Shown here: piece by piece, positions 1 to 64,000 of the stretch
Position numbering within the stretch: the stretch's first letter is position 1
Layout: the number at the start of each line of letters is the position of its first letter
Source: an uncultured bacterium
Lineage (GTDB): Bacteria; Hydrothermota; Tepidihabitantia; Tepidihabitantales; DTDR01
Assembly (NCBI GenBank): GCA_964505415.1
Contig: CAZDHW010000009.1
Span: 1,102-65,101, forward strand
Direction: 5' to 3'
Length of the DNA: 64,000 nt
The notes under the pieces: generated by a model
Database searches by the model: none
What the model saw: the letters and a program-made list of their open reading frames with translations, nothing else
Told to the model about the DNA's origin: nothing
Program-made: the position numbers and the translations under genes

Positions 1-20
1 AATATAAGATTTCAAAGATT

Positions 21-2054
21 TTAAAAATGATGTTTTTTACAGTATTCGGTTGGTTCATTTCCTTTTATAAAATATTCTTCTCTTATTTCCGGACAAGCAG
101 GAGTGGCTAAATAGCCAGTCTCTTCGCAGATTTTTAAAGAAACGATTGAGTCGGGAATAGGAAAATCATCGGAAGGATAAAGATAAGCGATATTTTTCAT
201 AAATTCTCCCCAAATGGGAGCACAAACAACTCCGCCAGTAGCGCCTTCAAAGATTTTTTTCTTTTTGTCAAAGCCAACCCAAATACCACAGGTTAAATAA
301 GGGGTATAACCAATAAACCAGGCATCAGTAAAATTATCGGTTGTACCAGTCTTACCGGCACCAACACCATAATAACCATATCTTCTGATTAAATAACCAG
401 TACCTTCATCCAAAACACTTTTTAACATTGAAGTGACAATAAAAGCCGTTTGGGAAGAAAGCACCTGTTCACTTACCGGATAATTTTCTTTTAAAACAAT
501 ACCGTCACTATCAACAATCTTCGTTATTAAAAGGGGAACAATCTTTTTACCCAAATTGGCTAAAGTAGCAAAGCTTCTTACCATTTCTAAAAGGGAAACT
601 TCGGAAGAGCCTAAGGCTAAAGAATAGTAAGGTCGCAAGCGGCTATTTATTCCCATTAAATAAGCATATTGACAAACTTTTTGGGGAGTTAGTTTTTCAA
701 TTAATCTTACAGCACAAACATTTCTTGATAATGCCAAAGCCTTTCTTAAAGTTATCGGGCCAATATAGCGATAATCATAATTTTTTGGTTCGTAAGGCTC
801 TTGGACACCAGCAATTTCAATACTGATAGGACTATCTTCAATAATGTCTGATGGTTTATAGCCATTATCAATAGCCGTCGTATAGACAAAGACTTTAAAG
901 GCACTGCCCGGCTGTCTTTTTGTCTGGACTGCCCGATTTAACTGTGAATGACGAAATTCCCGACCACCAATTAGGGCCTTAATAAATCCAGTTTTATTTT
1001 CAATACAGACTAAAGCTCCTTGCAAATAATTAGGTGGCGGTGCTCCACCTTTTTTTTCTTTATAAAGCTCATCATATTCTCTTTTTTTGGGTTTTAAATT
1101 ATAATTTTCCTCAATACCCCTTAAATTTTTTTCTAAGGCAATACTCGCTTCCCTTTGAATATCCAAATCAATTGTCGTATAGATTGTTAAACCTTTTTTA
1201 TAAAGAAAATCAGTACCCCAAAGGTCTTCCACATACTGCCTTACCATTTCTAAAACATAACCGGCTTCTTGTAAATTTCTTTCCAAAGGCCAAAGATTTA
1301 TCTTTTCTTTTAACGCCTTTTCGTATTCTTCTTCACTAATTTTTTTATTCTTATAAAGCATCTTTAAAAAGAAATCCCTTCTTTTTAAAACCAAATCAAA
1401 ATTTTTATAAGGTGAATAATAGCCTGGTGATTTGATAATGCTGATTAAAAAAGAGGCTTCACTTAAAGTTAAATCTTTAACATTTTTTTTAAAAAATCCT
1501 TGGGCAGCAGTTTCAATGCCGTAGAGACCGTAACCAAAATAAACTTGATTTAAATATCTCTCTAAAATCTCTTCTTTGGTATAACTTCTTTCCAATTTTA
1601 TTGCTAAAACCATTTCCTTTAATTTTCTAATTATATCTTTTTTATAGGTCAAAAACATATTCCTGGCCAATTGTTGGGTAATTGTGGAAGCGCCCTGACG
1701 GATACTTAAATTTTTTAAATTGTAAAAAAAGGCACCAATCATTCTGATAACATCAATTCCGCAATGGGAATAAAACCTTTTGTCTTCAACGAGAATTAAG
1801 GCATCAAGTAGATATTTGGGGATTTCCGCTAATTTTACTATTTTTCTTTTCTGCTCAAAAAATTCACCAATCAACCGCCCCTTACAATCTAAAACCCGAC
1901 TGGCTATCGGTGGTGTGTAAGATTGGATTTCTTCTAAAGTGGGCAGATTGAAACTTAAAAGGTAATAAGTTAAGGGAAAAGCAAAAAAGAAAAAGCTAAA
2001 AGAGACCAAAAAGGGAATAAGAAAGATTTTTAATCTTTTTCTTTTCCTTTTCAT
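21..2054 (-). CDS. mrcA: Class A penicillin-binding protein (bifunctional transglycosylase/transpeptidase, PBP1A-type)
   Basis: 677 aa. N-terminal TM anchor. GT51 motifs EDKRFYSHCGID and GASTITQQLARN. Transpeptidase motifs SAFK (SxxK), SRN and KTGT. Confidence 0.85.
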   Translation of the reverse strand: MKRKRKRLKIFLIPFLVSFSFFFFAFPLTYYLLSFNLPTLEEIQSYTPPIASRVLDCKGRLIGEFFEQKRKIVKLAEIPKYLLDALILVEDKRFYSHCGIDVIRMIGAFFYNLKNLSIRQGASTITQQLARNMFLTYKKDIIRKLKEMVLAIKLERSYTKEEILERYLNQVYFGYGLYGIETAAQGFFKKNVKDLTLSEASFLISIIKSPGYYSPYKNFDLVLKRRDFFLKMLYKNKKISEEEYEKALKEKINLWPLERNLQEAGYVLEMVRQYVEDLWGTDFLYKKGLTIYTTIDLDIQREASIALEKNLRGIEENYNLKPKKREYDELYKEKKGGAPPPNYLQGALVCIENKTGFIKALIGGREFRHSQLNRAVQTKRQPGSAFKVFVYTTAIDNGYKPSDIIEDSPISIEIAGVQEPYEPKNYDYRYIGPITLRKALALSRNVCAVRLIEKLTPQKVCQYAYLMGINSRLRPYYSLALGSSEVSLLEMVRSFATLANLGKKIVPLLITKIVDSDGIVLKENYPVSEQVLSSQTAFIVTSMLKSVLDEGTGYLIRRYGYYGVGAGKTGTTDNFTDAWFIGYTPYLTCGIWVGFDKKKKIFEGATGGVVCAPIWGEFMKNIAYLYPSDDFPIPDSIVSLKICEETGYLATPACPEIREEYFIKGNEPTEYCKKHHF

Positions 2055-2060
2055 TAACTT

Positions 2061-3143
2061 TTAAAAAGAGAGTAATTCTAAAATGTCAAAAACTTTGATT
2101 TTTTCTTCCAATCCTAAGACTTTTATGCTATCCTCAATTGTTAAAAGACAGAAGGGGCAACTTACCGCAATAATTTCCGCTTCTTTTAAAATTGCCTCTT
2201 TTACCCTTTTTTCTGCCAATCTTTCTTTTCCATCTTTTTCAATCCATAATCTTCCTCCGCCCCCTTCACAACATAAGGAATTCTCTCTATTTTGGTCAAA
2301 TTCTATTAAATTATCAGTAAGAATATTTAAAATCGCTCTTGGTTCATCAAAAATCTTATTCTGTTTTCCTAAATAACAAGGGTCATGGTAGATTATTTTT
2401 TTCTTATCCTTTTTCAATAATTTTGTTAATTCTTCTTTAATCTCTTTTAAAAATTGGGTGTAATGATAGACCATAGTATCTAATTGGTAATCTTTCTTTA
2501 AGGTGTTATAACAATGGGGCGAAAGGGTAATTATTCTTTTCTTTTTAATTTTATTAATAATCTCTTCATTTTTTGCTTTCAATTCTAAAAATAGCCCCTC
2601 TTCACCCACCCTTTTTATCTCATTACCGCAACAACTTTCATCATTACCAATAATCCCAAAATCAATATTAAGTTTTTTTAAGATATTAAAAAAATTTTTT
2701 AAAAGATTAAGAAATCGGGTATCATAATGGATAGTACAACAGATAAATATTAAATTTTCAACTTCTTCACCCGGCCTCACTACTTTAACATTTAATTCTT
2801 TATTCCAATCAATTCTTTTTTCCCTTCGTTTTTGCCAAGGATTACCAAAAAGATAAGTACTTTCTAAAGCCTTAATAAGGGACTCTTTAAGCCTTCCTTT
2901 TTCTACTGCTTCCTTTCTTAATTCCAAAACTAAATCCATTGGTTGACAATCTTTGGGACAACGCAAAGAACAGGTAGCACAGGTAGTACATTCCCAAATT
3001 GCCTCGCTATCTTTTTCCGAAAGGGATTTTAAGCCTAACTGGTAAAGATAGATTAATCTTCTGATATTCAAATTACCGAAAATAACTGGACAACCACTGG
3101 CACAGCGAGCACATTGAATGCAAGTATAAATATTTACTGCCAT
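2061..3143 (-). CDS. Fe-S protein with two 4Fe-4S ferredoxin motifs and two CCG cysteine-rich domains (HdrD/GlpC/GlcF-like)
   Basis: CIQCARCASGCP and CTTCATCSLRCP ferredoxin motifs. Downstream SCCGNE and LCCEGGGG CCG-type motifs. Divergent from the radical SAM gene. Confidence 0.6.
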   Translation of the reverse strand: MAVNIYTCIQCARCASGCPVIFGNLNIRRLIYLYQLGLKSLSEKDSEAIWECTTCATCSLRCPKDCQPMDLVLELRKEAVEKGRLKESLIKALESTYLFGNPWQKRREKRIDWNKELNVKVVRPGEEVENLIFICCTIHYDTRFLNLLKNFFNILKKLNIDFGIIGNDESCCGNEIKRVGEEGLFLELKAKNEEIINKIKKKRIITLSPHCYNTLKKDYQLDTMVYHYTQFLKEIKEELTKLLKKDKKKIIYHDPCYLGKQNKIFDEPRAILNILTDNLIEFDQNRENSLCCEGGGGRLWIEKDGKERLAEKRVKEAILKEAEIIAVSCPFCLLTIEDSIKVLGLEEKIKVFDILELLSF

Positions 3144-3180
3144 CTTTTAAATTATTTATTTTAATAAATTATATCTTAAA

Positions 3181-3209
3181 TTGACTTTTTATCAAGAATT
3201 TTTTATTAT
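3181..3209 (+). promoter_or_regulatory. Putative sigma70-like promoter (TTGACT-17-TATTAT) upstream of radical SAM gene
   Basis: TTGACT at 3181-3186, 17-nt spacer, TATTAT at 3204-3209. Predicted TSS around 3216 argues the listed ATG at 3215 is not the real start. Confidence 0.3.
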
Positions 3210-3250
3210 TAATAATGTTAAGTTATTTAATTTTAATAGGTTTTCTGATG

Positions 3251-4276
3251 GAGAAAAGTAATCTTTATTTACGAGAGGCAATGTTTTATAAAAAACTTGA
3301 TAATAAAAAAGTTGTCTGTGAATTATGTCCAAGAAATTGTATTATTGATGTTAATAAAAGGGGGTTTTGTCGAAATAGAGAAAATAGAAATGGTAAACTT
3401 TATTCAATTGTCTATGGCAAACCTTGTTCAATCGGTGAAGAGCCAATTGAGAAGGCACCTTTCTTTCACTTTCTCCCTGGTTCTTTAAGACTAACCTTAG
3501 CAACTGTTTCTTGTAACCAAAGATGTAAATATTGTCAAAACTGGCAAATCTCCCAGGCGAAATTGGAAGATGTTCCTTATTATGAGTTTTCACCCGAAGA
3601 GATAGTGAAAATGGCAAAGAAAAGGAATTTAAAAATTATCTGTTTCACTTATACTGAACCGATTGTCTTTTATGAATATATGTATGATATTGCTAAATTA
3701 GCAAAAAAAGAAGGGATAAAAACCTGTGTGGTTACTGGTGGTTATATTAATCCGGCACCTTTGGAATCCCTTTGTAAAGTGGTTGATGCGATAAAGGTTG
3801 ATTTGAAAGGTTTTAATGAAGATTTTTACCAAAAGGTTTGTGGCTCCTCTTTAGAACCAGTATTAAATGCCTTAAAGATTATTAAAAAGAATGGTGTCTG
3901 GTTAGAGATTGTGAATTTGGTTGTGCCGACATTAAATGATAAGGAAGAAGAGATAAGAAAAATGTGTCAATGGATTAAAGAAAATCTTGGTGACGAAGTA
4001 CCTTTACATTTTACCCGCTTTTTCCCTAATTACCAATTGACTTCTTTACCACCAACACCAATCTCTACTTTGGAGAAGGCCTATAAGATTGCTAAAGAGG
4101 TGGGTTTAAAATATGTTTATATTGGTAATGTTCCTGGCCATCCTTATGAAAATACCTATTGTCCTTATTGTGAAAAATTATTAATAAAAAGGATGGGCTT
4201 TTCGGTTTTAGAAAATAATATTGTTAATGGTAAGTGTAAATTTTGTAAAAGAACGATTCCCGGTGTTTTTAAATGA
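3251..4276 (+). CDS. AmmeMemoRadiSam-system-type radical SAM enzyme (PflA-like activase fold), copy 1
   Basis: N-terminal CELCPRNC...GFCRNRENRNGKLY signature. Radical SAM CNQRCKYCQNW (CxxxCxxC). C-terminal CPYC...CKFC Cys pairs. ORF track starts at 3215; start moved to MEKSN because of promoter position and paralog alignment. Confidence 0.7.
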   Translation, partial: EKSNLYLREAMFYKKLDNKKVVCELCPRNCIIDVNKRGFCRNRENRNGKLYSIVYGKPCSIGEEPIEKAPFFHFLPGSLRLTLATVSCNQRCKYCQNWQISQAKLEDVPYYEFSPEEIVKMAKKRNLKIICFTYTEPIVFYEYMYDIAKLAKKEGIKTCVVTGGYINPAPLESLCKVVDAIKVDLKGFNEDFYQKVCGSSLEPVLNALKIIKKNGVWLEIVNLVVPTLNDKEEEIRKMCQWIKENLGDEVPLHFTRFFPNYQLTSLPPTPISTLEKAYKIAKEVGLKYVYIGNVPGHPYENTYCPYCEKLLIKRMGFSVLENNIVNGKCKFCKRTIPGVFK

Positions 4277-5325
4277 GTAAAAGTATTGTCTATTTTATTC
4301 CTTATAAAGAGAAAGAAGGAAATTTAGAAGATTTGAAAAAGAAGATTGAAAAGGTCTTTTCTTTAACTAAGTATTTAGACAATTTAAATTATGGAAGGAG
4401 ATTGGCGATTAAAATCCATTTTGGGGAAGAGGGTAATAATAATTATTTAAAACCAATTTATCCCAAGATTGTGGCTTCTTTTATTGCCCAAAGGAGTGTC
4501 CAACCTTACTTGGTAGAAACCGCTACTTTGTATCGGAGCAAAAGAAATAATAAGAAAAGTCACATTGAATTGGCAAAAGAACACGGTTTTACCCTTTTTA
4601 ACACCCTTTGCCCAATAGAAATTCTTGACGGTAATGCGGGAGAAGCCTATTTTGAAGTTCCCTTAAATTCCTTTCATACCAAGAAAGCAAAATTGGGTAA
4701 AAAATTACGTCCCTATCTCTATTTAATAAATCTTGCCCATTTTAAAGGACATTTGGCAACCGGTTTTGGTGGTGTTTTGAAAAATTTGGGAATGGGTTTA
4801 GCTTCTAAGGGAGGCAAATTGGATATGCATTCGGCTTCTCATCCTTATGTGAATGAAAATAAATGTATCGGTTGTGGTCTCTGTGTTGATTATTGCCCCG
4901 AAGGAGCAATTAAGATTCATCATTTACAAGCAAAAATCGGTCCCCTCTGTATTGGTTGTGGCGGTTGTTTAGCAATCTGTCCTAATCAGGCAATAGAATT
5001 TCGTTGGGACCAAAGCCCAGAAATTCTTGCCAAAAAAGTCTTTGAATATGCCAAAGCTACCCTCATTGGTCGTTATGCCCTCCATTTTAATTTTTTAATA
5101 AATATCACTCCTAATTGTGACTGCTATCCCAAAACCGAACAACCAATAAGAGAAGATATCGGTATTCTTATCTCTTTTGACCCTTTAGCGTGTGACCAAG
5201 CCGGCTTTGATTTTTTAAAAAAGGAGATAACCAAGCTTTATTCCCATTTAAACTACGATGAACTTTTTGATTTTGGAGAAAAGATTGGTTTAGGGAAAAG
5301 AGATTATGAGTTGTGTGAGATTTGA
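4273..5325 (+). CDS. DUF362-family protein with embedded 2x[4Fe-4S] ferredoxin domain
   Basis: CIGCGLCVDYCP and CIGCGGCLAICP motifs inside a DUF362-like scaffold. 4-bp overlap with the upstream radical SAM gene. Confidence 0.55.
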   Translation: MSKSIVYFIPYKEKEGNLEDLKKKIEKVFSLTKYLDNLNYGRRLAIKIHFGEEGNNNYLKPIYPKIVASFIAQRSVQPYLVETATLYRSKRNNKKSHIELAKEHGFTLFNTLCPIEILDGNAGEAYFEVPLNSFHTKKAKLGKKLRPYLYLINLAHFKGHLATGFGGVLKNLGMGLASKGGKLDMHSASHPYVNENKCIGCGLCVDYCPEGAIKIHHLQAKIGPLCIGCGGCLAICPNQAIEFRWDQSPEILAKKVFEYAKATLIGRYALHFNFLINITPNCDCYPKTEQPIREDIGILISFDPLACDQAGFDFLKKEITKLYSHLNYDELFDFGEKIGLGKRDYELCEI

Positions 5326-6037
5326 GGTTGATTTAGATTTTTTTAGCGGTCCTTTAGACCTTTTACTTTATCTTATCCAAAGGGAAGAAATTCCTTTAGA
5401 AAAAATTCCCATTGCTTATATTACTGAAAAATATTTAGCCTTTCTTACCCCTTATTTACAAAAGCCCGATTTGAAAAGTGAAGAGATAAACCGCCTTTCT
5501 GATTATCTCCTTTTAGCAGTTATTTTAATCCGTTATAAAATAAGAGCCCTTTTGAGATTAAAAACCCAAGAAGAAGTTAATATAAATTTAGAAGCGGAAG
5601 AAGTAAGTTATTATAAAATTAAAGAAGAATTTAACTATTATAAAAAAATTGCTGGTCTTTTAAGGGTACTGGAAGAAGAAAAATTTAAATTTTTCCCTCG
5701 GGAAGGAAATGGGATAAAAGAAACCAGCGAAGAACCGCCAACTCTTTTGGAACTATTAAAAAGTTACCAGAAACTTTGGACATCCCTTAACCATCTTCCG
5801 GGGGAAATAACTTGGGTAGAAAAACCAAAAATTAATATTGATGAAAAATTGGCGGAAATCAAAAAGAAGATAAAGGAATTTCGTTTTTTAGATTTCTACC
5901 AATTGCTAAATGATTTTAATGATCGGGAAGAGATTGTGGTAACTTTTCTTTTATTATTGGAATTAGCCCGTTTGGGCGAAATTAGGCTTATTCAGGAAGA
6001 GGTTTTTGGTAGTTTAATTATTATTGCTTTAAAATGA
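5306..6037 (+). CDS. scpA: Segregation and condensation protein A (kleisin ScpA)
   Basis: N-terminal FSGPLDLLLYLIQREEIPLEKIPIAYITEKYL typical of ScpA. Acidic middle and winged-helix C-terminus. Confidence 0.65.
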   Translation: MSCVRFEVDLDFFSGPLDLLLYLIQREEIPLEKIPIAYITEKYLAFLTPYLQKPDLKSEEINRLSDYLLLAVILIRYKIRALLRLKTQEEVNINLEAEEVSYYKIKEEFNYYKKIAGLLRVLEEEKFKFFPREGNGIKETSEEPPTLLELLKSYQKLWTSLNHLPGEITWVEKPKINIDEKLAEIKKKIKEFRFLDFYQLLNDFNDREEIVVTFLLLLELARLGEIRLIQEEVFGSLIIIALK

Positions 6038-6378
6038 AGATTGAAAAGACCGGCTTTGGTTGGATAGTTATTGATGGTAAAAGATACGAAACTGATGTTT
6101 TAATATTGGCTGATAATACAATTTTAAATCGTTACGAAAATTTTACCGGTAATAATCACGAATTTAGTATTGAAGAAGCTAAAAAATTATTAAACCCGAA
6201 ACCCGAAGTAATTGTTGTCGGTACTGGTCAAGGAGGAATCTTAAAGGTGAAAGAAGAGACTATTGATTTTTTAAAAAAAGAAAAAGTGAAATTGATTGCT
6301 TTGCCAACTCCCAAAGCAATTGAGATTTTTAATAAATTAAAAGAAAAGAAAGCTGCCCTTTTCCATTTAACCTGCTGA
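6034..6378 (+). CDS. Mth938-like (DUF498) domain protein
   Basis: 114 aa, VIVVGTGQGG motif and overall Mth938 pattern. Overlaps scpA stop by 4 bp. Confidence 0.4.
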   Translation: MKIEKTGFGWIVIDGKRYETDVLILADNTILNRYENFTGNNHEFSIEEAKKLLNPKPEVIVVGTGQGGILKVKEETIDFLKKEKVKLIALPTPKAIEIFNKLKEKKAALFHLTC

Positions 6379-6833
6379 TGAGAATTTATACCCTTGGTAC
6401 CGCTAACCGAACAAAGGAGGAGTTTCTTAAAATTTTGGATAAATACCGAATAAAAATCATTTTTGATGTCCGCCGCTTCCCTACTTCTCATTTTGAACAT
6501 TTTAAAAGAGAGAATTTAATAAAAATATGTGAGGAAAATAAAATTACTTATGCTTATTTAGGAAACGAACTTGGAGGTTTTCGCAAAGGGGGTTATTTAA
6601 AATGGACGGAAACCCAAACTTTTAAAAAGGGGATTGAAATTATTTATAAGCAGGCTTCTTATTTACCCGCAGTGATTCTCTGCCGAGAAAAATATCCCCT
6701 TTACTGCCACCGTCGCTATATTGCTGATAATTTAAGTAAAATGTCGGTAGAAGTAATTCACATTATTTCGGAAGAAAAAACCATTAATCATAAGGAGTTA
6801 AATTATGAAAGACCTCATAAAAGAAATAAATGA
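6378..6833 (+). CDS. DUF488 family protein
   Basis: [17 protein letters not shown]...FDVRRFP...[13 protein letters not shown] pattern characteristic of DUF488. Confidence 0.5.
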
Positions 6834-7707
6834 GTTAAAGAAGAAAAAAGAAGCAGTTATTTTAGTTCATAACTATCAAAGACCAGAGATTTATGAAGTT
6901 GCTGATTTCATTGGTGATTCCTTAGATTTGTCATTAAAAGCAAAGGAGACCAAGGCAAAATTGATTGTTTTTTGTGGTGTCCATTTTATGGCGGAAACTG
7001 CCAAGATTTTAAATCCCCAAGCCAAAGTAATTATTCCCGATATCAATGCCCGTTGTCCAATGGCGGATATGGTTGATAAAGAAAAATTGACAATTAAATT
7101 AGCAAGTTTACCACCGGTTTATGTGGTTAGTTATGTGAATACTACTGCGGAAGTGAAAGCCCTTTCTTATATCTGTTGCACTTCGGCAAATGTGGTGAAA
7201 ATTATCAGCCAAATTCCCGAAGATAAACCAATTCTCTTTGTTCCTGATAAAAACCTGGCCGATTATGCTAAAAAAAAGACTGGTAGAAAAGATATTATTC
7301 CTTGGGATGGTTTTTGTTATGTCCATTACTTATATTTTAAGCCTGAAGATATTATCCAAAAGAGAAAGGAAGCGCCTAATGCGAAAATCATTGCCCATCC
7401 CGAATGTTTACCCGAAGTTTGTGAAATGGCTGATTTTGTTGCTTCTACTTCCGGAATGGTAAAATTATCAAGTCTTTTTGAAGAGGTAATTTTAGCAACG
7501 GAAGTTGGCTTGTGTGAAAGGATAAGAAGGGAATATAAAAATAAAAAATGTTTGCCTTTGAAAGAGAGTGCCATTTGTAGTAATATGAAAAAAATTACTT
7601 TGGAAAAGGTTTTAAAAGCCTTAGAGGAAGAAGTTTACGAAATTGTTATTGAGCAAGAGATAAGAGAAAAGGCTCACTTAGCTTTAAATAGAATGCTTAC
7701 TTTATAA
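6805..7707 (+). CDS. nadA: Quinolinate synthase NadA
   Basis: [51 protein letters not shown] and [10 protein letters not shown] motifs. Confidence 0.85.
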
Positions 7708-7727
7708 GCAAAAATAAAAAAATTTTT

Positions 7728-8813
7728 TTAAAATTTTTTATCAGTCAATAAGAAAGTTATTATTCCAAAGATAAGAAAAATTATATTAGGTAGCCAGTTT
7801 GCCCAAAAAGGAGATAAAAGATTTACTTCACCCATTGCGTAAGTAATTTGCAAAAAACCCCAATATAAAAAAGAGATTAATAGCCCAATACCTAAACCAA
7901 GCATTACTGTCCCTTTCTTTAAATGAAGCACGATACCAAAAGATAAAATAGTAACAATAATAATAATAACGGGATAAGCAAAACGACGGTGAAAATTTAC
8001 CATTTCTTTATCCATTTTAAAACCGGCTTTCCTAAATTTTTTTATTTGGGAATACAATTCTAAAAAATTCATCATCTCCGCTTCTTTCATTTCCGCAAAA
8101 AGGTCTTCCGGTTTTTCTTTTAAAAAATCAAAAATAAGAGAATCATAATAAGCAAAATTATGTTCTCCTTCTAAAAAATCATAAAAATAGACTTTATAAC
8201 CAATCCATTTATTATTTTTATAATAAGCAATTTTGCCATCATAACGGTATTTTAAGCCCTTTTTTAAATCTAAAAGGGCAAGGGAAAAGTCTTTCATTAT
8301 GTTGGGTAAAATTAATTCTTTAATATAATAAACTACATTATTTTCACCAAGATAATAAATATTGCTTTTACTTTTTTCGTCGGCGCCTCTCTTTTGTTTT
8401 TCAATCCTTTCTTTTTTCAATTTTTCTAAACTTATTTTGCCTTTTATCTCAATAACCTCCTGATTAAAAAAGAGAAAAAGAAAGAAGAGAAGAGAAAGGA
8501 AAAAGGGAATTTTAAAAAGGGATTGCGAAGCTATTCCCATAGTTTTTAATATTCTTAACTCGTTAAACCGAATCGCCTGCCCAAAAACAAAGAATATTGC
8601 CAAAATCAGTGCCGGGCTTAAAAGCAGACTAATAACACTGGGAAAGGTATAAAGATAATAGAATAGGATATCTAAATAACTTGCCTGGTATTGAACAAAA
8701 TAAGAAAGGGACTCAAAAAAATCAATTAGGAGATAAATTACTGCTAAGGAAAAAAAAGCCAAAAGGGTGTACTTCAGAATTTCTTTTAAATAAAAACGAT
8801 AGATAATTTTCAT
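7728..8813 (-). CDS. LptF/LptG family LPS export permease
   Basis: 361 aa, 6-TM YjgP/YjgQ architecture with central periplasmic domain. Adjacent paralog overlaps by 4 bp. Confidence 0.6.
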   Translation of the reverse strand: MKIIYRFYLKEILKYTLLAFFSLAVIYLLIDFFESLSYFVQYQASYLDILFYYLYTFPSVISLLLSPALILAIFFVFGQAIRFNELRILKTMGIASQSLFKIPFFLSLLFFLFLFFNQEVIEIKGKISLEKLKKERIEKQKRGADEKSKSNIYYLGENNVVYYIKELILPNIMKDFSLALLDLKKGLKYRYDGKIAYYKNNKWIGYKVYFYDFLEGEHNFAYYDSLIFDFLKEKPEDLFAEMKEAEMMNFLELYSQIKKFRKAGFKMDKEMVNFHRRFAYPVIIIIVTILSFGIVLHLKKGTVMLGLGIGLLISFLYWGFLQITYAMGEVNLLSPFWANWLPNIIFLIFGIITFLLTDKKF

Positions 8814-10057
8814 TCCCTTATTTTCTTTAAAAGAAAATATAAGGAAAAAGGAAGATTAATTATCGTTGGCAACCACATGCCTAAAAAAGCCAAAACTTTT
8901 CCCCGCAATACCAGTTCTTCAAAAAGTAAAAGGAGAATATAATAAAAAGCAAAATAAACCAAACCCAAAATAAAACTAATACCGATACTTCCTCTTTTTA
9001 TGACTAACCCAACAGCAATACCAAAAAGTAAAAAAGAGATATTAGCTAAAGCCAAAGCAGTCTTTTTGTGAAATTCCAAATTAAACCTTTCTCTTTCTTT
9101 AATCTTGTACCTTAACTTTGTCTCTTCTTCTTTAATTCGGGCTAACTTAATCTCTTTAGCCATATCCTTATTTTTTAATTCTTTTATCCTTTTTTTAAAA
9201 TCCTTTATCTCTTTCTCAATTTCTCTTATGTTTTTAAATAATTGTAATAAATTCATCTCGCGGATTGAGCGATAACTCCTTTCTCGTCTTACCAATTCAT
9301 CTTCATAGGGAATATTAATGGTATCTTCTTCAAATTTTAGCTGTCGGTACCTTCCTTCTTTTTCCAATTGATGGGCTTCGCCATTTTTTAAAACAAAGGT
9401 AAAATAATTTTCTCTTTCCCGTTCTTTTAAAATTCCTTCTTTGGCAAAAATAAATAGCGGTGTAATTTCGCTTTCTTTTTTAAAAATTAAGATATCTTTC
9501 ATTTTACCGGTCTTTTCGTTTAAAGAACCGATATAAATCACATAGGGTGAGAAATCTTCAAAAAAAATTCCTTCCCGAATTTTTAGCTGGGGTTTTTTCC
9601 GAGCCAAATCTAAAAGAAGGTTTCTGATTCGGAACTCCGATTCCGGCCAGAGGAAGTTATTGAAGCAAAACATAAAAAATGTCAAAAATAAAGTTAAAAA
9701 AATCGGTGGTATAATAATTTTATTAATATTTATTCCTAAAACTTTGAGAGCAATTATTTCGTTATCATGGGAAAGGCGACCAAAGGTGGTTATCCCCGCA
9801 ATCAAAGTGGCAACCGGTAAAATGTAGGCTAAGACATAAGGCAAAGAATAAAAGGCAATTTCGGAAACGATTGTTAACTTCACACCCTTTTTAATCAAAA
9901 GGTCAGCCAAAATAAACATTCTATCCATCAACATAATGAAAGTAAGGACGACGACCGAAAAAATTAATGGGAAAAGAAATTCTTTAATAACGGCTTTTTT
10001 AATTTTCATCACTATCCAATACTTCCCAGATGGTTCCGCCGCCAAAAACAATTTCAT
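8810..10057 (-). CDS. LptF/LptG family LPS export permease
   Basis: 415 aa, YjgP/YjgQ-like N-terminal TM pattern. Has a coiled-coil insert in the periplasmic domain. Confidence 0.6.
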   Translation of the reverse strand: MKLFLAAEPSGKYWIVMKIKKAVIKEFLFPLIFSVVVLTFIMLMDRMFILADLLIKKGVKLTIVSEIAFYSLPYVLAYILPVATLIAGITTFGRLSHDNEIIALKVLGININKIIIPPIFLTLFLTFFMFCFNNFLWPESEFRIRNLLLDLARKKPQLKIREGIFFEDFSPYVIYIGSLNEKTGKMKDILIFKKESEITPLFIFAKEGILKERERENYFTFVLKNGEAHQLEKEGRYRQLKFEEDTINIPYEDELVRRERSYRSIREMNLLQLFKNIREIEKEIKDFKKRIKELKNKDMAKEIKLARIKEEETKLRYKIKERERFNLEFHKKTALALANISFLLFGIAVGLVIKRGSIGISFILGLVYFAFYYILLLLFEELVLRGKVLAFLGMWLPTIINLPFSLYFLLKKIRE

Positions 10058-11102
10058 TATTCAAATCGTAAAAGACCGCCTTTTGTCCCGGAGTGATTGC
10101 CCATTGCGGAGAAGTAAATTCGCAAAGTAAAAGGTCATCTTTAAAAGAACTTATCTTTATTTCGCTCGGTGTATGGACATTTCTTATTTGACATAAAAAT
10201 TTTTTACCTTCAAAATCTTTTATCTTTAAAACCTCTTTTTTGACTAAAAATTTTTTCTTATAAACTAATGCTTCTTTCCCAACATAAATGGCATTCTTTT
10301 CTTTATCAATCTTTACCACATAAAGTCTTTCTTGGTAAGGAATTTTCAAACCCCGCCGCTGACCAATTGTGTAATAAAAAAGACCTTTATGAGTTCCTAA
10401 GAGGGTTATTTTGCCATCTTCTATTAAATAGATAGGACCTTCTTTCTTTAAATCGGGTTTATCCAAAATCTTTAAAATAAAATCGCCATATTTCTTTTCG
10501 GGAATAAAACAGATTTCTTGACTCTTTTTCTTTTCGGCAACGGGCAAAGAAATCTTTTTAGCAATTTCTCTCACTTCCCTTTTACTTTTTTCTCCCAAAG
10601 GAAATATCGTCTTTTCTAAAATTTCGTTAGTCAAAGAATAAAGAAAATAGGTTTGGTCATCTTCTTTACTTTTTGCTCTTTTTAAAAAATAGTCTTCACC
10701 AATTTTTACAATTTGGGCATAATGACCGGTAGCAATAAATTGGGCGGAAACTTTTTTAGCGAAATCTAAAAGAAAAGGAAATTTAAAATACCGATTACAT
10801 TCACAGCAAGGGTTAGGAGTAAAACCGGAAAGATAATTTTTAATAAAATCTTGGATAATTAGTTCGTAAAATTTTTCTCGGAGGTCTAAGAGATAATGGG
10901 GAATCTTTAATTTTTCCGCGGAAATTTGGGCATCCCTAATGGCGTAATAGCCACAACAGATTTTTTCATTTTTGATTAAAGAATACTTATCCCAAATTTG
11001 AAAGGTGACACCAATTACGGAATAGCCCGCCTCTTTTAAAAGATAAGCAGCGGTTGTTGAGTCGACACCGCCGCTCATCGCCACCACTACCTTCTTTTCC
11101 AT
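9999..11102 (-). CDS. mnmA: tRNA 2-thiouridine(34) synthase MnmA
   Basis: PP-loop VVVAMSGGVDSTTAAYLL. Catalytic Cys pattern. C-terminal beta-barrel consistent with MnmA. Confidence 0.85.
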   Translation of the reverse strand: MEKKVVVAMSGGVDSTTAAYLLKEAGYSVIGVTFQIWDKYSLIKNEKICCGYYAIRDAQISAEKLKIPHYLLDLREKFYELIIQDFIKNYLSGFTPNPCCECNRYFKFPFLLDFAKKVSAQFIATGHYAQIVKIGEDYFLKRAKSKEDDQTYFLYSLTNEILEKTIFPLGEKSKREVREIAKKISLPVAEKKKSQEICFIPEKKYGDFILKILDKPDLKKEGPIYLIEDGKITLLGTHKGLFYYTIGQRRGLKIPYQERLYVVKIDKEKNAIYVGKEALVYKKKFLVKKEVLKIKDFEGKKFLCQIRNVHTPSEIKISSFKDDLLLCEFTSPQWAITPGQKAVFYDLNNEIVFGGGTIWEVLDSDEN

Positions 11103-11341
11103 TTTTTAATGCGCAGGGATGCGTGAACCTTACTAACCACATCTTCCGGCAATTCATAGTGGGCTAAACTTCTTAACTCATAAATTATTCGCCTTATGGT
11201 TCTGATTAACCTTGTGCATTCGCGACAAACGAGACGGTGTTTTTCCAATTCAATTAAAATTTCGGAAGGCAAATCTTCATCTAAATATTCAACTAAATAT
11301 TTTTTAAAAACCTCACAATTATATTCTATTTTTTTTCTCAT
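11087..11341 (-). CDS. Zinc-binding anti-sigma factor (ZAS, zf-HC2; soluble RsrA/ChrR-like)
   Basis: 84 aa with no TM segment. C-x23-H-x3-C-x2-C (NCEV...EKHRLVCRECT) ZAS motif. 4-bp overlap with the ECF sigma gene. Confidence 0.6.
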   Translation of the reverse strand: MRKKIEYNCEVFKKYLVEYLDEDLPSEILIELEKHRLVCRECTRLIRTIRRIIYELRSLAHYELPEDVVSKVHASLRIKKWKRR

Positions 11342-11952
11342 GTTTTTATTAAATGTTTAAGTTTTTCTCGCAAAAATAGTCTTCCCCGATGGAGTCGTGA
11401 TTTAACCGCCGAAACGGAAATCTTCAAAATATCGGCCACTTCCTTATTGGAAAGTCCTTCAACATCTCTTAAAAAAACCACCGAACGGTAAGCTTCCGGA
11501 AGTTCGGCCAAAGCCTTTTGGACAGTTTCTTGTATCTGTTTTCGCTCGTAAATAACTTCTGGGTTTTGAGTCTCATCAGGAATTTCTTGGGGAATCTCTT
11601 CGTGTTGGGGAATTCCTTCATCTAAAGAAACAACTTTATTTTCTTTTGCCCGTTTTTTTAACTTTCTTAAAGCAACATTGACGGCAATCCGATAAAGCCA
11701 AGTATAAAAACTTGACCTTTCTTCAAACTTCTTTAAAAACCGATAGGCCCGAATTAAGGTCTCTTGTAAAACTTCTGCGGCATCTTCTTCATTATTTAAA
11801 AACCGATAAGCTAAATTATAAATCTTTTTTTCATAGCGACTGATTAACATCTCAAAGGCTTCATCATTCCCTTCCTTTGCCCGTTTTATCAGTTCGCTTT
11901 CGGTTAACGGTAAGGATTTAAGTTCTTCTTTGGGTTTAATTAAACTCTTCAT
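11338..11952 (-). CDS. ECF-type RNA polymerase sigma factor (sigma-24/RpoE-like)
   Basis: Region 2 (YNLAYRFLNNEEDAAEVLQETLIRAY...FYTWLYRIAVN) and region 4 (EAYRSVVFLRDVEGLSNKEVADILKISVSAVKSRL) signatures. Confidence 0.85.
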   Translation of the reverse strand: MKSLIKPKEELKSLPLTESELIKRAKEGNDEAFEMLISRYEKKIYNLAYRFLNNEEDAAEVLQETLIRAYRFLKKFEERSSFYTWLYRIAVNVALRKLKKRAKENKVVSLDEGIPQHEEIPQEIPDETQNPEVIYERKQIQETVQKALAELPEAYRSVVFLRDVEGLSNKEVADILKISVSAVKSRLHRGRLFLREKLKHLIKT

Positions 11953-12753
11953 CTACTTTATTTTTTTGCCTTTACCTTTCCCGGGAGTATTGTCAAAGAT
12001 TTCAATAACATAATAAATAACGGCTATTGATTTCCTTGGCGACTCGCCGTGAAAATAATCGTGAATAAGATTGGCATACTCCCAGACATCTTTTTCATAC
12101 TCAGTAAGATAAGGATTATTGGGATGTAAAAGGTGGGCTAAACATTTTATCTTATAAGAAGGAATATCTAAAAAGACAATCGCACAAGCGGGGTTAACCA
12201 TTTGGTTAAGAAAGGTTTGGGTATAAAAATTTTTATCGGTATAAAGTTCTAAAGAAATCTGTCTTGTTAAATCAAAAACTTCTTTACCATTTTTGTATAA
12301 ACTCTCCAAAATGCTTACTTTTTTTTCAAAAGAATCGTTAAAAGTTGTTTTTAAAAGATTAATAACTTCTTTTATCTTCTCTTTTTTGGGCAAAAACCCC
12401 ATCCCTTTTACCGCCACATTTATTTTAAATCGGGAATCTTCCCTTTGGGCACCATAAGTAGCTACCATTCCGTTATGAGGTCCAGCCCAATCAGGTGCCT
12501 CTTTTTTCTTTATCTTCTCAATCATCAATAATCTTCTTTGAAAGTTCCATTCCAAAAACTCTTCGGGTAATTCTATTAATTTAAAATCTTGCCAGCGACC
12601 ATCAACTTTCGCCCGAATAACTCCTTTTTCAATGTCTTTAGTATCGATCGTATTTTGAATAAAATAATCCTTATTTTGGTAAAAATCGTATTTTTTATAA
12701 GCTTTTAAAATTAAAGGAGTAAAAAGAAGTATGAATAAAAAAAGCTCTTTCAT
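11953..12753 (-). CDS. Hypothetical secreted protein (signal peptide), co-operonic with ECF sigma module
   Basis: Hydrophobic N-terminus MKELFLFILLFTPLILKA. No recognisable motif. Sits between rseC-like and ECF sigma genes with 0 to 4 bp spacing. Confidence 0.4.
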   Translation of the reverse strand: MKELFLFILLFTPLILKAYKKYDFYQNKDYFIQNTIDTKDIEKGVIRAKVDGRWQDFKLIELPEEFLEWNFQRRLLMIEKIKKKEAPDWAGPHNGMVATYGAQREDSRFKINVAVKGMGFLPKKEKIKEVINLLKTTFNDSFEKKVSILESLYKNGKEVFDLTRQISLELYTDKNFYTQTFLNQMVNPACAIVFLDIPSYKIKCLAHLLHPNNPYLTEYEKDVWEYANLIHDYFHGESPRKSIAVIYYVIEIFDNTPGKGKGKKIK

Positions 12754-13175
12754 TTTTCCTCCTTAATTATCTCTTTTATTTTTGGCAAATACTCTTCTTT
12801 TTTTAATAAAGACTTTTGGAAAAGTTTTAAACTTAATAGGGTTAAAATAAGAAAGGAAAAAGTTAATAAAAGGGCATAGGCTTCTTTTTTAAAAAAGAAA
12901 AAGCCAAAAAGCAGCCCCAAAAATATTCCTAAAATTGGTAGCCCAAAAAGAAAAAGAAAGATAACACTTCTTTTTTGGGGAAAGTCAATCGCCACCAAAT
13001 CACCAATCTGGGCGTTTACCGAATTTACAACCTCCAATTCCCTTTCTTCATTTTTGGCAAAGAGACCACAACCGCCCTTTTGACCGCAGCCGCTGCATTG
13101 GGGATTAATTTTAATCTTCACAATCGCCCTTTTATCTTTTAATTCCTTTACATAGCCATAAAAACATTCCATCAA
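12750..13175 (-). CDS. rseC: RseC/MucC family sigma-E regulatory protein (SoxR-reducing-system RseC family)
   Basis: N-terminal CSGCGQKGGCG, compare E. coli RseC CSSCASRAGCG. Followed by two TM helices. 141 aa. Confidence 0.65.
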   Translation of the reverse strand: MMECFYGYVKELKDKRAIVKIKINPQCSGCGQKGGCGLFAKNEERELEVVNSVNAQIGDLVAIDFPQKRSVIFLFLFGLPILGIFLGLLFGFFFFKKEAYALLLTFSFLILTLLSLKLFQKSLLKKEEYLPKIKEIIKEEK

Positions 13176-13259
13176 ATAATTTTAATAATTGGCAATATTT
13201 AAATCAAGAATTATCAACCAATTACTTGATTTTTTTAATTTTCTTTATAGCATAAAAGT

Positions 13260-13880
13260 ATGGCTTTACTTTTATTCAAAGCCCTTTTATTGGGATTGGC
13301 TACTGGCTATTTCTGTCTTGGCTATTGTCTACCAACAATTTTGCCTTATTTTTTATCAACCGACAACTTTAAAAAAAACTTAAAAAATCTTTTGTTTTTT
13401 CTTTTCGGTAGGCTTTTTGGTTATCTCTCTTTTGGTTTCTTCTTTGCCCTTTTGGGAAAATCTTTGGTAAAATTATCAACTTTTCATAATCTGATTTTGC
13501 CTCTTCTTTATATCTGTTTATCAATTTTACTTTTTTTATATGGCTTTTTCCTCTCTTTTCCCCATTTTTCCCTTTGCCAAATTTTTAAAAATAAATTAAC
13601 CCTAAACCTTTCACTTTTTTTCATTGGTTTAATTATGGGAATAAATATCTGCCCACCTTTCTTAATTTCTATTCTCAATGTGATCGAAACGGCTGACATC
13701 TTAAAAGGTCTTCTATATTTCTTTTTCTTTTTCTTAGCAACTACCATTTATTTCTTTCCTTTTGCTTTTCTTTCTTTTTTAACGCAATACAAAATAACCA
13801 AAATTATTGGCAAAATAAGTGCCTTTCTTGCCGGGGGTTATTTTCTCTATCAAGGAATATTGACATTTATTTATCGTTAA
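13260..13880 (+). CDS. CcdA/DsbD-family thiol:disulfide transporter-like membrane protein
   Basis: Helix-1 motif FCLGYCLPTILPYFLS resembles CcdA SPCvLPllPaYLS. Second Cys-Pro motif NICPPFLISIL. About 6 TM helices. Confidence 0.5.
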   Translation: MALLLFKALLLGLATGYFCLGYCLPTILPYFLSTDNFKKNLKNLLFFLFGRLFGYLSFGFFFALLGKSLVKLSTFHNLILPLLYICLSILLFLYGFFLSFPHFSLCQIFKNKLTLNLSLFFIGLIMGINICPPFLISILNVIETADILKGLLYFFFFFLATTIYFFPFAFLSFLTQYKITKIIGKISAFLAGGYFLYQGILTFIYR

Positions 13881-13888
13881 GATATAAT
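13860..13888 (+). promoter_or_regulatory. Consensus sigma70 promoter TTGACA-17-TATAAT for selD
   Basis: TTGACA 13860-13865, 17-nt spacer, TATAAT 13883-13888. Predicted TSS at 13895/13896, i.e. at the selD ATG. Lies in the last codons of the CcdA-like gene. Confidence 0.45.
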
Positions 13889-13895
13889 TTGGGTT

Positions 13896-14942
13896 ATGAA
13901 TAAAGAAATAAGAAATCTGTTAGACACTATCCTTTGTCCGGGTTGAGCTTCAAAATTTAATCAGACGCAGTTAGCGTCGGTTTTGAGCAAATTGCCCCGG
14001 ATAAAGGATAAAAGAATACTTGTTGGTTTTAATACCGCCGACGATGCCGGTGTTTTTCAAATTAGTAAAAATAAGGCAATTGTTCAAACGGTGGATGTCT
14101 TTGCTCCGACTATTGATGACCCCTATCTTTTTGGCGAGATTGCGGCTTGTAATTCTTTAAGTGACATTTATGCTATGGGTGGTAAACCTTTATTAGCAAT
14201 GAATGTTGTTGGTTTTCACCCGAAATATCCCTTAGATTGGTTTAGTAAAATGCTTTTGGGCGCTTTTAAAAAGACAAAAGAAGCAAAGACCTTTATTGTC
14301 GGCGGTCATACTTTTGTTTCCGAACAGGTAATGTTCGGTTTAGCGGTAACTGGTTTTATCAATCCTAAAAAGATTATCACTAATGCTAAAGCGCGTCCAA
14401 ATGATTATTTGGTTTTAACTAAACCATTAGGGGTAGAAATCTTTTCTTATGCCCTATTAAAAAAGCTTGATATTCCTAATAAATTATATAAAGAAGCAGT
14501 GAAGTCAATGACCACCCTCAATGATAAGGCATCAGCAATAATGGTAAAGATTGGCGTTAATGCTGCTACCGATATTACCGGTTTTGGTTTGATTGGTCAT
14601 TTAGCAGAAATGATCAGTGCCAGTAAAGTGGGAGCAGAAATTTACGCTTCTTCTTTACCAGTTTTACCAGAAGTTCTTTCTTTGATTAAAAATGGGGTGA
14701 TTGGTGCCGGTTACGGAATGAATTACGCATCTTTTGCTAATCAGGTAATTTTTGAAAAAGATGTTAGTGAAGAATATCAGATATTAGTATTTAGTTCGGA
14801 AACTTCTGGTGGGCTTTTAATCTCTGTACCCGAAAAAAAATTGGCAAAATTACAAAAAGAATTAAAAAGGAATAGAATTATTAGTAAAGTAATCGGTAGA
14901 ATTGTTAAAGACCATCCTGCTACTATTATTGTTAGAAAGTAG
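13896..14942 (+). CDS. selD: Selenide, water dikinase (selenophosphate synthetase) SelD, selenocysteine-containing (UGA at codon 17)
   Basis: ORF track starts at internal TTG 13983. Reading upstream in frame gives ATG 13896 and MNKEIRNLLDTILCPG-U-ASK with TGA at 13944-13946. This aligns with E. coli MSENSIRLTQYSHGAG-C17-GCK. Downstream DDAGV, NSLSDIYAMGGKP and GGHT motifs confirm SelD. Confidence 0.8.
13947..13988 (+). promoter_or_regulatory. Putative bacterial SECIS hairpin immediately 3' of the selD UGA
   Basis: Outer stem GC(T)TCAAAA / TTTTGAGC. Inner stem GACGC / GCGTC with apical loop AGTTA at 13969-13973. Begins at +1 after the UGA, the expected bacterial SECIS position. Confidence 0.45.
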
Positions 14943-15948
14943 TTTAAAAGAGGCTTTATTTTATAAAAAATTAGAAAATAACCAGGTTCAGTGTCAATTA
15001 TGTTTTCGGCAATGTGTTATTTTAGAAAATAAAAGGGGATTTTGCCGGGTAAGGGAAAATAGAAAAGGAAAACTTTATAGTTTAGTTTATAACCATCCGC
15101 AAGCAATCCAAATCGACCCCATTGAAAAAGAACCGTTGTACCATTTTCTTCCCGGGACCGAAATCTTGGGCATCGGTACTGTTGGTTGTAATTTTGTTTG
15201 CCACCATTGCCATAATTGGCATCTTTCCCAAGCAACTTTTAAAAAAGAAGAGAGCTATTTCATCACGCCCAAAGAGATTATTGAAATGGCAAAAAGAAAA
15301 AATATAAAAACTATCTCTTTTACTTATAACGAACCAACAGTTTTTTATGAATATATTTTAGCTATTGCCCAAGAGGCCAAAAAGAATAATATCAATATTA
15401 TCTGGCATTCTAACGGTGCTATCAATCAAGAACCCCTTTTAGCCCTTTTAGAATATACCGATGGCGTAACAATTGATTTCAAAGGTATTACTAACGAAAT
15501 CTTAGCCAAAATGTCGCAGGCGAAAGTTGATAATACTTTAAAAACTTTAAAAACCATTAAGGAAAAGGGAAAATGGTTAGAAATTGTTAATCTTATTATT
15601 CCGACAATAAATGATAGTGAAGAAGATATAAGAAAATTATGTTTATGGATAAAAGAAAATTTAGGAACTGACATCCCTCTCCACTTTACCCGCTATTTTC
15701 CTAATTATAAATTAACCATACCTCCAACCCCCATTTCCACTTTAGAAAAAGCCTATAAGATTGCTAAGGAGGTGGGCTTGAAATATGTTTATCTTGGTAA
15801 TGTTCCTGGTCATAAATATAATTCCACTTATTGCCCCAAATGTAACAAAAGATTAATCCAGAGATTCCATTTTACTATTTTAGAAAACAAGATTAAAAAT
15901 GGTAAATGTCCTTTCTGCCAAGAAAAAATTCCTGGTAGATGGCAATAA
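14929..15948 (+). CDS. AmmeMemoRadiSam-system-type radical SAM enzyme, copy 2 (paralog of 3251-4276)
   Basis: CQLCFRQC...GFCRVRENRKGKLY, radical SAM CNFVCHHCHNW. C-terminal third is nearly identical to copy 1 (PPTPISTLEKAYKIAKEVGLKYVY). ORF track start is TTG 14902; TTG 14929 gives an N-terminus matching copy 1. Either start overlaps the selD end. Confidence 0.7.
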   Translation: MLESSLKEALFYKKLENNQVQCQLCFRQCVILENKRGFCRVRENRKGKLYSLVYNHPQAIQIDPIEKEPLYHFLPGTEILGIGTVGCNFVCHHCHNWHLSQATFKKEESYFITPKEIIEMAKRKNIKTISFTYNEPTVFYEYILAIAQEAKKNNINIIWHSNGAINQEPLLALLEYTDGVTIDFKGITNEILAKMSQAKVDNTLKTLKTIKEKGKWLEIVNLIIPTINDSEEDIRKLCLWIKENLGTDIPLHFTRYFPNYKLTIPPTPISTLEKAYKIAKEVGLKYVYLGNVPGHKYNSTYCPKCNKRLIQRFHFTILENKIKNGKCPFCQEKIPGRWQ

Positions 15949-18119
15949 CTAAAAAATTATTTCTCTTTATCTTTATTACCGGCTTTTCCGGTATTGTCGC
16001 CCAATTACTTTTCCTTAGAGAAATGCTCGTTATCTATTACGGCAACGAATTTACTTTGGGAATAATCTTGGCAAACTGGCTAATTAGTGAAGCCCTTGGT
16101 AGTTTTTATTTGGGAAGAAGGATAAAAAGTTATAATCTTTTAATAATTATCTTTATCTTCTCCCTTTTTTTCTCCTTTATTATTTTGAGGAATATCAAAA
16201 ATATTTTAAACTTACCCTTTGGTCAGGTTATTCCCCTCCACCTTATTTTTTTATCATCTTTTTTTATTCTCCTGCCGATAAGTATTTCCCATGGTGCCTT
16301 ATTTACCAATTTTGCTTCCCATCTAAGTTCCTTTTTAAAAAAAGGTATTTCTTTAACCTATTTTTACGAAACTCTTGGTACCCTTTTTGGGGGTCTTTTT
16401 TTCACCATTTTTTTGATAAAATATCTTACTCCCTTAAAAATAATCGCCTTAATTATCTTTTTAAATCTTCTTATCCTTTTTCTCTCTTTTAAAAAATACT
16501 GGCAATTATTTCCCTTTCTTTTTTTCTATTTTTTCTTTCTTTTTAACTTAAAAAAAGCTGAAGTGAATACTATTAAAGCTCTTTGGCAAAACCGCAATGT
16601 GATTTATTATCACAATTCAATTTATGGTAATATTACCGTTTTAAAAGATGAAGAACAGTATACCCTTTTTCACAATGGCGTACCAATTATTGTCTCACCC
16701 CTTCCCTTTATCCAATCTTTGCAAGATTTTATCCATCTTCCTTTACTTTTATATCAAAAGATAAATAACAAAAACCTCAAAATCCTTTTTATCAGCGGTG
16801 GGATTGGTGGCAATCTTAATGAGTTAAAAAGATATGAAGATTTGGAGATTGACTATTTGGAAATTGACCCGGAGATTTTTAAAGTCTTAAAAAAGTTAAA
16901 AAGTCCCTTAATTGAAAAGGAGCTTAATATTAAAAAACTAAAGATTTATCATTTAGATGCCCGTTATTTCTTAAGAAAGTTTAACAAAGAATACGATTTG
17001 ATTTATCTTGGCTTAAAAGAGATTTCCGATTTAACCCTTGCCCGTTTATTTACCAAGGAATTTTTCTTACTTTTAAAAAGGCGATTAAAAAAAGATGGCT
17101 TCTTTATCTTCTCTTTGCCTGGTTCTTTAACCTATTTGCCCCAAGAATTAAAATTAATAAATAAAACCCTTTTAAACACCTTAAAAAAAGTTTTTAACTA
17201 TGTTTTAATCATTCCTGGTGATGAATATAACATCTTTATCAGTAGTGATAATGAAATTTTAAATAATGAAAATCTTTTAGCAACTATTGCTGATGGCTTA
17301 AAATATCTAAAAGATAAAAACGATTTGATTATCAATGAAAACTATTTACGATTAAGACTAAAAGAAAATTATTTTCTTTTTCTTTCTCAATCCTTAGCTA
17401 ATATTAAAGGAAAAATAAATACCGATTTCTCTCCCATAGCCCTTTATTATTTTCTTTCTTATTTTAATTCCCATTTTTCCCTTTTCCTTTCCCAATTTTT
17501 TCTTTCCTTAGAAAAAATCCGCTTTTCCTATCTTCTTTTCTTTTTAATAGTCCCTTTTGTTTTTCTCCTTTTAAAAAGAGATAAGAAAAAAGGTCTCGCC
17601 TTTCTTATTTTTACTACCGGCTTCTATTCCCTACTCACTTCTTTAATTATCTCTTTTGCTTTCCAGATTGCTTATGGCTATCTTTATTACCAGATTGGTT
17701 TTTTAACAACTGCTTTAATGGCTGGTTTTGCCTTGGGAAGTTATTTCGGGAAAGAAAGGAAAAATAACTATTTATGGCTAATTATTTTTGAGTTGCTTTT
17801 AATTCTCTTCTCTTTATTTTTACTTTTCCAAATGAAAATCGTCTATCATCTTTCTCCCTTTTATTTTATCTTCTTTTCTTTTCTGGCTGGTTTCCTTGGC
17901 GGTGCGGAATTTCCCCTGGCAAGTGAATTATATGAAGAAGAAGATAAAAGTAAGGTTGCCGGCACTTTATATACTGGTGATTTATTAGGTGGTTTTCTTT
18001 CGGGAATATTAGGTAGCAGTTTTTTAATCCCCCTTTTAGGAATTCAGCAAAGTTTAATATTCCTTATTTTTTTAAAGATAACAAGTGGGCTTATTCTTCT
18101 CTTCAGTCAAAGAGCCTAA
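15939..18119 (+). CDS. Fused polytopic membrane / spermidine synthase-like (SpeE-fold) protein
   Basis: About 200 aa N-terminal and about 250 aa C-terminal TM blocks flank a SpeE-like core (ILFISGGIGGNLNEL...EIDPEI, IYHLDARYFL, YDLIYLGL). 10-bp overlap with the upstream radical SAM gene. Confidence 0.5.
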   Translation: MAITKKLFLFIFITGFSGIVAQLLFLREMLVIYYGNEFTLGIILANWLISEALGSFYLGRRIKSYNLLIIIFIFSLFFSFIILRNIKNILNLPFGQVIPLHLIFLSSFFILLPISISHGALFTNFASHLSSFLKKGISLTYFYETLGTLFGGLFFTIFLIKYLTPLKIIALIIFLNLLILFLSFKKYWQLFPFLFFYFFFLFNLKKAEVNTIKALWQNRNVIYYHNSIYGNITVLKDEEQYTLFHNGVPIIVSPLPFIQSLQDFIHLPLLLYQKINNKNLKILFISGGIGGNLNELKRYEDLEIDYLEIDPEIFKVLKKLKSPLIEKELNIKKLKIYHLDARYFLRKFNKEYDLIYLGLKEISDLTLARLFTKEFFLLLKRRLKKDGFFIFSLPGSLTYLPQELKLINKTLLNTLKKVFNYVLIIPGDEYNIFISSDNEILNNENLLATIADGLKYLKDKNDLIINENYLRLRLKENYFLFLSQSLANIKGKINTDFSPIALYYFLSYFNSHFSLFLSQFFLSLEKIRFSYLLFFLIVPFVFLLLKRDKKKGLAFLIFTTGFYSLLTSLIISFAFQIAYGYLYYQIGFLTTALMAGFALGSYFGKERKNNYLWLIIFELLLILFSLFLLFQMKIVYHLSPFYFIFFSFLAGFLGGAEFPLASELYEEEDKSKVAGTLYTGDLLGGFLSGILGSSFLIPLLGIQQSLIFLIFLKITSGLILLFSQRA

Positions 18120-18479
18120 ATTATTTATCTTTTCTACTAATTCTTCCAAAGCAAAGGGTTTTTCTAAATAATCTTCTATCCCCAAATTTTTAAGTTCCGC
18201 TTTCTTTTCTTGGGGGATATAGGCAGAAATAAAGATAATTTTTATTTCTTTTTTATTTTCCTTAAGTCTTTTATAAACCTCTATGCCATCAATACCGGGC
18301 ATAAGGATATCCATAATTACCAATTGAAAATTCCCGTTTTCCAATTTTTCTAACGCCAAAAAGCCATTTTCCGCATATTCAACCGAAAAACCGTTTATTT
18401 CTAAGAAACTTTTTAAAGTAAAACCTAATTGGTAATCGTCATCAACCAAAAGGATTTTTATCTTATTCATATTTTTCAA
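18072..18479 (-). CDS. Response regulator, receiver domain only (CheY-like)
   Basis: KILLVDDD...LVIMDILMPGIDG...K motif set. 135 aa with no output domain. Confidence 0.8.
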   Translation of the reverse strand: MKNMNKIKILLVDDDYQLGFTLKSFLEINGFSVEYAENGFLALEKLENGNFQLVIMDILMPGIDGIEVYKRLKENKKEIKIIFISAYIPQEKKAELKNLGIEDYLEKPFALEELVEKINNLGSLTEEKNKPTCYL

Positions 18480-19917
18480 AAGTTATTACTGCTTTCGTTC
18501 CTTTTCCTTCTTCCGAAAAGATTTCAATCTTACTATCGTTTAATTCCAAAAGATATTTTGCTAAAAAAAGACCCAAACCTATTCCCTTCTCTTTAGTCGT
18601 GTAAAAGGGCTCAAAAATCTTTTTTAAATCCCTCTTCTTAATTCCGCCACCATTATCAGTAATAATCAATCTCAGCTTACCATTATTAACTTCATAATTA
18701 ACTGTTATCTCACCTTTCGCTTTTATACTCTCAACACTATTTTTAATAATATTATTTAAGGCATGCTTCAACTGTCTTCTATTCCCATAAATCTTTATTT
18801 GCTCATCCAAAAGATTATTAAACTTAATATTATTATTCACCATAACTTCTCTTTTTATTTCTTCTATTAAATCTTTCAATAAAATAACATCTTTCTCAGC
18901 TTTCTCACCCTTAGAAATCTTCAAAAAGGTATCAATAGTTGCTCTCATACTATCAACCGCCTTACCCATTATCTCCAAATAAACATTTCTTTTATCTTCT
19001 TCTTTTATCGCCTTCAAAAGATAAAGACAATTGCTTATAGTTGCCAAAGGGTTTTTCAGTTCGTGGATAATAAATCCCATCAGCTTACCAAAAAAGAGAA
19101 ATTGCCTATTCTTTTCTTCTGCTATTTTTCTTTTAACTTCTTTAAAGAATAAGAAAATTAAAAGAAAGTTAATAAAGATTATCAAAAACCAAAGTGGTTT
19201 AAGATATCTTCCCGTTCGTTGGTAAATATTATTTTTGGCTTTTTTCAATTCTAAATAAAAAATCGGGTTATTATTATAATCTTTTAAGGAGATAAAATTT
19301 TCTTTTGGCAATTCCTTACTTAAAATAAAATCAGTCTTGGTGGCTTCTTTTATTAAAGGAAAACTTTTTTCTAATATTCTCCCCACCAAAATAAAACCAG
19401 CATATTCTCCTTCTTGATTAAAATCCTCACTCCGATTGATCAAAGAGCCGGCAACATTTAAAATCTTATTATCACTACTTCTTACAAAAAAGCAAAGATT
19501 TTTCTTATTTTTCAGTTTATCTAATATTGGCTGAAAATCAAAAGTTAAAGGTTGGGTTTGGTGATACAATTGACCATCTTTATCAAAGATATAGGCAAAA
19601 TCTAATTTTACTACTTTTATCCAATTATCAATATTATCCCTAAACCATTCTTCATCTTTTTTATCTCTTTTGACTTGCTCAAACAATTCACTCCAAACAC
19701 CCAATTCCAACACCTGATTTAACAAATTCTCCTTCTTACTTTCTAAAAAATATTCCAATCTCTCCAGTGAATACTTCTCTTCCATTTTTTCTGTATCTCT
19801 TATTGCCTTTTTTAAAATTAAAAAATTATAATGGCTAAAAAAGATAAATAAGAAAATCAAACCGAAGATACAAATTTTAATTTTATCAAAAAATAAAAAG
19901 ATTTTTAGCCTTTTCAT
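18463..19917 (-). CDS. Sensor histidine kinase (membrane-anchored, periplasmic sensor domain)
   Basis: Two TM segments. H-box HELKNPLATISN. HATPase N, G1 and G2 boxes (NNIIKNSVES, DNGGGI, GIGLGL). Confidence 0.8.
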   Translation of the reverse strand: MKRLKIFLFFDKIKICIFGLIFLFIFFSHYNFLILKKAIRDTEKMEEKYSLERLEYFLESKKENLLNQVLELGVWSELFEQVKRDKKDEEWFRDNIDNWIKVVKLDFAYIFDKDGQLYHQTQPLTFDFQPILDKLKNKKNLCFFVRSSDNKILNVAGSLINRSEDFNQEGEYAGFILVGRILEKSFPLIKEATKTDFILSKELPKENFISLKDYNNNPIFYLELKKAKNNIYQRTGRYLKPLWFLIIFINFLLIFLFFKEVKRKIAEEKNRQFLFFGKLMGFIIHELKNPLATISNCLYLLKAIKEEDKRNVYLEIMGKAVDSMRATIDTFLKISKGEKAEKDVILLKDLIEEIKREVMVNNNIKFNNLLDEQIKIYGNRRQLKHALNNIIKNSVESIKAKGEITVNYEVNNGKLRLIITDNGGGIKKRDLKKIFEPFYTTKEKGIGLGLFLAKYLLELNDSKIEIFSEEGKGTKAVITFEKYE

Positions 19918-20278
19918 ACCTCCTTCCCTCTTTAATAATTATAATAAAAATTTTTCAATTTGTCAACATAATTTTTCCTATTTAATTAAGAGATTTTTCG
20001 CCGTGAGCCCAGATTGCCAATGTTAATAATAAGCGAGAAGATAATGGTTTCCATCTAAGCCTTGGAAGTGGTAATAAAAAATTGCGGGAGAATAAATTTA
20101 TAAATAATGTCAATGGTGCTAATAATGATTGAAAATAATGGAATTTTTATTTATCCTTTAAAAGGACTATTACCAAAAAAGGAAGGTAGGCATTCCCTGA
20201 ATGGTGGGGGTATTAAAAGGGATGTTTTTTTATTTTTTTAAATTCTTTGGCAATTGACTAAATAAAGCTTGTTAATAT

Positions 20279-20695
20279 TTAAACATCAAAGATAACGGTC
20301 GCTTTATAAATATCTTCTTTTTTTATTGAAAAAAGATGATAGGTTGGGGTTTTTAATTCAATTTTTATTGGGTGGCGCTCTTTATCAAATTTTTCTCCCA
20401 ACAAAACTCCTTTCAAAGCGGTATAACTATTTTCAATCTTTAAATCTTTTATATTTTTGGCTAAAAAATGTTCAGTAGAAAAGATAAAGATAAGCTCCCG
20501 TAAAAAATTCATAAATAAATCTTCTAAATCTTCACCAAAAACTTCAATCTCTTTTTCCATTTTTATTTCTACTTTTTCAATATCTGTTAGATTATCAGTG
20601 ACACAGTATAAGGCATTGGAAAAAAGTTCTTCAATTGTTTTGCCATAAATCTCAACGCCCAAATCGGAAGTGTGGGGGATTAATTTATATCTCAT
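20279..20695 (-). CDS. Archease (RtcB ligase activator family)
   Basis: N-terminal HTSDLGVEIYGKTIEELF and C-terminal ATVIFDV match the archease pattern. 138 aa. Confidence 0.75.
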   Translation of the reverse strand: MRYKLIPHTSDLGVEIYGKTIEELFSNALYCVTDNLTDIEKVEIKMEKEIEVFGEDLEDLFMNFLRELIFIFSTEHFLAKNIKDLKIENSYTALKGVLLGEKFDKERHPIKIELKTPTYHLFSIKKEDIYKATVIFDV

Positions 20696-21197
20696 AATTT
20701 TTATAGATTTTTGCTAATTGGTAATAATGCTCACTGGCCTTTTTTATCATTTGGATATCTTTCTCGCTTAACTCCCTTTTTATCTCTGCCGGAATACCAG
20801 CAACCAAGGTATTTTCGGGAACAACAAAATTTTCTTTAACCACACTCCCAGCAGCAACAATCACATTTTTATTTATTACCGCACCATTAAGAATAATTGC
20901 GCCCATACCAATCATCACATAATCATTGATCTTACAACCATGAATTATCGCCCGATGACCAACCGTTACATAATTGCCAATCTCTAAAAGAAAACTTTTA
21001 TCAGTATGGACAACTACATAATCTTGTAAATTGGTATATTCACCAATTTTTATTTTTTCTGTATCACCCCTTATTATAGTGCCAAACCAAACACTGCTTC
21101 CTTTGCCAATCTCCACATCGCCAATAATTATTGCTCCTTTACTTATATAAACCGAATCATCAATCTTTGGTTTTTTATTTAAAAACTCTTTTATCAT
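20685..21197 (-). CDS. Gamma-class carbonic anhydrase family / hexapeptide-repeat (left-handed beta-helix) protein
   Basis: Repeated [LIV]G..x.I hexapeptide units. Conserved HGC and VHTD-type metal ligands typical of gamma-CA/PaaY/CaiE. Confidence 0.7.
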   Translation of the reverse strand: MIKEFLNKKPKIDDSVYISKGAIIIGDVEIGKGSSVWFGTIIRGDTEKIKIGEYTNLQDYVVVHTDKSFLLEIGNYVTVGHRAIIHGCKINDYVMIGMGAIILNGAVINKNVIVAAGSVVKENFVVPENTLVAGIPAEIKRELSEKDIQMIKKASEHYYQLAKIYKNYEI

Positions 21198-21450
21198 CTA
21201 TAAAAAATAATAAAAAAATATTTTTTTTCAATACTACCAAAAAACCCTGTCTCAATTTTTTAAGTTATTGATATTTTATAACTTATAAAATTTTTTGATT
21301 AGTTTTTATAAACTGTCGCATCACCCTTTCTTTTTTCTTCTGTTTTTCCTTCTTTCACTTTTATCTAAATCTTTTATTTTCAATAACTTATTTTATTTAA
21401 AAATTATTAAAATGGCATAGGTTTTTAATTATTAATCTAATAAGGGTGCT

Positions 21451-22824
21451 ATGGCTATTAATGGGAAATTGAATTTAAAGAGATTTCTTATTTGCGAAAG
21501 CCTTTTTATTTCTGCTGGTTTGATGACTATGGGATTATTGTTAAGTAAATTTTTAGGTTTTTTAAGAGAAATTCTTATTGCTAAGGTCTTTGGCGTTTCT
21601 TATTTATGTGATGCCTATTTGGTAGCGATTCTTTTTCCAATTTCCATAATGGGAGCTGTAAGCCAGTCAATGGGGGTTTCTTTAATTCCTTTATTCTCTA
21701 AAAAGGATTTTTCTAAATACCATTTATCACTTTTTATTATTTCTTTATTCTCTTTATTTTTCTCTTTTTTAGTTTTTCTTTTTCCGCAATTAGTAATCAA
21801 TGTTATTGGTCAAGGATTTCCGATTACAGTAAAAGAGCAAGCAAAGATTCTTTTGAGAAATATGGCACCAGCAGTATTTTTTATTGGCATTTCCGGATTT
21901 TTGAATGCCTTCTCCTATGTAAATAAAAATTATTTCTTTCCAGCGCTCTCGGGAATTTTATATAATAGCGGTCTAATTTTGGGAATAGTTTATCTTTACA
22001 AACTATTTTCTCTTTCCGGATTGGCTTTTTCGGTTAATCTGGCTTCTTTTCTTTATATTTTACTTCCTTTAACTTTCTTTTTAAAAAGAGAAAAAGCCAT
22101 AAGAAATTTAAATATTGCCAAAGAAGAAGCCTTATATTTTTTGAAATTTTTATTTTTAAGTTTTCTTCCCTATCTTTTGGTAAGTTCGGTTTCCCAAATC
22201 AATGTGGCAATTGACCGAGCGATTGCTTCTTTCTTGGAAGAAGGTAGTATTTCCGCACTCAATTTTGCTTACAAAATTATTGAGTTGCCTTTAGGTATTT
22301 TTGGCTTTGCCTTTGCTACGGTCTTAATGCCCTATTTTTCCGAAAAGTTTTATAACGGTGAAAAAGAACAGATGATTAAGCAGGCCAACAATTTCCTTTT
22401 CTTTTTATCTTTAATTATTTTGCCGATAACCTTGGCTTTTATTTTGTTAAATGAAGAGATAATAAGAATTGTCTATTTTCGTGGTGCCTTCAACGAAAAA
22501 GCTTTAATAATGACTAAAGAAGCTCTTAGCTTTTATTCCTTAGGTTTATTGGCTTATTGTGCTAACTTAATTCTTATCCGCTTGTTCTGGTCAATGGGAG
22601 AGATAAAATTGCCAATAATTATCAGTACCATTGCGGTATTATTAAATCTTATTTTAGACCTAATTTTGGCAAAATTCCTTTCTTATAAAGGCTTGGCATT
22701 AGCAACTTCTTTAAGTGGTATTTTCCGTTTTTTACTTTTTGCTTTTTGCCTTTCTTATTATTTTCAATTCCGGCTAAGATTAGTAAATTGGAAAGAAATT
22801 TTTAATGGTAAATATGATGGTTAA
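21451..22824 (+). CDS. MurJ/MviN-family (MOP superfamily) lipid-linked oligosaccharide flippase
   Basis: N-terminal LGFLREILIAKVFGVSYLCDAYLVAILFP matches the MurJ signature (GFaRDa.iAr.FGag..tDAFfvAfklP). 14 TM. Confidence 0.65.
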   Translation: MAINGKLNLKRFLICESLFISAGLMTMGLLLSKFLGFLREILIAKVFGVSYLCDAYLVAILFPISIMGAVSQSMGVSLIPLFSKKDFSKYHLSLFIISLFSLFFSFLVFLFPQLVINVIGQGFPITVKEQAKILLRNMAPAVFFIGISGFLNAFSYVNKNYFFPALSGILYNSGLILGIVYLYKLFSLSGLAFSVNLASFLYILLPLTFFLKREKAIRNLNIAKEEALYFLKFLFLSFLPYLLVSSVSQINVAIDRAIASFLEEGSISALNFAYKIIELPLGIFGFAFATVLMPYFSEKFYNGEKEQMIKQANNFLFFLSLIILPITLAFILLNEEIIRIVYFRGAFNEKALIMTKEALSFYSLGLLAYCANLILIRLFWSMGEIKLPIIISTIAVLLNLILDLILAKFLSYKGLALATSLSGIFRFLLFAFCLSYYFQFRLRLVNWKEIFNGKYDG

Positions 22825-24142
22825 AAGAAATGCCCTCAATTTCTTTTTGATTATCTTCTTTTTCTTTATTTCCTTTTTATTTTTCTTTATTACCCAAAAA
22901 TATAACTTCCAAATTTCTTTACTTATCTTTCTTTTGCCTTTCTTTTTACTCTTTATCTTTTTATACCCAGAAATCGGCTTAAATTTCATTTTAAACGAAC
23001 CCCTTCTTTATTTTATCTTACCCATTTTGCCAATTGCTGAAGGTTTTAGAAGAGCATCATTCACCCTCTTTATCTTTTTCCTTTTATTAATTGCTTTTAT
23101 CTACCAGATAGTGAAAAATCCAAAGGTTATTCACCATTTTATTTCTCAACTTAAAAAACCCCTATTTATCTTACTGGCGATAATTGGTCTCTGTCTTTTT
23201 ATCAGCGTAAGTAGATTGCCTTTAGCTTTTTTGGAATACGGCTATGTAAAATTCTTTTCTTTTCTTTTGCTTGCCTTTTTGCCTTCTTTGGCACTTCTCT
23301 TTTTAGGCAACGAAGAAAAAAGATTAAAAAGATTTATTTTCGCTTTTGCCTTTTTTACTTTCCTCTTTTTTGTTTATGCCAATTTTTTGATTATGAAAGA
23401 AGGAATTGAAAATTTTTTGGAAAAAGAAATTATTCCTTATCGTTTAGGCTTTTCTTTAAGTTGCGTTGTCTTTGGTCGCTGGGCAGGAATTGGTGTTTTA
23501 TTAGCTTTTCTTTTATTTATCACTACCAGAAACAAACTTGTTAAAATAATTGTCCTTCTTTTACTTCCGGTTCTTTTATATCTTTTACTCTTATCTGCAA
23601 CCCGGGGAGCAATTTTGGCTTTGGCAATTACCCTTTTTACTTTCTTCTTTTTGAGATTGAAGAATTTTAAAGAAAAGATTGCCCTTATCCTTCTCTTTAT
23701 CTTTCTTTTCTTTATCTTCTATTCTTTAATCCCTTCAATTATCAGAGAACGATTAACCTATTTTGAAGATGAAAGTGCTCTTAATCGTTTAGAATTTATT
23801 GGCCTGGCATTTCAAAACTTTTTCTCTTCGCCATTATTAGGCAAAGGTTTAGGGACTTTTCCTTATTATAATTACCATTCGCTCTATCCCCACAATATCT
23901 TTGCCGAATTTGCTTGTGAGACCGGTTTCTTAGGTCTTATTCCTTTTTTACTTTTTATCTTCTTTGCTTTTAAAGAGATGTTTAAAAGATTAAAAGTAAA
24001 AGAAATTACTTCCCTCTTCCCGGCTTTTCTTTTTCTTTATCTTTTTGTCTCCAGTCAATTTTCTTTTGATATTGGTAATAATTCTCTTTTATTTTTTGCT
24101 GGTATTTTTTTGAGTTTAAAGGAAGAAAAAAATGAAAAATAG
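22805..24142 (+). CDS. O-antigen ligase/polymerase (Wzy_C) family membrane protein
   Basis: Polytopic. Large periplasmic loop region with SATRGAILALAI-type motif characteristic of Wzy_C/O-antigen ligase. Confidence 0.55.
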   Translation: MVNMMVKRNALNFFLIIFFFFISFLFFFITQKYNFQISLLIFLLPFFLLFIFLYPEIGLNFILNEPLLYFILPILPIAEGFRRASFTLFIFFLLLIAFIYQIVKNPKVIHHFISQLKKPLFILLAIIGLCLFISVSRLPLAFLEYGYVKFFSFLLLAFLPSLALLFLGNEEKRLKRFIFAFAFFTFLFFVYANFLIMKEGIENFLEKEIIPYRLGFSLSCVVFGRWAGIGVLLAFLLFITTRNKLVKIIVLLLLPVLLYLLLLSATRGAILALAITLFTFFFLRLKNFKEKIALILLFIFLFFIFYSLIPSIIRERLTYFEDESALNRLEFIGLAFQNFFSSPLLGKGLGTFPYYNYHSLYPHNIFAEFACETGFLGLIPFLLFIFFAFKEMFKRLKVKEITSLFPAFLFLYLFVSSQFSFDIGNNSLLFFAGIFLSLKEEKNEK

Positions 24143-26303
24143 ATTCTTATTACTTGCCGATATCAATTTGGCGACCTTTGAAGGTTCTACCGCCCATTTT
24201 TTAGGAGTTTTAACTGGCTTTAAGAAATTAAAACTTTCACCAATAGTTCTATTGCCTAAACCTTATCCCCCATTAAATGCCCTTCTCAAAAAGAATTTGG
24301 AAGAAATCCAAATCCATTTTTATCCTTCTTTTGGTGATTATTCTTCTTTTATGAGCAAATTACGCTATTTTTTAAGCCTTATTTATTTCTTAAGAATATT
24401 AATAAAAAATAAACCAAATATTATCTATTGCCGTTTTATGCCGTTATTCCTTTTCCATTTAGTAATTGCTAAGATTTTAAAAAAGAAAATAATCTTAGAA
24501 GTTAATAATACCCCTACCGATTTTTCTTATCGGCGCAATTTTGGCTCTTTTCTTAATAAATTAATTCCGCTATTTTACCTTTTAAGTGGAAAAATCGCTG
24601 ATAAATTAATCGTTGTTGCCAGTGGTATGAGAAAGGACTTAATAAATTTGGGAATTGATAAAAGAAAAATTGCTCTTATTCCTAACGGTACTAATCCTGA
24701 AATCTTTAAACCCCAGAAGTCGGTAATAAAGAAGAACTTTTATGTTGGTTTTCTTTCTAAAATTGATAACTACCACGATTTTGAAAAGATAATTACTCTC
24801 AGTGAAGTCTTAAAAGAAGAAAAAGAAATCAAATTTCTTATCATTGGTAAAGTTGAAAATCCTAAATTAAAAGCCGAGATAAAAATGAGAAATTTAGAAG
24901 AAAAATTTATCTTTACCGGAGAAATCCCCTATTTCCAAGTACCTTTTCATATTAATCTTTTCGATATTGCTCTCATCACCACTCCCCAGAAATTTTGTGG
25001 TTATACCTCACCAATTAAACTCTTTGATTATGCTGGTTGTGGCAAGATTATCCTTGTTAATAAAGAATTGGTTAAAAAAGAAAAAAGTTTGCGGGCAATT
25101 CCGATGATTACTTATTCTTCAGTAGCTGATTTAAAAGAAAAGATTTTGCTGATTAAAGATAATTATCACTACTATTTAGAAAATTACGGCGAAAAGGCAA
25201 GGCAGTCAGTTTTAAAGAGATACAACTGGGTGACAATTGTTAAAAAATCGCTAAAAGGAATTACGGAATTAGAAGAAAGCAAGAAAAGAAAAATTAAAAA
25301 GAAAATCATCTTACAGGTTATTGGCAATTTGAGTGGTGGCGGCGCTCAGACATTACTTTTAAATTTCTTAAAAGAAAAAGAGGCCCAGAAATTTAATTTT
25401 GAAATCTTTACTTTTAAAAAGAAATATTCCCTTTTAACTTTTATCAATTTGTTAAAGAAAATAAAGAAAGTTAAACCGGATATTATCCATGCCCACCTAT
25501 TTCCGGAACTTTATTATGTTGCTTTTGCTTCTTTCTTCTATAAAAAACCAAAATATCTTTATACCGAACATAACATCTTTAACCGCCGCCAAAAATATAA
25601 ATTTCTTTATCCCTTAGAAAGCTTTGTCTATCAACGATATGATAAAATAATTGCTTGTGCCCATATGGTAAAAGAACAGTTAACCAAATACCTTCCCCAA
25701 ATAAAAGAAAAAATAGTTGTTATCCCTAACGGTTTTTCTCTTAACGAAAAGGAGATAAAAGAAAATGAAGAAAAGGCAGATTTGTGCTTTATTGGCCGGC
25801 TGGAAGAGCAAAAGGGAGTTGATATCCTCTTGGCGGCATTAAAGATTTTAAAGGAAAAAGGAATTTCACCGAAAACTTTTATTGTTGGCTATGGCAGTTG
25901 GGAAGAAAGATTAAAAGCTTTAAGAGAAAAGGAAAAACTTTTTAACATAAAGTTTTTGGGAAAAAGAGAAGATGCCCTTTCCTTTTTGAAAGCCAGCAAG
26001 ATTTTTGTTTTACCCTCCCGGTGGGAAGGTTTGCCAATCACGATTTTAGAAGCGGCTTCATTAAAAAAACCAATAATTGTTACCAATGTTGGTGGCGTAA
26101 AAGAAGTTTTAACGGAAGAAGAGGCAATGATTATTGAAAAAGAAGAACCACAACTTTTGGCTAACGCCATTGAAGAACTGCTTTTTAATGAAAAACTACA
26201 AAAAGAGTTTGCGGAAAAAGCCTATGTCAAAGTAAGCAATCATTTTTCCATAAAAACTTTTAGTAAGAAAATGGCAAGTTTATACGAAAGTTTGTTAAAA
26301 TGA
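24132..26303 (+). CDS. Tandem glycosyltransferase (two GT-B/GT4-like domains fused)
   Basis: C-terminal half carries GT4 EX7E-type region (GRLEEQKGVDILL...LPSRWEGLPITILEAASLKKPII). N-terminal half has an independent GT-B-like Rossmann pattern. 723 aa. Confidence 0.65.
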   Translation: MKNRFLLLADINLATFEGSTAHFLGVLTGFKKLKLSPIVLLPKPYPPLNALLKKNLEEIQIHFYPSFGDYSSFMSKLRYFLSLIYFLRILIKNKPNIIYCRFMPLFLFHLVIAKILKKKIILEVNNTPTDFSYRRNFGSFLNKLIPLFYLLSGKIADKLIVVASGMRKDLINLGIDKRKIALIPNGTNPEIFKPQKSVIKKNFYVGFLSKIDNYHDFEKIITLSEVLKEEKEIKFLIIGKVENPKLKAEIKMRNLEEKFIFTGEIPYFQVPFHINLFDIALITTPQKFCGYTSPIKLFDYAGCGKIILVNKELVKKEKSLRAIPMITYSSVADLKEKILLIKDNYHYYLENYGEKARQSVLKRYNWVTIVKKSLKGITELEESKKRKIKKKIILQVIGNLSGGGAQTLLLNFLKEKEAQKFNFEIFTFKKKYSLLTFINLLKKIKKVKPDIIHAHLFPELYYVAFASFFYKKPKYLYTEHNIFNRRQKYKFLYPLESFVYQRYDKIIACAHMVKEQLTKYLPQIKEKIVVIPNGFSLNEKEIKENEEKADLCFIGRLEEQKGVDILLAALKILKEKGISPKTFIVGYGSWEERLKALREKEKLFNIKFLGKREDALSFLKASKIFVLPSRWEGLPITILEAASLKKPIIVTNVGGVKEVLTEEEAMIIEKEEPQLLANAIEELLFNEKLQKEFAEKAYVKVSNHFSIKTFSKKMASLYESLLK

Positions 26304-28159
26304 TGCAAAAGAAAATTATTCATATTCTTGGAGCTTCAAAGTTTGGTGGTATTGTTCAGTATTTGGCTTTTCTTATTGAGAGACAATTGAAAGATAATTA
26401 CCAAGTAGCAATTTTAACGGAAGACGAAAAGATAAAAAGTTATTTTCAAAAGCATTTTCCGCAAGTGAAAATAGTGACTACCAAAAAGGTTTATAAAAGA
26501 GAGATTTCGCCTTTCTATGACCTTTGGGCACTTTTAAGAACTATTAAGATTTTAAAAGGTTATTCGATTGTTCATACCCACACCTCTAAGGGTGGCTTTA
26601 TTGGCCGGCTGGCTGCCAAAATCTGTCGAATTCCATTGATCATCCATACTGCCCACGGGTTTGCCTTCCATGAGTTCTCCTCTAAAAAAGCAACCCTTTT
26701 CTATTCTTTTTTAGAAAGATTAGCTAGTTATTTTTGTGACAAAATTATCCTTCTTAATAAAAAGGATTACCAATTGGCTAAAAAATTTAAAATTGGCAAC
26801 GAAAAGAAATTGGCACTCATTTATAACGGCATTGATTACCAAAAAATTGAAAAAGAGAAGCCTGATTTTTCTATCCGGGAAAAATTGGGTTTAAAAGCCA
26901 AAGATTTCCTTATCACTTTTGTCGGTCGTTTATCACCACAAAAAAACCCCGAAATTTTAATTCGGGCAATGAAAGAACTGGTGAAAGAAAATAATAATAA
27001 AAAGATTTGTCTGTTACTAATTGGTGAAGACATGGGAGAAAAAGAAAAATTGTTGAGATTGATAAAGGAATTTCAGTTAACTAATAATGTCCACTTTTTA
27101 GACTTTGTGAAAAATCCCATTCCCCTTCTAAAAGCCAGTGATTGCTTTGTGCTTCCTTCCCTCTGGGAGGGATTATCAATCGCGCTGTTAGAAGCCATGG
27201 CCTCTTCCTTACCAGTAATTGCCTCCAATATCAAAGGGAATAACGAAATAATTACTGATGGAATAAATGGCTTCCTCTTTTTGCCCAATAATGAAAAGGA
27301 TTTAAAAGAAAAGATAATGCTTTTATTAAATAATGAAGAACTGCGACTAAAAATGGGAAAAGAGGGGAAAGAAACCATTATAAAAAGATTTTCTAAAGAA
27401 AGATTTCAAGAAGAAACAATGAAAATTTATAATTTTCGAAAAGAAAATAAAGAAGCTAACAAAAGAGAGAAAAATATTTCTCCATACTTAAATTCTTTTG
27501 CTAAAAGGACTTTTGACATTTTCTTTTCCCTCTTTTTATTAATCTTAACTTTACCACTTTTTATTCCTGTACTGCTAATCCAATTGTTTTATTTTAAAAA
27601 TAAACTCTTTTTCACTCAGGAACGAAGAGGAAGAAATTTGAAGATATTTAAAGTTTATAAATTCCGAACAATGAAAATTAATGCCGAAAAATTGAAAAGA
27701 GAAGACGGCTCTTCTCTTTATCTTAAAAACGACCCGCGGGTAACAAAATTTGGAAGATTTTTAAGAGAATTTGGTTTAGACGAATTGCCTCAAATATTTA
27801 ATGTTTTAAAAGGAGAAATGAGTATTGTGGGGCCGAGACCGGATGAAGTCTTACCTTTAGAGCTTTATAAAGATAAAACAAAATTTTTCGCTAAACCTGG
27901 TTTAACCAGTTTATCAATTATTAATGGCCGAAATAATTTGCCTTTAAATTTGAGAAACGAAATTGAAGGTTTTTATTGTCAAAAAGCATCGTTTATTTTG
28001 GATTTAAAAATTATTTTAAAAACAATTTTAATAATTTTAAAAAGAGAAGGAATTTATAATAAGCAGGAGGTGTGTGATGAGGAGCGCCTATTTATTAACT
28101 TTAAAGGGAGAGGGGTTTATGAAAAAATTAAATATTCTACCGGAAAATCTCGGAGCTAA
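26300..28159 (+). CDS. GT4 glycosyltransferase fused to C-terminal small phosphoglycosyl transferase (Bac_transf / PglC-WbaP-like) domain
   Basis: N-terminal GT4 motifs (GRLSPQKN, LPSLWEGLSIALLEAM). C-terminal re-entrant helix FDIFFSLFLLILTLPLFIPV plus KFRTM, DELPQ and SIVGPRP motifs of polyprenyl-phosphate sugar-1-P transferases. Confidence 0.75.
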   Translation: MMQKKIIHILGASKFGGIVQYLAFLIERQLKDNYQVAILTEDEKIKSYFQKHFPQVKIVTTKKVYKREISPFYDLWALLRTIKILKGYSIVHTHTSKGGFIGRLAAKICRIPLIIHTAHGFAFHEFSSKKATLFYSFLERLASYFCDKIILLNKKDYQLAKKFKIGNEKKLALIYNGIDYQKIEKEKPDFSIREKLGLKAKDFLITFVGRLSPQKNPEILIRAMKELVKENNNKKICLLLIGEDMGEKEKLLRLIKEFQLTNNVHFLDFVKNPIPLLKASDCFVLPSLWEGLSIALLEAMASSLPVIASNIKGNNEIITDGINGFLFLPNNEKDLKEKIMLLLNNEELRLKMGKEGKETIIKRFSKERFQEETMKIYNFRKENKEANKREKNISPYLNSFAKRTFDIFFSLFLLILTLPLFIPVLLIQLFYFKNKLFFTQERRGRNLKIFKVYKFRTMKINAEKLKREDGSSLYLKNDPRVTKFGRFLREFGLDELPQIFNVLKGEMSIVGPRPDEVLPLELYKDKTKFFAKPGLTSLSIINGRNNLPLNLRNEIEGFYCQKASFILDLKIILKTILIILKREGIYNKQEVCDEERLFINFKGRGVYEKIKYSTGKSRS

Positions 28160-28868
28160 ATCGGATATCTATACCGATTATCTCAATTTAGATATCCTGC
28201 GAATAATTGAAGCCGGCGGAATTGTAAAAGTTTTTTACGAAGATAAGAATAAAGAAATTATCGGTTTAGCCACTGCTGAATTTAATGAAAATCTCTTTAT
28301 TATTCCTTACCTCTTTGCTCCTAATCTGTCTTTAAAAATCAAACTGCTAAGCGAAATTATTAATGAAGGCAATTGCTCAAATATCTTAATCAAAATTTCT
28401 AATAACGACGAAAAGTTTATTAACTACCTTAAAGAAAATAATTTCAAATTGATAAACAGCATTATCCTCTTTCTTGGTAATCAAGAAAATCTGAAACCGG
28501 AAATTATTACTACTTTTGAAGATACTTTAAAATCGGAAAAAATGGAAATTACCACCAGCAATCTTTCACCAATAATTTACTACCATTTTCTAATGAAAGA
28601 TGGTAAATGTATTGGTGTCCTTAATGCTCAAAAAGTAGCCAAAGATTTTCCGATTATAAAAATTAACACCATTTATATCGACGAGAAATTTCGAAAAAGA
28701 AATTGCGGAAGTCTTCTTTTATCATCTTTTTTAAAATGTCTTTTAAAAGAGAAAAATTATTATGTAATTAGTGAAGTTCCTATGGGCAATCTCCCGGCAA
28801 TCAGACTTTTTTCTAAATTTAATTTTGGAATAATTGGCGCTTTTAAAATTTTAATGAAAGGAAAATAA
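28119..28868 (+). CDS. Hypothetical protein, possible GNAT-fold N-acetyltransferase
   Basis: C-terminal IYIDEKFRKRNCGSLLLSSFL...AIRLFSKFNF loosely resembles GNAT motif A/B. ORF track N-terminus (28074) overlaps the previous gene; internal MKKLN start used. Confidence 0.3.
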   Translation: MKKLNILPENLGAKSDIYTDYLNLDILRIIEAGGIVKVFYEDKNKEIIGLATAEFNENLFIIPYLFAPNLSLKIKLLSEIINEGNCSNILIKISNNDEKFINYLKENNFKLINSIILFLGNQENLKPEIITTFEDTLKSEKMEITTSNLSPIIYYHFLMKDGKCIGVLNAQKVAKDFPIIKINTIYIDEKFRKRNCGSLLLSSFLKCLLKEKNYYVISEVPMGNLPAIRLFSKFNFGIIGAFKILMKGK

Positions 28869-28874
28869 GTAACG

Positions 28875-30023
28875 ATGAAGAGTTTTAATTTTATTCCTTT
28901 TGCTCGACCTCATATTACTGAAGAAGAAGTGAACGCCGTTATGGAAACCTTAAAATCCGGTTGGTTAACCACGGGAAAAAGAACAAGGGAATTTGAAGAG
29001 GAATTTAAAAAATATATCGGTGCGCAATATGCCATCGCGGTGAATTCTTGCACCAGTGGACTTTTCTTAGTTTTAAAAGCTTTAGGAATAAAAGAAGGAG
29101 ACGAAGTAATCATTCCCACTTGGACATTCTGTGCTACGGCTAATGTGGTTATCCATTGCGGTGCCATCCCAGTTTTTACTGATGTGGCTTATGATTATCT
29201 TTTGCCACCCGAGGAGATCGAGAAGAAAATCACTAAAAAAACTAAAGCGATTATTCCTGTTCATTTTGCCGGAAAGAGTTGCGATATGAAAAAAATAAAA
29301 GAAATTGCTGAGAAATATCACCTTTATGTAATTGAAGACGCGGCTCACGCCTGCGGTACTATTTATCAAGGCAAAAAAGTTGGGAAAGAATCTTTAGCAT
29401 GCGTCTTTTCTTTTTATCCAACGAAAAACATCACTACCGGTGAAGGGGGTATGGTTGTTACCAATAATAAAGAGTTAGCAGAAAAGATAAGAATGATGGC
29501 TCTCCACGGTTTAACGCTTAATGCTTATGACCGCTATCAAAAAAATGGCAGTTGGTATTACCAAGTTGTTTATCCGGGGTATAAATGTAATATGACCGAT
29601 ATTCAAGCGAGTATCGGTCTTTGCCAATTAAGAAAGATCGAGAAGTTGATTAAAAGAAGACAAGAGATTATCAATTATTACCAAGAAAATCTCAAATATC
29701 TGCCAGATTTAATTTTACCGGAAACAGAAATTGTTGATCAAAGAGTAAGCTGGCACCTTTATGTAATAAGAATTTCAAAAACCGCAAAAATGGGGCGAGA
29801 TGCTTTAATTGATTTTTTAAGAGAAAAAAATATTGGGACATCGGTACATTTCATTCCTCTTCATCTTCATCCCTATTATCAAAAAACTTATAATTTAAAT
29901 CCTAAAGATTTTCCCGTAGCAAACACTCTCTTTTCTTCTTGTCTTTCTTTACCCCTCTATCCCGATTTAACTAAAGAAGAGCAAGATTTTATTATTTATT
30001 CTTTAAAGGAGGCATTATGTTAA
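28875..30023 (+). CDS. DegT/DnrJ/EryC1/StrS-family PLP-dependent sugar aminotransferase
   Basis: FIPFARPHITEEEVNAVMETLKSGWLTTG N-terminus. PLP lysine region FSFYPTKNITTGEGG. Confidence 0.85.
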   Translation: MKSFNFIPFARPHITEEEVNAVMETLKSGWLTTGKRTREFEEEFKKYIGAQYAIAVNSCTSGLFLVLKALGIKEGDEVIIPTWTFCATANVVIHCGAIPVFTDVAYDYLLPPEEIEKKITKKTKAIIPVHFAGKSCDMKKIKEIAEKYHLYVIEDAAHACGTIYQGKKVGKESLACVFSFYPTKNITTGEGGMVVTNNKELAEKIRMMALHGLTLNAYDRYQKNGSWYYQVVYPGYKCNMTDIQASIGLCQLRKIEKLIKRRQEIINYYQENLKYLPDLILPETEIVDQRVSWHLYVIRISKTAKMGRDALIDFLREKNIGTSVHFIPLHLHPYYQKTYNLNPKDFPVANTLFSSCLSLPLYPDLTKEEQDFIIYSLKEALC

Positions 30024-31465
30024 AAAAGTTGAATTTTAGCATTAGTTATCGATTATTGGCTGATGTTTTAATTTTAACATTTTCTTATTCTTTTGTGAAC
30101 TTCTTAACTAACCATCGTCTGCCCAATTTTCTTTCTCTTTATTTTCTTGTCACTTTTTGCTTATTTATCTTTTCTCTTTGCGGTTTCTATACTTACGGAA
30201 GAACCTATCGGGGAAGATACAAATTCCTTTTAATCCTTTTTGCCAATTCGTTAGCTTTCTTTTTATTTTATTACTTATCCCCCCTCTTTTTATTCCCTCA
30301 ACAATTACGGACACTTTTTTTTACTTACCTTTTAGCAACTTTTCTCTTGTCTTTTGCTCGTCTTTTTCTTTTATTATCAAACCATTTTACTTATTTAGAG
30401 AAAAAAAGAGCCCGGGTTATTAAAAAACCAATTGAAAGGATTTTGGTAATTGGGGGTGCCGGTTATATCGGTTCGGTGCTAGTAAGAAAATTATTAAAAT
30501 TAGGTTACAAAGTAAGAATCTTAGACAACTTTCTTTACGGAAAAGAGAGCATAAAAGAACTTATGAAAAACAAATCTTTTGAAGTAGTGGAAGGCGATTT
30601 TCGTCACATTAATATTTTAACCGAAGCCTTGGAAAATTGCGATGCCTTAATCCATTTAGGAGCCATTGTTGGTGACTCTGCTTGTGCGCTTTCCGAAAAG
30701 TTAACTATTGAAACTAATCTTCTGGCTACTAAATTTATTATTCAGGTAGCAAAAAGTAAAAATTGCCAGCGGTTTATTTTTGCTTCTACTTGTTCGGTCT
30801 ACGGTGCCAGCGATAACGAATATCTTACCGAAGAAAGCAAAACTTTTCCGGTTTCACTTTATGCCAAAACTAAATTGGATTCGGAAAAAATCCTCCTCAA
30901 AGAAGGAAAAGAGCTGGTTACTACTATTTTAAGATTTGCTACTGTTTACGGACCTTCCTATCGGGAAAGATACGATTTGGTGGTTAATCTTTTATCTTTA
31001 AAAGCAGTAAAAGAAAAGAAAATAACGGTTTACGGTGGTGAACAATGGCGACCTTTCATCCACATTGACGATCTTTGTGAAGGAATTATTAAGGTTCTCT
31101 TAGCAAAAGAAGAACTGGTAAGAGATCAGATTTTTAATTTAGGAGATACTAAAGAAAATTACCAATTAAAAGAGATTGGGGAAATTATCCAAAACATTGT
31201 TCCCGATGCGGAATTAATTATCCTACCGGAGACAAACGATAGAAGAAATTATCGGGTCTCCTTTGAAAAGATTAAAAAAGTTTTATCTTTTACTTGTCAA
31301 AAAAAAGTAAGAGATGGCGTCATTGAAATGATTGAAAGGATAAAACAAAATGGTAAAGGTTATTTTTCACCCGACTTTTTCCAATGTGTTTCTAATTATG
31401 AGAGAATTAAAAATTGTAAAAAAGAAAGTTATTGGCTGGAATTAGTTAAAGAGGAGGTCTTATGA
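30017..31465 (+). CDS. Membrane-anchored NAD-dependent nucleotide-sugar epimerase/dehydratase (extended SDR)
   Basis: Four N-terminal TM helices, then GGAGYIGS Rossmann motif and YAKTK (YxxxK) catalytic motif. TM-anchored dehydratase architecture resembles PglF/WbpM-type enzymes. Confidence 0.7.
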   Translation: MLKKLNFSISYRLLADVLILTFSYSFVNFLTNHRLPNFLSLYFLVTFCLFIFSLCGFYTYGRTYRGRYKFLLILFANSLAFFLFYYLSPLFLFPQQLRTLFFTYLLATFLLSFARLFLLLSNHFTYLEKKRARVIKKPIERILVIGGAGYIGSVLVRKLLKLGYKVRILDNFLYGKESIKELMKNKSFEVVEGDFRHINILTEALENCDALIHLGAIVGDSACALSEKLTIETNLLATKFIIQVAKSKNCQRFIFASTCSVYGASDNEYLTEESKTFPVSLYAKTKLDSEKILLKEGKELVTTILRFATVYGPSYRERYDLVVNLLSLKAVKEKKITVYGGEQWRPFIHIDDLCEGIIKVLLAKEELVRDQIFNLGDTKENYQLKEIGEIIQNIVPDAELIILPETNDRRNYRVSFEKIKKVLSFTCQKKVRDGVIEMIERIKQNGKGYFSPDFFQCVSNYERIKNCKKESYWLELVKEEVL

Positions 31466-31875
31466 GATGGGTTATTTTTCTCGGAATCTTAACTTTAGCA
31501 ATTTTCAAATTTTTAATTGCGCAACCAACGAATAAAGAAATGCCAATAAAAGCCCATATTTGGGGAGAAGTAAAAAATCCTGGCTCTTATTATCTTTCTT
31601 ATACCGGTGATATTTTAGAACTGATTTCGCAAGCCGGCGGACCCACACCTAATGCCGATTTATCAAAAATCACTTTAATTGTCGCCAAAGAGAAAAAAAG
31701 GATAGGTCTTAATCTTAATAAAATGATTAAAAAAGGTGAAATCTTGCTCCTTTCTAACGGTGATGTTGTGATCATTCCTCGTTCAAAATTAGCTACTTTA
31801 AAAGAAGCTATACCATTCATAACTACTTTAGCAGTATTTGTTAATCTTTATTTAACTTATATAACCAGGAGGTGA
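31462..31875 (+). CDS. Polysaccharide export protein (Wza-like Poly_export/SLBB domain)
   Basis: Signal/TM N-terminus. GEVKNPGSY...GDIL and DVVIIP motifs of Poly_export/SLBB. Confidence 0.55.
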   Translation: MRWVIFLGILTLAIFKFLIAQPTNKEMPIKAHIWGEVKNPGSYYLSYTGDILELISQAGGPTPNADLSKITLIVAKEKKRIGLNLNKMIKKGEILLLSNGDVVIIPRSKLATLKEAIPFITTLAVFVNLYLTYITRR

Positions 31876-31878
31876 AAA

Positions 31879-33969
31879 ATGAAAGAGTATAATCTGGAGA
31901 AAATTATTTTAATTATTAAAGAGAAAAAAAAGGTAATCATTACCATCTTTCTCCTTTCCTTGATAATTGCTCTTCTTTTTACTTTTTTAACCAAACCTGA
32001 ATACGAAAGTAGGGCCACTATTTTAGTAGAAGGTGATAAACTAAACTCTGATTTGTTCTTTTCCTCTCCCTTATCCTTTGCTAAACAAAAAAGTCTGTTA
32101 TATAACTACTCAGAAATTTTAAAATCGCATAACTTAATGCAAACGGTTTTAGAAGAATTAAAAAAGACTGAAGCGAAAAATTATTTTAAAAATATTGAAG
32201 ATTTACAGAAAAAGGTAACAATAAAAATTATCAAAGAAACCGACATTTTAAATATTAAAGCGAAAAGCGAGAAACCCGAGGCAGCAGAAATTCTTTGCGA
32301 AGTTTATGCCAAAACCTTTGAAAACTTTGTCGCTAAAATCACCAAAGAAGATGTGCAAAAAATTAAAGAATTTACTTATAACCAATTAAAAGAAATTGAA
32401 AAAGAATTACAGGCTAAAGAAAGAGAAATCACTGAATTTAAAAAGAAAAATCGGATTGCTGATTTAGACCAAGGAACCAAGGAACTTTTTCAAAATATAA
32501 TTAACATCAAAACCCTTTATGATGAAGTCCTTGCTCAATACCACGAAAAGCAAGAAGAACTCTTTTCTCTAAAAAATACCTTTAACGAAAATCAAAGGCA
32601 TTTCTACAACCAATTAATTCAAGAAAAATCTTCTTTAATTAACGAAATGCAAAAAACTTACCAAAATTTAGAAATTGAAAAAACCCACCTTTTATTATCC
32701 GGTTATGAAGAGAATAACGAAAAAATGAAAAAAATTGAAGAAAAACAAAACGAAATAAGAGAAAAGTTACTTTCCCTCACACCGGCATCTTTTATTGAGC
32801 CGTTAGAATTTCTCAAAACCTTAGAAGGCCAAGCAATCTTTAAAGAAATTGAACTTAATGCTCTTAAGGCAAAATTAACCAAACTTTCGCAATTACTTTC
32901 TCAATACGAAAGGGAATTAGCAAAATTACCAGAAAAAGAAAGAACTTATTTGAAATTGAGCCGCGATTTAGAAATTCTCCAAAAAATTTATTCCCTTTTA
33001 AGGGAAAAACACGAAGAAGCCAAAATAAACGAAGCCGGTAGGATTTCTGGAATAACTTTAATTGAGGCAAAAACACCGGCTAAAAAAATTAAACCTTCGC
33101 TTTCTTTTAATATCATTACTGCTCTCTTTTTAGGGTTAGCATTTGCTTTCGTTACTGTTTTCTTATCAGACTATTTTAATAACACGATAAAATCAATTAC
33201 TGATGTAGAAAAATTGAATGTTGGTGTTTTGACGACTATTCCGAATCTTAATAAAAAAGAAAAAACTAATGGTAACGGTGTTACTAAATTTATTATTCCT
33301 TTCTCCGATGAAGAAAAAACTTCGGCCGAAAGTTATCGGATATTAAGAACTTCCTTATTATGGTCCTTTTTCAACGAAAATAAAAAAGTCGTTTTAATAA
33401 CTTCTGCCAATCCTGAAGAAGGAAAAACAACTGTCGCCTGTAATCTTGCTTACATTCTTGCTCAAGGTGGAATAAAAACATTGCTAATTGACTTGGATTT
33501 AAGAAAACCTCGCCTTCATTCTATTTTCTCTATTAATAGAAAACCAGGATTTACTGACCTGATTCTCAATAATCTTAAACCAGGTAGCAATGGCCATATT
33601 CCTAAAACCAATTTTCCTAATCTTGATCTTCTTCCGGCCGGTTCGTTGATACCTTCGCCAGCAGATTTTTTAGAAAAAAAATTTGTTGAGGAATGGTTAA
33701 ATAAATTTAGAGAAGAATATTCAGCAATAATTATTGATTCACCGCCAGCGTTAATCGCTGCTGATGTGCCGATTCTTACTAAAAAGGTTGATGGTGTTTT
33801 ATTAGTGTGCGGCTTTCTGAAAACCGATTTAAACCAGTTAGAAGAAACAATAAAAATTCTTAACGAAAAGGAAAAGAAAGTTATTGGTTGTGTTTTAAAC
33901 TTTTATGAACCGTTAAAAAAATATCATAATTATTACTATTATCATTATAAATATCGAAAAGAAAAATAA
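31879..33969 (+). CDS. Polysaccharide co-polymerase / bacterial tyrosine autokinase (Wzc-like, Wzz domain + CpsD ATPase + C-terminal Tyr cluster)
   Basis: N-terminal TM plus Wzz/GumC region, long coiled coil, second TM. Walker A TSANPEEGKTTVACNLA. C-terminal YHNYYYYHYKY tyrosine cluster. Confidence 0.75.
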   Translation: MKEYNLEKIILIIKEKKKVIITIFLLSLIIALLFTFLTKPEYESRATILVEGDKLNSDLFFSSPLSFAKQKSLLYNYSEILKSHNLMQTVLEELKKTEAKNYFKNIEDLQKKVTIKIIKETDILNIKAKSEKPEAAEILCEVYAKTFENFVAKITKEDVQKIKEFTYNQLKEIEKELQAKEREITEFKKKNRIADLDQGTKELFQNIINIKTLYDEVLAQYHEKQEELFSLKNTFNENQRHFYNQLIQEKSSLINEMQKTYQNLEIEKTHLLLSGYEENNEKMKKIEEKQNEIREKLLSLTPASFIEPLEFLKTLEGQAIFKEIELNALKAKLTKLSQLLSQYERELAKLPEKERTYLKLSRDLEILQKIYSLLREKHEEAKINEAGRISGITLIEAKTPAKKIKPSLSFNIITALFLGLAFAFVTVFLSDYFNNTIKSITDVEKLNVGVLTTIPNLNKKEKTNGNGVTKFIIPFSDEEKTSAESYRILRTSLLWSFFNENKKVVLITSANPEEGKTTVACNLAYILAQGGIKTLLIDLDLRKPRLHSIFSINRKPGFTDLILNNLKPGSNGHIPKTNFPNLDLLPAGSLIPSPADFLEKKFVEEWLNKFREEYSAIIIDSPPALIAADVPILTKKVDGVLLVCGFLKTDLNQLEETIKILNEKEKKVIGCVLNFYEPLKKYHNYYYYHYKYRKEK

Positions 33970-36359
33970 TGAACAAAAAAATTCTTATTGTTGATGATGA
34001 TACCCTTTTTTCCCAATCATTAAAAGAAATCCTTGCTTCTCGAGGTTACGAAGTAGCTACCGCTAATACTGCTCAAGAAGCTTTAACAAAAATAAATGAA
34101 GATTATGAAGTTTGGATAGTTGATTTAAAATTACCGGATAAAGATGGCTTAGAATTGGTTGAAGAAATAAAAACTATCAAATTTCCACCACCAATAATTA
34201 TTATTTTAACTGGCTTTTCCTCCTTGCCGGCAGCCAAAAAAGCAATCACTCTTAAAGCCGATGCTTATTTAGAAAAGCCTATTGATCCGGATAGACTTTT
34301 TCTCACCCTTTACCAATTACTGAAAGAAAAGGAAGAAGCATGTAATCGTTTTAATTATTTAAAAAAAATTTTAGAAAAGGCAAGTCTTCCCGCAGCCCTT
34401 ATTGTTGACAGCAAAATAATTTTTTACAATTACTCTTTCCCGATAGAAAAGTGGCAACCTTTTGATCTTACTAATAGGAATGATTTAAAAATTGATAACC
34501 AACTTTATCGGTGCGTAGCCATTCCGGTTGAAGAAAAAGTTTCGTTAATTTTTTTAATCAATCTTTCTGATAAAGAAAGGCTAATCGAAGAATACCAAAC
34601 AATTTTTTCTTATCTTCCCTTTAAGATTTATTTAGTGAAAGATAACTATCAAGTTGTTGGTCAAAACAAATTCTGTTACCAGATTTTTAAAAATTATTCT
34701 TATCCTTGTTCCTTTTTTGGTGAAACCTGTTTACTTCTTCAGGCGAAAACTGCTAAATCAGCTGTAAAAGCCTTAAAAATAATTGAGGGGAAACATTGGG
34801 AAGAAAACTGCCTGCCTTTAAAAAATAACCAATTCCTTCTCTTTTTTATTGACCGAAGCGAAGAAGTTGAAAAAAACCAGAAATTATATCTGGCAACCGA
34901 AGAATGGGAAAAAACTTTTAATGCCATTAATGATATGATCGTAATTATCGACAAAAATTTTAACATTCTGAAAGTTAACAAAGCAACTTATCAATTTTTT
35001 AATAATAAAAAATTAATCGGCAAAAAATGCCATGAAATCTTTCACCAAACAAAAGAACCAATTATTAATTGCCCTTTTGTAAAAACCCTAAGGACAAAAA
35101 CTTCTTTTACTGAAGAAATAGAGATAAATGATCAAACATTTATCATTTCCGTTTCCCCTATTTTTGATGAAAAAGGCGAAGTGGAAAGATGTGTGCATGT
35201 CGCCCGTAACATTACAAATTTAAAGATTATTGAAGAAAATCTCAGAGAAAAAACTAAAGAATTAACTATTCTAAACCAAGAACTTCAAAATTCCCAAAAG
35301 GAATTGATAAAAACCGCAGAAAGATTAGCTAAAACGAATGAAGAATTGATTAAACTATCAAATGCTAAAACCGAATTTGTCCAAATTCTTTCTCACGAAA
35401 TGCGAACACCGCTCACCGCTATTTTAGAAGGTAGTAATCTCCTTTACGAAAATTGCCAAGAAGCCGATGCCAAAAAACTTCTTCAGTTAATCAAGAATAA
35501 TGCTCAAAAATTATTTGAATTAATTAACGATTTATTAGATTTAACTAAAATAGAAAGTGGCCGAATTGAATTATTACCGCAAGCAGTAGATATTAACAAA
35601 ATATTTTCGCAATTAATCAATAATCTCCAAGTTATCGCTAAAGAAAAAGGGGTAAAAATTATTAAAGAAATTGATGAAAAAATTCCTTTGGCTTTTGTTG
35701 ATGAAAATGCTTTTTATCGAATAATAGTCAACTTATTATCTAACGCTGTCAAATATAGCAAAGAAAATGGCGAAATTCGGATCCGAGCTTTTCCCCATTT
35801 TCAAGAAAAGAAAATTATTATTTCGATTAAGGATAATGGTATCGGCATTCCTAAAAGCGAACAATACAAAGTATTTCAGAAATTTGCTCAAATAGTTCAT
35901 CCTGGTTATCAGCCAATTAAGGGAACCGGGTTGGGATTAGCACTGTGTAAAGAATTGGTCGAAAAAAGCGGCGGTTCGATTTGGTTTGAGAGTGAAGAAC
36001 ATAAAGGGACCACTTTTTATTTCACAATTCCTATTTACGAAGAGGAAGAAGATTTTCAATATTATAAGCAGCAGCTTTTAAAAAAAGCAAAAGAACTGAA
36101 TTTAGATTTGGGTATTTTTTTAATTAAAAAAGATGGGGAGGATTTTAAGAAAGAGGAAAAAGAAATGATCAAAAATTTAGTTAAGGATTTTATGAGTGAA
36201 ACGGCTGAAATAAAAAATTTTTATAAAAAAATAGTGGTAATGGTAATTGGCAAAGAAAAGGAACTAAAAGAGAAATTTAAGAAATTTAATAGATTAATTA
36301 GGCAGGCAATTAAAGGAATCATTATTGAAGAACAGTATGAAAAAGATTTTAATAATTGA
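33969..36359 (+). CDS. Hybrid signalling protein: N-terminal receiver (REC) + PAS + histidine kinase
   Basis: REC: ILIVDDD...WIVDLKLPDKDG. PAS region. H-box LSHEMRTPLTAIL. HATPase NLLSNAVKYS, DNGIGIP and GTGLGLALC. About 120 aa C-terminal extension of unknown function. Confidence 0.8.
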   Translation: MNKKILIVDDDTLFSQSLKEILASRGYEVATANTAQEALTKINEDYEVWIVDLKLPDKDGLELVEEIKTIKFPPPIIIILTGFSSLPAAKKAITLKADAYLEKPIDPDRLFLTLYQLLKEKEEACNRFNYLKKILEKASLPAALIVDSKIIFYNYSFPIEKWQPFDLTNRNDLKIDNQLYRCVAIPVEEKVSLIFLINLSDKERLIEEYQTIFSYLPFKIYLVKDNYQVVGQNKFCYQIFKNYSYPCSFFGETCLLLQAKTAKSAVKALKIIEGKHWEENCLPLKNNQFLLFFIDRSEEVEKNQKLYLATEEWEKTFNAINDMIVIIDKNFNILKVNKATYQFFNNKKLIGKKCHEIFHQTKEPIINCPFVKTLRTKTSFTEEIEINDQTFIISVSPIFDEKGEVERCVHVARNITNLKIIEENLREKTKELTILNQELQNSQKELIKTAERLAKTNEELIKLSNAKTEFVQILSHEMRTPLTAILEGSNLLYENCQEADAKKLLQLIKNNAQKLFELINDLLDLTKIESGRIELLPQAVDINKIFSQLINNLQVIAKEKGVKIIKEIDEKIPLAFVDENAFYRIIVNLLSNAVKYSKENGEIRIRAFPHFQEKKIIISIKDNGIGIPKSEQYKVFQKFAQIVHPGYQPIKGTGLGLALCKELVEKSGGSIWFESEEHKGTTFYFTIPIYEEEEDFQYYKQQLLKKAKELNLDLGIFLIKKDGEDFKKEEKEMIKNLVKDFMSETAEIKNFYKKIVVMVIGKEKELKEKFKKFNRLIRQAIKGIIIEEQYEKDFNN

Positions 36360-36717
36360 AGACGAAGAAGCTATTCGTTTTATTTTAGAAAAAAGGTTAA
36401 GCGATGCCGGCTACTTTGTTATTTCGGCAGAAGATGGAATTGAAGGGTTAAATAAACTGAGAAAAGAAAATCCTGATTTAATAGTTTTGGATTTAATGCT
36501 GCCGGGTTTAGACGGTTACCAAATATGTAGTTTAATAAAAAGAGATCGGCGATATGCTCATATCCCGGTACTTATTCTTACCGCCCGCATTCAACAGAAG
36601 GACTACGAAATGGCTATGGCGGTGGGGGCTGATGCTTTTTTAACCAAACCTTTTGAAAGTCAAGTGCTTTTAAGCAAAATTGAAGAACTTTTAAAAAATA
36701 ATAAAAAGGAGGAATAA
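36325..36717 (+). CDS. Response regulator, receiver domain only
   Basis: KILIIEDEE...LIVLDLMLPGLDG...K. 130 aa with no output domain. 35-bp overlap with the hybrid kinase gene. Confidence 0.8.
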   Translation: MKNSMKKILIIEDEEAIRFILEKRLSDAGYFVISAEDGIEGLNKLRKENPDLIVLDLMLPGLDGYQICSLIKRDRRYAHIPVLILTARIQQKDYEMAMAVGADAFLTKPFESQVLLSKIEELLKNNKKEE

Positions 36718-36720
36718 ACT

Positions 36721-38400
36721 ATGCGGGACAAAAAAATTATTTACCAAGTATTGCAGGAATTTGGTCTGTCCCAAAAAGATGTAAAAAAATTTGAAGAAGA
36801 AAGTCAACAAAGTAACATTTCTTTAGAAGAGTTATTAATCAATAGAAAGATAATTAACAAAGAGGATTTCTATTTAGCTCTTTCCCGAAGATTGGGTGTA
36901 CCTTATTTAGATATTTCTGGTTACATGGTTGACAAAGATGTTTTGACTTTAATTCCAGAAGAAGCCTGCCGAAGTTTAAATGTTTTTCCTTTATTTAAAA
37001 TTGGTGATACCTTAACCGTAGCCATGGCCAATCCCACTGATGTGGATATCATTGATGAATTAAGATTGAAAACCGGCTTAGAAATTACCCCAGTTTTAGC
37101 AAGCGAAGAAGATATCAAAAATGCTCTCGATAAATATTACAAATCAAGCTCCCAGACTCAAATTGAAGAAATCAGTCAAATAGCCAGTGAGGAAGTAACC
37201 CCAGTGGAAATCACTGACGAAATTAAAAAGTTAGAAGAAGAAGCTTCCCAAGAACCAGTTGTTAAATTTGTAAATACCGTAATTTCTTATGCAGTAAAAA
37301 ACCGAGCTTCTGACATTCACATTGAACCGGAAGAAAATATCTTAAGGGTAAGATTAAGAATCGACGGTGTATTACATACTTTTACCGAAGTTGCTAAAAA
37401 TATGCATCCAGCGATAATTTCTCGCATTAAAATTTTAGCACGTTTAAACATCGCTGACAAATTACGACCCCAGGATGGGCAATTTCAAATGACCATTGAT
37501 AGTAAAAAAGTTGATTTCCGGGTCTCTACTTTTCCTACCTTTTGGGGAGAATGCGCGGTTTTAAGATTATTAGATAAGTCTTCAGTATTAATTGGACTCG
37601 GGGAATTAGGTTTTTCTCCGGAAAATCTTATAAAATTTAATGCTTTGATTAAAAAACCTTACGGAATCATTTTGGTAACCGGACCTACCGGCAGTGGTAA
37701 AACTACTACTTTATATTCTGCATTGGAAGCTATCCGTAGCGAAGAGAGAAATATTATTACTTTGGAAGATCCGGTTGAATATACCTTGCCATTAATCCGC
37801 CAGGTACAAATCAATCCCAAACAAGGTTTAACTTTTGCCACCGGTCTCCGCGCAGTGTTAAGGCAGGACCCCGATGTGATAATGGTCGGTGAAATCCGTG
37901 ATTTAGAAACTGCGGAGATTGCTGTTCAAGCAGCGTTAACCGGTCATTTAGTTTTTTCAACCCTTCATACTAATAATGCGGCTACCGCGGTTACCCGATT
38001 AGTAGATATTGGCGTGGAACCCTATCTTATTGCTTCTTCTTTGATCGGCGTTTTAGCTCAAAGATTGGTGAGAAAAATTTGTCCAGCTTGCAAAGAAGGT
38101 TACAAACCAAAGCCCGAAATTTTGAAATATTTAGGATTAGAAGAAAATATAGAATTATTTAAAGGTAAAGGATGTGAAGAGTGTAATAATACCGGTTATA
38201 AAGGAAGAACCGGTATTTTCGAACTGCTAATTATTGATGACACTATTAGAGAAATGATTTTAAAAAACAAAAGTGCTAACGAAATTCACCACACAGCAGT
38301 TGCCAAAGGAATGAAAACAATGCGCGACGATGGCTTTGAAAAAGTTAAAAAGGGAATAACAACTATTGAAGAAGTATTAAGAGTTACCGCTGTCTTTTAG
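36721..38400 (+). CDS. GspE/PilB-family secretion/pilus ATPase with N-terminal T2SSE_N (MshEN-like) domain
   Basis: Walker A GPTGSGKTT. Asp box LEDPVEY. Walker B MVGEIRD. His box TLHTNNA. Tetracysteine CPACK...CEECNNTGY. N-terminal T2SSE_N domain. Confidence 0.85.
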   Translation: MRDKKIIYQVLQEFGLSQKDVKKFEEESQQSNISLEELLINRKIINKEDFYLALSRRLGVPYLDISGYMVDKDVLTLIPEEACRSLNVFPLFKIGDTLTVAMANPTDVDIIDELRLKTGLEITPVLASEEDIKNALDKYYKSSSQTQIEEISQIASEEVTPVEITDEIKKLEEEASQEPVVKFVNTVISYAVKNRASDIHIEPEENILRVRLRIDGVLHTFTEVAKNMHPAIISRIKILARLNIADKLRPQDGQFQMTIDSKKVDFRVSTFPTFWGECAVLRLLDKSSVLIGLGELGFSPENLIKFNALIKKPYGIILVTGPTGSGKTTTLYSALEAIRSEERNIITLEDPVEYTLPLIRQVQINPKQGLTFATGLRAVLRQDPDVIMVGEIRDLETAEIAVQAALTGHLVFSTLHTNNAATAVTRLVDIGVEPYLIASSLIGVLAQRLVRKICPACKEGYKPKPEILKYLGLEENIELFKGKGCEECNNTGYKGRTGIFELLIIDDTIREMILKNKSANEIHHTAVAKGMKTMRDDGFEKVKKGITTIEEVLRVTAVF

Positions 38401-38404
38401 AATT

Positions 38405-39505
38405 TTAAGTCTTTTTTCTTTTTTCGGAAATCCTTTTTAAAACCTCAGGCAAAGTAGTATATTCCATCTCTTCCAAAGGTAATCGATGAGGCTCAAAAGG
38501 ACCGTGACTACGCATAAAATTAGCAATCCGATTAGCTTCTTTTCGGGCATAATCAAACGCTGGGTCGTCAAAAAGATCTCGCGGACCAATTAACATTCCT
38601 TGAGCAATTTGAAAACCAAGAGCAATAACCCGAGGAGGACCATCAAATCTTGATGGATTGGCTTCTTTTTGACTAACGGGCATCAAAGGTCCGTAATGGG
38701 AACCACGCATCCAGCCGCTTACTAAATGAGGAAACGCAAAAGGCTCCAGAATCTCCCCTACCGCTGGCAACCCGGCTTGTGCCCGAACAATTAAAACCGG
38801 GTCATCTTTACCAACATATCTTCCGGCAATTAATGCCAATTTTTGGGTAGAAGAAACCGCAGCGATTTCCCCATCCTTTTTTTTATAAACAGCTTTAATT
38901 ATGTAATTTTCACAAGAACCAATCAAAACTAACAAATCATACATTTCTTCGGGACAAGAAAGGAAAAAATTTTCATCTTTTTTGATATCGTGGACTTCAA
39001 ATTTAAAACCATCATGCATTGCTGGGTCAATTATTAAACCGATAGTATTAAAGGGATCGGCGAATATTTTAAAAAGGGGAAAATTCCAGGCACCCGGTGC
39101 GCATTTATCACCCATAAAGATTACCACAGGTTCGGATTTTCTTTCAACAAACTCCATTTCAGCAACACCCGGCCCCATTCCCTTAACGTTTCCTGAAAAA
39201 GCATCAGCCAATAAATCTTGACCTGCGCCATAAAGTTTTAATTCTTTAGCCAATTCGGTACAAGCAACAAAAGTATCCCAAGCGAGCTTATGAATTTCCT
39301 GATTATCAACACCTTTATTATGGGTCATTATCAATTCCAAATCATCACCGCAATTAGTTACATAAAAATCAATAATTATTCCTTTAGCTTTTGCTTCCAG
39401 TAGTAAATCTTTAGCTTTTTCTAAAATTTGGGGATGCGAAGAAGAATGTCCCACATAACCCCCAATATCAGCTTTTATTACTGATAAAGTAATCTTTTCG
39501 GCCAT
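38405..39505 (-). CDS. fbp: Fructose-1,6-bisphosphate aldolase/phosphatase (class V, archaeal-type bifunctional FBPase)
   Basis: KITLSVIKADIGGYVGHSS, DLLADAFSGNVKGMGPGVAEME, FADPFNT, MRGSHYGPLMPVSQ and DDPAFD align along the full length with the Sulfolobus/Thermoproteus FBP aldolase/phosphatase. Strong SD AGGAGG. Confidence 0.85.
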   Translation of the reverse strand: MAEKITLSVIKADIGGYVGHSSSHPQILEKAKDLLLEAKAKGIIIDFYVTNCGDDLELIMTHNKGVDNQEIHKLAWDTFVACTELAKELKLYGAGQDLLADAFSGNVKGMGPGVAEMEFVERKSEPVVIFMGDKCAPGAWNFPLFKIFADPFNTIGLIIDPAMHDGFKFEVHDIKKDENFFLSCPEEMYDLLVLIGSCENYIIKAVYKKKDGEIAAVSSTQKLALIAGRYVGKDDPVLIVRAQAGLPAVGEILEPFAFPHLVSGWMRGSHYGPLMPVSQKEANPSRFDGPPRVIALGFQIAQGMLIGPRDLFDDPAFDYARKEANRIANFMRSHGPFEPHRLPLEEMEYTTLPEVLKRISEKRKKT

Positions 39506-39590
39506 AATAAATCCTCCTTTTAATTTAATCTTTAATTATAACAAAATTTTAAAAAAGTTCAAAGGATAAAAAATATTTTAAAATGATTTT

Positions 39591-40256
39591 TTAATAATCA
39601 ACTATTGCTTTTATAAGATAAAAACCTTCGGCAAAAGAAACTCCGATTTCGCTGCCCCGCATTTTGGCTTTTATAATGATTCCTTCTTCGCTTCGGGGAT
39701 GAGGAAATTTTTTTACCTCTTTTTCGTAAAATTTAAAGGCATTAATTTTTAAATCAATTTCTTTCTTAGTTAAAACTTCATAATAATTAGGAATAAATTT
39801 ATTCCAATGATACCATTCGGTGGAACCAGGAATTTCAAAGGTAAAAATTCTTTTTATGGAAGAACTGCTTAAAGGTCGACAGGCAACTGCTACGGCTTCA
39901 TAGGTTCTTCGGTGATCTTGATTCACATCATAAGGAAAATGAGTATAGACCTCTGTCGGTTGAAGAGCTTTAATAATTTTTTCAATCTTTTGAATAATGG
40001 TCAACAAGGGATAAGTATCTAATCTTTCGTCAAGAAACCTCAGAAAATAAACGTCCTTTACCCCTAAGAAGCTATTTGCCTTTTTGGCGTTGGTTTCTTG
40101 TTTTTTAAGTAACTTCTTGTCCCTCGCCGAGACGCCGTCAGTAAGAATTAAAAGGTAAAAATCTTTTTTTTGTGAATATTTGGCAATCGTACCACCCATA
40201 CCTAAAATTTCATCATCTGGGTGAGCAACTACTATCAATATTTTATCTTTTTTCAT
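39591..40256 (-). CDS. PIG-L/LmbE-family N-acetylglucosaminyl deacetylase
   Basis: ILIVVAHPDDEILGMGG zinc-binding motif and HxDH region (VNQDHRRTYEA). Confidence 0.75.
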   Translation of the reverse strand: MKKDKILIVVAHPDDEILGMGGTIAKYSQKKDFYLLILTDGVSARDKKLLKKQETNAKKANSFLGVKDVYFLRFLDERLDTYPLLTIIQKIEKIIKALQPTEVYTHFPYDVNQDHRRTYEAVAVACRPLSSSSIKRIFTFEIPGSTEWYHWNKFIPNYYEVLTKKEIDLKINAFKFYEKEVKKFPHPRSEEGIIIKAKMRGSEIGVSFAEGFYLIKAIVDY

Positions 40257-41208
40257 TCCAAAAATGAAAACTTCTTTTTAAAGCTATAATTTTCATTCCT
40301 AAACTTTCATAAAGTTTCTGGGCGGCTAAATTGTCTTCTTCTGTTTCGGCATAAACTTCTTTAATTTTTCTTTTTTGAAAGTAATTAAACCCAGTTATCA
40401 ATAAGTATTTACCAACTCCTTTTCCTTGATGATGCTTATCAACAGCAAGCAAATCAATAATTCCGATTTTTCTTTTATTTATTTTTAATACTTTACAATC
40501 TAAAAAACCAACGATTTGCTTATTTAGAGTAGCCACAAAAAGTCGATGACTTTTTTCATCTTTAAAAGAATTCAAAAGCCACTTTTCATAAAATTTTTTA
40601 ACTGCTTTTCTTTTAAAATTTTTATCCCAATAAAAACGGGAATAAATAAAAGAAACACCGGCTAATCTTTTTAAAATTGGTAAATCTTCTTTTTTCTTTG
40701 ATCTTACAAGAATTCCTTTTTTTTCTAAATTTTTTTTAAAATTACTCGCTAATTTTTTATAATAAAAACGATGTTTTTTAATTTCTTGAAAGCCTAATTT
40801 TTTTAAAATCTTGGCTAAAGAAATATCTTGAGCATTAATTCTAATATCAATAAATTGCTTTTCCTTATTTTCTTTTAAAATCTCTTTAACAAATTTTTCT
40901 TTAAAACTTTTTTCCAAACTTTCACTAAATATTAAATACTCAATCCGACCACAATCAAAACCAAAAACCTTTTTATCAAACGGTGGGGAAACAAATTTTG
41001 CTAATGCTAAAATCTTTTCATCCTGAGGTGAAAACAAAATAAAAACTTTGATTCCTTTTTTTCTTTTCTCTATTGTTTTTTTTAAATCTAAAAGAATATC
41101 CTTATAATGATAATAGGGTTTAAAATACCAATACCTTTTTTTAAAATTACGAAAAAATCTCTTTAAAACTTTTTCGGTAACCATCATATATTTTTTTATC
41201 CACTTCAA
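40243..41208 (-). CDS. GNAT-family N-acetyltransferase (possible tandem GNAT architecture)
   Basis: C-terminal motif A LLAVDKHHQGKGVGKYLL and motif B AAQKLYESLGMK. About 170 aa N-terminal region may be a second, degenerate GNAT fold. Confidence 0.55.
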   Translation of the reverse strand: MKWIKKYMMVTEKVLKRFFRNFKKRYWYFKPYYHYKDILLDLKKTIEKRKKGIKVFILFSPQDEKILALAKFVSPPFDKKVFGFDCGRIEYLIFSESLEKSFKEKFVKEILKENKEKQFIDIRINAQDISLAKILKKLGFQEIKKHRFYYKKLASNFKKNLEKKGILVRSKKKEDLPILKRLAGVSFIYSRFYWDKNFKRKAVKKFYEKWLLNSFKDEKSHRLFVATLNKQIVGFLDCKVLKINKRKIGIIDLLAVDKHHQGKGVGKYLLITGFNYFQKRKIKEVYAETEEDNLAAQKLYESLGMKIIALKRSFHFWNEKR

Positions 41209-42043
41209 TCTTTTCTAAAAATAAAGAACCGTCAAAAAAATCTATTTTTAAACCATCTACTTTTTCCCTTTTTAATGGCAAAGCCTTCCAAACAATGATT
41301 TTTTTTGAATGGTAATAAAAATAAGCACCTTCATAACTTAAAAGTCCTAATTCATTTTTTCCGTATTTAGACAAAGCTCTTACTTTCCGATAATTATAAA
41401 CTACGCCATCAGTAAATTTTATTTCGTTAAAAACCTTTTTATCTAATTTGGGAAAATAAGTAGCCAATCTTTCATCTTGTTCAATTGGTTTTACTTTGTC
41501 TTTAATAATCAAAGGTAAATACTCTCTTATTAACTCTTTCCCTTTTTCAATCTCTTTTTTGTAAACATCCCAAGCATAATCATCTTCTTCAATAACAAAT
41601 TCTTTTTGGCCAATTATTGGGCCAGCGTCAACTTTTTCAGTATAATAAAACATGGTAACACCACTTCTTTTTATTCCCGACATTATGGAATTGATAATTG
41701 GGCTACTACCTCGACCTTTCGGCAATAAAGTTGGGTGAAAACCAATAACTCCTTTTTTAAAAAGAGAAAGCACTTCTTTGTCAATTATCTGACGCCACCC
41801 GCCAACAAAAAGGCATTCACCTTTTAATTTTTTTAGGAGTTCTTTTTCTTCGTTAATATTTTCAATCTCATAGACTGGCAAAGAAAATTCATACCATTTT
41901 TCTTTAGCCACCCCGTCATACATTTTGGTCTTCGCTTTTTCACTTAAAGTAATAATTGCCACCACTTCACAATCCTTATTTAAAAGGATCTCTTTCAACC
42001 ATTCGTAACCACAGATCGAAGCTGCTAAATAAACAATTCTCAT
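41147..42043 (-). CDS. Formyltransferase, Fmt family (methionyl-tRNA formyltransferase-like, N- and C-terminal domains)
   Basis: FHPTLLPKGRGSSPI (compare Fmt HGSLLPRWRGAAPI) and VDAGPII. C-terminal PIEQDERLATYFPKLDKK...YRKVRAL resembles the Fmt C-terminal domain. N-terminus atypical for canonical Fmt. Confidence 0.6.
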   Translation of the reverse strand: MRIVYLAASICGYEWLKEILLNKDCEVVAIITLSEKAKTKMYDGVAKEKWYEFSLPVYEIENINEEKELLKKLKGECLFVGGWRQIIDKEVLSLFKKGVIGFHPTLLPKGRGSSPIINSIMSGIKRSGVTMFYYTEKVDAGPIIGQKEFVIEEDDYAWDVYKKEIEKGKELIREYLPLIIKDKVKPIEQDERLATYFPKLDKKVFNEIKFTDGVVYNYRKVRALSKYGKNELGLLSYEGAYFYYHSKKIIVWKALPLKREKVDGLKIDFFDGSLFLEKIEVDKKIYDGYRKSFKEIFS

Positions 42044-42696
42044 TTTCTAATATCGGGCTCTTTCAAATAAAAAGGGGAAAGTGAGAAAAGAGAATCTAAC
42101 TTTCCTGCTTCCTTGGCTTTTTTAGCAAGCAACCCAATAACTTTAGCTTTTGGAGAATAAATATTTATTTTTTTAAAATTTTCAAAAATTTGGGGATAAG
42201 CAAGAAGGGCATTACCACAAACAAAATCAATTTCTTTTTCTTTAAAAATTAACGGCAATTTATTAATCTCTACTAATTGATAATTACCAATTTTTTCTTC
42301 ATTTTGATAAAGAGCAGTATACACCGATTCTCTTTTAGCATCATTAACGACCAGAATTTTTTTCTCTTTTAAGCCAGAGAAATAAAAAAGGCAAGTAAAA
42401 TAGAGGGCATCCAAAGTATTTATTGCCTTTACGGAAATATTATGGGGATAGGCAAGTCCAAAAGTGGTTGCCAAACCCACTCTTAAAGCAGTAAAATTTC
42501 CCGGACCGATACTTACGCCGATAAGTTCAATGTCTTTAATGGTTATTTTTAAATATTTAAAAGCCCAATCAAAAAAGGTAATTAAATTTTTCTCGTGCTT
42601 TGAATGAATGTCAGCAAAAATAGTTAAAATTTCCTTGTCTTCCTCTAGAAAAGCAATCTCACAATTAGGTGAACTGGTTTCTAAAGCAACAATCAC
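42040..42696 (-). CDS. tsaB: tRNA threonylcarbamoyladenosine biosynthesis protein TsaB (YeaZ-like)
   Basis: MIVALETSS...IAFL N-terminus. ASKH-fold Kae1-like pattern without metal-binding His pair. 218 aa. Confidence 0.6.
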   Translation of the reverse strand: MIVALETSSPNCEIAFLEEDKEILTIFADIHSKHEKNLITFFDWAFKYLKITIKDIELIGVSIGPGNFTALRVGLATTFGLAYPHNISVKAINTLDALYFTCLFYFSGLKEKKILVVNDAKRESVYTALYQNEEKIGNYQLVEINKLPLIFKEKEIDFVCGNALLAYPQIFENFKKINIYSPKAKVIGLLAKKAKEAGKLDSLFSLSPFYLKEPDIRK

Positions 42697-43214
42697 TCTT
42701 CTCTCATGGAAGAGGGATAAATTTCTTTTATAACTCCTTCCATTTCATCCATATTATAATATTCATCACATGCCCGAATCAACTCTACTGAAGTATAACC
42801 CCGACCCAGACCAATTATTATCACTCTCTTCCCCAGTTTAGAAACATAATCAACTAAAGGGACAAAATCACCGTCACCGGTTACTAAAATAATTTCATCT
42901 AAATAATTTACCATCGATAAAACCTCTAAGGTTATTTCAATATCCATATTAGCTTTAATACTCCCATCAAGTCTTTCTCTCGTTTGTTTAGCAACCACTC
43001 GGTAACCCTGAAAAGAAAGCGCATCAATTAATCTTTGCCGTCGTTCATCATCTCTTTTGTAAGGAACAAAGGCGATAAATTTATAATCTTCTTCTTCTCT
43101 TTTACCTAAAATAATAATATTTCTTTTCAAAACATCGTATCTTACTTCTTTTCCTTGCCTCTCAAAGGTCTCTTGAATATTTTGCACATCCAAAAAGACA
43201 CCGATTAATCCCAT
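42693..43214 (-). CDS. NYN/LabA-like domain protein
   Basis: IGVFLDVQN...ILVTGDGDFVPLV...VIIIG PIN-like acidic residue pattern of PF01936. Confidence 0.55.
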   Translation of the reverse strand: MGLIGVFLDVQNIQETFERQGKEVRYDVLKRNIIILGKREEEDYKFIAFVPYKRDDERRQRLIDALSFQGYRVVAKQTRERLDGSIKANMDIEITLEVLSMVNYLDEIILVTGDGDFVPLVDYVSKLGKRVIIIGLGRGYTSVELIRACDEYYNMDEMEGVIKEIYPSSMREE

Positions 43215-43244
43215 AAATAAATAATAATTTTCTTATTCAAAAAG

Positions 43245-43976
43245 TCAAATATTATTCAAAAGCAAATTAAGCCCTTTTAAAGTCAGATAAGGTTCAAAAT
43301 AGTCAATTCCTTTAAGATGGCGGTAGAAAAGAAAAGAAAGCCCACCGGTTAAAAAAATTTTAAAATCCTTACCGAGAGATTTTTTATAACATTTTAAAAG
43401 ATAATTAAGCCCTTCAAAAACAAAAAACTTAATCCCTTCTCTTACGCCTTCCTTAGGCGAGCGGGCTAAATAGTTAATTTCTTTATGAAAAACAAAATCT
43501 TCTTTCATAATATCTTTTATTCTGTTTAAAAAATAATAAGAAGTAAATATTCCGGGCAAAATAAGACCACCCAGAAAAATACCGTCTTTTTTAACGCAAG
43601 AAATTGTTGTCCCGCTACCTAAATCGACTACTATTCCGTTTTTTTTGTAAAACTTATAAACATAATAACAGGCAGCAATCCGGTCTTCTCCCAGTTTATT
43701 TTTTTCGTAAAGGGAAATATCCAAATCAAGTTCCAAATCACTTAAATTATAAATTTCAATTTCTTTATTTTTTTTAAATTCTTTTATCAAATAATTTTTT
43801 ACCTCCTTTACCACCGAAGAGATAATAACTCTTTTTACCTTATCCAGAAAGAAAAGGTAACTTTTATTCTCTTTTAAACCTTGGGTAGCTACCGGCATGA
43901 CTATTATTAAATTATTATTTCTAAAAAAACCAAATTTAACAAAGGAGTTACCGATATCGCAGGCTAAACTATTCAT
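43245..43976 (-). CDS. coaX: Type III pantothenate kinase (CoaX)
   Basis: ACDIGNSFVKFGFF and GIVVDLGSGTT match CoaX ASKH motifs. Adjacent to birA, as is common. Confidence 0.7.
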   Translation of the reverse strand: MNSLACDIGNSFVKFGFFRNNNLIIVMPVATQGLKENKSYLFFLDKVKRVIISSVVKEVKNYLIKEFKKNKEIEIYNLSDLELDLDISLYEKNKLGEDRIAACYYVYKFYKKNGIVVDLGSGTTISCVKKDGIFLGGLILPGIFTSYYFLNRIKDIMKEDFVFHKEINYLARSPKEGVREGIKFFVFEGLNYLLKCYKKSLGKDFKIFLTGGLSFLFYRHLKGIDYFEPYLTLKGLNLLLNNI

Positions 43977-44679
43977 AAAAAACTTTAACTACCTCACCGG
44001 TGGTAATTTTTTTACCCGAAGATAAAATTAATGAATAATCATCAGCAATATCTAAACAAATATCAATAATTTCTTTGTTGGGCAAAGCAACTCTTATTTT
44101 TTTATTTTTCAAATAATTCCTTGCCTTTAAAAAATTAACCAGTTCTTCTTTTTCAATTTTTTTAAAAAAACTTTTATAAAAAATATTTTCTAATAGCAAA
44201 TATCTTTCATAAGTAGTTATTGTTCTTCGGAGAATCATTTTTAAAGAAATAGCTTTCTCCAAAAAAGAAGGAAAGCAATCTTCGTTAACATTTATTCCGC
44301 AACCAACAATTAAAAAATTGTTTTCTTTCTCCGCCAAAATGCCACACAATTTTTTATCTTGATAATAAATATCGTTAGGCCATTTTATTTGCAACTTTTC
44401 TTTTAAATTAAACAATTCTTCACAAGAAAGAACAACGCTTTTAACAATGTGAAAAACAATATCAAATATGGTTGAATTATAAAGAAAATTTTCTTCTAAA
44501 TTCAAAAGAAAGGAAAAATATAAACCGCCTTCAGGTGAATACCAAGTCCTTTGAAAACGACCATAACCTTTTTCTTGACTTTTTGCCACAATTATTAAAT
44601 CTTTTTTAAAAGGAATAAAACTTTTTGCTAAAATTTGAGTACTATCAACTTTATTTAAGAAGAAGATACTTTTTACCAT
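43969..44679 (-). CDS. birA: Biotin--[acetyl-CoA-carboxylase] ligase (BirA catalytic domain, no N-terminal HTH)
   Basis: KSQEKGYGRFQRTWYSPEGGLYFSFLL, compare the GRGRRGR.W.S..G..L.S motif. KWPNDIY. Confidence 0.7.
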   Translation of the reverse strand: MVKSIFFLNKVDSTQILAKSFIPFKKDLIIVAKSQEKGYGRFQRTWYSPEGGLYFSFLLNLEENFLYNSTIFDIVFHIVKSVVLSCEELFNLKEKLQIKWPNDIYYQDKKLCGILAEKENNFLIVGCGINVNEDCFPSFLEKAISLKMILRRTITTYERYLLLENIFYKSFFKKIEKEELVNFLKARNYLKNKKIRVALPNKEIIDICLDIADDYSLILSSGKKITTGEVVKVFYE

Positions 44680-46144
44680 TGAGAAAGTAAATACCCTTCG
44701 ATAGTTTCTTTGATAATTGAGAGGAATTTATTTTTTGGCCAAAAATATTATAAATTCCTTTTTCTTTTTTTCTTTCATAAACAATTTCTTCGATTGCTGG
44801 CGAAGTAGTATTTAAAAATAAAAGATTGCCATTTACTCTATCCCAATTAGTAACTCCTAAATCGCAACAAGGTGAATAGGTATAGTTAATTCTGATGGTT
44901 TCGCCAATATTTGGTGTGAAAGAGAAAGTTAAATAACCAGTAAGATAATCAAAAGTGTATTCATTAGGAGTTAATCTCCTTTCACCAACAAATATCTGAT
45001 TCAATTTTAGCAAAGGAATTTTTAAATTAAACAGCTTTCTTTCACCATTACCCACTCTTATTTCAGTAGTATCTATTAAATGGTCGTTTCTTAAACAACC
45101 AAACATAATATTTTCACAAACCAAATTTCTTCCCCAATTATAAGACCATTGGGGAGTCGGTAAATAAGAACCGGAAAAGTTTTCAAAAACGCAAATCGAT
45201 TCCCACCAACCACCACAAGCTAACTCTAAATAACCATCGCCATTAAGGTCGCCGAAAGAGACGCTGGAGGAATAGCGGGTATTGGTTAATAAAGTAAAAG
45301 CGGGAATAGTATCTAAAATACCATTATTATTCTGATAAACAAGAACGCAAGAACGGTCACCGGATAATTGGCCATTGTTAGCCACTGCTATATCCAAAAA
45401 ACCATCGTTATTATAATCGCCAATTGCTAATCTTAAAACCCAGCCTGGCTGCGAAAAAGTTATGGTTGGATTGGAGGGCAATCTTCCATTATCAGAGAGA
45501 TAGATATTTATCTTCCTCCGATGACCAACTATTAAATCTAAATAGCCATCATTATTTATATCAACAAATCTTATGGCATCAGAAGGGGAACTATCGGAAG
45601 AAACCCAAAAAGGAAGGGTATCAAAAATCCCGTTATTATTTTTATAAATTCTTGCCGGCTCTCTTATTTGGTTATAGGCATCGCCACAAGCAACTGCCAA
45701 ATCTAAATCACCATCTAAATCAAAATCACCAAGACAACAATCAAAAGAATGTAAATTTTCCGAAGATTGCCAAAAAGGAGTGGGAATAAGGCCTCTGCCG
45801 TTATTTAAATAAATCCTTATCTTGCCACTAATATTCCCAATGCCTAAATAACTTACCGCCATATCTAAATACCCATCGTTATTAACGTCGCCAAGATAGA
45901 GATGTCCAAACATTCCTGAATCGTTACTTCGCCAAGAAGCTTCTCTTTCTAATTCACCACCAAAATTAAAATAAATAGCATTTTTATTATAAGCCATATC
46001 ATTCCCATTAGAAGTAATAAAATCAAGATAACCATTATTATCAATATCCCAAAAAGCTCCCCCAGTAGAATAATCATTATCAATAGAAAGCCAAGAAGGA
46101 GAGTTAGGCAAGGGAATTAAAAAGAAAAGAAAAAGAGCAAGCAT
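44651..46144 (-). CDS. FG-GAP repeat protein with C-terminal T9SS (Por) sorting domain
   Basis: Repeated DxNxDGxxD calcium-binding FG-GAP units (DINNDGYLDLIV, GDYNNDGFLDIAV, GDLNGDGYLELA, GDFDLDGDLDLAV). Signal peptide. C-terminal LSKGIYFLNGKKYLLLK tail typical of T9SS CTD. Confidence 0.65.
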   Translation of the reverse strand: MLALFLFFLIPLPNSPSWLSIDNDYSTGGAFWDIDNNGYLDFITSNGNDMAYNKNAIYFNFGGELEREASWRSNDSGMFGHLYLGDVNNDGYLDMAVSYLGIGNISGKIRIYLNNGRGLIPTPFWQSSENLHSFDCCLGDFDLDGDLDLAVACGDAYNQIREPARIYKNNNGIFDTLPFWVSSDSSPSDAIRFVDINNDGYLDLIVGHRRKINIYLSDNGRLPSNPTITFSQPGWVLRLAIGDYNNDGFLDIAVANNGQLSGDRSCVLVYQNNNGILDTIPAFTLLTNTRYSSSVSFGDLNGDGYLELACGGWWESICVFENFSGSYLPTPQWSYNWGRNLVCENIMFGCLRNDHLIDTTEIRVGNGERKLFNLKIPLLKLNQIFVGERRLTPNEYTFDYLTGYLTFSFTPNIGETIRINYTYSPCCDLGVTNWDRVNGNLLFLNTTSPAIEEIVYERKKEKGIYNIFGQKINSSQLSKKLSKGIYFLNGKKYLLLK

Positions 46145-46213
46145 TTAATATTATAATTTATTTTTAAAAATTGTCAAAGTTGATTTTTATTTTTTGTTTA
46201 TTATCATTAAATT

Positions 46214-47716
46214 ATGAGAAAAATTGTTGAATGCGTACCAAATTTTTCCGAAGGGAAAAGAAAAGAAGTTGTTGACCAAATTGTTTCGGCAATTTTATCG
46301 GTTCCTAATGTTTTTCTTTTAGATGTGGAGATGAATCCGGATCATAATCGTTCAGTAATAACTTTTATTGGTGAACCCGAAGCCTGTGTGGAAGCGGCTT
46401 TTCGGGCAACAAAGAAAGCAGCGGAATTAATTGACTTAAACAAGCATAAAGGTGAGCACCCAAGAATTGGAGCGACTGATGTCATTCCTTTTGTACCCAT
46501 CTCTGGCGTCACTATGGAAGAATGCGTGGAACTGGCTAAAAAATTGGGAAAACGGATTGCTGATGAACTTCAGATCCCTGTTTATTTATACGAACAGGCA
46601 GCTACCAGACCAGAAAGAGTGGATTTGGCTAATATAAGAAAGGGTGAATTTGAAGGATTAAAAGAAGAGATTGAAAAAAATCCAGAAAGAGCTCCAGATT
46701 TTGGATTACCGAAAGTTCATCCAACGGCTGGCGCTACCGTAGTTGGTGCCCGTTTCCCTTTGATTGCTTATAATATTAATCTTAATACAAAAGATTTAAA
46801 CATTGCGAAAAATATTGCCAAAGCTATTAGATTTAAAGACGGTGGCTTAAGATATGTGAAAGCCTTAGGTTTTGAAATTAAAGAAAAAGATTGTGTACAA
46901 GTTTCTATTAATATGACTAATTATTTACAAACACCTCTCTATCGAGTTTTTGAAATGGTAAAAAGAGAAGCTGAAAGATACGGAGTAATGGTGCGGGAAA
47001 GTGAAATTGTGGGCTTGGTGCCTCTAAAAGCATTGATTGATACCGCAGTCTATTATTTACAATTAGATTCTTTTAAAGAAAATCAGATTTTAGAAATGAG
47101 ACTTCCGGAAACAAAAAGTCTAGTTTCTTTTCTTTCCGATGTGGCTTCAGAAAAACCGACACCAGGAGGAGGAGCGGTTTCGGCATTGGCGGGTAATTTG
47201 GGAACTTCTTTATTGATAATGGTCTGTAATTTAACCATTGGTAAAAAAGCCTACTCAGCCTATGAAGAAAAAATGAAAGAATTAAGAAATACTTTAGATG
47301 TTTATGCCCAAAGATTTTATAATCTTATTCAATTAGATTGTGATGCCTTTAATAAGGTAATGGATGCCTTTAAACTACCAAAAGAAGATAAAGAAAGAGA
47401 AAATAAAATTCAAGAAGCTTTAAAAAATGCCATTAATGTTCCTATGGAAATTATGGAAAAATCTTTAGAAGTTCTAAAATTATCCTTTTTTATTGCTGAA
47501 TTTGGTAATAAAAATGCTATCTCTGATTGTGGTGTTGGAATAAACCTTTTATATTCGGCGATAAAAGGAGCCTATTACAATGTTTTGATAAACCTTTTAC
47601 CTTTAAAAGACGAAAAAGAAAAAAAGACCTTAAAAGAAAATAGCGAAAAGATTTTGAAAGAGAGTGAAAAATTGTTAAAAGAATTAGAAGAAAAAATTTT
47701 TCAAAGATTGTCATAA
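46214..47716 (+). CDS. ftcD: Bifunctional glutamate formimidoyltransferase / formimidoyltetrahydrofolate cyclodeaminase (FTCD-like)
   Basis: N-terminal [23 protein letters not shown] (compare human FTCD [23 protein letters not shown]). C-terminal FTCD_C motif [31 protein letters not shown]. Confidence 0.8.
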   Translation: [500 protein letters not shown]

Positions 47717-47726
47717 AAATTGATTA

Positions 47727-48569
47727 ATGGCCGAAGAAAAATATTGTGACCTTCATATTCATACTATTTTTTCTGATGGACTTTATACTCCCGAAGAAGC
47801 AGTAAGAAAAGCAAAAGAATTGAATTTCTCCGCAATTGCCATCGCTGACCACGATGCCGTCTCCGGTATTGAAAGAGCTGAAAAAGAAGGGGAAAAAATA
47901 GGAATGGAAGTAATACCCGCCTGTGAATTTTCCTGTTTAATGAAAAATAAGGATGTTCACATTTTAGCTTATTTTTTAGATTATAAAAACGAAAAACTTA
48001 ACGATTTTTTGAAAAAGGTACAAAATAAAAGGATTGAAAGGGCAGAAAAGATTATCGGCAATCTCCGAGAGCAAGGAATAAAAATTGAATTAAAAAGAGT
48101 ATTAGAAGTAGCCAAGAACGGAGCGGTTGGCCGTCCTCATATTGCCCAGGTATTATTAGAAGAAGGTTATGTCCAAACCATTGAAGAAGCTTTTATGAAA
48201 TTTATTGGCTATCATTGTCCGGCTTATGTCCCAAAAATGGAGATAAGTCCAGAAGAGGCTTTAAAAATTATAAAAGATTTTAAAGGCATTTCGATTCTTG
48301 CCCATCCGGTAGCTTATGATTTTTCGGAGATTATTTTCCCCCTAATAAAAATGGGTATAATGGGCATTGAGGTTTATCATCCTGACCATAATGAAGAAAA
48401 TACCAAATATTTTTTAGAAATTGCCCAAAAATACGGTCTCTTAATTACTGGGGGCTCTGACTGCCATGGCGGCAGAAAGGGAAAACTTTTCTTAGGCGAA
48501 ATAAAATTGCCTTATTTTCATCTTTCCAAATTAAAAGATAAAAAGAAAGAAGTTTTTGGTGATATATAG
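47727..48569 (+). CDS. PHP-family metal-dependent phosphoesterase (TrpH/YciV-like)
   Basis: CDLHIHTIFSDG...AIADHD His/Asp metal ligands. HPDHNEE. GGSDCHG. 280 aa. Confidence 0.75.
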   Translation: MAEEKYCDLHIHTIFSDGLYTPEEAVRKAKELNFSAIAIADHDAVSGIERAEKEGEKIGMEVIPACEFSCLMKNKDVHILAYFLDYKNEKLNDFLKKVQNKRIERAEKIIGNLREQGIKIELKRVLEVAKNGAVGRPHIAQVLLEEGYVQTIEEAFMKFIGYHCPAYVPKMEISPEEALKIIKDFKGISILAHPVAYDFSEIIFPLIKMGIMGIEVYHPDHNEENTKYFLEIAQKYGLLITGGSDCHGGRKGKLFLGEIKLPYFHLSKLKDKKKEVFGDI

Positions 48570-49341
48570 GCTATTATTTTTCTTTTTTATTTACAAATAT
48601 GTCTGCCTAAATTTTGACGACGGCTATTATTCTATTTACAAAAATGCCTATCCTTTATTAAAAAATAATAAATTTAAATTTACTTTAGCCCTTATCGGAG
48701 CTTATTTAAAAGATAAAAAGATAAAAAATAAGAATGATTACCGCTATCTCACTATTAACGAAATAAAAGAAATGATCGATAGTTTAGATATTGAAATCGC
48801 TTCCCATTCGTTAACCCACAGAGATTTAAGAGAATTAAATAACGAAGAAATAGAAAAGGAGATAAAGGAATCAAAGGAAGTTTTAGAAAGGCTTTTTAAA
48901 AAGGAGGTTTTAATCTTTGTCTATCCATATGGAAGGTATGATAGTCGGGTGATAAAAAGTTTAATAAAAAATGGCTATTTTTTAGGAAGAAGCACCAATT
49001 ACGGTGAAATAGATTTTTTTCTCAAAAGATGGGAATTACCGGTAAAAGAAGTAAGAAAAGAAACCAAGCTTTCTGATATCATTTCCTATATTAATAAAAA
49101 TAAATATACCATTTTACTTTTTCATCGCATCACTGAAAAACCCCGATATTTTACTGATTATTCAAAAAGGGATTTTTCTCTTTTAATTGATTATCTGAAA
49201 GAAAACAATATTAAAGTAGTAACTTTAAAAGAAATGTATGAAATATGGTGGCAGGATTTTTTAGAAAGATTATCTAAAAGAGAAGAAACTTCTTTAAAAA
49301 TTTATGCTCCAATCTATCTTGATATTTTAAAGATTAAATAA
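48556..49341 (+). CDS. Polysaccharide deacetylase (NodB homology domain)
   Basis: NodB motifs FDDG, ASHSLTH and YPYG-R. Confidence 0.65.
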   Translation: MVIYRLLFFFFIYKYVCLNFDDGYYSIYKNAYPLLKNNKFKFTLALIGAYLKDKKIKNKNDYRYLTINEIKEMIDSLDIEIASHSLTHRDLRELNNEEIEKEIKESKEVLERLFKKEVLIFVYPYGRYDSRVIKSLIKNGYFLGRSTNYGEIDFFLKRWELPVKEVRKETKLSDIISYINKNKYTILLFHRITEKPRYFTDYSKRDFSLLIDYLKENNIKVVTLKEMYEIWWQDFLERLSKREETSLKIYAPIYLDILKIK

Positions 49342-49974
49342 TTATTCCAAAAGATAGACATCTACCTCCATACCATGTTTTATACCGGCATTTTTAAAAC
49401 TGTGATGATTATGTTTATAACCTAAAAAAATATCTATCTTTCTCCCTTTTATTTCACTGCCAATATCATGGGCATAGAAAATTCCGTTATGGCTTTCTTT
49501 TTCATTAATTTTTAAACCAAAGATATTGGGGATATACAATATTGAACCGAGTTTAATAAAATTAGAATCGACGGCTATTGATTTTAAAGGCGTTAATTTA
49601 AACCCATATCCCAAGGGTTTATCAACAATTTTTACCTTATCTTTTTTCTTTAAATAAGAAATAATCCTTCCGTCCCTTAATTTGGCACAAGATTCAATTT
49701 TAAAATCTTTCACAAAATCTATTGGGAAATAACCAAGAAGTCGACCATCTTCTAAGTATAAAGGAACTTTTCTCTTACCGGTGTAATATTCTTCTTCCAC
49801 TATCCAGTAAAAACTTACTTTAAACTTTCCTAAATACCTACCCTGATTTAAAGATGTCTTCTGAGGAAGAGGTTTCATAATAAAAGAGGGGGTTAAAGGC
49901 TTTTCTAATCTTAAGGGTGTACAGAAAAAAATTAATATTATTGAAAATATAATAATAAATAAATATACTCTCAT
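49342..49974 (-). CDS. 3D-domain protein (MltA-like C-terminal domain), secreted
   Basis: Signal peptide. AVDSNFIKLGSILYIP...FYAHDIGSEIKGRKIDIFLG matches the three-Asp 3D domain signature. Confidence 0.55.
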   Translation of the reverse strand: MRVYLFIIIFSIILIFFCTPLRLEKPLTPSFIMKPLPQKTSLNQGRYLGKFKVSFYWIVEEEYYTGKRKVPLYLEDGRLLGYFPIDFVKDFKIESCAKLRDGRIISYLKKKDKVKIVDKPLGYGFKLTPLKSIAVDSNFIKLGSILYIPNIFGLKINEKESHNGIFYAHDIGSEIKGRKIDIFLGYKHNHHSFKNAGIKHGMEVDVYLLE

Positions 49975-50127
49975 AGCCCACCCCTTTTTAAATTGTTTAA
50001 ATTTTAAAGAATTTTTATAAAAAAGTCAAATAGAAAATAAGGGTAAGATAAAAAGGGGTTATTCGTTATATATAATGAAGGGTTTTTTAACAAAAATTAG
50101 GGGAGCTGTATAGGATATGGTATACTT

Positions 50128-52002
50128 TTACTTTATCTTTATTATCTTTTTTATTTTACCATTTTTATTTATAAAATAAATACCTCTATTTAAGGAATTT
50201 AACTCTTTATTTTTTATCTCTTGCCCTAAGTAATTGAAAATTCTTAACTTATTATATTGGAAATTTTTATCAATATTATTATAAGCAATTCCACTCCCTC
50301 TTAAAAAATAGGTTAGACCATCCAAATCAAAACCAGCATAAGGTAAGTTATTAGAACCACTATTAACATCAACAATTTTTATGTAATAAACGCTATCCAA
50401 AGGAGAATTACTGAGGTCAAAGCCGCTTGTCCCTAAACCCCTTCCTAAATAATACCAATTAGAAAGGTCTAAAGAGACATAACAATCATAAAATTCATCG
50501 CCATCAACAGGAGCTTCATAAACTATAAAATCGATACCATTGCCATTTCTTAGTGGCCATTTTTTTTCTAATTCTAAGACTATCTCGCCACCAAAACATA
50601 AGGAATAAAATAAAGAATCTGGAGGTCCTAAGCAATCGGTTGTTAAAGTAGGATTGGCTGAATCTTGGATTGTTCTTTTTACATAATATAAACGAGTGGC
50701 AAAACCAATAGGCTCTTCTTGAGGAATAAGTTTTATAAGAATTTCGGCAGAAGTATCAGAAGGTACATAAATATCCTCTATTATCTTTGGTTTATAACCG
50801 ACTGAATAAACCTTTAGGCTATATCTTCCTTCGGGTAATGGTTTATAAAAATCTCCTAAATAAGGGTCATTATAAACATGCCATCTTTTCGGTGAGTAAA
50901 AGGTAATAACTGCCGGGATCGGTGTATTATTTAAAGAATCAACCACCTTTCCTTTTATCCCCTTTCCCATTATTCTTAAGATATAAAGAATAGCCCGATA
51001 ATTTGCCTCACAAATAGAATCGATCTGACTTGGAGAAGTAGGTTGCTGAGTCTCAATGGTCCAGGCAAGAGTTCCAAAGTTGCCAAAAAGATAATCCTGG
51101 GAAGAACCTCTTACCATATACCAATCATAACCATTTATCGGTATTAACCGGGTAGTAGAAGAACCATAGGTTGAATCGGCATAATTTTGAGAAAGATAGA
51201 TTATATAATTAGAATCTGGCGGGTCTTTCTTATGAAAATCCCATAAATAATTAACATAAGAAGCCGCTGAATGGTAATCAAAAGAGAAAGAGAAATTATT
51301 CTTTAATGACAATTCTCTCATCAATTTCGTTTCAACTTGGGAAAAAGGTGCTGGGCTATTTCCACTTCCCGCCCACATATAGCCATAATCTCTATTTAAA
51401 TCTACATTATTATGATTATACCGGCGATTTCTCACATAACCATCAGGATTTAAAATCGGAATAATCCAAATCTCTCTATTATTTACAAGATAATTTATTA
51501 AAGGGTTTTCATAATATTCACTTAAAAGTCTTTTTATATAATATAAACAGATAACTGTTGAGATTTTTTCATTACCGTGATGGCAACCGGTAAATCTTAT
51601 TTCCGGCTCTTCCTCTTCTATTAAAGGATTATCGGTTATTTTCATTGCGATAATCGGATAATTATTAACCGATCCCAATGTTTCTAATTTACTAATCTCC
51701 GGATAACTTCTCTGTAAGGAATCTAATTCTCTTAACACCTCTTCAAAAGTTGGATACTGTAAAGAGATTTCTCGTATTCTCTCTTCATAATCTTCGCTAA
51801 TAATTGCTATTTTATAGCCAGCCTTTTTCAATTTTAAAAATCCTTCATCATTAGTTAAAATAAAGAGAAACTTCTCTTCCCGATTTATGATATCTAAGCC
51901 CATTTCGCTAATTTTTATAATATCCGAATAATCTTTTATTTCAACCCGAATAAGTCTTTGGGAATTAAAAGCAAAAATTAAAAGAAGAAGAAAATAACCC
52001 AT
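50128..52002 (-). CDS. M14-family zinc carboxypeptidase with C-terminal T9SS sorting domain
   Basis: HxxE zinc motif FTGCHHGNE, NPDGY, downstream His/Glu. C-terminal SLNRGIYFINKNGKIKKIIKIK T9SS CTD-like tail. Signal peptide. Confidence 0.7.
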   Translation of the reverse strand: MGYFLLLLIFAFNSQRLIRVEIKDYSDIIKISEMGLDIINREEKFLFILTNDEGFLKLKKAGYKIAIISEDYEERIREISLQYPTFEEVLRELDSLQRSYPEISKLETLGSVNNYPIIAMKITDNPLIEEEEPEIRFTGCHHGNEKISTVICLYYIKRLLSEYYENPLINYLVNNREIWIIPILNPDGYVRNRRYNHNNVDLNRDYGYMWAGSGNSPAPFSQVETKLMRELSLKNNFSFSFDYHSAASYVNYLWDFHKKDPPDSNYIIYLSQNYADSTYGSSTTRLIPINGYDWYMVRGSSQDYLFGNFGTLAWTIETQQPTSPSQIDSICEANYRAILYILRIMGKGIKGKVVDSLNNTPIPAVITFYSPKRWHVYNDPYLGDFYKPLPEGRYSLKVYSVGYKPKIIEDIYVPSDTSAEILIKLIPQEEPIGFATRLYYVKRTIQDSANPTLTTDCLGPPDSLFYSLCFGGEIVLELEKKWPLRNGNGIDFIVYEAPVDGDEFYDCYVSLDLSNWYYLGRGLGTSGFDLSNSPLDSVYYIKIVDVNSGSNNLPYAGFDLDGLTYFLRGSGIAYNNIDKNFQYNKLRIFNYLGQEIKNKELNSLNRGIYFINKNGKIKKIIKIK

Positions 52003-52006
52003 TATC

Positions 52007-53161
52007 TTAAAGGGTTGGTGGGAATCTTCCTTTAATAAGTTCTAAAGCAATAATCTGTTTTTGGATCTCGTTCGTTCCTTCATAGATTTGAGTTATTTTC
52101 GCATCTCTCATCATCTTTTCTACCGGATAATCTTTCATATAGCCGTAACCACCAAAAAGTTGGACAGCCTTTGTTGTTACTTCCATCGCCACATCCGAGG
52201 CAAAAAGTTTTGCCATAGAAGAAAGAGCCGAAATATTTTTGGCACCGCTATCACACACTTTTGCCGCATAATAAACCAGTTGGCGAGCCGCTTCAATTTT
52301 GGTTGCCATCTCCGCTAACATAAATTGAATACCTTGGAAAGAGGCTATTGGTTGACCAAATTGTTTTCTCTGTTTTACATAGTTTAAAGCCTCTTCAAAG
52401 GCACCTTGAGCAATTCCCACCGCTTGCGCTCCTACTCCGGGTCTGGTTTTATCAAATGTTTGCATAATATAGAGAAAACCCATTCCTTCTTTTCCTAAAA
52501 GGTTTTCCTTAGGCACGCGACAATTATCAAAAATCACCTCAGTCGTCTTTGCTGCTCTAATTCCCATTTTGTTTTCCTCTTTACCAAAAGAAAGACCAGG
52601 AGTCCCTTTTTCCACAATAAAACAAGAAAGTCCTCGGGCACCCTTTTTCTTATCAGTAGAGGCAACTACCACATAAATATCAGCCACACTACCATTAGTG
52701 ATAAACTGTTTTACTCCGTTTAAAACATAATAATCTCCATCCTTTTCGGCAGTCGTTTGGACATTGCTGGCATCACTACCAGCCTCCGCTTCTGTCAGAC
52801 AAAAGGCACCAATAGCACCATCAGCAAACATTTTTAAATATTTTCTCTTTTGTTCTTCATTACCAGCAATGATAATTGGAAAAGAAGCCAAACCACAAGC
52901 CGCATAAGAAACACCGACACCACCGCATACTCGGGATATCTCTTCCACTACTAAGGACATCGCAAAAACCCCGCCACCAAATCCTCCGTATTCTTCGGGA
53001 ATATAAACCCGGAAAAGGTCCATCTTCGCCATTTCTTTTAAAATTTCAAAGGGATATTCACTTTTTTCATCCAATATTTGTCTTACTGGTTTTATCTTTT
53101 CTTCGGCAAATTGTCTTACCAAATTTTTTATCATTTTTTGTTCTTCTGTCAAAAAAAGCAT
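52007..53161 (-). CDS. Acyl-CoA dehydrogenase (butyryl-CoA dehydrogenase-like)
   Basis: Full-length ACAD pattern: GAFCLTEAEAGSDA, catalytic YEGTNEIQ, FAD-binding regions. 384 aa. Confidence 0.9.
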   Translation of the reverse strand: MLFLTEEQKMIKNLVRQFAEEKIKPVRQILDEKSEYPFEILKEMAKMDLFRVYIPEEYGGFGGGVFAMSLVVEEISRVCGGVGVSYAACGLASFPIIIAGNEEQKRKYLKMFADGAIGAFCLTEAEAGSDASNVQTTAEKDGDYYVLNGVKQFITNGSVADIYVVVASTDKKKGARGLSCFIVEKGTPGLSFGKEENKMGIRAAKTTEVIFDNCRVPKENLLGKEGMGFLYIMQTFDKTRPGVGAQAVGIAQGAFEEALNYVKQRKQFGQPIASFQGIQFMLAEMATKIEAARQLVYYAAKVCDSGAKNISALSSMAKLFASDVAMEVTTKAVQLFGGYGYMKDYPVEKMMRDAKITQIYEGTNEIQKQIIALELIKGRFPPTL

Positions 53162-53171
53162 CTTTCCCTCC

Positions 53172-54083
53172 TTAATTAAATCTTTCTTTTATATCCTCAC
53201 TAACATTTTTTAAAGCCACCAAAAGTTCGTCCCTGACTTTTAAAAAGGCATCGTAATCTAATCCAATGGGGTCAAAAAGATCTTCACCGTTTTTTTGCGG
53301 ATAACCTTTAATCAAAAAAAGCTTATCCTCACATTCCGGAAAAAGAGCAGTTAAATAATAATAATGATTTTTTTCGGCACAAAGAATTAAATCAGCTTCT
53401 TTAATCATATCCTCGGAAACCGACTTTGCCAAATGACCGCTAATATCAATGCCAATCTCCTTTAATGCCTTTTCAGCATAAGAAGAAGGTGGTGAATTGT
53501 TTAATGCTTGGGTACCGGCGGAATAGATAAAAACCGGATAATCTTTTAAATAAGCCTCCAAAATTCCTTTCGCCATTGGACTCCGGCAGGTATTACCGGT
53601 ACAAACCACGAGAATATTAAACCAGTAATTGCGGCTGATTTTTATTTTTCTTTTTAATTTTGCTTCCAAGGCGTATAAGGAAAAGGAACCTCGCTTTAAA
53701 AGGTAAATATCCTTATCAATCTTGATATGGGTCCAATTTCTTATTTTAAAAGGTTCTTTAAAATTTTTCTCAATCTTATACCTTTTTTTCAAAAAATTTA
53801 CTAATTCCGAAAAATCAAGAAGAAAATCTTTTTCCCGATATTCTAAAAAATAATATCTTTCTAAAAGAGAGGTCTCTTTTTCTGATAGGTTAAAAAAATA
53901 TTGATTTTGGTGAAGAATAATCAAGGGCGCCAACTCTTTTAATTCCTCTAAAGGCTCTTTTCTCAAGGTAATTATCGGCGAATCATTTAAATTCAACTCT
54001 CTTTTAAGTTCTTCCAAATTTTCTTCTTTTTCACTACCGATTAAAAGATTATCTTTAACTTTTAGAAGTATTATTTTCTTCAT
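53172..54083 (-). CDS. LMW-PTP-family phosphatase with YwlE-type (phosphoarginine phosphatase) P-loop, fused to about 150 aa N-terminal unknown domain
   Basis: P-loop VVCTGNTCRSPMAKG (C-x5-R with Thr in CTGNTCRS as in B. subtilis YwlE; pTyr LMW-PTPs have Ile). DP loop FDPIGLDYD. N-terminal 150 aa has no recognisable motif. Confidence 0.65.
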   Translation of the reverse strand: MKKIILLKVKDNLLIGSEKEENLEELKRELNLNDSPIITLRKEPLEELKELAPLIILHQNQYFFNLSEKETSLLERYYFLEYREKDFLLDFSELVNFLKKRYKIEKNFKEPFKIRNWTHIKIDKDIYLLKRGSFSLYALEAKLKRKIKISRNYWFNILVVCTGNTCRSPMAKGILEAYLKDYPVFIYSAGTQALNNSPPSSYAEKALKEIGIDISGHLAKSVSEDMIKEADLILCAEKNHYYYLTALFPECEDKLFLIKGYPQKNGEDLFDPIGLDYDAFLKVRDELLVALKNVSEDIKERFN

Positions 54084-55359
54084 AATCTATCCCTTTTTTA
54101 CCAATATCGCTCCTAAATTGCATACCTTCAAAGTAGATTTCTTTTATCAAAGAGTAGGCATTTGCTTGGGCTTCTTTCAAGGTATTACCGAGACCACAAA
54201 CATTTAAAACTCGACCACCGCTGGTATAAAATTCGTTATCTCTCTTTTCAGTACCCGCATGGAAGATAATATTTTTCTCCTCTTCAATCTCCTTTTTTAA
54301 AGTAATCTTCTTTCCTTTTTCGTATTGATAAGGATAGCCAGCAGATGCCAAAACTACGCAAAGACAACTTTTATCATAAAATTCCAGTTCTTTTTTTAAA
54401 TTCTTCTCCTTTGCTAAAAGAATTATTTCTAATAAATCGCTTTTTAATAAGGGTAAAATTACCTGGGTTTCGGGGTCACCAAAACGAACATTAAATTCCA
54501 AAACATATAAATCTTCTTCGGTAAGCATTATTCCTGCATAAATAACACCACAATAAAAAATTCCTTCTTTTTCTAAACCAAAAAGTAAAGGCTTGAAAAT
54601 TTTTTCATAAGCTTTTAATATTAATTCTTTTTTAAAAAAAGGTACGGGTGAATAGGCTCCCATACCGCCGGTATTTGGTCCTTCATCATTATCTAAAAGT
54701 CTTTTATGGTCTTGGGAAGGTAAGAAAAGTAAAAGATTTTCGCTGTCGGTAATACCAATTAAACTTACTTCCTTTCCAAAAAGGCATCTTTCAATAACTA
54801 TCTTTTCTCCGGCTTTTCCCAATTTTTGATTGATAAGCAAATCGTCAATAACCTTAAAAGTACTTTCTTTATCTTTTAAAACAAAAGAGCCTTTACCGAA
54901 ACAAAGGCCATCAGCTTTAACCACGCAAAAATTATCTTTTTTCAACAAAGATAAAGCATAATCTTTTGCCTTTTTTATCTCATTTTCCGTAAACACCTCA
55001 AATTCGGCAGTTTTTATGCCGTATTTTTTCATAAACTCTTTGGCAAAAACCTTACTACCTTCTAAAAGACTCGCTTTTTTATTAGGGCCGAAAACCTTGA
55101 TACCTTTGGCTTCTAAGAAATCAGTAATCCCTAAGGATAACGGTTCTTCCGGACCAACAACTACTAAATCAATTTTTTTCTCTAAGGAAAATTTTAAAAT
55201 ATTTTCAAAATCATTAACCGGAATTTTTTCAACAAAGGCAATTTCCGAAATACCCCCGTTTCCCGGAAGAGCATAGACTTCCTTAACCAAAGAAGATTTT
55301 TTTATTTTCCAAACCAAGGCATGTTCCCGACCACCGCCACCAATTACCAGAACTTTCAT
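54055..55359 (-). CDS. purD: Phosphoribosylamine--glycine ligase PurD
   Basis: MKVLVIGGGGREHAL. ATP-grasp motifs. C-terminal PurD domain. 434 aa. Confidence 0.9.
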   Translation of the reverse strand: MKVLVIGGGGREHALVWKIKKSSLVKEVYALPGNGGISEIAFVEKIPVNDFENILKFSLEKKIDLVVVGPEEPLSLGITDFLEAKGIKVFGPNKKASLLEGSKVFAKEFMKKYGIKTAEFEVFTENEIKKAKDYALSLLKKDNFCVVKADGLCFGKGSFVLKDKESTFKVIDDLLINQKLGKAGEKIVIERCLFGKEVSLIGITDSENLLLFLPSQDHKRLLDNDEGPNTGGMGAYSPVPFFKKELILKAYEKIFKPLLFGLEKEGIFYCGVIYAGIMLTEEDLYVLEFNVRFGDPETQVILPLLKSDLLEIILLAKEKNLKKELEFYDKSCLCVVLASAGYPYQYEKGKKITLKKEIEEEKNIIFHAGTEKRDNEFYTSGGRVLNVCGLGNTLKEAQANAYSLIKEIYFEGMQFRSDIGKKGIDYEENNTSKS

Positions 55360-55366
55360 AAATTTT

Positions 55367-56140
55367 TTAGCGGTTTTTCAACTTTTCTAAGATTTTCTCT
55401 TTCCTAAAAGATAATTTCTTTACTTTTGGCTCCGCTTCAATATAGAAAGTGTGGTCTTCTGGTGAATACAAGGCGTTAAAGAAACCATAGCCAAATCCTT
55501 TAATATTACCTTTTTCACCCGGCTTCAAAGCCGGTCCAGTACCGGAATAAACCGTAATATTTCCTTCACCAGAAAGAATCTCCGCTACATATCCAGGAAA
55601 AATTCTTTGGGCATCAATTATTAAAAAGGTATCTTTCAAAACGGTATCTAAAGAAAAAGTAAAATCGTCATCTTCACCATTAGGATATAAAAAATCGTAT
55701 TCTATCCAAATAACCACTTCATACCAACTGGCACCTTCACTTTTTTGCCAGATAACTTTAAAAGGAAGCTCGCTTTTTTTGATTATCGTCTCTTCTTTCG
55801 GATAAAGGATTTCAAAATCCTTAGGCATAAAAACTTCACTATAGGCATTGCCCCCTTCATGTTCTATTTTCAATTTATAATTCTTACCGCTTTCAAAGGG
55901 TAAATAGTTTCCATAGAAGGCATAAGTGAAAGGTTCATTTATCAATGGTAAAAGAAGGTCGTTAATAAAAACCTTGGGAATCATTTTAAACCCCTTATAG
56001 TTATACACCACAACCTCTTGGAAATAACGCACATCATCTTTTGTAAATTCCATTTTCGAAACCCAACCCTGAATATAAACTTCTTCTTTTTTTTGACAAA
56101 AGATAAAAAAGATTAAAAGGAAAATTATTTTATCTCTCAT
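55367..56140 (-). CDS. Hypothetical lipoprotein/secreted protein
   Basis: Signal peptide with Cys (LIFFIFCQKKE). No recognisable motif. Confidence 0.35.
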   Translation of the reverse strand: MRDKIIFLLIFFIFCQKKEEVYIQGWVSKMEFTKDDVRYFQEVVVYNYKGFKMIPKVFINDLLLPLINEPFTYAFYGNYLPFESGKNYKLKIEHEGGNAYSEVFMPKDFEILYPKEETIIKKSELPFKVIWQKSEGASWYEVVIWIEYDFLYPNGEDDDFTFSLDTVLKDTFLIIDAQRIFPGYVAEILSGEGNITVYSGTGPALKPGEKGNIKGFGYGFFNALYSPEDHTFYIEAEPKVKKLSFRKEKILEKLKNR

Positions 56141-57257
56141 AATGCATCGGCATTAAAAGATAAAAAATTTCTTCATCACCTTTTATTTCCGAAGGCACAA
56201 TCTTCATCGCGGAAGTGGGTGAAGTGAAATAAATAGTGGCTTTTTCACTATCAACTTTGGAAAGAATTTCTTGAAGATAAACAGCATTGAAAGCAACCTC
56301 CATCTCTTCCCCCACATAACGACCGCTGATTTTCTCCGAACCTTTACCTACTTCTGGAGATTCGCTAAAAAGTTTTATTGCCTCTTCTTTTAAAGAAAGA
56401 ATCACCATTCGCGTCTTATCTTCAACCCGCGAAAATATCGAAACCCTTTTTAAACTTTTTAAGAAATCATCAACTTCAAAAGTATAGTAATTATCTTCGG
56501 CAGTAGGTATCGCCTTTTCGTAATCAGGGAAAGGACCTTCAATCAAACGGGAGATAAAGAAATATTTCTCACCTTCTAAATCATATTCAAAACCAATTCG
56601 CGTATCATCAAAATAGATTTTTACTTCTTTTATATCTTCTAATAGGAGTTCAAAAGCAGTTGGCGGAATAATCAGCGAAATATTTCTATTAATACCTAAT
56701 TCAATTTTCTTTTTATATAAAGCTAAGCGATAACCATCAGTGCCGACAAAACGAAGTTCGTTCTCCCTCACCTCTAAAAGGACACCGGTAAGTGCCGGAC
56801 GAGTCATCTCTTTAGAAACGCAGAAACCGGTTTTTTCAAACATTTCGATCAAAAGACGGTTATCAAAAGAAAAAGAATTCTCCGTTGGTAAGTCTTCTTT
56901 TTTGGGAAAATCTTCCGGGGGTACGGTAATAAATTGGTATTCACCTTTACTTGTTCTTAAAGAAAAATTGTTCTCTTCCAAAGAAACCTCTAAGAGCGGT
57001 TCGGAGATTTCTCTTAAATTTTCTAAAAGCTTTCGGCCAAAAACTACCGCCTCTCCCTTCATTTTAATATTATCTTTTCCCAAATACTTTTCAGTATAAC
57101 ACCAAAAATCTAAATCCGTGGCATAGATAGAAAAATTCTCATCATCGCAAGCAACATAAACATTTTGTAAAATAGGAAAGGTTGCTCGAGCAGGAACAAT
57201 TTTTATTACCCTTTCCAACAACCTTTTAAAAAGCTCGGTACTTATTTTCAATTTCAT
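56130..57257 (-). CDS. dnaN: DNA polymerase III beta subunit (sliding clamp) DnaN
   Basis: Three-domain clamp pattern. N-terminal MKLKISTELFKRLLERV...ILQNVYV. C-terminal LMPM region. 375 aa. Confidence 0.85.
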   Translation of the reverse strand: MKLKISTELFKRLLERVIKIVPARATFPILQNVYVACDDENFSIYATDLDFWCYTEKYLGKDNIKMKGEAVVFGRKLLENLREISEPLLEVSLEENNFSLRTSKGEYQFITVPPEDFPKKEDLPTENSFSFDNRLLIEMFEKTGFCVSKEMTRPALTGVLLEVRENELRFVGTDGYRLALYKKKIELGINRNISLIIPPTAFELLLEDIKEVKIYFDDTRIGFEYDLEGEKYFFISRLIEGPFPDYEKAIPTAEDNYYTFEVDDFLKSLKRVSIFSRVEDKTRMVILSLKEEAIKLFSESPEVGKGSEKISGRYVGEEMEVAFNAVYLQEILSKVDSEKATIYFTSPTSAMKIVPSEIKGDEEIFYLLMPMHYER

Positions 57258-58621
57258 AAAACCTCCTTTAAACCTTTTATTAATAATTTTACTTCTTCTT
57301 CTCTTACGGTTCGCAAATCTAATAAAAGACTATCATTTTCAATTCGTCCATAAATCGGAATTTTCCCTTTTCTCAATCTTTTTGCCAATTCCATAATATT
57401 TTCATTTTTAATTCTTAATAAATAAGTAGGCAATTTTACTCCGGCTAAAGAACCACCACCAATTTCACTCTCCCCTTCAATTATTGTTAATTGGTATTTT
57501 TCTTGCTTATCTTTTAAAGCTCTATAAACTTTTTTAGCCATTTTTTTTATCTCTTCTTTCTTCCTTAAAATCATTCGGATGACTTCATTTTCTTTTAATA
57601 ATTTTTCTTTATCAAAAAAAAGTCTCAAGGTGGCTTCTAAAATTGCCAACCGGGTTTTATCAATTCTTAAGATTCTCATAACGGGACAGGAAGCCAGTTT
57701 TTTTATGAGTTCTTTTTTACCAACAATTATTCCGCATTGGGGACCACCTAAAAGTTTGTCACCCGAAAAACAAACCAAACCGGCTCCTTTTTCAATACTT
57801 TCTTTTACTACCGGCTCTTTGGGTAAACCGAATTGGGAAAAATCAATAAAAGCACCGCTACCCAAATCATCAACCACTGGCAAATTATATTTTTCCCCCA
57901 ATTTTACCAAATCTTCAATAGGTACCTCTTTAGTAAAACCAATAAGGCGATAATTACTTTTATGAACTTTTAAAATCAGCGCGGTATTTTCATTAATTGC
58001 CTGCTCATAATCCCGCAAATGAGTCCGATTGGTAGTGCCAACTTCTTTTAAAATGGCTCCGGCTGATTTCATAATTTCTGGCAGTCGAAAGGCCCCACCA
58101 ATTTCAATCAACTCTCCGCGGGAAACGATAACCTCCCTACCTTCGGCTAAGGCTTTTAAAATCAAAAAAGTGGCACCCGCATTATTATTACACACCAAAC
58201 CAGCTTCAGCACCAGTTAAAGCTATTAATAATTTTTCCACATGACGCATTCGGCTTCCCCGACGTCCATCTTCTTCGTTAATCTCTAAATTACAAAAGCC
58301 ATCAAAAAGCTCACCAATCTTTTCTTTTAAATTTTTGATATAAGGTGCCCTCCCTAAACCAGTATGGAGAATCACACCGAGGGCATTTATCACCTTTTTT
58401 AAACTGGGCGAAACGGCAAAAGAAACATTCTCAATAATTTCTTCCTTATTTACTTCCTTTTTCTTACCGGCTAAAATAGCGCTTCTCAAATTATTAATTT
58501 CTTCCTTTAAAAAAAATAAAACCAGTTCCCGAGGATAAAGAGTTAACAATTCCTTTATTTTTGGTTCTTTTAACAAACCATCTACTGAGGGGATTTTCCT
58601 TAAAATATCTTCATTCACCAT
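57254..58621 (-). CDS. selA: L-seryl-tRNA(Sec) selenium transferase SelA
   Basis: N-terminal ILRKIPSVDGLL (compare E. coli LYSQLPAIDRLL). INALGVILHTGLGRA. VSRGELIEIGGAFRLPEIM. PLP Lys region FSGDKLLGGPQCGIIVGKKELI. Near-colinear with E. coli SelA. Confidence 0.9.
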   Translation of the reverse strand: MVNEDILRKIPSVDGLLKEPKIKELLTLYPRELVLFFLKEEINNLRSAILAGKKKEVNKEEIIENVSFAVSPSLKKVINALGVILHTGLGRAPYIKNLKEKIGELFDGFCNLEINEEDGRRGSRMRHVEKLLIALTGAEAGLVCNNNAGATFLILKALAEGREVIVSRGELIEIGGAFRLPEIMKSAGAILKEVGTTNRTHLRDYEQAINENTALILKVHKSNYRLIGFTKEVPIEDLVKLGEKYNLPVVDDLGSGAFIDFSQFGLPKEPVVKESIEKGAGLVCFSGDKLLGGPQCGIIVGKKELIKKLASCPVMRILRIDKTRLAILEATLRLFFDKEKLLKENEVIRMILRKKEEIKKMAKKVYRALKDKQEKYQLTIIEGESEIGGGSLAGVKLPTYLLRIKNENIMELAKRLRKGKIPIYGRIENDSLLLDLRTVREEEVKLLIKGLKEVL

Positions 58622-59660
58622 CTTGCTTTTTTAAGATTTTCTTAATAATTAGAGCCCTTTTTAAATCCCTTTCTTCAGCGGTAAGCTTTTCGTTTTTTAG
58701 ATAATGCATCAGATTAGCTCTTTTAACTAAAATGTTAAGAATATTAATTGTCAAAAGGGAGATATTTTTTATTATCCCCAAACAGATACCCAAACGGAGG
58801 TTTGATAAAAGATTAATGGCTTCTTCCGAATTTAAAAGCACCGCATTAGTTAAAATTCCATAAGAACGCCAAATCTTATCTTCAATCTCATTTTTTAAAT
58901 TTTTCAAAAGGTAATCCCGTGCTTTCCTTTCGTATTCAATAATCTGGTTTATGAGATTTTTGGTATTTTCAATAATCTCTTTTTCTTCAATACCGATAGT
59001 AAATTGATTACTTATCTGAAAATAACTACCCAAGGCAAGACTTCCTTCACCATAAATTCCTCTTACTAAAAAACCCATATTTTTAGCTGCTCTCACCACT
59101 TTCTCCATTTCGTTAGTCAAAACTAACCCGGGTAGATGAAGCATCACGCTGGCTCGCAAACCAGTGCCCAAATTTGTCGGACAAGCAGTTAAAAAACCAA
59201 ACTTCTCGGAAAAGGCATAGGGCAATTCTTTTTCTAATTTATCATCAATTTCGTTTATCTTTATAAAAATCTCATCCAGAGAAAAACCGGCTTCTAAAAC
59301 CTGCAAGCGGATATGGTCTTCTTCGTTTACCATAATACTAATTTTCTCTTCTTTATCAATAAAAACTGCTTTCTCATTTTTACTCAAAACGAAATCAGGT
59401 GAAACCAAATGTCTTTCCAAAAGATAATTTAAAAAAAATTCATCAAGGTTGTCACTGGTATAAACATTAAAACTATCTAATTTTAAAATGGTTTCTCTTA
59501 ATTCTTCAACAATCTCTTCTTGCTCTTTTTTACTCGCCTTCAAAAGAAAAAGATGGTTTTCTAAATTGCGGGCAAGTCTAATGCGGGAAGAAATACAAAC
59601 ATCCGATTCTTCCCTAATTTCCCTCAAAAAACCCGGCACCAACTCTTTATTCAATTTCAT
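58611..59660 (-). CDS. mcsB: Protein arginine kinase McsB (ATP:guanido phosphotransferase)
   Basis: ISSRIRLARNLEN signature, phosphagen-kinase fold motifs (CPTNLGTGLRASV), C-terminal dimerisation region. Confidence 0.85.
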   Translation of the reverse strand: MKLNKELVPGFLREIREESDVCISSRIRLARNLENHLFLLKASKKEQEEIVEELRETILKLDSFNVYTSDNLDEFFLNYLLERHLVSPDFVLSKNEKAVFIDKEEKISIMVNEEDHIRLQVLEAGFSLDEIFIKINEIDDKLEKELPYAFSEKFGFLTACPTNLGTGLRASVMLHLPGLVLTNEMEKVVRAAKNMGFLVRGIYGEGSLALGSYFQISNQFTIGIEEKEIIENTKNLINQIIEYERKARDYLLKNLKNEIEDKIWRSYGILTNAVLLNSEEAINLLSNLRLGICLGIIKNISLLTINILNILVKRANLMHYLKNEKLTAEERDLKRALIIKKILKKQDGE

Positions 59661-60180
59661 CCTTCTTTAACTCTTCTTCTTTTTCTTTAAGGATATCTCT
59701 AATCTTTGCTGCCCGCTCGTAATCCTCTTCTTCAATCGCTTTATTTAATTCCATTCTTAATTTCTTGATCTCGGAAAGTAAAAGCCCTCTTTTTTTTCCA
59801 ATAGTAACTCTTTTCCCCCGATGAAAAACCTCTTCTTCCTGTTCTTGTATGGTTGATTGAACTTTTTTGATAAAAGGAGTAAGCTTTTCTTCAAAGGCTT
59901 TAAAACAATCGGCACAGCCGAATTTACCGTACTTCTTAAATTCATAAAAAGATAAAAGACACCTTTTACAAACCAATTCTTTTTCTTCTTTCTCTTTAGC
60001 CTTTAACATTATTCTCAACAATTCATTAAGATTTACTGCCTTGCCACTTTCCAAAATTCCCTTTTTCTTGGCACATTCTTCACAAATAGAAATATCTTTT
60101 TTATTCCCTTTCTCATCAATCTCGGTGATCACCATTATGGCGGGATTTTTTTTACAGATTTCGCAAATTTTTTCTTTCAT
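59647..60180 (-). CDS. mcsA: McsA-like protein-arginine kinase activator (zinc-finger pairs + UVR domain)
   Basis: Four CxxC pairs (CEICKK, CEECAKK, CKRCLL, CADCFK). C-terminal UVR-like LNKAIEEEDYERAAKIRDIL. Confidence 0.75.
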   Translation of the reverse strand: MKEKICEICKKNPAIMVITEIDEKGNKKDISICEECAKKKGILESGKAVNLNELLRIMLKAKEKEEKELVCKRCLLSFYEFKKYGKFGCADCFKAFEEKLTPFIKKVQSTIQEQEEEVFHRGKRVTIGKKRGLLLSEIKKLRMELNKAIEEEDYERAAKIRDILKEKEEELKKDEIE

Positions 60181-60872
60181 ATTTTATTTAATTTTCCATC
60201 TTTTAAAAAATATCGCTCATTACAAATCTCCTTTATCTTTTCGTTATGAGAAACAACAATAATAGTCAAATCCCTTTTTTGATAGATTTCCATAATCATT
60301 GATAAAAGCATCTCACTACTTCTCAAATCCAAATTACCGGTTGGTTCATCCAAAAACAAAACTTTCGGTTCACCAACCAAAGCCCGAGCAACACTTACTT
60401 TCTGCCTTTCTCCGCCCGATAAATCTTTCGGGTATAATTTAATTTTATCAAGAATTTCTAATTCTTCAAGAATTTTTAAGGCCTTTCTTTTAGCCACTCC
60501 CTCTTTTTCGCCCCGAATTAATAAGGGAGTCATCACATTCTCCAAAACATTAAATTCGGGCAAAAGATAATGGAATTGAAAAAGGAAACCAAATTTCTCA
60601 TTCCGCAAACGAAAAAGTTCTTCAGCAGTTAATTTTTTTAAATCTTTGCCAAAAACCAAAACCTGCCCTTCCGTAGGATAGTCTAAACCGGAAAGGATAT
60701 GAAGAAGGGTTGATTTTCCACTTCCCGAAGGACCAAAAATTCCGTAAATATTTTTTTCATAAATAGTTAAATCAATCCCTTTAAGAACCTCGGTTTTTGA
60801 ATGATTATCGTAATAAATTTTTTTGATATTAATAGCTTCAATCAATTTATTCATAGCGCAAAGCTTCAACAA
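60177..60872 (-). CDS. lolD: ABC transporter ATP-binding protein (LolD/MacB-type)
   Basis: Walker A GPSGSGKST. Signature LSGGERQKVSVARAL. Walker B LFLDEPTGNLD. H-loop. Paired with FtsX-like permease. Confidence 0.75.
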   Translation of the reverse strand: MLKLCAMNKLIEAINIKKIYYDNHSKTEVLKGIDLTIYEKNIYGIFGPSGSGKSTLLHILSGLDYPTEGQVLVFGKDLKKLTAEELFRLRNEKFGFLFQFHYLLPEFNVLENVMTPLLIRGEKEGVAKRKALKILEELEILDKIKLYPKDLSGGERQKVSVARALVGEPKVLFLDEPTGNLDLRSSEMLLSMIMEIYQKRDLTIIVVSHNEKIKEICNERYFLKDGKLNKI

Positions 60873-62052
60873 CCACTAAGCTACTTGCCTTTTTTGCTGG
60901 GTAAAGAGCGGCTAAAAGGGAAATAGCTAAGGCGATACCGACCGTTAAAAAAATGTCGGTTAAATATAATTTTGTTGGCAGGTATTTAATAAAATAGACA
61001 TCGGCAGGCAGATTAATAATCGGATATTTTGATAAAATAAAAGAAATGATTATCCCAATTATGGCTCCGATTGCCGAACCACAAAGACCAACAAAGAAAC
61101 CATAATAAAGAAAAATCTTCATAACATTTTTCGTTTTTAAACCGATTGCTTTTAAAATACCAATTTCCTTAGTTTTTCTTATCACCAACATTGTTAAAGT
61201 AGCCACAATCCCAAAGCAAGCGATGATAATTAAAAGAGTCAAAACAATAAAGGTAACTACTTTTTCTAATTTCAAGGCGGCAAAAAGATTTTTATTCAAG
61301 GTCTGCCAGTCTAAAGCCCGATAAGGATAGGGAAGTAATTTATTTATCTTCTTTGCCAATTCCCTGGCTTTATAAAGCTCTTTTATTTTTAATTCTAAAC
61401 CAGTCACTTTCTTTTCACATTCCAAAAGTTTTTGGGCTTCCTGCAAATCAATATAGACAAGACTGGCATTATAATCATACATCCCGGCATCAAAAATCCC
61501 TTTCACGATAAAATTTTCCGCTTTGGGTAAATAGCCAAAGGGAGTTTTAATCGTGGCGAAGGGAGAATATAAGGTAACCTGGTCGCCAACAGTAACCCCA
61601 AGAACTTTGGCTAAATCTATTCCTAAGATAATTCCGGGGGAAGAACCGGAAGAAAGGTGAAAATCTCCCAAAATAATATTATTTTTAATATCCAGACTCT
61701 TTCGCTCATTTTCTTCAATCACTCCGCGGAGAACAATCCCATCGGAAGAAGTGGCACTTCTAATGAGTGTCTTGGTAAAAATAAAAGGGCTAACTAAACT
61801 GATTTCTTTTATTCCTTTTATTAAGGCTACCAAAGAATCTACATTGTCAATTAATTCGTAATTTCTTTTAATAATGATGATGTGCGGAGTATGTCCTAAA
61901 ATTCTTTTTTCTAATTCCAAATGGAAACCATTCATCACCGAAAGGACAATAATAATACAGGCAACTCCTAAGGTAACACTACCAATATTTATAAAAGAAA
62001 TCAATTTTTTTCCTTTGATATATTTCCAGGCAACAAATCTCTCAAAACTCAT
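60847..62052 (-). CDS. Lipoprotein-releasing system permease LolC/LolE-like (FtsX/MacB_PCD family)
   Basis: N-terminal TM, large periplasmic MacB_PCD-like domain, three C-terminal TM helices (FtsX). Confidence 0.7.
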   Translation of the reverse strand: MSFERFVAWKYIKGKKLISFINIGSVTLGVACIIIVLSVMNGFHLELEKRILGHTPHIIIIKRNYELIDNVDSLVALIKGIKEISLVSPFIFTKTLIRSATSSDGIVLRGVIEENERKSLDIKNNIILGDFHLSSGSSPGIILGIDLAKVLGVTVGDQVTLYSPFATIKTPFGYLPKAENFIVKGIFDAGMYDYNASLVYIDLQEAQKLLECEKKVTGLELKIKELYKARELAKKINKLLPYPYRALDWQTLNKNLFAALKLEKVVTFIVLTLLIIIACFGIVATLTMLVIRKTKEIGILKAIGLKTKNVMKIFLYYGFFVGLCGSAIGAIIGIIISFILSKYPIINLPADVYFIKYLPTKLYLTDIFLTVGIALAISLLAALYPAKKASSLVVVEALRYE

Positions 62053-63707
62053 CGCTCTTTTAACTGGGGGAAAAGAATCACCTCTCTTATGGCCGACTGA
62101 TTGGTCAATACCATTACCAATCGGTCAATACCAATTCCTAAACCACCACTGGGAGGCATCCCGTATTCTAAGGCTTTAATAAAATCTTCATCCAAGGGCG
62201 TTTCATCTTCTTTCAATTTTAGCAATTCCAAAAAACTCTCTTTCTGTCTTATTGGGTCATTCTCTTCGGAAAAGGCATTACCCAATTCTATTCCGCCAAT
62301 AAAAACTTCAAACCTTTCACATAAAAGGGGATTTTCCCGATGGGGTTTAGCCAAAGGAGTGGTAAATTTTGGATGGTCACAAACAAAGGTTGGTTGGATT
62401 AAATATTTTTGAATTAAAAAAGAAAAAAGTTTATCAATCAGTTTAGTTCGGGTTATTGCTTCTTTCACTTCTATACCCAATTCCGAAGCCTTTTTTTTCA
62501 AATCGGAAAAAGAAGCCGTAAGAATATCCATTCCCAATTTTTCGTTTAAAACTGAACAGAATTTTATCCTTTTAAAAGGAATTTGGGCCGAGATTAAAAA
62601 TTCAATCTCCCAATAACGGTCATTTTTTTTCCCCTCAAAATAATTCAAATTTTTCTGCTGACAAAAATTGATTAATTGTTGACAGGAATCAAGATAAGCT
62701 TTCTCTTCTTTCTCCTTTTCTTTTAAATAATAAATGTTAATCTTATTAATTGCTATTCCTTGGGCTAACAAATCTTCAATCCGCGGAAAAATCTCTTTAA
62801 AATTCCCTTCTTCGTAATAAAACTTTTCCGAATAAAAAAAGTTTTCTTGGTTATATAAATTTTTTACCAAATAAAGAAAGAGTTCTTCAAATAATTGCAT
62901 CATTGTCTCATAATCGGCATAGGCTTGATAGATTTCAATCTGGGTAAATTCGGGTGAGTGAAACCGGCTTATCCCTTCATTACGAAAATCTTTACCAATC
63001 TCAAAAACCTTTTCAAAATTACCAACCAGTAATCGCTTCAAATATAATTCATCGGAAATCCTTAGATAAAATTCTTTATTTAGACTCTCATAAAAGGTCT
63101 TAAAAGGGGTGGCAAAGGCTCCACCATAAAGGGGTTGTAAAATTGGGGTTTCCACTTCTAAAAAACCTTTATTCTGTAAGAATTCTCTAATAAGGGCAAT
63201 TATTTTACTCCTTTTGATAAAAATCTCCCTCACCTCTTCATTATTCAACAAATCCAAATATCTTTGACGATAACGAAGTTCCACATCTCTAATGCCGTGA
63301 TATTTTTCCCCAAAAGGTCTTAAAGCCTTTGCCAGCAAGGTGAAATCTTTAACCAGGATAGTAATTTCACCGGTTTTGGTTTTAAAGACTTCGCCAACGA
63401 CACCAATAAAATCACCAATATCAAAAAAATCTAATAACTGATACTTATCTCCCAAAACATCCTTCCTTAAATATAACTGGATTTTATCATAACCATCGGC
63501 TAAGGTATAAAACTTGGTTTTACCGAAATCCCTTTCTAAAAAAATCCGACCAGCAACTTTCACTTCGGTTTTATTTTGGCAAAGTTGGTCAAAATTATTT
63601 TTAACTTCTTGGGTGGTGTGGGTTCTTTCAAAAAAATAAGGATAGGGATTAATCTTTAACCCTTTTAACTCTTCAATCTTTTTCTTTCTAATTTCGTATT
63701 CATCCAT
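62049..63707 (-). CDS. lysS: Lysine--tRNA ligase, class II (LysS) with about 50-aa internal insertion
   Basis: N-terminal OB-fold anticodon-binding domain. Class II motifs 1 to 3 (FLEVETPILQ, GGLGIGIDRLVMVLT). 552 aa, longer than typical. Confidence 0.9.
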   Translation of the reverse strand: MDEYEIRKKKIEELKGLKINPYPYFFERTHTTQEVKNNFDQLCQNKTEVKVAGRIFLERDFGKTKFYTLADGYDKIQLYLRKDVLGDKYQLLDFFDIGDFIGVVGEVFKTKTGEITILVKDFTLLAKALRPFGEKYHGIRDVELRYRQRYLDLLNNEEVREIFIKRSKIIALIREFLQNKGFLEVETPILQPLYGGAFATPFKTFYESLNKEFYLRISDELYLKRLLVGNFEKVFEIGKDFRNEGISRFHSPEFTQIEIYQAYADYETMMQLFEELFLYLVKNLYNQENFFYSEKFYYEEGNFKEIFPRIEDLLAQGIAINKINIYYLKEKEKEEKAYLDSCQQLINFCQQKNLNYFEGKKNDRYWEIEFLISAQIPFKRIKFCSVLNEKLGMDILTASFSDLKKKASELGIEVKEAITRTKLIDKLFSFLIQKYLIQPTFVCDHPKFTTPLAKPHRENPLLCERFEVFIGGIELGNAFSEENDPIRQKESFLELLKLKEDETPLDEDFIKALEYGMPPSGGLGIGIDRLVMVLTNQSAIREVILFPQLKER

Positions 63708-64000
63708 AGATTAAAATTTTAAAGAAAATAACGAAAAAAGTCAAAGTAAATTGGAAAAGAATTTAAGGGATTTAATAAATAATTATTTTTTTTATTACTT
63801 GACAATCAGGGATAGCAAGCTTAAGAAAATAACTACCGGCTGATAAATTCTTGGTGTCAATAAGAAAATAACTATCGGCCCTTTGAGCTTGATATTTAAT
63901 TTCGCCCAGCGGATTATAAATAGTTATTTGGACTGGATTTTTAACCGGCCGGGAAGAAAAGATTTTTAACCAATTTTTTTCTTTAATGATTTTCCAACCA
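63700..64000 (-). CDS. Partial CDS (C-terminal end; N-terminus beyond window): protein with T9SS C-terminal sorting domain
   Basis: Reverse-strand frame open from window edge. Translation ends ...VQITIYNPLGEIKYQAQRADSYFLIDTKNLSAGSYFLKLAIPD..., typical Por_Secre_tail pattern. Stop TGA 63702-63700 overlaps the lysS start. Not in ORF track. Confidence 0.4.

Follow-up and report, generated by a model that had tools for sequence, protein, structure and literature searches.

A selD gene probably read across an in-frame UGA: evidence for selenocysteine in the catalytic loop of SelD from an uncultured bacterial lineage

Background

The DNA analyzed here (a bacterial stretch of 64 kb, referred to throughout as the window) harbors a gene for selenide, water dikinase (SelD) that can be read from either of two starting points. 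The question that this locus raises is whether that gene begins at an internal TTG codon, where a mechanical listing of open reading frames had placed it, or at an ATG located farther upstream, in which case its coding sequence would cross an in-frame TGA at the position of a catalytic residue. Forms of SelD that contain selenocysteine (Sec) constitute the second most widespread family of prokaryotic selenoproteins, with examples in Haemophilus influenzae and in many Deltaproteobacteria and Clostridia (PMC13188914, PMC1794560), and one proposal is that such an enzyme, being self-supporting, maintains the Sec trait (PMC1794560). The comparisons described below make it very probable that positions 13896-14942 of the forward strand encode a complete SelD in which the residue of the catalytic N-terminal loop is predicted to be Sec, and that the 319-residue open reading frame called at this locus is an artefact.

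The selD reading frame

The gene and its two candidate starts are defined by the following features.

13896-14942, forward strand: complete coding sequence of selD (348 codons and a stop), predicted to have Sec at codon 17 (assigned by TIGR00476 and solved structures)
13944-13946, forward strand: in-frame TGA, the predicted Sec codon 17, in the motif C-P-G-U-A-S-K and aligned with Cys17 of Escherichia coli SelD
13983-13985, forward strand: TTG, start of the shortened open reading frame in the mechanical listing, judged not to be the real start

Translation of positions 13896-14942 demonstrated that the ATG at 13896-13898 is in frame with the called open reading frame (13983-14942), and that the sixteen sense codons running from that ATG to the TGA (MNKEIRNLLDTILCPG) give rise to the N-terminus M-N-K-E-I-R-N-L-L-D-T-I-L-C-P-G-TGA-A-S-K. 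The TGA is followed by a frame of 331 codons that contains no further stop and ends at a TAG (14940-14942). The mechanical listing, by starting from the TTG and reporting 319 residues, omitted the first 29 codons of the gene; the chosen TTG falls within TTTTGAGC (13981-13988), which is the 3' arm of the outer stem of a hairpin described further below. The initial annotation of this locus had already proposed the ATG at 13896, the TGA at codon 17, the miscalled TTG, and the placement of that TTG within a hairpin arm, and the sequence of the window agrees with these statements base for base. A start error of this type is a well-known kind of annotation mistake.

The main alternative holds that the TGA is a true stop, that a truncated SelD is translated from the TTG at 13983, and that the sixteen codons upstream represent a chance or vestigial open reading frame. 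This interpretation matches both the mechanical call and the public database entries of relatives, which are 315-327 residues in length, and is nevertheless considered very unlikely, for reasons that begin with the protein itself: the shortened product would be devoid of the G-[C/U]-x-x-K catalytic loop. No motif resembling a Shine-Dalgarno sequence was found upstream of either the TTG or the ATG at 13896, and such motifs were present upstream of 21 of the 58 other open reading frames (background 12%).

The catalytic column

When the 348-residue protein, with Cys written in place of the TGA, was compared with the SelD family profile TIGR00476, it scored 320.8 bits (cut-off 125; E = 8.8e-96), with residues 12-314 matched to positions 6-309 of the 311 in the profile; the match begins upstream of the TGA. 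Solved SelD structures were also matched, with E = 1e-53 for the Aquifex protein (2yye, in an alignment that starts at residue 7) and E = 1e-50 for that of E. coli (3u0o). In the HMMER alignment with the latter, residue 17 corresponds to Cys17 and Lys20 to Lys20, such that G16-U17-A18-S19-K20 is aligned to A-G-C17-G-C-K20. The earlier claim that the upstream codons are colinear with E. coli SelD and that the TGA occupies the place of Cys17 was thereby upheld by profile and pairwise alignments alike, with the sixteen upstream codons aligning to the family and the TGA falling in its Cys/Sec column. The N- and C-terminal AIRS domains (PF00586 and PF02769) are present in the precomputed Pfam assignment of an identical shortened product (P0001), and the alignment of the full-length protein to solved SelD structures supports both.

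A scan of a genome collection with the SelD protein yielded 80 diverse SelD loci, none with more than 49% identity, which were used as controls for the comparison of Sec with Cys. In a non-redundant set of 78 SelD sequences, composed of loci from that collection plus related loci and including that of the window, the column reads G-[U/C]-x-x-K without exception (TGA in 28, Cys in 50), and the usual Sec forms are G-U-A-S-K and G-U-A-A-K. Cys14 and Sec17 of the window's protein together form a C-x-x-U motif (C-P-G-U), and several other Sec-type SelDs show C-A-G-U; a C-x-x-U arrangement in the catalytic loop could permit a selenenylsulfide.

Conservation among relatives

Heading the database matches were an identical 319-residue product from JGI and two NCBI MAG proteins, at 81% and at 79%, followed by a group in the range of about 50-54%, some members of which are named candidate division WOR-3; all of these span only about 92% of the query. 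The lineage of this selD is an uncultured group, and its nearest named relatives are those of candidate division WOR-3. Inspection of the relatives' DNA indicated that ten of them, which were assembled independently and are about 50-81% identical, keep the in-frame TGA in the context C-P-G-TGA-A-S-K, or with G-A-G or C-A-G before the TGA in two that are slightly more distant. In seven sequences (those of the window, L001, L002, L003, L206, L207 and L208) an ATG is located exactly 16 codons 5' of the TGA, and the intervening peptide is conserved as MxKEIKxxLDTIxCPG.

These observations weigh against a true stop in two respects: the peptide encoded by the upstream codons is conserved even in relatives whose identity is as low as about 51-54%, at a constant separation of 16 codons between ATG and TGA, and the TTG start is not conserved. 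The starts selected by gene callers for the public entries (P0002-P0013) differ among the relatives (MDKLPK in P0002, MSQAQLA in P0004), are not equivalent to one another, and lie downstream of the TGA. To the question of whether SelD homologues begin at an equivalent of the TTG, the answer was that they share no called start, and that what they have in common is the retained TGA and, in the seven sequences named above, the ATG exactly 16 codons before it.

A separate scan of metagenomes with the DNA pattern TGYCCNGGNTGHGCNTCNAAR returned 120 stretches, nearly all of them chance matches, with selD found only in L149, L176 and L197. In two loci (L211, at 1150-2472, and L197), a ferredoxin-thioredoxin reductase beta-like domain (PF02943) is fused N-terminally and in frame before the Sec codon. 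An AhpD-like domain (PF02627) is present in many SelD matches of 516-566 residues, and fused matches include P0017 and P0028.

A hairpin downstream of the UGA

Three nested elements of predicted RNA structure were distinguished around and after the UGA.

13964-13978, forward strand: predicted SECIS core, a stem of 5 bp (GACGC/GCGUC) capped by the pentaloop AGUUA 22 nt past the UGA (from covariation, RNAalifold and bSECIS criteria)
13947-13988, forward strand: lower (outer) stem GC(U)UCAAAA / UUUUGAGC around the core, from the minimum free energy (MFE) fold and specific to the window sequence
13935-14003, forward strand: possible outermost helix UGUCCGGG / CCCGGAUA, enclosing the UGA and the SECIS, from the MFE fold

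The folding energy computed for the 71 nt at 13935-14005 is -25.6 kcal/mol (z = -4.1), a stability that was not reached by any of 200 dinucleotide shuffles. In a gap-free alignment of nine distinct sequences, extending from the TGA to +41, the arms of the inner stem (GACGC at 13964-13968 and GCGTC at 13974-13978, flanking the loop AGTTA) form standard pairs in 91% of cells and display compensatory changes at three of five pairs, which for nine sequences amounts to moderate support; when the 3' partner was shifted by 1-3 columns as a control, pairing was reduced to 13-53%. The second pair varies among A-U, G-C and G-U, the fourth changes from G-C to C-G in L208 (where one arm has a silent substitution, GCG to GCC, and the other a compensating replacement of Ala by Gly, GCG to GGG), and the closing pair changes from G-C to A-U in L197. 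That closing pair is broken in four of the nine sequences, and the conserved stem comprises only 4-5 bp; RNAalifold independently identified four inner pairs of the core. The presence of a covarying hairpin after the TGA is a further argument against its being a true stop.

The outer stem (GC(T)TCAAAA at 13947-13955 with its partner at 13981-13988) is paired in only 51% of cases in the relatives and displays no real covariation, and on the basis of that pairing it was rejected as a part of the conserved SECIS. The two-tier SECIS hairpin that had initially been described is thus present in the window in both of its tiers, of which the inner is conserved and the outer is not, and the functional SECIS would most likely be the inner stem-loop only. 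The outermost helix (CCGGG/CCCGG; 13935-13942 with 13996-14003) is 77% paired in eight relatives and has undergone one compensatory change; its support is weak because conservation of the P-G and P-R codons would by itself hold both arms constant.

The properties of the predicted core were compared with those of the bacterial SECIS model (the bSECISearch consensus, as given in a 2026 review, PMC13188914). For an apical loop of 3-9 nt, the window has the 5 nt AGUUA; for an upper stem of 4-16 bp, it has 5 bp; for a G at the first or second loop position, with G or U as the usual next base, it has a G in the second position followed by U; for a distance of 16-37 nt between UGA and apical loop, it has 22 nt (13947-13968); and against an MFE ceiling of -7.5 kcal/mol, the UGA together with 54 further nt gives -13.6 kcal/mol. 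The compensatory changes in homologous genes for which the model also calls are those of the inner stem in the nine aligned sequences. The loops of relatives read AGUUG or GGA, with a G within the first two positions, and in the selD genes of L209 and L210 a stem of 6-7 bp carries a GGA loop 20 nt after the UGA.

Over the 78 SelD sequences, the 45 nt that follow the codon are more structured in the 28 genes of the TGA type than in the 50 of the Cys type (mean z -1.85 versus -0.05; Mann-Whitney p = 4.6e-9). Rfam searches at gathering thresholds returned no family match in the whole 64-kb window, and a search of 13880-14060 with E up to 10 returned no SECIS model, only chance matches to snoRNA, miRNA and lncRNA families.

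Predicted promoter and gene neighborhood

A predicted promoter immediately precedes the upstream start.

13860-13888, forward strand: putative sigma-70-type promoter, TTGACA, 17-nt spacer, TATAAT, a 12/12 match to consensus

The distance from the end of its -10 element to the selD ATG is 7 nt, and it is the sole full-consensus promoter within 13200-15200; that the only strong promoter sits just upstream of the ATG again disfavors a true stop at codon 17. An arrangement of TTGACN, 16-17 nt, TAnAAT, 5-7 nt and ATG is common to L001, L002, L003, L206, L207 and L208. The simplest reading suggests that the selD mRNA is leaderless and starts at the AUG, and if such an mRNA is made from the AUG at 13896, it follows that ribosomes must pass the UGA.

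The surrounding genes, at 11338-15948, encode an ECF sigma factor, an unknown 266-residue protein, RseC, a DsbD_2 membrane protein, SelD, and an AmmeMemoRadiSam radical SAM enzyme; this order is conserved in the closest relatives (L001, L002 and L212) and absent from those at about 50-54% identity. An open reading frame of approximately 85 residues with an H-x3-C-x2-C motif (LEKHRLVCRECTRL) occupies the reverse strand at 11103-11337, with mnmA on one side and the gene for the ECF sigma factor on the other; it falls below the threshold of the window's open reading frame list (110 residues or more). Its product is probably an anti-sigma factor, and L002 contains a gene of 87 residues at the matching place. 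The GC content of the window is about 29-35% throughout its 64 kb.

Selenocysteine machinery and use of UGA

One gene of the Sec pathway other than selD was found in the window.

57254-58621, reverse strand: selA, L-seryl-tRNA(Sec) selenium transferase (selenocysteine synthase); PF03841 with E = 1.5e-144 over positions 1-366 of the 367 in the profile, and PF12390

The selA gene is dedicated to the Sec pathway only, and its presence in the window constitutes the last of the observations that oppose a true stop. It is flanked by dnaN (56130-57257) and by a gene for a McsB-like arginine kinase (58611-59660); selD is not adjacent to it, nor is there an adjacent selB. In support of a true stop, selB and selC were not seen on the 66.6-kb contig. 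Pfam scans detected no SelB domains among window open reading frames of 110 residues or more, no selB was found in the approximately 2.5 kb of the 66,569-bp contig (ENA ERZ27245635) that lie beyond the window, and ARAGORN and Rfam detected neither tRNA-Sec nor any other tRNA in the 64-kb window. That one contig, which is part of a genome, was the extent of the search for selB and tRNA-Sec, apart from twelve related short selD loci in which no tRNA-Sec or other tRNA gene was found. In one relative (L211), selB is located directly upstream of selD.

A second alternative, in which UGA has been reassigned genome-wide to Trp or Gly (code 4 or 25) and codon 17 does not specify Sec, derives from public calls: three seemingly full-length matches show Trp at the Sec codon, as 'CPGWASK' (P0016 and P0022) or 'CAGWASK' (P0021). 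These probably represent the same TGA as translated by a code-4 gene caller on short contigs, which is the explanation that best accounts for them. Neither Trp nor Gly occurs at the catalytic column in any of the 78 SelD sequences. The 59 long open reading frames of the window end at TAA (34), TGA (19) or TAG (6), and code 11 yields an unbroken gene map; since TGA is the ordinary stop of 19 of these 59 frames, a reassigned code is rejected, and this alternative is even less credible than a true stop. Least probable is that the TGA is an error of sequencing or assembly, or a recent pseudogene mutation of a Cys codon (TGC or TGT), for which a single base change would suffice, given that the same TGA recurs in ten assemblies made independently of one another from separate samples, that two further JGI contigs encode the identical shortened product, and that the remaining frame is intact and clearly conserved at the protein level. 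A Sec-containing SelD is therefore retained as the preferred reading.

The initial annotation had also anticipated that UGA-interrupted genes elsewhere in the genome would probably prove to be misannotated; a rescan of the window revealed no convincing case. One pair of frames was considered and rejected as a recoding site: an SLBB-domain open reading frame (31462-31875, forward strand) and a Wzz/GNVR/P-loop open reading frame (31879-33969, forward strand) are in the same frame across a TGA, with that TGA plus one codon between them, and are most likely two ordinary neighboring genes in a cluster for polysaccharide export.

A proposed model for SelD synthesis

The Sec-containing SelD proposed above could be synthesized as follows. 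The promoter at 13860-13888 would direct transcription from a point that probably coincides with the AUG or adjoins it, to produce a leaderless mRNA, on which ribosomes would initiate at the AUG (13896) and arrive at the UGA of codon 17. By analogy with the mechanism of the family, the stem-loop at 13964-13978, with its AGUUA loop, would be bound by SelB-GTP-Sec-tRNA(Sec), and Sec would be inserted in place of termination. The completed SelD would produce selenophosphate, which SelA would use for the formation of Sec-tRNA(Sec). Because SelA needs the selenophosphate that is made by the Sec-containing SelD, the synthesis of SelD would depend on its own product, in a positive feedback tied to the supply of selenium.

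A broader proposition, possible and at present doubtful, is that the selD mRNA of this WOR-3-like clade is leaderless, with Sec 16 codons from its 5' end and a minimal class of SECIS (a GC stem of 4-5 bp and, at 22 nt from the UGA, an AGUUR pentaloop). Were this the case, it would signify that the SECIS has turned over inside a single gene family and that SelB may recognize it in a divergent way, and UGA-17, located so near the 5' end, would serve as a gate that senses selenium, on a transcript without other translational control.

The most immediate consequence is a corrected gene model, with selD at 13896-14942 and Sec at codon 17. The public entries for SelD in this clade are either truncated at the N-terminus or show Trp in place of the active-site residue, and so lack the catalytic residue; since the entries are truncated or mistranslated, analyses conducted across the family would misjudge the use of Sec versus Cys in these uncultured lineages. 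A Sec-type selD identifies the organism as one that uses selenium and, together with selA, indicates a Sec-decoding pathway, and for that reason other selenoprotein genes are worth seeking in the remainder of the genome. What is known of SelD or of Sec recoding in general is not changed by these results.

Comparison with known systems

The window's SelD resembles other bacterial Sec-SelD proteins in belonging to the TIGR00476 fold family, in having a predicted Sec at the equivalent of Cys17 within a G-U-x-x-K loop, in the intragenic hairpin that follows the UGA, and in the dependence of its synthesis on its own product. It is also colinear from the N-terminus with the SelD proteins of E. coli (3u0o) and Aquifex aeolicus (2yye/2zod), with which it shares the DDAGV, SDIYAMGG and TDITGFGL blocks; the E. 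coli enzyme, however, has Cys in the loop (G-C-G-C-K) and is made without recoding, whereas the window's gene has a TGA. Its C-P-G-U-A-S-K motif (CxxU) and its uncultured lineage distinguish it from the other bacterial Sec-SelDs.

The hairpin likewise combines familiar with divergent properties. Similar to the SECIS of E. coli fdhF and to the bSECISearch model, it is located immediately 3' of the UGA within the coding sequence and has a small apical loop containing G and U; unlike them, it has no obvious bulged U in its upper stem and its conserved stem is very short, and its binding by SelB is putative. In the mainstream SECIS of Sec-type selD genes (those Sec-type loci within L007-L085), a stem of approximately 8 bp carries a GGU, AGU or GUA triloop at about 33 nt after the UGA, in contrast to the 4-5-bp stem and AGUUR pentaloop at 22 nt that are found in the window's clade. 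On comparison of these sequences, replacement or relocation of the SECIS seems to have occurred within the selD family. The selD of the window is, in summary, that of an ordinary Sec-SelD, in agreement with the known form in each respect that was tested, and what sets it apart is the lineage, the variant of the predicted SECIS, and a transcript that is likely leaderless.

Follow-up and report, generated by a model that had tools for sequence, protein, structure and literature searches.

A polysaccharide locus ending in a hybrid sensor kinase, a response regulator and a PilB-like ATPase in an uncultured WOR-3 bacterium

Gene content and layout of the locus

The locus described here belongs to an uncultured hot-spring bacterium of low GC content from the candidate phylum WOR-3 and lies in a window of 64,000 nt, the whole stretch of DNA that was analysed. 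Between positions 21451 and 38400 the ORF coordinates bear out the thirteen same-strand genes reported in an earlier note, all of them on the plus strand (Table 1). Comparison with Pfam and NCBIfam also upheld nearly all of the domain assignments made there; two call for correction, namely the MurJ-type protein, a 12-TM form, and a protein termed Wza-like, which is a 137-aa single-SLBB protein in which a domain search for PF02563 (Poly_export/PES) found no match.

Table 1. Coordinates of the locus and of associated features in the window
Feature	Coordinates	Strand	Evidence
Divergent intergenic region, 253 nt	21198..21450	.	Upstream of first gene (ORF coordinates)
MurJ-family MOP transporter, 457 aa	21451..22824	+	PF03023, 214 bits
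Wzy_C-domain polytopic membrane protein, 445 aa	22805..24142	+	PF04932, 52 bits
Tandem GT4-GT4 fusion, 723 aa	24132..26303	+	Two Glycos_transf_1 / Glyco_transf_4 stretches
GT4 + Bac_transf fusion (small monotopic phosphoglycosyl transferase, PGT), 619 aa	26300..28159	+	PF00534 192-358, PF02397 402-580
GNAT-family acetyltransferase, 249 aa as called	28119..28868	+	PF00583, 35 bits
DegT/ArnB-like PLP-dependent sugar 4-aminotransferase	28875..30023	+	PF01041, 454 bits
Membrane-anchored SDR nucleotide-sugar oxidoreductase/epimerase	30017..31465	+	PF01370 Epimerase, 155 bits, residues 142-376
Mini SLBB protein, 137 aa	31462..31875	+	PF22461 + PF10531
Wzc-type PCP-2a co-polymerase / BY-tyrosine kinase, 696 aa	31879..33969	+	Wzz + GNVR + P-loop
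Cytoplasmic hybrid sensor kinase, REC-PAS-HisKA-HATPase_c, 796 aa	33969..36359	+	Domain search
Single-domain (CheY/DivK-like) response regulator, 126-130 aa	36337..36717	+	PF00072, 99 bits
PilB-like extension ATPase, 559 aa	36721..38400	+	PF00437 T2SSE 477 bits, PF05157 MshEN/GSPII 85 bits
PIG-L deacetylase, WecD-like GNAT, formyltransferase	39591..42043	-	Profile matches; opposite strand to locus
303-aa protein, C-terminal low-molecular-weight phosphotyrosine phosphatase domain	53172..54083	-	PF01451, 100.6 bits

The first gene encodes a MurJ-type protein with approximately 12 predicted transmembrane (TM) helices and without TM13-14, which scores 227.9 against TIGR01695, under the cut-off of 235.55. 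Its alignment with the MurJ of T. africanus (5t77, 475 aa) covers residues 3-410, and the C-terminal ~70 aa are missing from the locus protein. This short form is restricted to the host genus, and the next matches are canonical MurJ proteins of 510-535 aa at 34-37% identity. The use of a MurJ-family flippase had been singled out as notable; the point stands in weaker form, the protein being a genus-restricted MurJ derivative and a candidate repeat-unit flippase. The Wzy_C protein has several predicted TM segments and weak NCBIfam matches to TIGR03097 ('O-glycosylation ligase', 44 bits) and TfpM (29 bits). The Wzy_C domain does not tell polymerases from ligases or O-oligosaccharyltransferases; the protein is probably a Wzy polymerase and may alternatively belong to either of the other classes.

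Both halves of the tandem GT4-GT4 fusion match NCBIfam GT4 families, and PglH and PglJ are among the weak matches of the GT4s of the locus. The GT4-PGT fusion (TIGR03025, 214 bits; hydrophobic segment 409-427) is the presumed initiating enzyme. The GNAT reading frame extends from a GTG at 28074, and its product is a probable sugar N-acetyltransferase. The DegT protein scores 414.5 with the PseC model of NCBIfam (cut-off 423.5) and 392 with that of ArnB, has ArnB (1mdo, 310 bits) as its best PDB match, and is closest to ArnB-type 4-aminotransferases. Four N-terminal TM helices are predicted for the SDR protein ahead of its Rossmann domain, and its best PDB match is 6vo6 at 147 bits, with UDP-GlcA decarboxylases at ~81 bits. 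The polymer would contain an amino sugar. The three genes at 39591..42043 are possible accessory sugar-modification members of the locus; the GNAT scores 77 bits with the WecD model, and the formyltransferase scores 122 with fmt (cut-off 201.5), about equal to the 118 with ArnA-N. These genes are present in L005 and L006, and L007 is without the PIG-L and formyltransferase genes.

A Poly_export/PES domain is the defining mark of OPX proteins. In the mini SLBB protein an N-terminal signal/TM segment precedes the single SLBB domain, and a hydrophobic helix forms the C-terminus. Giant multi-SLBB proteins are homologous to it through their last repeat and C-terminal helix, and it also has single-domain relatives of 135-179 aa. 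In lineage L054 the SLBB gene (52% identity) adjoins Wzc as well, and the protein is possibly a minimal Wza-like partner of Wzc. The Wzc protein itself exceeds the cut-off of TIGR01007 (143 bits against 108) and has two TM segments, Walker A, A' and B motifs and a C-terminal tyrosine cluster, YHNYYYYHYKY. The description of the locus as a complete Wzx/Wzy pathway is correct as to a Wzx/Wzy/Wzc-type amino-sugar locus with an ArnB-type DegT, but neither a full OPX with a PES domain nor Wzb was found among the 13 genes, and export of the polymer is left unexplained because the canonical OPX is missing from the locus. The 303-aa phosphatase protein encoded 15 kb away, which scores 62.7 bits with the Wzb model, under its cut-off, is a candidate Wzb-like partner of Wzc through a presumed link with the locus.

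Neighbours among the thirteen genes overlap by up to 41 nt or are separated by at most 6 nt. Near-zero spacing had been presented as a feature of the locus and proved to be a genome-wide trait; same-strand gaps have a median of -4 nt both in the locus and at the 39 same-strand pairs outside it, with a coding density of ~98% in the window, and spacing is therefore uninformative for the locus. Further co-directional runs of 9-14 genes each occur in the window, and unrelated genes also overlap. The sole non-coding gap available for a promoter of the locus is the 253-nt intergenic region, which is ~90% identical in the close relative L062. Consensus scans returned promoter-like matches (69 vs 66.9) and terminator-like matches (16 vs 14.0) at shuffled expectation, and the 253-nt region was not above chance. 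The Wzc and kinase genes overlap by 1 nt, with no intergenic room at this junction for separate signals.

The kinase, response regulator and ATPase

The hybrid kinase comprises an N-terminal REC domain, a Cys-rich region, PAS, HisKA and HATPase_c domains and a C-terminal extension of ~100 aa. Its motifs are intact (D52, the H-box SHEMRTPL and the G boxes), and prediction found no TM segments in the protein. The extension, which is degenerate and GGDEF-like, aligns with the homolog in L056, in which PF00990 scores 26 bits and the GGDEF motif is replaced. The end of the kinase gene and the start of the response regulator gene share 23 nt; this ATPase-proximal REC has intact receiver motifs and is 57-64% identical across distant lineages in tblastn comparisons.

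The catalytic motifs of the ATPase are likewise intact (GPTGSGKTT, DPDVIMVGEIRD, TGHLVFSTLHTN and the tetracysteine motif CPAC...CEEC). It passed the GspE model of NCBIfam (636.8, cut-off 630.25) and just missed the PilB model (646, cut-off 675.65). Its PDB matches to Thermus PilF (518 bits), Geobacter PilB (481) and Myxococcus PilB (467) are full-length, whereas that to Vibrio GspE (447 bits) starts only at residue 122, and its N-terminal 145 aa align with the N-domains of PilB, PilF and MshE. The c-di-GMP-binding motif taken from Wang et al. (PMC5013675) was absent from the ATPase and from all of its 120 top homologs; where Geobacter PilB has RLGSILVKNGLVTEPDLTTFLSKQ, the aligned stretch of the WOR-3 ATPase is SLEELLINRKIINKEDFYLALSRR, a degenerate form of the motif. 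No T2SSF (PilC) or prepilin motif (pilin) was found in the window, and no PilC, pilin or PilM gene within +/-25 kb. The pilB gene is often unlinked from pilC, as is the case for Thermus pilF. Members of the PilT family occur widely in WOR-3, PilT, PilD, PilQ (AMIN + Secretin) and PilO lie within 11 kb on the contig of one WOR-3 MAG, and an outgroup ATPase, 55% identical, belongs to an ordinary ATPase-T2SSF-pilin-PilMNO cluster. The full-length PilB/PilF match and the occurrence of PilT, PilQ, PilD and PilO in WOR-3 suggest that the protein, previously called a secretion-type ATPase, is better read as a type IV pilus extension motor.

The comparison with relatives proposed in the earlier note found the kinase-REC-ATPase tail conserved next to glycan genes. 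All 13 genes are kept in L062, the locus is conserved in L061 over the portion covered (from the GT4-GT4 fusion to the ATPase), and three genus-level MAGs keep the GT4-PGT fusion through the ATPase. Five WOR-3 lineages outside the genus (L054, L056, L058, L059 and L066), with ATPases 58-61% identical, keep DegT, the REC-PAS-HK kinase, the ATPase and between one and four REC-only genes, and DegT is the one glycan gene that is present upstream of the tail in each of the five. Lineage L054 (ATPase 58%) retains SDR-SLBB-Wzc in the same order, and the arrangement DegT-SDR-SLBB-Wzc-kinase-REC-ATPase therefore predates the genus; in the other four, none of the genes for Wzc, GT, PGT, Wzy and flippase lies directly upstream of the tail. 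The best-conserved pair is the ATPase-proximal REC and the ATPase, and the kinase is 31-37% identical over approximately half its length. Signalling and ATPase genes had been viewed as built into the glycan unit. They do share its co-directional, overlapping gene string, but because the tail stands outside the genus with DegT only, with or without SDR, SLBB and Wzc, the comparison shows it to be an autonomous, phylum-conserved module that does not belong intrinsically to the glycan pathway.

Proposed function and competing explanations

The reading that we prefer, with confidence slightly better than even, is that a Wzx/Wzy/Wzc-type exopolysaccharide operon shares its transcript with a pilus extension motor under phosphorelay control. 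The first ten genes (21451-33969) would provide a diderm WOR-3 thermophile with an exopolysaccharide pathway. Judging from family membership, the membrane-anchored SDR, the ArnB-like aminotransferase and the GNAT would together produce an N-acylated 4-amino sugar. The repeat unit would be started on polyprenyl phosphate by the GT4-PGT fusion and lengthened by three GT4 modules. The 12-TM MurJ-derived MOP protein would flip this unit, the Wzy_C protein would polymerise it, and Wzc with the minimal SLBB protein would control polymerisation and export. The hybrid kinase would phosphorylate the adjoining response regulator, which in its phosphorylated form would act directly on the PilB-like ATPase, with the partners PilC, PilMNOPQ, PilT and PilD presumably encoded elsewhere in the genome. 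Such phosphorelay control would stand in for regulation by c-di-GMP, which the MshEN domain has lost. As the tail is presumably co-transcribed with the polysaccharide genes in the host genus, polymer production and pilus extension would be expressed and regulated together.

The constant presence of DegT beside the tail has no account in this model and counts against it, as do the genome-wide tight spacing, the missing full OPX and Wzb genes and the pass of the GspE model beside the narrow miss of the PilB model. As four of the five non-genus lineages are without pathway genes directly upstream, the link with a full exopolysaccharide pathway may be no more than a chance feature of local gene order. 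The tail could then be an independent DegT-kinase-REC-PilB module for pilus regulation, adjacent to an upstream exopolysaccharide operon in a compact genome; read-through expression may occur, yet neither system would depend on the other. The tails of L056/L059, L058 and L066, with none of the pathway genes directly upstream, are consistent with such simple adjacency, as are the window-wide spacing, unrelated overlaps and other long gene runs. However, DegT precedes the tail in every case, L054 retains the SDR-SLBB-Wzc order, and the Wzc/kinase overlap leaves no space for separate signals in the window, and we regard adjacency without coupling as rather unlikely.

The ATPase could also be dedicated to the polysaccharide and not to pili, either as a signalling ATPase that gates synthesis, a role proposed for Myxococcus PilB, or as an energiser of export alongside Wzc and the mini SLBB protein. 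Its position as last gene of the glycan operon, the lack of PilC, pilin and PilM genes within +/-25 kb, the unexplained export and the polysaccharide roles of pilus proteins in Myxococcus (PMC5544727) and Nostoc (PMC12288463) would fit such a role. We consider it distinctly improbable, since the sequence is that of an unremarkable PilB, complete in length and in its motor motifs, the tail persists in lineages without an adjoining Wzc or SLBB gene, the PilT, PilQ, PilD and PilO proteins of WOR-3 need an extension motor, and no platform protein is present to couple the ATPase with a polysaccharide channel. Very unlikely, in our view, is that the glycan genes form a protein (pilin) O-glycosylation pathway, in which the Wzy_C protein would act as an oligosaccharyltransferase of the PglL/TfpO type, a bacillosamine-like sugar at the reducing end would come from the SDR, DegT, acetyltransferase and PGT, and the link with PilB would reflect pilin glycosylation. 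The ambiguity of Wzy_C, the weak 'O-glycosylation ligase', TfpM, PglH and PglJ matches and the constant company of DegT with the PilB module point in this direction, together with the set of TM-anchored SDR, DegT, N-acetyltransferase and small PGT, which we take to resemble pgl pathways. Yet the pgl-like matches all fall far under their cut-offs, the SDR fits Epimerase (155 bits) far above Polysacc_synt_2 of the PglF/CapD family (37 bits), and a full-length Wzc with BY-kinase and Tyr cluster, beside an SLBB export-type protein, is a hallmark of polymer export rather than of protein glycosylation.

Co-transcription of an exopolysaccharide operon with a pilus motor, as we prefer to read the locus, would be a new form of an already known coupling between pili and polysaccharides. 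PixG binds the motor PilB1 only in its phosphorylated form, in a system where a hybrid kinase and an antagonistic second REC also act (PMC11181946). Exopolysaccharide production is regulated by Myxococcus PilB (PMC5544727), minor pilin genes lie in the cyanobacterial hps Wzx/Wzy cluster, and Nostoc pilB or pilQ mutants lose polysaccharide (PMC12288463). The recurrence of the tail with DegT across the phylum suggests that the production of slime and the activity of pili are probably under common control here, as in Myxococcus and cyanobacteria.

Gene content of the polysaccharide locus

The ORF coordinates bear out the thirteen co-directional genes of the locus, which lies in a window of ~31% GC and ~98% coding density. 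The window is nearly identical to the ENA metagenome contig ERZ27245635:k141_175853 (13 mismatches in 21.7 kb), and the nearest genomes are three genus-level metagenome-assembled genomes (MAGs) labelled candidate division WOR-3, namely L005 (isolate JZ-2_201705_bins_9), L006 (isolate SKYB26) and L007, in which the ATPase that closes the locus is 86-89% identical. Further window genes encode LptF/LptG, a class A PBP, a class V FBPase and an archease, which together point to a diderm thermophile. The near-zero gene spacing pointed out in the earlier note carries no signal: locus junctions lie between a 41-nt overlap and a 6-nt gap, and their median of -4 nt is matched by the 39 same-strand junctions in the rest of the window, 85% of which are at 10 nt or less. 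Promoter and terminator consensus scans of positions 20500-39800 were left unused since their counts equaled those of shuffled controls, and Rfam and tRNA scans of the window gave no matches. Only 4 nt separate the end of the ATPase gene from that of the convergent gene for the class V FBPase, with no space for a terminator hairpin. Elsewhere in the window, an ATP:guanido phosphotransferase (McsB-like protein arginine kinase) adjoins a UVR-motif (McsA-like) protein; such pairs are best known from Firmicutes and here the pair occurs in a diderm WOR-3 genome.

Pfam and NCBIfam models largely agree with the domain list of the earlier note, apart from corrections to the Wza-like and MurJ-type proteins, and support a MurJ family protein, Wzy_C, a GT4-GT4 fusion, a fusion of GT4 with a small Bac_transf domain, GNAT, DegT, an Epimerase-family SDR, SLBB, Wzc, a REC-PAS-HisKA-HATPase_c kinase, a REC-only protein and an MshEN plus T2SSE ATPase. 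The initiating phosphoglycosyl transferase (PGT) in the GT4 fusion scores 180 bits on PF02397 (cut-off 27) and 214 bits on TIGR03025, the latter match covering the catalytic domain only. The Wzy_C protein scores 52 bits on PF04932 (cut-off 31.7), a family that also holds WaaL ligases and O-oligosaccharyltransferases. ArnB is the nearest solved relative of the DegT aminotransferase (310 bits), and four N-terminal TM helices are predicted for the SDR. Wzc combines Wzz, GNVR and P-loop regions with Walker A, A' and B motifs and the C-terminal tail YHNYYYYHYKY, and its 143 bits on TIGR01007 (cut-off 108) place it among the PCP-2a BY-kinases.

Downstream, a PIG-L deacetylase, a WecD-like GNAT (77 bits on a dTDP-4-amino-4,6-dideoxygalactose acyltransferase model) and a formyltransferase (122 bits on fmt, cut-off 201.5, and about equally 118 on ArnA-N) might serve the locus as accessory genes of 4-amino-sugar modification; the PIG-L and formyltransferase genes are missing from L007. 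The locus contains no Wzb, and the sole candidate Wzc phosphatase in the window is a 303-aa protein with 63 bits on a Wzb model. Three other assignments were rejected. The divergent hexapeptide gene is gamma-carbonic-anhydrase-like (175 bits) and not a sugar acetyltransferase, the PHP protein fits models of nucleoside bisphosphate phosphatase and RNase RNM and is not taken as a CpsB-type tyrosine phosphatase, and several XrtA-family matches suggestive of a PEP-CTERM/exosortase-type locus all fall far under cut-off in a window without an exosortase.

The protein that had been called Wza-like does have an SLBB domain and a C-terminal membrane helix, and it lacks the PES domain of OPX proteins. 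Its 137 aa comprise a signal/TM segment, one SLBB domain (residues 30-105) and a C-terminal hydrophobic helix (116-134); PF02563 (Poly_export/PES), the criterion used for defining OPX proteins (Schwabe et al., PMC9601211), is absent from it and from every other ORF of the locus. In an exhaustive profile search, residues 30-133 matched the last repeat and extreme C-terminus of giant multi-SLBB proteins, as well as a few single-domain SLBB proteins of 135-179 aa. Three of the giants (P0361-P0363; 1,800-2,300 aa) carry 19-26 tandem SLBB repeats and end in a helix that is homologous to the C-terminal one of the 137-aa protein. As a 144-aa ortholog also adjoins Wzc in the distant relative L054, this match profile suggests that the mini SLBB protein is a minimal Wzc partner that has been conserved and may correspond to D3 plus D4 of Wza; it is not a demonstrated OPX protein. 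Its single-sequence AlphaFold model had a pLDDT of 49 and was not carried into a fold search.

The sole MOP protein of the locus belongs to the MurJ family (PF03023) and not to Polysacc_synt. This 457-aa protein is homologous to the lipid II flippase MurJ across TM1-12 (E = 3e-40) and aligns to residues 3-410 only of the 475 in Thermosipho africanus MurJ (5t77). It scores 227.9 on the MurJ equivalog TIGR01695, below the cut-off of 235.55; orthologs in two NCBI MAGs nonetheless carry the name MurJ. In a multiple alignment it ends ~20 aa past TM12, whereas all 16 canonical homologs run ~70 aa further (TM13-14), so that it has 12 TM helices, as does Wzx, rather than the 14 expected of MurJ. The short form is limited to this genus, and the next matches (34-37% identity) are canonical MurJ proteins 510-535 aa long. 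At the positions of TaMurJ R24 and R255 the protein keeps R and K. Loss of cavity arginines was considered as a sign of a new substrate and rejected; the cavity residues are uninformative because the closest canonical homologs likewise lack the R52 equivalent and have K at R18. The gene overlaps the Wzy start by 20 nt at its stop, and MurJ-like orthologs share contigs with the ATPase in two of the genus-level MAGs. From these features, the MurJ-type protein is a reasonable candidate for the locus flippase.

Features of the window and of contigs from relatives (L-numbers), with positions on the respective sequence
Sequence	Position	Strand	Feature	Remark
Window	15939-18119	+	726-aa polytopic membrane protein	spermidine-synthase-like domain between TM bundles; weak C-terminal MFS match
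Window	18072-19917	-	CHASE4 sensor kinase (484 aa, 2 TM helices) and REC-only protein (135 aa)	1.5 kb upstream of locus
Window	20685-21197		hexapeptide protein	divergent
Window	21451-38400	+	locus of 13 genes	
Window	21451-22824	+	MurJ-type protein	
Window	26300-28159	+	GT4-PGT fusion	
Window	28875-30023	+	DegT aminotransferase	
Window	31462-31875	+	mini SLBB protein	
Window	31879-33969	+	Wzc	
Window	33969-36359	+	REC-PAS-HK kinase	
Window	34600-35300	+	PAS region of kinase	conserved Cys/His pattern
Window	35970-36356	+	C-terminal extension of kinase	~100 aa
Window	36337-36717	+	REC-only regulator	
Window	36721-38400	+	PilB-like ATPase	
Window	38400-38405		ends of ATPase and FBPase genes	convergent
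Window	39591-42043	-	PIG-L deacetylase, WecD-like GNAT, formyltransferase	
Window	47727-48569		PHP protein	
Window	53172-54083	-	phosphatase protein	C-terminal low-molecular-weight phosphotyrosine phosphatase domain; N-terminal half (~150 aa) unassigned
Window	58611-60180	-	McsB-like and McsA-like pair	
L054	11737-12294	-	NusG-like gene	
L057	4010-4543	-	NusG-like gene	
L058	11689-12201	-	NusG-like gene	
L059	10596-11129	-	NusG-like gene	4.6 kb before tuf
L056	1652-3871		TPR/YfiO-like protein	
L058	1920-4403		TPR/YfiO-like protein	
L059	391-2721		TPR/YfiO-like protein	
L066	2789-5227		TPR/YfiO-like protein	
L056	7850-8110		C-terminal extension of kinase	
L059	12436-13756		1.3 kb from ATPase region to PilT	no convincing ORF; low-complexity translations (LPSLLPSL...)

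Kinase, regulators and ATPase in the window and its relatives

The locus kinase is predicted to be cytoplasmic, with no TM segment, and carries an N-terminal receiver and a PAS domain; its motifs (SHEMRTPL, DNGIGI, GTGLGL; receiver D52) are intact, as are those of the REC-only protein (DLMLPGLDG ... T ... K), whose gene shares its first 23 nt with the end of the kinase gene and which scores 73 bits on the EpsW model (cut-off 200). The C-terminal extension of the kinase aligns with the extensions of its relatives, of which the one in L056 reaches Pfam's threshold for GGDEF (26 bits). In place of the GGDEF signature, L056 has YSQEN and the window FYKKI; a degenerate GGDEF domain therefore sits beside an ATPase with a degenerate c-di-GMP motif. 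The PAS region keeps the Cys/His pattern GKKC[HY]E[IL][FH]H ... C.N ... CP[FI] across all lineages, and the middle region, which is genus-specific, holds additional conserved cysteines; together they may form a metal or redox sensing site. The CHASE4 kinase and REC pair upstream of the locus, which is kept in the close-relative metagenome contig L062, might provide input to the N-terminal receiver of the locus kinase; the CHASE4 kinase is split into two calls (332 and 153 aa) in the near-identical ENA contig, suggesting a frameshift variant.

The ATPase scores 477 bits on PF00437 and has Walker A and B, Asp and His boxes and a tetracysteine, as read from the sequence. Over the full length it matches pilus extension motors best (PilF at 518 bits, PilB at 481 and 467), and the GspE match (447 bits) starts only at residue 122. 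The NCBIfam PilB and GspE models fail to discriminate for this protein, which misses the PilB equivalog TIGR02538 (646.2, cut-off 675.65) and narrowly passes the GspE equivalog TIGR02533 (636.8, cut-off 630.25). The MshEN c-di-GMP motif consists of two tandem 24-residue units, RLGxx(L/V/I)(L/V/I)xxG(L/V/I)(L/V/I)xxxxLxxxLxxQ (PMC5013675). Searches with a strict and a relaxed pattern gave no match in the first 160 residues of the window ATPase or of any of its 120 closest homologs. Geobacter PilB RLGSILVKNGLV...Q aligns with SLEELLINRKII...R of the window ATPase, with the motif changes R>S, G>E, G>K and Q>R.

The PilT family is common in WOR-3, with 70-93% identity to the PilT located 3 kb from the ATPase in the distant lineage L059, which is itself judged to be WOR-3 by the names of its PilT relatives. 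One WOR-3 MAG contig (GC 35%) encodes PilT, a prepilin peptidase (PilD), an AMIN-Secretin PilQ and PilO within 11 kb. A retraction ATPase and a secretin in WOR-3 imply some extension motor, for which the kinase-linked ATPase would be the obvious candidate.

A scan of genome contigs with the ATPase recovered the three genus-level MAGs and did not reach intermediate relatives, which came from a protein-homologue search followed by gene-context look-ups; its remaining matches were unrelated PilB/GspE loci of at most 50% identity without Wzc or kinase neighbors. In the three MAGs the genes from the GT4-PGT fusion through the ATPase are conserved together with the flanking FBPase block. A metagenome search with the GT4-PGT fusion returned two close relatives and one unrelated GT only; L062, compared over 22.7 kb of its 701 kb, conserves all 13 genes and the upstream genes at 85-100% identity.

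Second-tier ATPase homologs show 56-61% identity (717-756 bits, all others at most 663), and the context of five of them was compared. The gene order is DegT-SDR-SLBB-Wzc-HK-142aa-REC_PAS_HK-REC-REC-ATPase in L054/L055, TPR/YfiO-79aa-DegT-REC_PAS_HK-RECx4-ATPase in L056 and L059, TPR/YfiO-DegT-SDR-REC_PAS_HK-REC-ATPase in L058 and TPR/YfiO-DegT-REC_PAS_HK-REC-ATPase in L066. The kinase, regulator and ATPase tail is thus more widely conserved than the glycan body; the best-conserved pair is the ATPase-proximal REC (57-64%) and the ATPase (58%), with the kinase at 31-37% over half its length. An outgroup ATPase (55% identity) lies in an ordinary ATPase-T2SSF-pilin-PilMN-PilO cluster. Two further genes set these relatives apart. 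A convergent NusG-like gene (170-185 aa) right after the ATPase, absent from the window, may be a specialized NusG paralog of the kind controlling long polysaccharide operons. The TPR/YfiO-like protein (740-830 aa) before DegT has no equivalent in the window locus and could belong to the ancestral module, as an envelope scaffold or in a pilotin-like role.

Interpretation of the linked module

The locus joins an ordinary set of polysaccharide genes to a PilB module that is linked to a phosphorelay and conserved across the phylum. The overall interpretation of the earlier note is partly right; its complete pathway and its tail as an integral part of that pathway are not borne out. Genes 1-10 would make and export an amino-sugar-containing polymer by the Wzx/Wzy/Wzc route. 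The hybrid kinase would read a cytoplasmic cue through its PAS/Cys-rich region, while its own receiver may be fed by another kinase, and would phosphorylate the adjacent single-domain regulator; the regulator would bind PilB and modulate pilus extension, replacing c-di-GMP control. Matrix polymer and pilus motor would be co-expressed because their genes lie in one string. By analogy, the steps from kinase sensing to co-expression find support in three precedents, Synechocystis, Myxococcus and hps.

Mere adjacency of body and tail in a compact genome is an unlikely explanation that still deserves some weight. The comparison with relatives proposed in the earlier note cuts both ways: the tail is kept beside glycan genes, with DegT in every case, and yet usually no GT, PGT, Wzy, flippase or Wzc lies next to it. 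It is quite improbable that the ATPase is dedicated to polysaccharide signalling or export; the lack of T2SSF, a prepilin motif, PilC, PilM-Q, pilins and PilT in the 64-kb window speaks for this, the protein's full-length matches to extension motors against it. The Wzy_C family assignment would also accommodate a pilin O-glycosylation pathway in place of an exopolysaccharide pathway, a reading that we regard as very unlikely since Wzc and the SLBB protein speak against it.

DegT precedes the kinase in every relative, and none of the models offered here accounts well for this. We consider it quite improbable, on a par with a dedicated polysaccharide ATPase, that DegT-(SDR)-REC-PAS-HK-REC(n)-PilB is a dedicated WOR-3 unit that swapped c-di-GMP sensing for direct phospho-REC control and is mechanistically tied to amino-sugar glycan output. 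In such a unit the motor might drive or gate polymer export with Wzc and a one-SLBB channel protein in place of an OPX, or pilus extension might be coupled to glycosylation; if so, it would be a hybrid of pilus motor and polysaccharide machinery that has not been described before.

Under the preferred reading of a polysaccharide locus joined to a PilB module, an uncultured phylum hard-wires to glycan genes a sensor kinase, small regulators and the gene for a pilus motor in which the c-di-GMP motif has been lost. Should the phosphorylated regulator bind the motor, the module would provide a simple thermophile model for phosphorelay control of PilB and would help explain the joint production of biofilm matrix and pili. 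The one-SLBB protein by Wzc is a minor lead on minimal export components, as is the MurJ derivative without TM13-14 on how MOP flippases change substrate; gene content is otherwise ordinary for a polysaccharide locus.

Comparison with known systems

With the E. coli group 1 capsule/colanic acid systems (WbaP/WcaJ, Wzx, Wzy, Wza-Wzb-Wzc) the glycan body has in common its polyprenyl-phosphate PGT and GT4 transferases, a candidate MOP flippase and a Wzy_C membrane protein, as well as a Wzc of the PCP-2a type that carries a Tyr cluster and Walker A/A'/B motifs. It differs in that the PGT is small, monotopic and fused to GT4, the candidate flippase is MurJ-derived and not Wzx/Polysacc_synt, a 137-aa protein with a single SLBB domain and no PES takes the place of Wza, Wzb is missing from the locus, and kinase, REC and PilB genes are appended. 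In comparison with the lipid II flippase MurJ (T. africanus 5t77, E. coli 6cc4), the window protein is distinguished by its gene overlapping Wzy at the head of a putative glycan operon.

Myxococcus and cyanobacteria offer well-documented cases of coupling between type IV pili and secreted polysaccharide, and the locus is a variation on this theme and not a new kind of system. The window ATPase is the last gene of its putative operon and has a degenerate c-di-GMP motif, unlike the situation in Myxococcus, where pilB is not known to lie in the eps locus. The likeness to Myxococcus xanthus EPS is in a Wzx/Wzy-dependent polymer tied to PilB, with the single-domain regulator EpsW and kinases encoded with the eps genes (PMC7484181, PMC5544727) and PilB regulating exopolysaccharide production (PMC5544727).

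Synechocystis Tax1 (PixL, PixG/PixH, PilB1) resembles the tail in its REC-bearing hybrid kinase and small regulators; only phosphorylated PixG binds PilB1 and a second REC protein is antagonistic (PMC11181946). The one, two or four REC-only genes in WOR-3 recall this antagonist/phosphate-sink arrangement. In contrast to Tax1, the WOR-3 kinase is a HisKA-type PAS kinase rather than CheA-type with MCP and CheW, the RECs lack PATAN, and the genes are physically linked to pilB and glycan genes. The cyanobacterial hps (hormogonium polysaccharide) loci likewise combine a Wzx/Wzy-type cluster with type IV pilus component genes, and pilB and pilQ mutants lose the polysaccharide (PMC12288463). The pilus genes of hps are minor pilins in a different phylum, whereas the WOR-3 locus carries a motor ATPase and a two-component system.

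Follow-up and report, generated by a model that had tools for sequence, protein, structure and literature searches.

A histidine kinase, a CheY-like receiver and a PilB/GspE-class ATPase at the end of a glycan operon in a hot-spring WOR-3 bacterium

Why is an ATPase of the class that extends type IV filaments encoded in an operon for a polysaccharide, behind a histidine kinase and a lone receiver? The question is raised by a 64,000-nt stretch of DNA (hereafter, the window) from a bacterium of hot springs that belongs to WOR-3, a phylum about which little is known. The three genes are tightly packed plus-strand ORFs at the coordinates given in the initial annotation (33969-36359, 36325-36717 and 36721-38400) and make up a signalling and motor module, the last three of the 12 genes of a Wzx/Wzy-type glycan operon (Table 1). 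All junctions between operon genes are overlaps or gaps of at most 6 nt, the stop of the BY-kinase gene overlaps the start codon of the histidine kinase gene (ATAATGA), and no terminator-like hairpin was found on the plus strand between 29355 and 38400; the module is presumably co-transcribed with the glycan genes. The convergent fructose-1,6-bisphosphatase gene marks the end of the operon and is outside the system.

Table 1. Features of the glycan operon and of the module at its 3' end, in window positions.
Feature	Position	Strand	Evidence
Nine-gene Wzx/Wzy-type glycan operon, 5' of the module	21451..33969	+	Pfam, NCBIfam
GT4 fused to Bac_transf phosphoglycosyl transferase	26300-28159		Pfam
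Wzc-like PCP-2a/BY-kinase (Wzz + GNVR + P-loop kinase domain)	31879..33969	+	Pfam, NCBIfam
REC-PAS-histidine kinase, 796 aa	33969..36359	+	Pfam
Single-domain CheY-like receiver	36337..36717 (longest ORF from TTG 36325)	+	Pfam, 98.8 bits
PilB/GspE-class hexameric secretion ATPase (type IV filament extension), 559 aa	36721..38400	+	Pfam, NCBIfam, PDB matches
Class V fructose-1,6-bisphosphatase, convergent	38405..39505	-	PF01950, 620 bits

The glycan genes run in the order MurJ/Wzx-like flippase, Wzy_C polymerase or ligase, GT4-GT4, GT4-Bac_transf fusion, GNAT, DegT aminotransferase, membrane-anchored epimerase/dehydratase, a 137-aa SLBB protein and the Wzc-type BY-kinase. A Wzx/Wzy pathway with a PCP-2a BY-kinase is thus represented by a flippase, a Wzy-family polymerase, an initiating transferase and a Wzz/GNVR co-polymerase that is fused to a P-loop kinase and ends in a Tyr-rich tail (YHNYYYYHYKY). 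A full-length Wza-type outer-membrane export protein (Poly_export + SLBB) is absent from the operon according to Pfam and NCBIfam. The only candidate for outer-membrane export is the SLBB protein, and since it has no Poly_export (PF02563) match, part of the polymer export route is left unaccounted for.

The histidine kinase comprises Response_reg (residues 5-111), PAS (313-418), HisKA (466-531) and HATPase_c (578-689) domains in Pfam. Its receiver domain retains DD/D52/T/K, and the H box (SHEMRTPL, 475-482), LLSNAVKY (589-596), DNGIGI (622-627) and GTGLGL (652-657) are intact. Segments 112-312 and 690-796 had no Pfam match. Alignment with orthologues from four other lineages showed that the Cys-rich segment of 200 aa between REC and PAS is clade-specific and that the tail of about 105 aa is conserved. 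The REC-PAS kinase of the initial annotation is therefore present, but its sensor exceeds the REC plus one PAS to which it had been confined.

The receiver-only protein probably starts at ATG 36337 (MKKILII...), as called in relatives, the TTG at 36325 being a mechanical choice. Its phospho-acceptor pocket is intact, and the components of a HisKA phosphorelay are all in place, with DD or ED, D, T and K in both receivers and H, N, G1 and G2 boxes in the kinase. Its orthologues are the REC immediately 5' of the ATPase in every WOR-3 lineage and the REC of Omnitrophota locus L008, the latter at 119 bits, against 66 bits for the other REC-only protein of the window. The window has just three receiver domains, at 18072-18479, at 36325-36717 and at the N-terminus of the kinase, and Pfam assigned a DNA-binding output to none of them, as had been reported. 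From gene order and the adjacency conserved in five lineages we infer that the kinase would transfer phosphate to the receiver; gene order also suggests that the receiver would contact the ATPase.

The ATPase has a helical region with degenerate MshEN motifs (residues 1-57), an N1/MshEN domain (58-144; PF05157, 84.6 bits) and N2 plus the C-terminal ATPase domain (174-554; T2SSE, PF00437, 477 bits), and its ATG is preceded at 8 nt by a strong ribosome-binding site, the Shine-Dalgarno sequence AAGGAGG. Walker A (GPTGSGKTT, 321-329), the Asp box (ITLEDPVEY, 346-354), the His box (GHLVFSTLHTN, 408-418) and the tetracysteine zinc site of the C-terminal domain (CPAC, 454-457; CEEC, 485-488) are intact, in agreement with the initial annotation, and so is Walker B (DPDVIMVGEIRD, 383-394). 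The full-length architecture, catalytic motifs and tetracysteine are those of the solved PilB/PilF structures from Geobacter (5TSG), M. xanthus (3JC8) and Thermus (PilF, 6F8L), which matched at E = 1e-139 to 1e-154. Unlike PilB, however, it scores just under the PilB equivalog cutoff (TIGR02538, 646.2 bits versus 675.65, with profile positions 5-562 of 564 covered), and the contig has no pilC, pilT or pilM. It passes the cutoff of the GspE equivalog (TIGR02533, 636.8 bits versus 630.25), and NCBI labels close homologues GspE; unlike GspE, its match begins at residue 80, the first 79 residues being PilB-like extra sequence, and no gspF, gspG, gspD or gspL lies nearby. Judged by its sequence, the protein is a normal extension ATPase of a type IV filament, that is, of a type IV pilus or a type II secretion system.

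The initial annotation had drawn an analogy with Myxococcus PilB, whose MshEN domain binds c-di-GMP. MshE-type high-affinity receptors carry two tandem 24-residue motifs with a 5-residue spacer, defined in a strict and a relaxed form (Wang et al. 2016, PMC5013675). We searched for the motif, RLGxx(L/V/I)(L/V/I)xxG(L/V/I)(L/V/I)xxxxLxxxLxxQ, with regular expressions; the Geobacter PilB control matched, whereas neither the strict nor the relaxed form was found in the window ATPase or in its 120 nearest homologues. The N-terminal domain is homologous to that of V. cholerae MshE (5HTL, E = 4.5e-9), but in contrast to MshE-type receptors it has neither motif, even relaxed. Alignment to the PilBs of M. 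xanthus and Geobacter, both of which possess the motifs, showed that RLG...Q has become KII...S and SLE...R, with K and S in place of R, I and E in place of the RLG glycine, and S and R in place of Q. A Pfam 'MshEN' match consequently does not imply c-di-GMP binding, and the analogy was not upheld. The annotation had named a degenerate motif together with lost synteny as one result that would speak against it; the motif is degenerate, but synteny is kept in relatives. We propose that c-di-GMP would not be an input through the N-terminus of this ATPase.

To what extent is the ATPase an orphan? All non-nested window ORFs of at least 100 aa except 62049-63707 were scanned with Pfam, and none matched T2SSF, PilM/N/O, secretin, N_methyl or prepilin peptidase. 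The ORF at 62049-63707 is an aminoacyl-tRNA synthetase in the precomputed Pfam annotation. A six-frame scan detected no prepilin-like N-terminus. The window covers positions 1431-65430 of a contig of 66,569 bp, whose remaining sequence contributes just an HhH-GPD gene at the left end and a single gene for 454 aa at the right end, so that no platform, prepilin-type subunit, PilM/N/O or GspL/M, or secretin accompanies the ATPase on these 66.6 kb. Nor was any of these components found within 10 kb of the ATPase in any WOR-3-group locus. The earlier statements that pilins, PilC and secretin are missing nearby, and that the ATPase is locally orphan, are thus correct, and the second describes the whole clade and not an accident of the window.

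The kinase-REC-ATPase arrangement is likewise real, and a monophyletic WOR-3 clade has kept it among ATPases as little as 58% identical. It was present, with one to four REC copies, in every WOR-3-group locus that had upstream sequence (the window, L001/2, L012-14, L003/63, L064-67, L069, L006 and L010). This conservation supports the suggestion of the initial annotation that signalling proceeds by protein-protein interaction. The block lies directly 3' of Wzc in three lineages (the window clade, L003/L063 and L066), and DegT accompanies it in all five, being the only glycan gene that is always present. DegT is the sole glycan neighbour in L006 and L010, which have no transferase or Wzc within 10 kb and no SLBB gene nearby; the link to Wzc itself is therefore not universal.

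The WOR-3 ATPases form one clade (100/100 neighbour-joining bootstraps), sister to 45 Omnitrophota-like proteins from Omnitrophota and Margulisiibacteriota with 53-56% ATPase identity. In each of the three sister-clade loci that we examined, the ATPase lies in a complete type IV filament cluster that includes PilC, pseudopilins, PilO and a PilMN fusion, and in one of them also PilD, PilT and a secretin. A REC adjoins the ATPase in only one of the three, the Omnitrophota locus L008, where it is upstream of ATPase-PilC. PilC is adjacent to the ATPase in all three and in 34 of 44 more distant homologue loci, versus none within 10 kb in the WOR-3 group. Identity to PilC-linked outgroups was 40.8% for the WOR-3 ATPases and 42.1% for the sister clade (26.5% and 27.8% in the N1 domain), and by this measure no domain showed rate acceleration in the WOR-3 ATPases, which argues that the canonical partners have been retained.

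We consider it somewhat probable that the ATPase serves, as a conventional motor, a type IV filament machine encoded elsewhere, and that it is switched by a dedicated phosphorelay through its CheY-like partner and co-transcribed with exopolysaccharide genes. The ancestral ATPase would have been encoded beside a CheY-like receiver in a full pilus-type cluster. As one WOR-3 clade arose, this REC-ATPase pair would have been split off from pilC, pilMNO and the pilins, acquired a REC-PAS-histidine kinase of its own and come to lie 3' of the Wzx/Wzy glycan genes, at the end of their operon. The kinase may combine two inputs, a cue sensed by PAS and phosphate that another kinase places on its N-terminal receiver, and would then phosphorylate the single-domain receiver. 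The phosphorylated receiver may bind the ATPase and change either how active it is or how it is recruited to a PilC platform; PilC and pilins are presumably encoded elsewhere in the genome. Co-transcription would make filament assembly or secretion rise together with exopolysaccharide, as an attachment or biofilm programme. Pili were seen in the one cultured WOR-3 strain (PMC12285271), and a study of a digester metatranscriptome lists WOR-3 among phyla that may use conductive pili (PMC7382037).

Such a switch would have precedents. The receiver-only regulator DrdR acts directly on PilB in Xanthomonas (PMC13507683), and PATAN-REC proteins act on PilB1 in Synechocystis (bioRxiv 10.1101/2021.06.11.447907). 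In these systems (DrdR, PixE/PixG), as in Pseudomonas PilG/PilH with ChpA (PMC11656802), an output-less receiver is likewise proposed to control a pilus motor by contact. Here the receiver, in one to four copies across the clade, is encoded directly beside the ATPase. The present locus differs in that its receiver is a single plain REC without PATAN or a tandem pseudo-receiver, in that the kinase is of the HisKA-type REC-PAS form and not CheA, and in that the contact is predicted. The coupling of EPS and pili in M. xanthus (PMC5544727, PMC12802240) also combines Wzx/Wzy EPS, a single-domain receiver and a PilB-class ATPase. There, however, pilB belongs to the pil cluster and its product binds c-di-GMP, and EpsW is fed by the CheA-like kinase Dif, whereas here the ATPase gene is inside the EPS operon, the c-di-GMP motifs are missing and the kinase is a dedicated HisKA protein. 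Against a conventional motor, the ATPase has stayed with glycan genes (Wzc in three lineages, DegT in all five) while its sequence diverged by about 40%. A pilus gene that was simply scattered would not need this, and the real partner of the ATPase could be the polysaccharide machinery.

It is unlikely, in our assessment, that the receiver regulates glycan synthesis through the transferase or Wzc, as EpsW does, with the ATPase a co-transcribed passenger for a machine elsewhere. Phosphorylated EpsW is reported to stimulate the transferase EpsZ, apparently directly, by a mechanism that its authors propose to be widespread (PMC12802240), and the receiver here shares an EPS operon with a Bac_transf enzyme and has NCBIfam EpsW among its matches. 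That match, however, scores 73 bits, below the cutoff of 200 of the EpsW equivalog (NF041866), and the transferase is the GT4-Bac_transf fusion rather than a large monotopic PGT of the EpsZ/WbaP type. Moreover, the REC stays directly 5' of the ATPase in L006 and L010, which lack both proposed targets within 10 kb, and in L008 it precedes ATPase-PilC.

We also judge improbable a true orphan motor without a PilC partner, working for the polysaccharide pathway, in which the phosphorelay gates polymer export and the target of the hexamer is the Wzc/SLBB export complex or the initiating transferase, on which it works as a mechano-enzyme or a nucleotide-state signalling protein. It would fit the clade-wide separation from PilC, the position after Wzc in three lineages, the constant company of DegT and the partly unexplained export route of an SLBB protein without Poly_export, and PilB regulates exopolysaccharide output in M. 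xanthus (PMC5544727). Against it, the ATPase evolves no faster than its PilC-linked relatives, N1 included, and the L006 and L010 modules have no Wzc and SLBB nearby. Pilus genes are often scattered in other bacteria, and no PilB/GspE-class ATPase is known to work without a PilC/GspF platform. That the whole clade has repurposed such a motor as an energiser or checkpoint of Wzx/Wzy export, one that needs no PilC, is gated by the phosphorelay and makes up for the truncated SLBB-only export protein, seems quite improbable, and the secretion-coupled checkpoint put forward in the initial annotation is speculative.

Decoration of a filament by the operon glycan, with the ATPase placed among glycan genes because filament subunits are the acceptors of a pilin or protein O-glycosylation (diNAcBac-type sugar genes, flippase, Wzy_C-family enzyme), is very doubtful. 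In its favour, the set of membrane dehydratase/epimerase, DegT, acetyltransferase, Bac_transf, flippase and Wzy_C presumably resembles Neisseria pgl and Pseudomonas TfpO, a YfhO GT-C gene lies among pseudopilin genes in sister-clade L008 and L073, a Wzy_C-TPR protein adjoins PilD in sister-clade L074, and DegT always accompanies the module. Against it, a Wzc-type co-polymerase/BY-kinase and an SLBB export protein are what one expects of a polysaccharide that is polymerised and exported, and neither the operon nor its surroundings contain a pilin gene.

From physiology, type IV pili and exopolysaccharide are known to be coupled in Myxococcus and cyanobacteria, by wiring that is indirect and still under debate. 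In the present operon a motor of the pilus class is tied directly to its own kinase, a CheY-like switch and a full glycan pathway, and selection has held the motor, kinase, switch and glycan genes together across a deep clade. If the ATPase is an ordinary pilus motor with its machine elsewhere, this is a tidy regulatory co-localisation and not a new system. With its thermostable proteins, the locus is a small natural system in which to ask whether PilB-type motors are switched directly by receiver-only proteins and whether these motors in turn influence how much polysaccharide is made.

The initial annotation had described a hybrid histidine kinase, a single-domain receiver (REC), and a PilB/GspE-type ATPase at 33969-38400, and the open reading frame coordinates bear this out. 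The start of the kinase gene overlaps the stop codon of the preceding Wzc-type BY-kinase gene (Wzc), and a ribosome-binding site, AAGGAGG, precedes the ATPase gene. The H, N, G1, and G2 boxes of the kinase are all kept, the acidic pocket, phospho-acceptor Asp, Thr, and Lys are retained in both receivers (kinase N-terminus and REC), and the Walker A, Walker B, Asp box, His box, and CPAC...CEEC tetracysteine site of the ATPase are all intact. The listed TTG start of REC is probably wrong, judging from relatives, which begin at the equivalent of ATG 36337. None of the three receivers in the window has a DNA-binding output, as had been stated, and Pfam searches of essentially all non-nested open reading frames of 100 aa or longer in the 64-kb window did not detect a T2SSF, PilM/N/O, secretin, N_methyl, or prepilin peptidase domain. 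The intact gene set, the output-less receivers, and the lack of partner genes in the window together confirm the original observation.

Features of the window and of loci of ATPase homologues (window positions unless a locus is named)
Feature	Position	Strand	Length	Domains and remarks
Operon gene 1		+		MurJ/Wzx-like flippase
Operon gene 2		+		Wzy_C protein
Operon gene 3		+		GT4-GT4
Operon gene 4	within 26300-31465	+		GT4 + Bac_transf phosphoglycosyl transferase fusion
Operon gene 5	within 26300-31465	+		GNAT
Operon gene 6	within 26300-31465	+		DegT aminotransferase
Operon gene 7	within 26300-31465	+		epimerase/dehydratase, membrane-anchored
Operon gene 8	31462-31875	+	137 aa	SLBB only, no Poly_export domain; hydrophobic segment at each end
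Operon gene 9, Wzc	31879-33969	+		BY-kinase; tail rich in tyrosine
Operon gene 10, kinase	33969-36359	+	796 aa	REC 5-111, PAS 313-418, HisKA 466-531, HATPase_c 578-689 (Pfam)
Kinase segment 112-312	34302-34904	+	200 aa	NYCYQEFKN.SYPC..LG.FCPL (conserved cysteines)
Kinase PAS residues 351-370	35019-35078	+		GKKC(H/Y)E(I/L).H...(4-9 residues)...CP
Kinase tail 690-796	36036-36359	+	~105 aa	C-terminal of HATPase_c
Operon gene 11, REC	36325-36717	+		receiver domain alone; listed start TTG 36325
Operon gene 12, ATPase	36721-38400	+	559 aa	MshEN PF05157 58-144; T2SSE PF00437 174-554, 477 bits
CHASE4 histidine kinase and receiver-only protein	18072-19917	-		two separate proteins
Low-molecular-weight phosphotyrosine phosphatase	53172-54083	-		domain 157-292 after 156-aa unannotated N-terminal extension
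SelA (selenocysteine synthase), McsB-like arginine kinase, McsA-like UVR-motif protein	57254-60180	-		dnaN directly downstream
Por_Secre_tail proteins (three)	L062:2-4604			second contig of the same organism
NusG paralogue	L003:11737-12294, L066:11764-12276, L067:2904-3413, L007:4010-4543	-	177-185 aa	NusG + KOW
YfhO GT-C	L008:13677-16085, L073:11500-13857			among pseudopilin genes of Omnitrophota clusters
Wzy_C-TPR fusion	L074:4486-7065			adjoins PilD in Margulisiibacteriota cluster

Kinase residues 112-312 and the tail 690-796 had no Pfam match. The former segment is confined to the 31% GC clade, and its cysteines could constitute a redox or metal site; in 41-44% GC relatives its place is taken by an ordinary PAS domain. 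The Cys/His motif within the annotated PAS domain is kept in nearly all lineages and suggests a Cys/His-liganded cofactor. The tail is conserved across lineages and may be a decayed cyclase domain; a diguanylate cyclase was rejected, as the weak GGDEF match in one relative (L006:5700-8159, 26 bits) aligned without the GGDEF signature.

The module forms the last three of twelve plus-strand genes (21451-38400), in which neighbouring genes either overlap or lie no more than 6 nt apart, and a convergent class V FBPase gene ends the array. The stop codons of the ATPase and FBPase genes lie 4 nt apart (38400-38405), with no terminator-like hairpin between them. Promoter and terminator scans of this 31% GC DNA gave the same counts as in shuffled sequence and were uninformative, save that no plus-strand terminator-like hairpin was found across 29355-38400. 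Operon genes 4 to 7 look like a set for a 2,4-diamino-2,4,6-trideoxyhexose (bacillosamine-type) first sugar. The SLBB-only protein is the operon's sole export-protein candidate; the operon contains no outer-membrane barrel gene and so does not account for passage across the outer membrane. Elsewhere in the window, the CHASE4 histidine kinase and the receiver-only protein beside it make up a second two-component pair, a candidate source of phosphorylation for the hybrid kinase's N-terminal receiver, and the phosphotyrosine phosphatase, 19 kb away, could be a Wzb-type partner of the BY-kinase. SelA lies beside the McsB-like and McsA-like proteins.

The ATPase had been called an orphan, and this holds at the locus level only: partner genes are absent from the 66.6-kb contig and within 10 kb in WOR-3-group loci. 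The window covers positions 1431-65430 of the 66,569-bp contig, and the flanks (1.4 kb left, 1.1 kb right) add two unrelated genes and no type IV pilus or type II secretion gene. Pilins hidden in small open reading frames were likewise rejected, since a six-frame motif scan gave one chance match, inside Wzc. No database records were found for proteins at the left window edge, and the supplements of two WOR-3 genome papers contained no pilus or secretion terms. Just beyond the right window end, the second contig of the same organism (L062) encodes Por_Secre_tail proteins (type IX secretion sorting), which shows that type IX secretion is present in the lineage.

The closest ATPases, at 87-98% identity, carry the annotation 'candidate division WOR-3 bacterium'; at least two belong to hot-spring MAGs (isolates JZ-2 and SKYB26), and members of the 90% cluster lie on contigs of up to 1.56 Mb. 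A second group follows at 56-61% identity, then Omnitrophota and Margulisiibacteriota at 52-57%. Gene order is as in the window in close relatives (L001/L013, L002, L012, L014). Within the 56-61% group, L003/L063 and L066 have DegT-epimerase-SLBB-Wzc-(extra kinase)-REC/PAS kinase-REC-REC-ATPase, and L006 and L010 have TPR protein-DegT-REC/PAS kinase-REC (one to four copies)-ATPase without Wzc; on shorter contigs (L064, L065, L067, L069) a kinase and/or RECs lie immediately 5' of the ATPase. PilC was found within 10 kb in none of these WOR-3-group loci. Of 44 loci of remoter homologues from many phyla, by contrast, 34 have PilC next to the ATPase or close by, and the exceptions are mostly short contigs. 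In the 41-44% GC lineages, a convergent NusG paralogue occupies the place directly 3' of the ATPase that the class V FBPase has in the window clade.

In a neighbour-joining tree, the two WOR-3 groups joined in a single clade with 100/100 bootstrap support, whose sister group was a set of 45 Omnitrophota-like proteins. All three sister-clade loci looked up have complete type IV filament clusters: REC-ATPase-PilC-pseudopilins-YfhO-PilMN-PilO in L008 (Omnitrophota), the same order from the ATPase onward with no REC in L073 (Omnitrophota), and PilD, ATPase-PilC-PilT-pilins-PilMN-PilO-secretin in L074 (Margulisiibacteriota). Because the WOR-3 clade is monophyletic and has no PilC within 10 kb of the ATPase while the three sister-clade members sit in complete clusters, uncoupling from PilC looks like a single event at the base of this clade. 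An arrangement that is conserved and monophyletic is sturdier than the initial annotation could know. LPS-core and Kdo genes directly precede the pilus cluster, on the same strand, in both Omnitrophota loci.

Across the WOR-3 lineages, the RECs that directly precede the ATPase belong to a single orthologous family, and the additional RECs of some lineages are a second family. The window REC scored 119 bits against the L008 REC that precedes the ATPase, compared with 66 bits against the other REC-only protein of the window. Since an orthologue also precedes the ATPase in L008, the REC-ATPase pairing predates the move into the glycan operon.

An analogy to c-di-GMP-binding MshEN domains had been proposed for the ATPase and proved wrong. 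The MshEN receptor has two tandem 24-residue motifs, RLGxx(L/V/I)(L/V/I)xxG(L/V/I)(L/V/I)xxxxLxxxLxxQ, with a relaxed form for searching (Wang et al., 2016, PMC5013675). In an alignment with PilB of M. xanthus and Geobacter, the window ATPase has KIIYQVLQEFGLSQKDVKKFEEES and SLEELLINRKIINKEDFYLALSRR at the two positions: both have lost the RLG Arg and Gly and the final Gln, and the second has also lost the turn Gly. The window ATPase and its 120 nearest homologues, PilC-linked ones included, gave no match to the strict or the relaxed pattern, whereas a Geobacter PilB fragment, the positive control, matched. The Pfam 'MshEN' match lies outside the nucleotide-binding helices, and no GGDEF, EAL, or PilZ domain was detected in the window among essentially all non-nested open reading frames of at least 100 aa. 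On the alignment and the motif scans, c-di-GMP input via the N-terminal domain is not supported.

The ATPase matched the PilB model end to end at 646 bits (cutoff 675.65, not reached) and the GspE model at 636.8 bits (above the cutoff of 630.25), and among proteins of known structure the best matches are Thermus PilF, Geobacter PilB, and Myxococcus PilB. Relative to 11 PilC-linked outgroups, WOR-3 ATPases showed no acceleration: identity was 40.8% versus 42.1% for the sister clade (N1 domain, 26.5% versus 27.8%; core, 48.9% versus 50.1%). Pili were seen in the only cultured WOR-3 strain (PMC12285271), and a digester metatranscriptome study named WOR-3 among phyla in which conductive pili may be in use (PMC7382037). 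On the model matches, solved relatives, unaccelerated rate, and pili reports, we lean towards an ordinary ATPase of a type IV filament, with platform and subunits presumably encoded elsewhere.

The operon could instead be a pilin-glycosylation pathway, as its gene set is diNAcBac-like and glycosyltransferases occur within sister-clade pilus clusters, but the presence of Wzc argues against this. A truly orphan ATPase serving as a motor for polysaccharide export would agree with the way glycan genes stay linked to the module and with the export protein being truncated to SLBB, but not with the unaccelerated evolution of the ATPase or with lineages that lack Wzc. An EpsW-like action of REC on a transferase, drawn by analogy (PMC12802240), is opposed by an EpsW model score of 73, below the cutoff of 200, on which EpsW membership of REC was rejected, by an operon transferase that is not EpsZ-type, and by the constant adjacency of REC to the ATPase even with no transferase near.

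For the filament ATPase that we favour, the kinase would integrate a signal from its PAS domain and the phosphorylation of its N-terminal receiver and would then phosphorylate REC, whose phosphorylated form could bind the ATPase and change its activity or recruitment. Output-less receivers directly controlling PilB have precedents in Xanthomonas DrdR (PMC13507683) and the Synechocystis PATAN-REC proteins (bioRxiv 10.1101/2021.06.11.447907). The shared operon would ensure that motor and polymer are made together. The system is best filed as a variant combination of known themes: a motor of the PilB class, a CheY-like cofactor, and the joint regulation of pili and exopolysaccharide.

Follow-up and report, generated by a model that had tools for sequence, protein, structure and literature searches.

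A minus-strand gene in a WOR-3 candidate-phylum bacterium encodes a protein whose C-terminal half carries the catalytic loop of the arginine phosphatase YwlE and whose N-terminal half carries no motif that could be named at sight. The locus therefore raises two questions, namely which phosphate the enzyme removes, and what the residues in front of the catalytic domain are. In a first-pass annotation of the window, by which we mean the whole 64-kb stretch of DNA that was analysed, the product was taken to be the cognate eraser of protein arginine phosphorylation, fused to a new accessory domain. We regard it as likely that the product is a YwlE-family phosphatase, acting on phosphoarginine (pArg) written by McsB, and that an inactive, TsaC-derived N-terminal region is kept as a folded appendage.

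The features under discussion are collected in Table 1. On the minus strand, the genes follow one another in the order lysS, a lolE-like gene, a lolD-like gene, mcsA, mcsB, selA, dnaN, an unknown gene for a 257-aa protein, purD and the phosphatase gene, with genes for an acyl-CoA dehydrogenase and then an M14 peptidase on its 3' side on the same strand. Junctions throughout this string either overlap or leave a gap of at most 10 nt, and mcsA-mcsB lie 4.5 kb upstream of the phosphatase gene within the same string. Counted through selA, dnaN, the 257-aa protein gene and purD, the phosphatase gene is thus the fifth after mcsB, and the gene order and junctions agree with the earlier description of an overlapping, same-strand string with mcsA-mcsB five genes upstream. 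A promoter and terminator scan of positions 49900-64000 returned nothing exceeding shuffle expectation. The place of selA between mcsB and dnaN is an unusual operon context, and its presence in the string implies selenoprotein synthesis in the organism. The 257-aa protein has no Pfam or NCBIfam match, and the same position is kept in two related loci, L001 and L003. Elsewhere in the window, an FG-GAP repeat protein (44651-46144, minus strand) and an M14 carboxypeptidase (50128-52002, minus strand) have T9SS-type (Por_Secre_tail-like) C-terminal ends, and Por_Secre_tail matches are also found in the neighbouring loci of relatives.

Table 1. Positions of the phosphatase gene, its parts and other genes of the window
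Feature	Position	Strand	Basis or remark
Whole ORF, 303 aa, ATG start	53172..54083	-	probable pseudo-TsaC relic and YwlE-type LMW-PTP
N-terminal region, aa 1-154, most likely a dead YrdC/TsaC-domain relic	53622..54083	-	
C-terminal LMW-PTP domain, aa 155-303, YwlE type	53175..53621	-	PF01451, phmmer, Foldseek
P-loop V159-VCTGNTCRSPM-A171	53571..53609	-	read in sequence, YwlE alignment
D271-P272, general-acid DP loop	53268..53273	-	alignment to YwlE D118-P119
purD	54055..55359	-	29-nt overlap with start of phosphatase ORF; conserved upstream partner
mcsA	59647-60180	-	activator of protein arginine kinase
mcsB	58611-59660	-	protein arginine kinase, putative opposing kinase
selA (selenocysteine synthase)	57254-58621	-	between mcsB and dnaN, overlapping junctions
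257-aa protein, hydrophobic N-terminus	55367-56140	-	between dnaN and purD
Wzc-like BY-kinase	31879-33969	+	Walker A motif, C-terminal Tyr cluster

The C-terminal domain is a YwlE-type LMW-PTP, an assignment that is sound by every sequence criterion. Pfam LMWPc (PF01451) spans aa 157-292 (E 1.2e-28) and the P-loop reads VVCTGNTCRSPMA. The CTGNTCRS core of this loop is not a rare coincidence, because 101 of the 120 best homologues have the same loop. As shown by a phmmer comparison with B. subtilis YwlE (4kk3/1zgg; E 1.2e-19), the loop aligns without gaps and C161, T165, C166, R167 and D271-P272 match C7, T11, C12, R13 and D118-P119, respectively. The identity with the YwlE loop claimed at first reading can thus be read directly from the sequence, and the alignment then proposed as a check places Thr165 at T11 and the DP loop at its YwlE equivalent. 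The pair R167-S168 corresponds to YwlE R13-S14, completing a C-X5-R-(S/T) P-loop, and the P-loop Cys...Arg-Ser and D271-P272 are invariant in 58 homologues.

Searches against solved structures gave a similar ranking. The top phmmer match was the T. tengcongensis LMW-PTP 4egs (1e-23), followed by five YwlE entries, including 4kk3, 1zgg and 4pic (1e-19 to 3e-18), with AmsI/Wzb structures behind them (5e-14 to 1e-11); identity between YwlE and the phosphatase domain is only 32-35%. A full-length AlphaFold2 model built from 58 homologues (pLDDT 93.9, pTM 0.90) had 4pic, 4etn, 4egs, 4kk4 and 4kk3 as its leading PDB matches in Foldseek, where Geobacillus/Bacillus YwlE (4pic/4etn/4kk3) reached E ~1e-15, target TM 0.88-0.92 and rmsd 1.5 A, and Wzb provided the next-best fold matches. 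The YwlE-type identity is already assigned by automated annotation: in NCBI's pipeline, close relatives carry the name 'low molecular weight protein arginine phosphatase'. A thioredoxin-coupled ArsC of the pI258 type was considered as well and rejected, with model scores of 56.8 and 48.3 against cutoffs of 215 and 174.3, and with C235 and C251 not kept in relatives, so that there is no conserved Cys pair.

The product thus has in common with YwlE of B. subtilis and G. stearothermophilus, and with S. aureus PtpB, the LMW-PTP fold, the CTGNTCRS P-loop and the Thr at the Thr11 position, and it also has the second Cys and the DP general-acid loop of YwlE. On the other hand, YwlE is a single domain of ~150 aa from a Firmicute, whereas the protein described here adds a 154-aa N-terminal region, a probable relic, and comes from a WOR-3 bacterium.

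B. subtilis YwlE is an experimentally established pArg phosphatase that opposes McsB. The residue at its Thr11 position sets selectivity, with Thr directing the enzyme to pArg and Ile to phosphotyrosine (pTyr), and the guanidinium group is recognised by Thr11 and Asp118 (PMC8001253; bioRxiv 10.64898/2026.01.13.697720). In the window protein the selectivity position is Thr165. McsB of the window passes NF002194, the protein arginine kinase equivalog (410.5 bits, cutoff 385), and McsA resembles NF053706 at a score under its cutoff (105.8 versus 210). We infer both pArg specificity and the pairing with McsB as counter-enzyme, and the product is probably a pArg phosphatase of the YwlE family. Among syntenic orthologues that are intact or partly decayed fusions (P0019/P0021, P0017/P0018, P0023 and P0025), Leu, Ser, Val or Ala replaces this Thr, and a 265-aa WOR-3 protein, P0063, has Cys at the same site (CTGNCCRS). 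The position that sets pArg selectivity thus varies within the orthologue group, which is a caveat on the pArg assignment.

The N-terminal extension, noted earlier as lacking any recognised motif, proved just as opaque to family models: aa 1-155 have no Pfam or NCBIfam match even at E<=1, PF01300 and TIGR00057 included. A search of the region with an HMM made from 22 fused YrdC domains gave E 1.9, and pairwise BLAST against the N-terminal region of P0015 was not significant. A phmmer search with aa 1-155 over 1.84 billion representatives returned only the protein's own cluster and a spurious repeat protein. The latter, a eukaryotic C-type-lectin repeat protein (P0121), was rejected as a homologue. 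The match is a short segment (aa 29-65; 'KNLNDSPSITT' repeated six times), and its E-value is inflated because the matching segment is repeated.

Homologues of the whole protein fall into four tiers. Closest are nine WOR-3 proteins of 303-306 aa that align over their full length at 62-94% identity, followed by P0010-P0015 (316-345 aa, ~40% identity), in which the N-terminal region likewise has no Pfam match. The third tier, P0017 and P0018 (352-353 aa), is intermediate, and the fourth contains many proteins of 345-368 aa in which PF01300 (Sua5/YciO/YrdC) precedes PF01451. One protein of this last tier, P0021, passes TIGR00057 (L-threonylcarbamoyladenylate synthase; 175.5 versus 123.2) and matches MTH1692 and TsaC/Sua5 structures at 1e-29 to 1e-25. 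Such TsaC(YrdC)-LMW-PTP fusions combine PF01300 and PF01451 in ~350-370 aa, or ~480-530 aa for the Sua5 type, and are annotated 'threonylcarbamoyl-AMP synthase'; a literature search found no paper on them. They resemble the window protein in domain order, in the linker (…RKG…LE…G.K(I/V)KL…F.(I/V)L.VC) and in their position after purD.

In an alignment of these forms (A1), the intact proteins display PTDTVYG, a K-x-R motif, PGPLT, TSAN-SG and STVIDL…LRKG. P0017/18 no longer carry KxR or SxN, and of the whole set P0010-15 retain only LLPYR…, FP(A/T)SL and FT(I/V)L…LEKKG. The window group begins at the first strand and, compared with the intact fusions, is without helix 1 and PTDTVYG, has neither KxR nor S/TxN at the aligned positions, and is missing ~45 central residues that include the SxN segment, so that the TSAN segment is deleted. 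It retains P53, T118 and G132 at aligned YrdC positions, together with the linker (R/K)KIK(I/L)…F.(I/V)L.VC. P0063 has a still shorter TsaC relic (~110 aa), suggesting that TsaC may have decayed on at least two occasions.

Profile comparisons link the ends of this series. With hhalign, P0010-15 matched the intact YrdC domains at E 1.3e-7 over 165 columns, and the window group matched P0010-15 at E 0.002 and the pooled longer forms at E 8e-4 over 142 columns; the window group and P0010-15 together matched the intact domains at E 3.9e-5 over 66 columns. In a column-shuffle control, the real comparison of the window group with P0010-15 scored 25.9 versus 12.9+-2.2, with a maximum of 20.7 in 60 shuffles (z ~6). 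Most of this signal lies in aa ~86-154, which correspond to the YrdC C-terminal strand-strand-helix and the linker. For aa 1-85, the score against P0010-15 was not significant (14.6 versus 12.1+-2.1 in shuffles) and that against intact YrdC was borderline (19.6 versus 11.0+-2.1, E 0.013), and the register differs between MAFFT and hhalign. Judged by these comparisons, descent from a YrdC domain is supported for aa ~86-154, and the case for aa 1-85 is weak. Because of the decay series, the profile similarity and the position, which is that of the TsaC domain in syntenic orthologues, the N-terminal 154 aa are most likely a worn-down, inactive TsaC/YrdC remnant of a widespread TsaC-LMW-PTP fusion.

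The remnant is nevertheless not junk: it is translated and under purifying selection, though its rate of evolution is roughly double that of the catalytic domain. Comparison of the window with L001 gave a dN/dS of 0.14 for aa 1-154 (0.17 for aa 1-85 and 0.11 for aa 86-154) and of 0.07 for the phosphatase domain, and upstream of the P-loop there is no internal ATG able to express the phosphatase alone. Structure prediction of the region, suggested at first reading, had a divided outcome, since the N-terminal region reached a pLDDT of ~90 in the full-length model and only 46, too low to be of use, in a run on the N-domain alone with a similar alignment (A3). This contrast may mean either that the N-domain depends on the phosphatase domain or that model confidence depends on alignment construction. 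The pTM of the full-length model suggests a fixed arrangement between the two domains.

Gene neighbourhoods separate the conserved partners of the phosphatase from the local ones. In every orthologue examined, from the intact P0021 fusion to the window, the 5' end of the gene lies within the last part of purD; the loci concerned are L001/L002 (84% identity), L003/L004 (about 63-64%), L005, L006 and L008 (P0010-15-type) and L007 (P0021). This shared position places the window gene and the intact tsaC-LMW-PTP fusion in one orthologue group. The downstream acyl-CoA dehydrogenase gene is kept out to the P0010-15 tier. By contrast, mcsA-mcsB are found upstream only in L001-L003, which have the window's entire 12-gene string. 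In L005-L008, the 7-10 kb around the gene contain neither, and the ~40%-identity orthologues and the intact fusion keep only purD upstream. In L008, a gene for a ClpC-like AAA+ protein with two Clp_N repeats (192-2558, minus strand) is found upstream, at 7.4 kb from the P0012 orthologue and in the opposite orientation, possibly by coincidence.

A broader sample comprised 80 listed loci from other GTDB species encoding a GNTCRSPM-type LMW-PTP, with no WOR-3 genome among them. Across the loci listed, a YrdC domain is fused to the phosphatase in 26, encoded by the gene directly upstream in 26 and by a nearby gene in 6, and absent in 22. This makes 52 of the 80 in which tsaC is either fused or the adjoining upstream gene; mcsB lies within 10 kb in none, and purD is present in 6. 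The comparison identifies tsaC, not mcsB, as the conserved partner of this phosphatase family among the loci listed. With mcsAB linkage limited to close relatives, membership of the same gene string has little weight as an argument for pArg, although the presence of McsB in the genome remains relevant. The earlier case for a cognate pArg eraser, as opposed to a Wzb partner, is therefore upheld by sequence and fold and weakened on the side of linkage; the string is real in the window and its close relatives, and is absent from L005-L008 and from all 80 loci listed.

Several other arrangements were seen in the course of this survey. In the Zixibacteria locus L010, tsaC and the LMW-PTP are separate, overlapping genes. 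Fusions of the phosphatase family to RpiB, serine hydroxymethyltransferase (SHMT) and GNAT recur, including a verrucomicrobial triple fusion of ~730 aa that joins LMW-PTP, RpiB and SHMT (L022:9956-12151), the same triple fusion in L014, L015, L019, L024 and L031, and a fusion of LMW-PTP with a GNAT acetyltransferase at L020:720-1541. The RpiB/SHMT fusions echo the ywlE-rpiB-glyA part of the B. subtilis gene order, ywlC(tsaC)-ywlE-ywlF(rpiB)-glyA.

Two alternatives concern the substrate. The enzyme might be, or might also be, a pTyr phosphatase equivalent to Wzb that serves the Wzc-like BY-kinase of the window, a kinase with a Walker A motif and the C-terminal tyrosine cluster KKYHNYYYYHYKYRKEK. 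The polysaccharide cluster at 21451-33969 encodes no phosphatase, no other LMW-PTP that could serve Wzc occurs in the 64-kb window, and Wzb follows YwlE among the fold matches. Members of the Wzb/Etp/AmsI group, the partners of Wzc BY-kinases, share the fold and the catalytic Cys, Arg and Asp; however, they have a hydrophobic, Ile-type selectivity residue and lie adjacent to wzc/wza, and the window protein does neither. It also scores lower against Wzb than against YwlE (1e-13 versus 1e-19) and reaches 62.7 against a cutoff of 243 for the NCBIfam Wzb equivalog. The kinase, which the first-pass annotation had put about 20 kb away, is ~19 kb distant on the opposite strand, and the Wzb-like conserved neighbourhood that would have told against pArg is not seen, wzc linkage being found in none of the relatives examined. 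A Wzb- or CpsB-type phosphatase may also sit in the genome outside the window. The Thr, the scores and the absent wzc linkage all tell against the view that the enzyme's main role is Wzb-like, and we consider such a role improbable. About as improbable, in our estimate, is a primary role tied to the tsaC/rpiB/glyA neighbourhood, related to translation or t6A and independent of McsB, with the relic keeping a binding function. The frequent fusion or adjacency of tsaC with no mcsB close by in the loci listed, the repeated fusions to RpiB, SHMT and GNAT and the purifying selection on the relic would fit it, but gene neighbourhood alone does not fix a substrate, the TsaC ligand-binding motifs are lost in the relic, and YwlE of B. 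subtilis acts on pArg, against McsB, from the same neighbourhood.

The other two concern the N-terminal region. That its 150 aa are a truly new accessory domain recruited to an arginine phosphatase, as first proposed, is favoured by the empty Pfam, NCBIfam and BLAST results, by a phmmer search that reached only the protein's own cluster and the spurious repeat protein, and by the lack of significant similarity of aa 1-85 to P0010-P0015. However, intermediate stages of decay exist, the last ~70 residues align with profile support to the YrdC C-terminal strand-strand-helix and linker, and the region sits exactly where the TsaC domain is in syntenic orthologues. The proposal thus survives weakly, and for aa 1-85 only; as an account of the whole region we consider it very unlikely. 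A further reading grants the TsaC descent and regards the relic as a maintained pseudoenzyme module that gives the phosphatase a regulatory or docking function, towards t6A-pathway partners, tRNA or McsB substrates, as part of a wider coupling between t6A and phosphatases. We think this unlikely, if a little less so than the other three.

The neighbourhood of the BY-kinase contains further genes of note. The cluster at 21451-33969 encodes a flippase, a Wzy-like protein, glycosyltransferases, a DegT aminotransferase, an epimerase and an SLBB export fragment, and is followed by a hybrid histidine kinase and a response regulator. A PHP-domain protein (47727-48569, plus strand) resembles 3',5'-nucleoside bisphosphate phosphatase / RNase RNM, under both cutoffs, and was rejected as a CpsB-type tyrosine phosphatase on its scores.

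Under the favoured reading, a YwlE-family pArg phosphatase with a TsaC-derived appendage, the product would be a two-domain cytosolic protein whose C-terminal 149 aa form a complete phosphatase. Phosphate placed on arginine by McsB would be removed as in YwlE, through a phospho-enzyme intermediate on Cys161 with Asp271 as the general acid, while Arg167 and Ser168 would cradle the phosphate and Thr165 would favour phosphoarginine over phosphotyrosine. Cys166 could serve as a redox partner, making redox control possible. The ancestor would have been a purD-linked tsaC-ywlE fusion gene, from which, in the WOR-3 lineage, the TsaC half (a YrdC-fold threonylcarbamoyl-AMP synthase) would have lost helix 1, KxR, SxN and ~45 central residues. 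With these catalytic motifs gone, the N-terminal region is predicted to be unable to make threonylcarbamoyl-AMP (TC-AMP), and the relic would probably have been retained as a folded part with a structural or regulatory role alongside the phosphatase domain. TC-AMP would then have to come from a separate TsaC/Sua5 elsewhere in the genome. The 64-kb window holds no TsaC/Sua5 besides the relic, and a search for stand-alone TsaC in WOR-3 with the intact YrdC domain of P0021 returned generic TsaC proteins only.

With this locus, McsB, McsA and a YwlE-type phosphatase are recorded together in a candidate phylum of the Gram-negative type. No known principle is overturned, and what appeared to be a new domain becomes an ordinary evolutionary story, in which a TsaC-YwlE fusion had its synthase half decay in one WOR-3 lineage. 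This decay raises the question of the source of TC-AMP synthase in WOR-3 genomes, and as a natural series it could reveal what portion of TsaC is required by the phosphatase. Should the relic prove to be a maintained module, the partnership of tsaC and ywlE, seen as fusion or adjacency in roughly two thirds of the loci and across many phyla, would point to a functional link between t6A synthesis and this family of phosphatases that has gone unrecognised.
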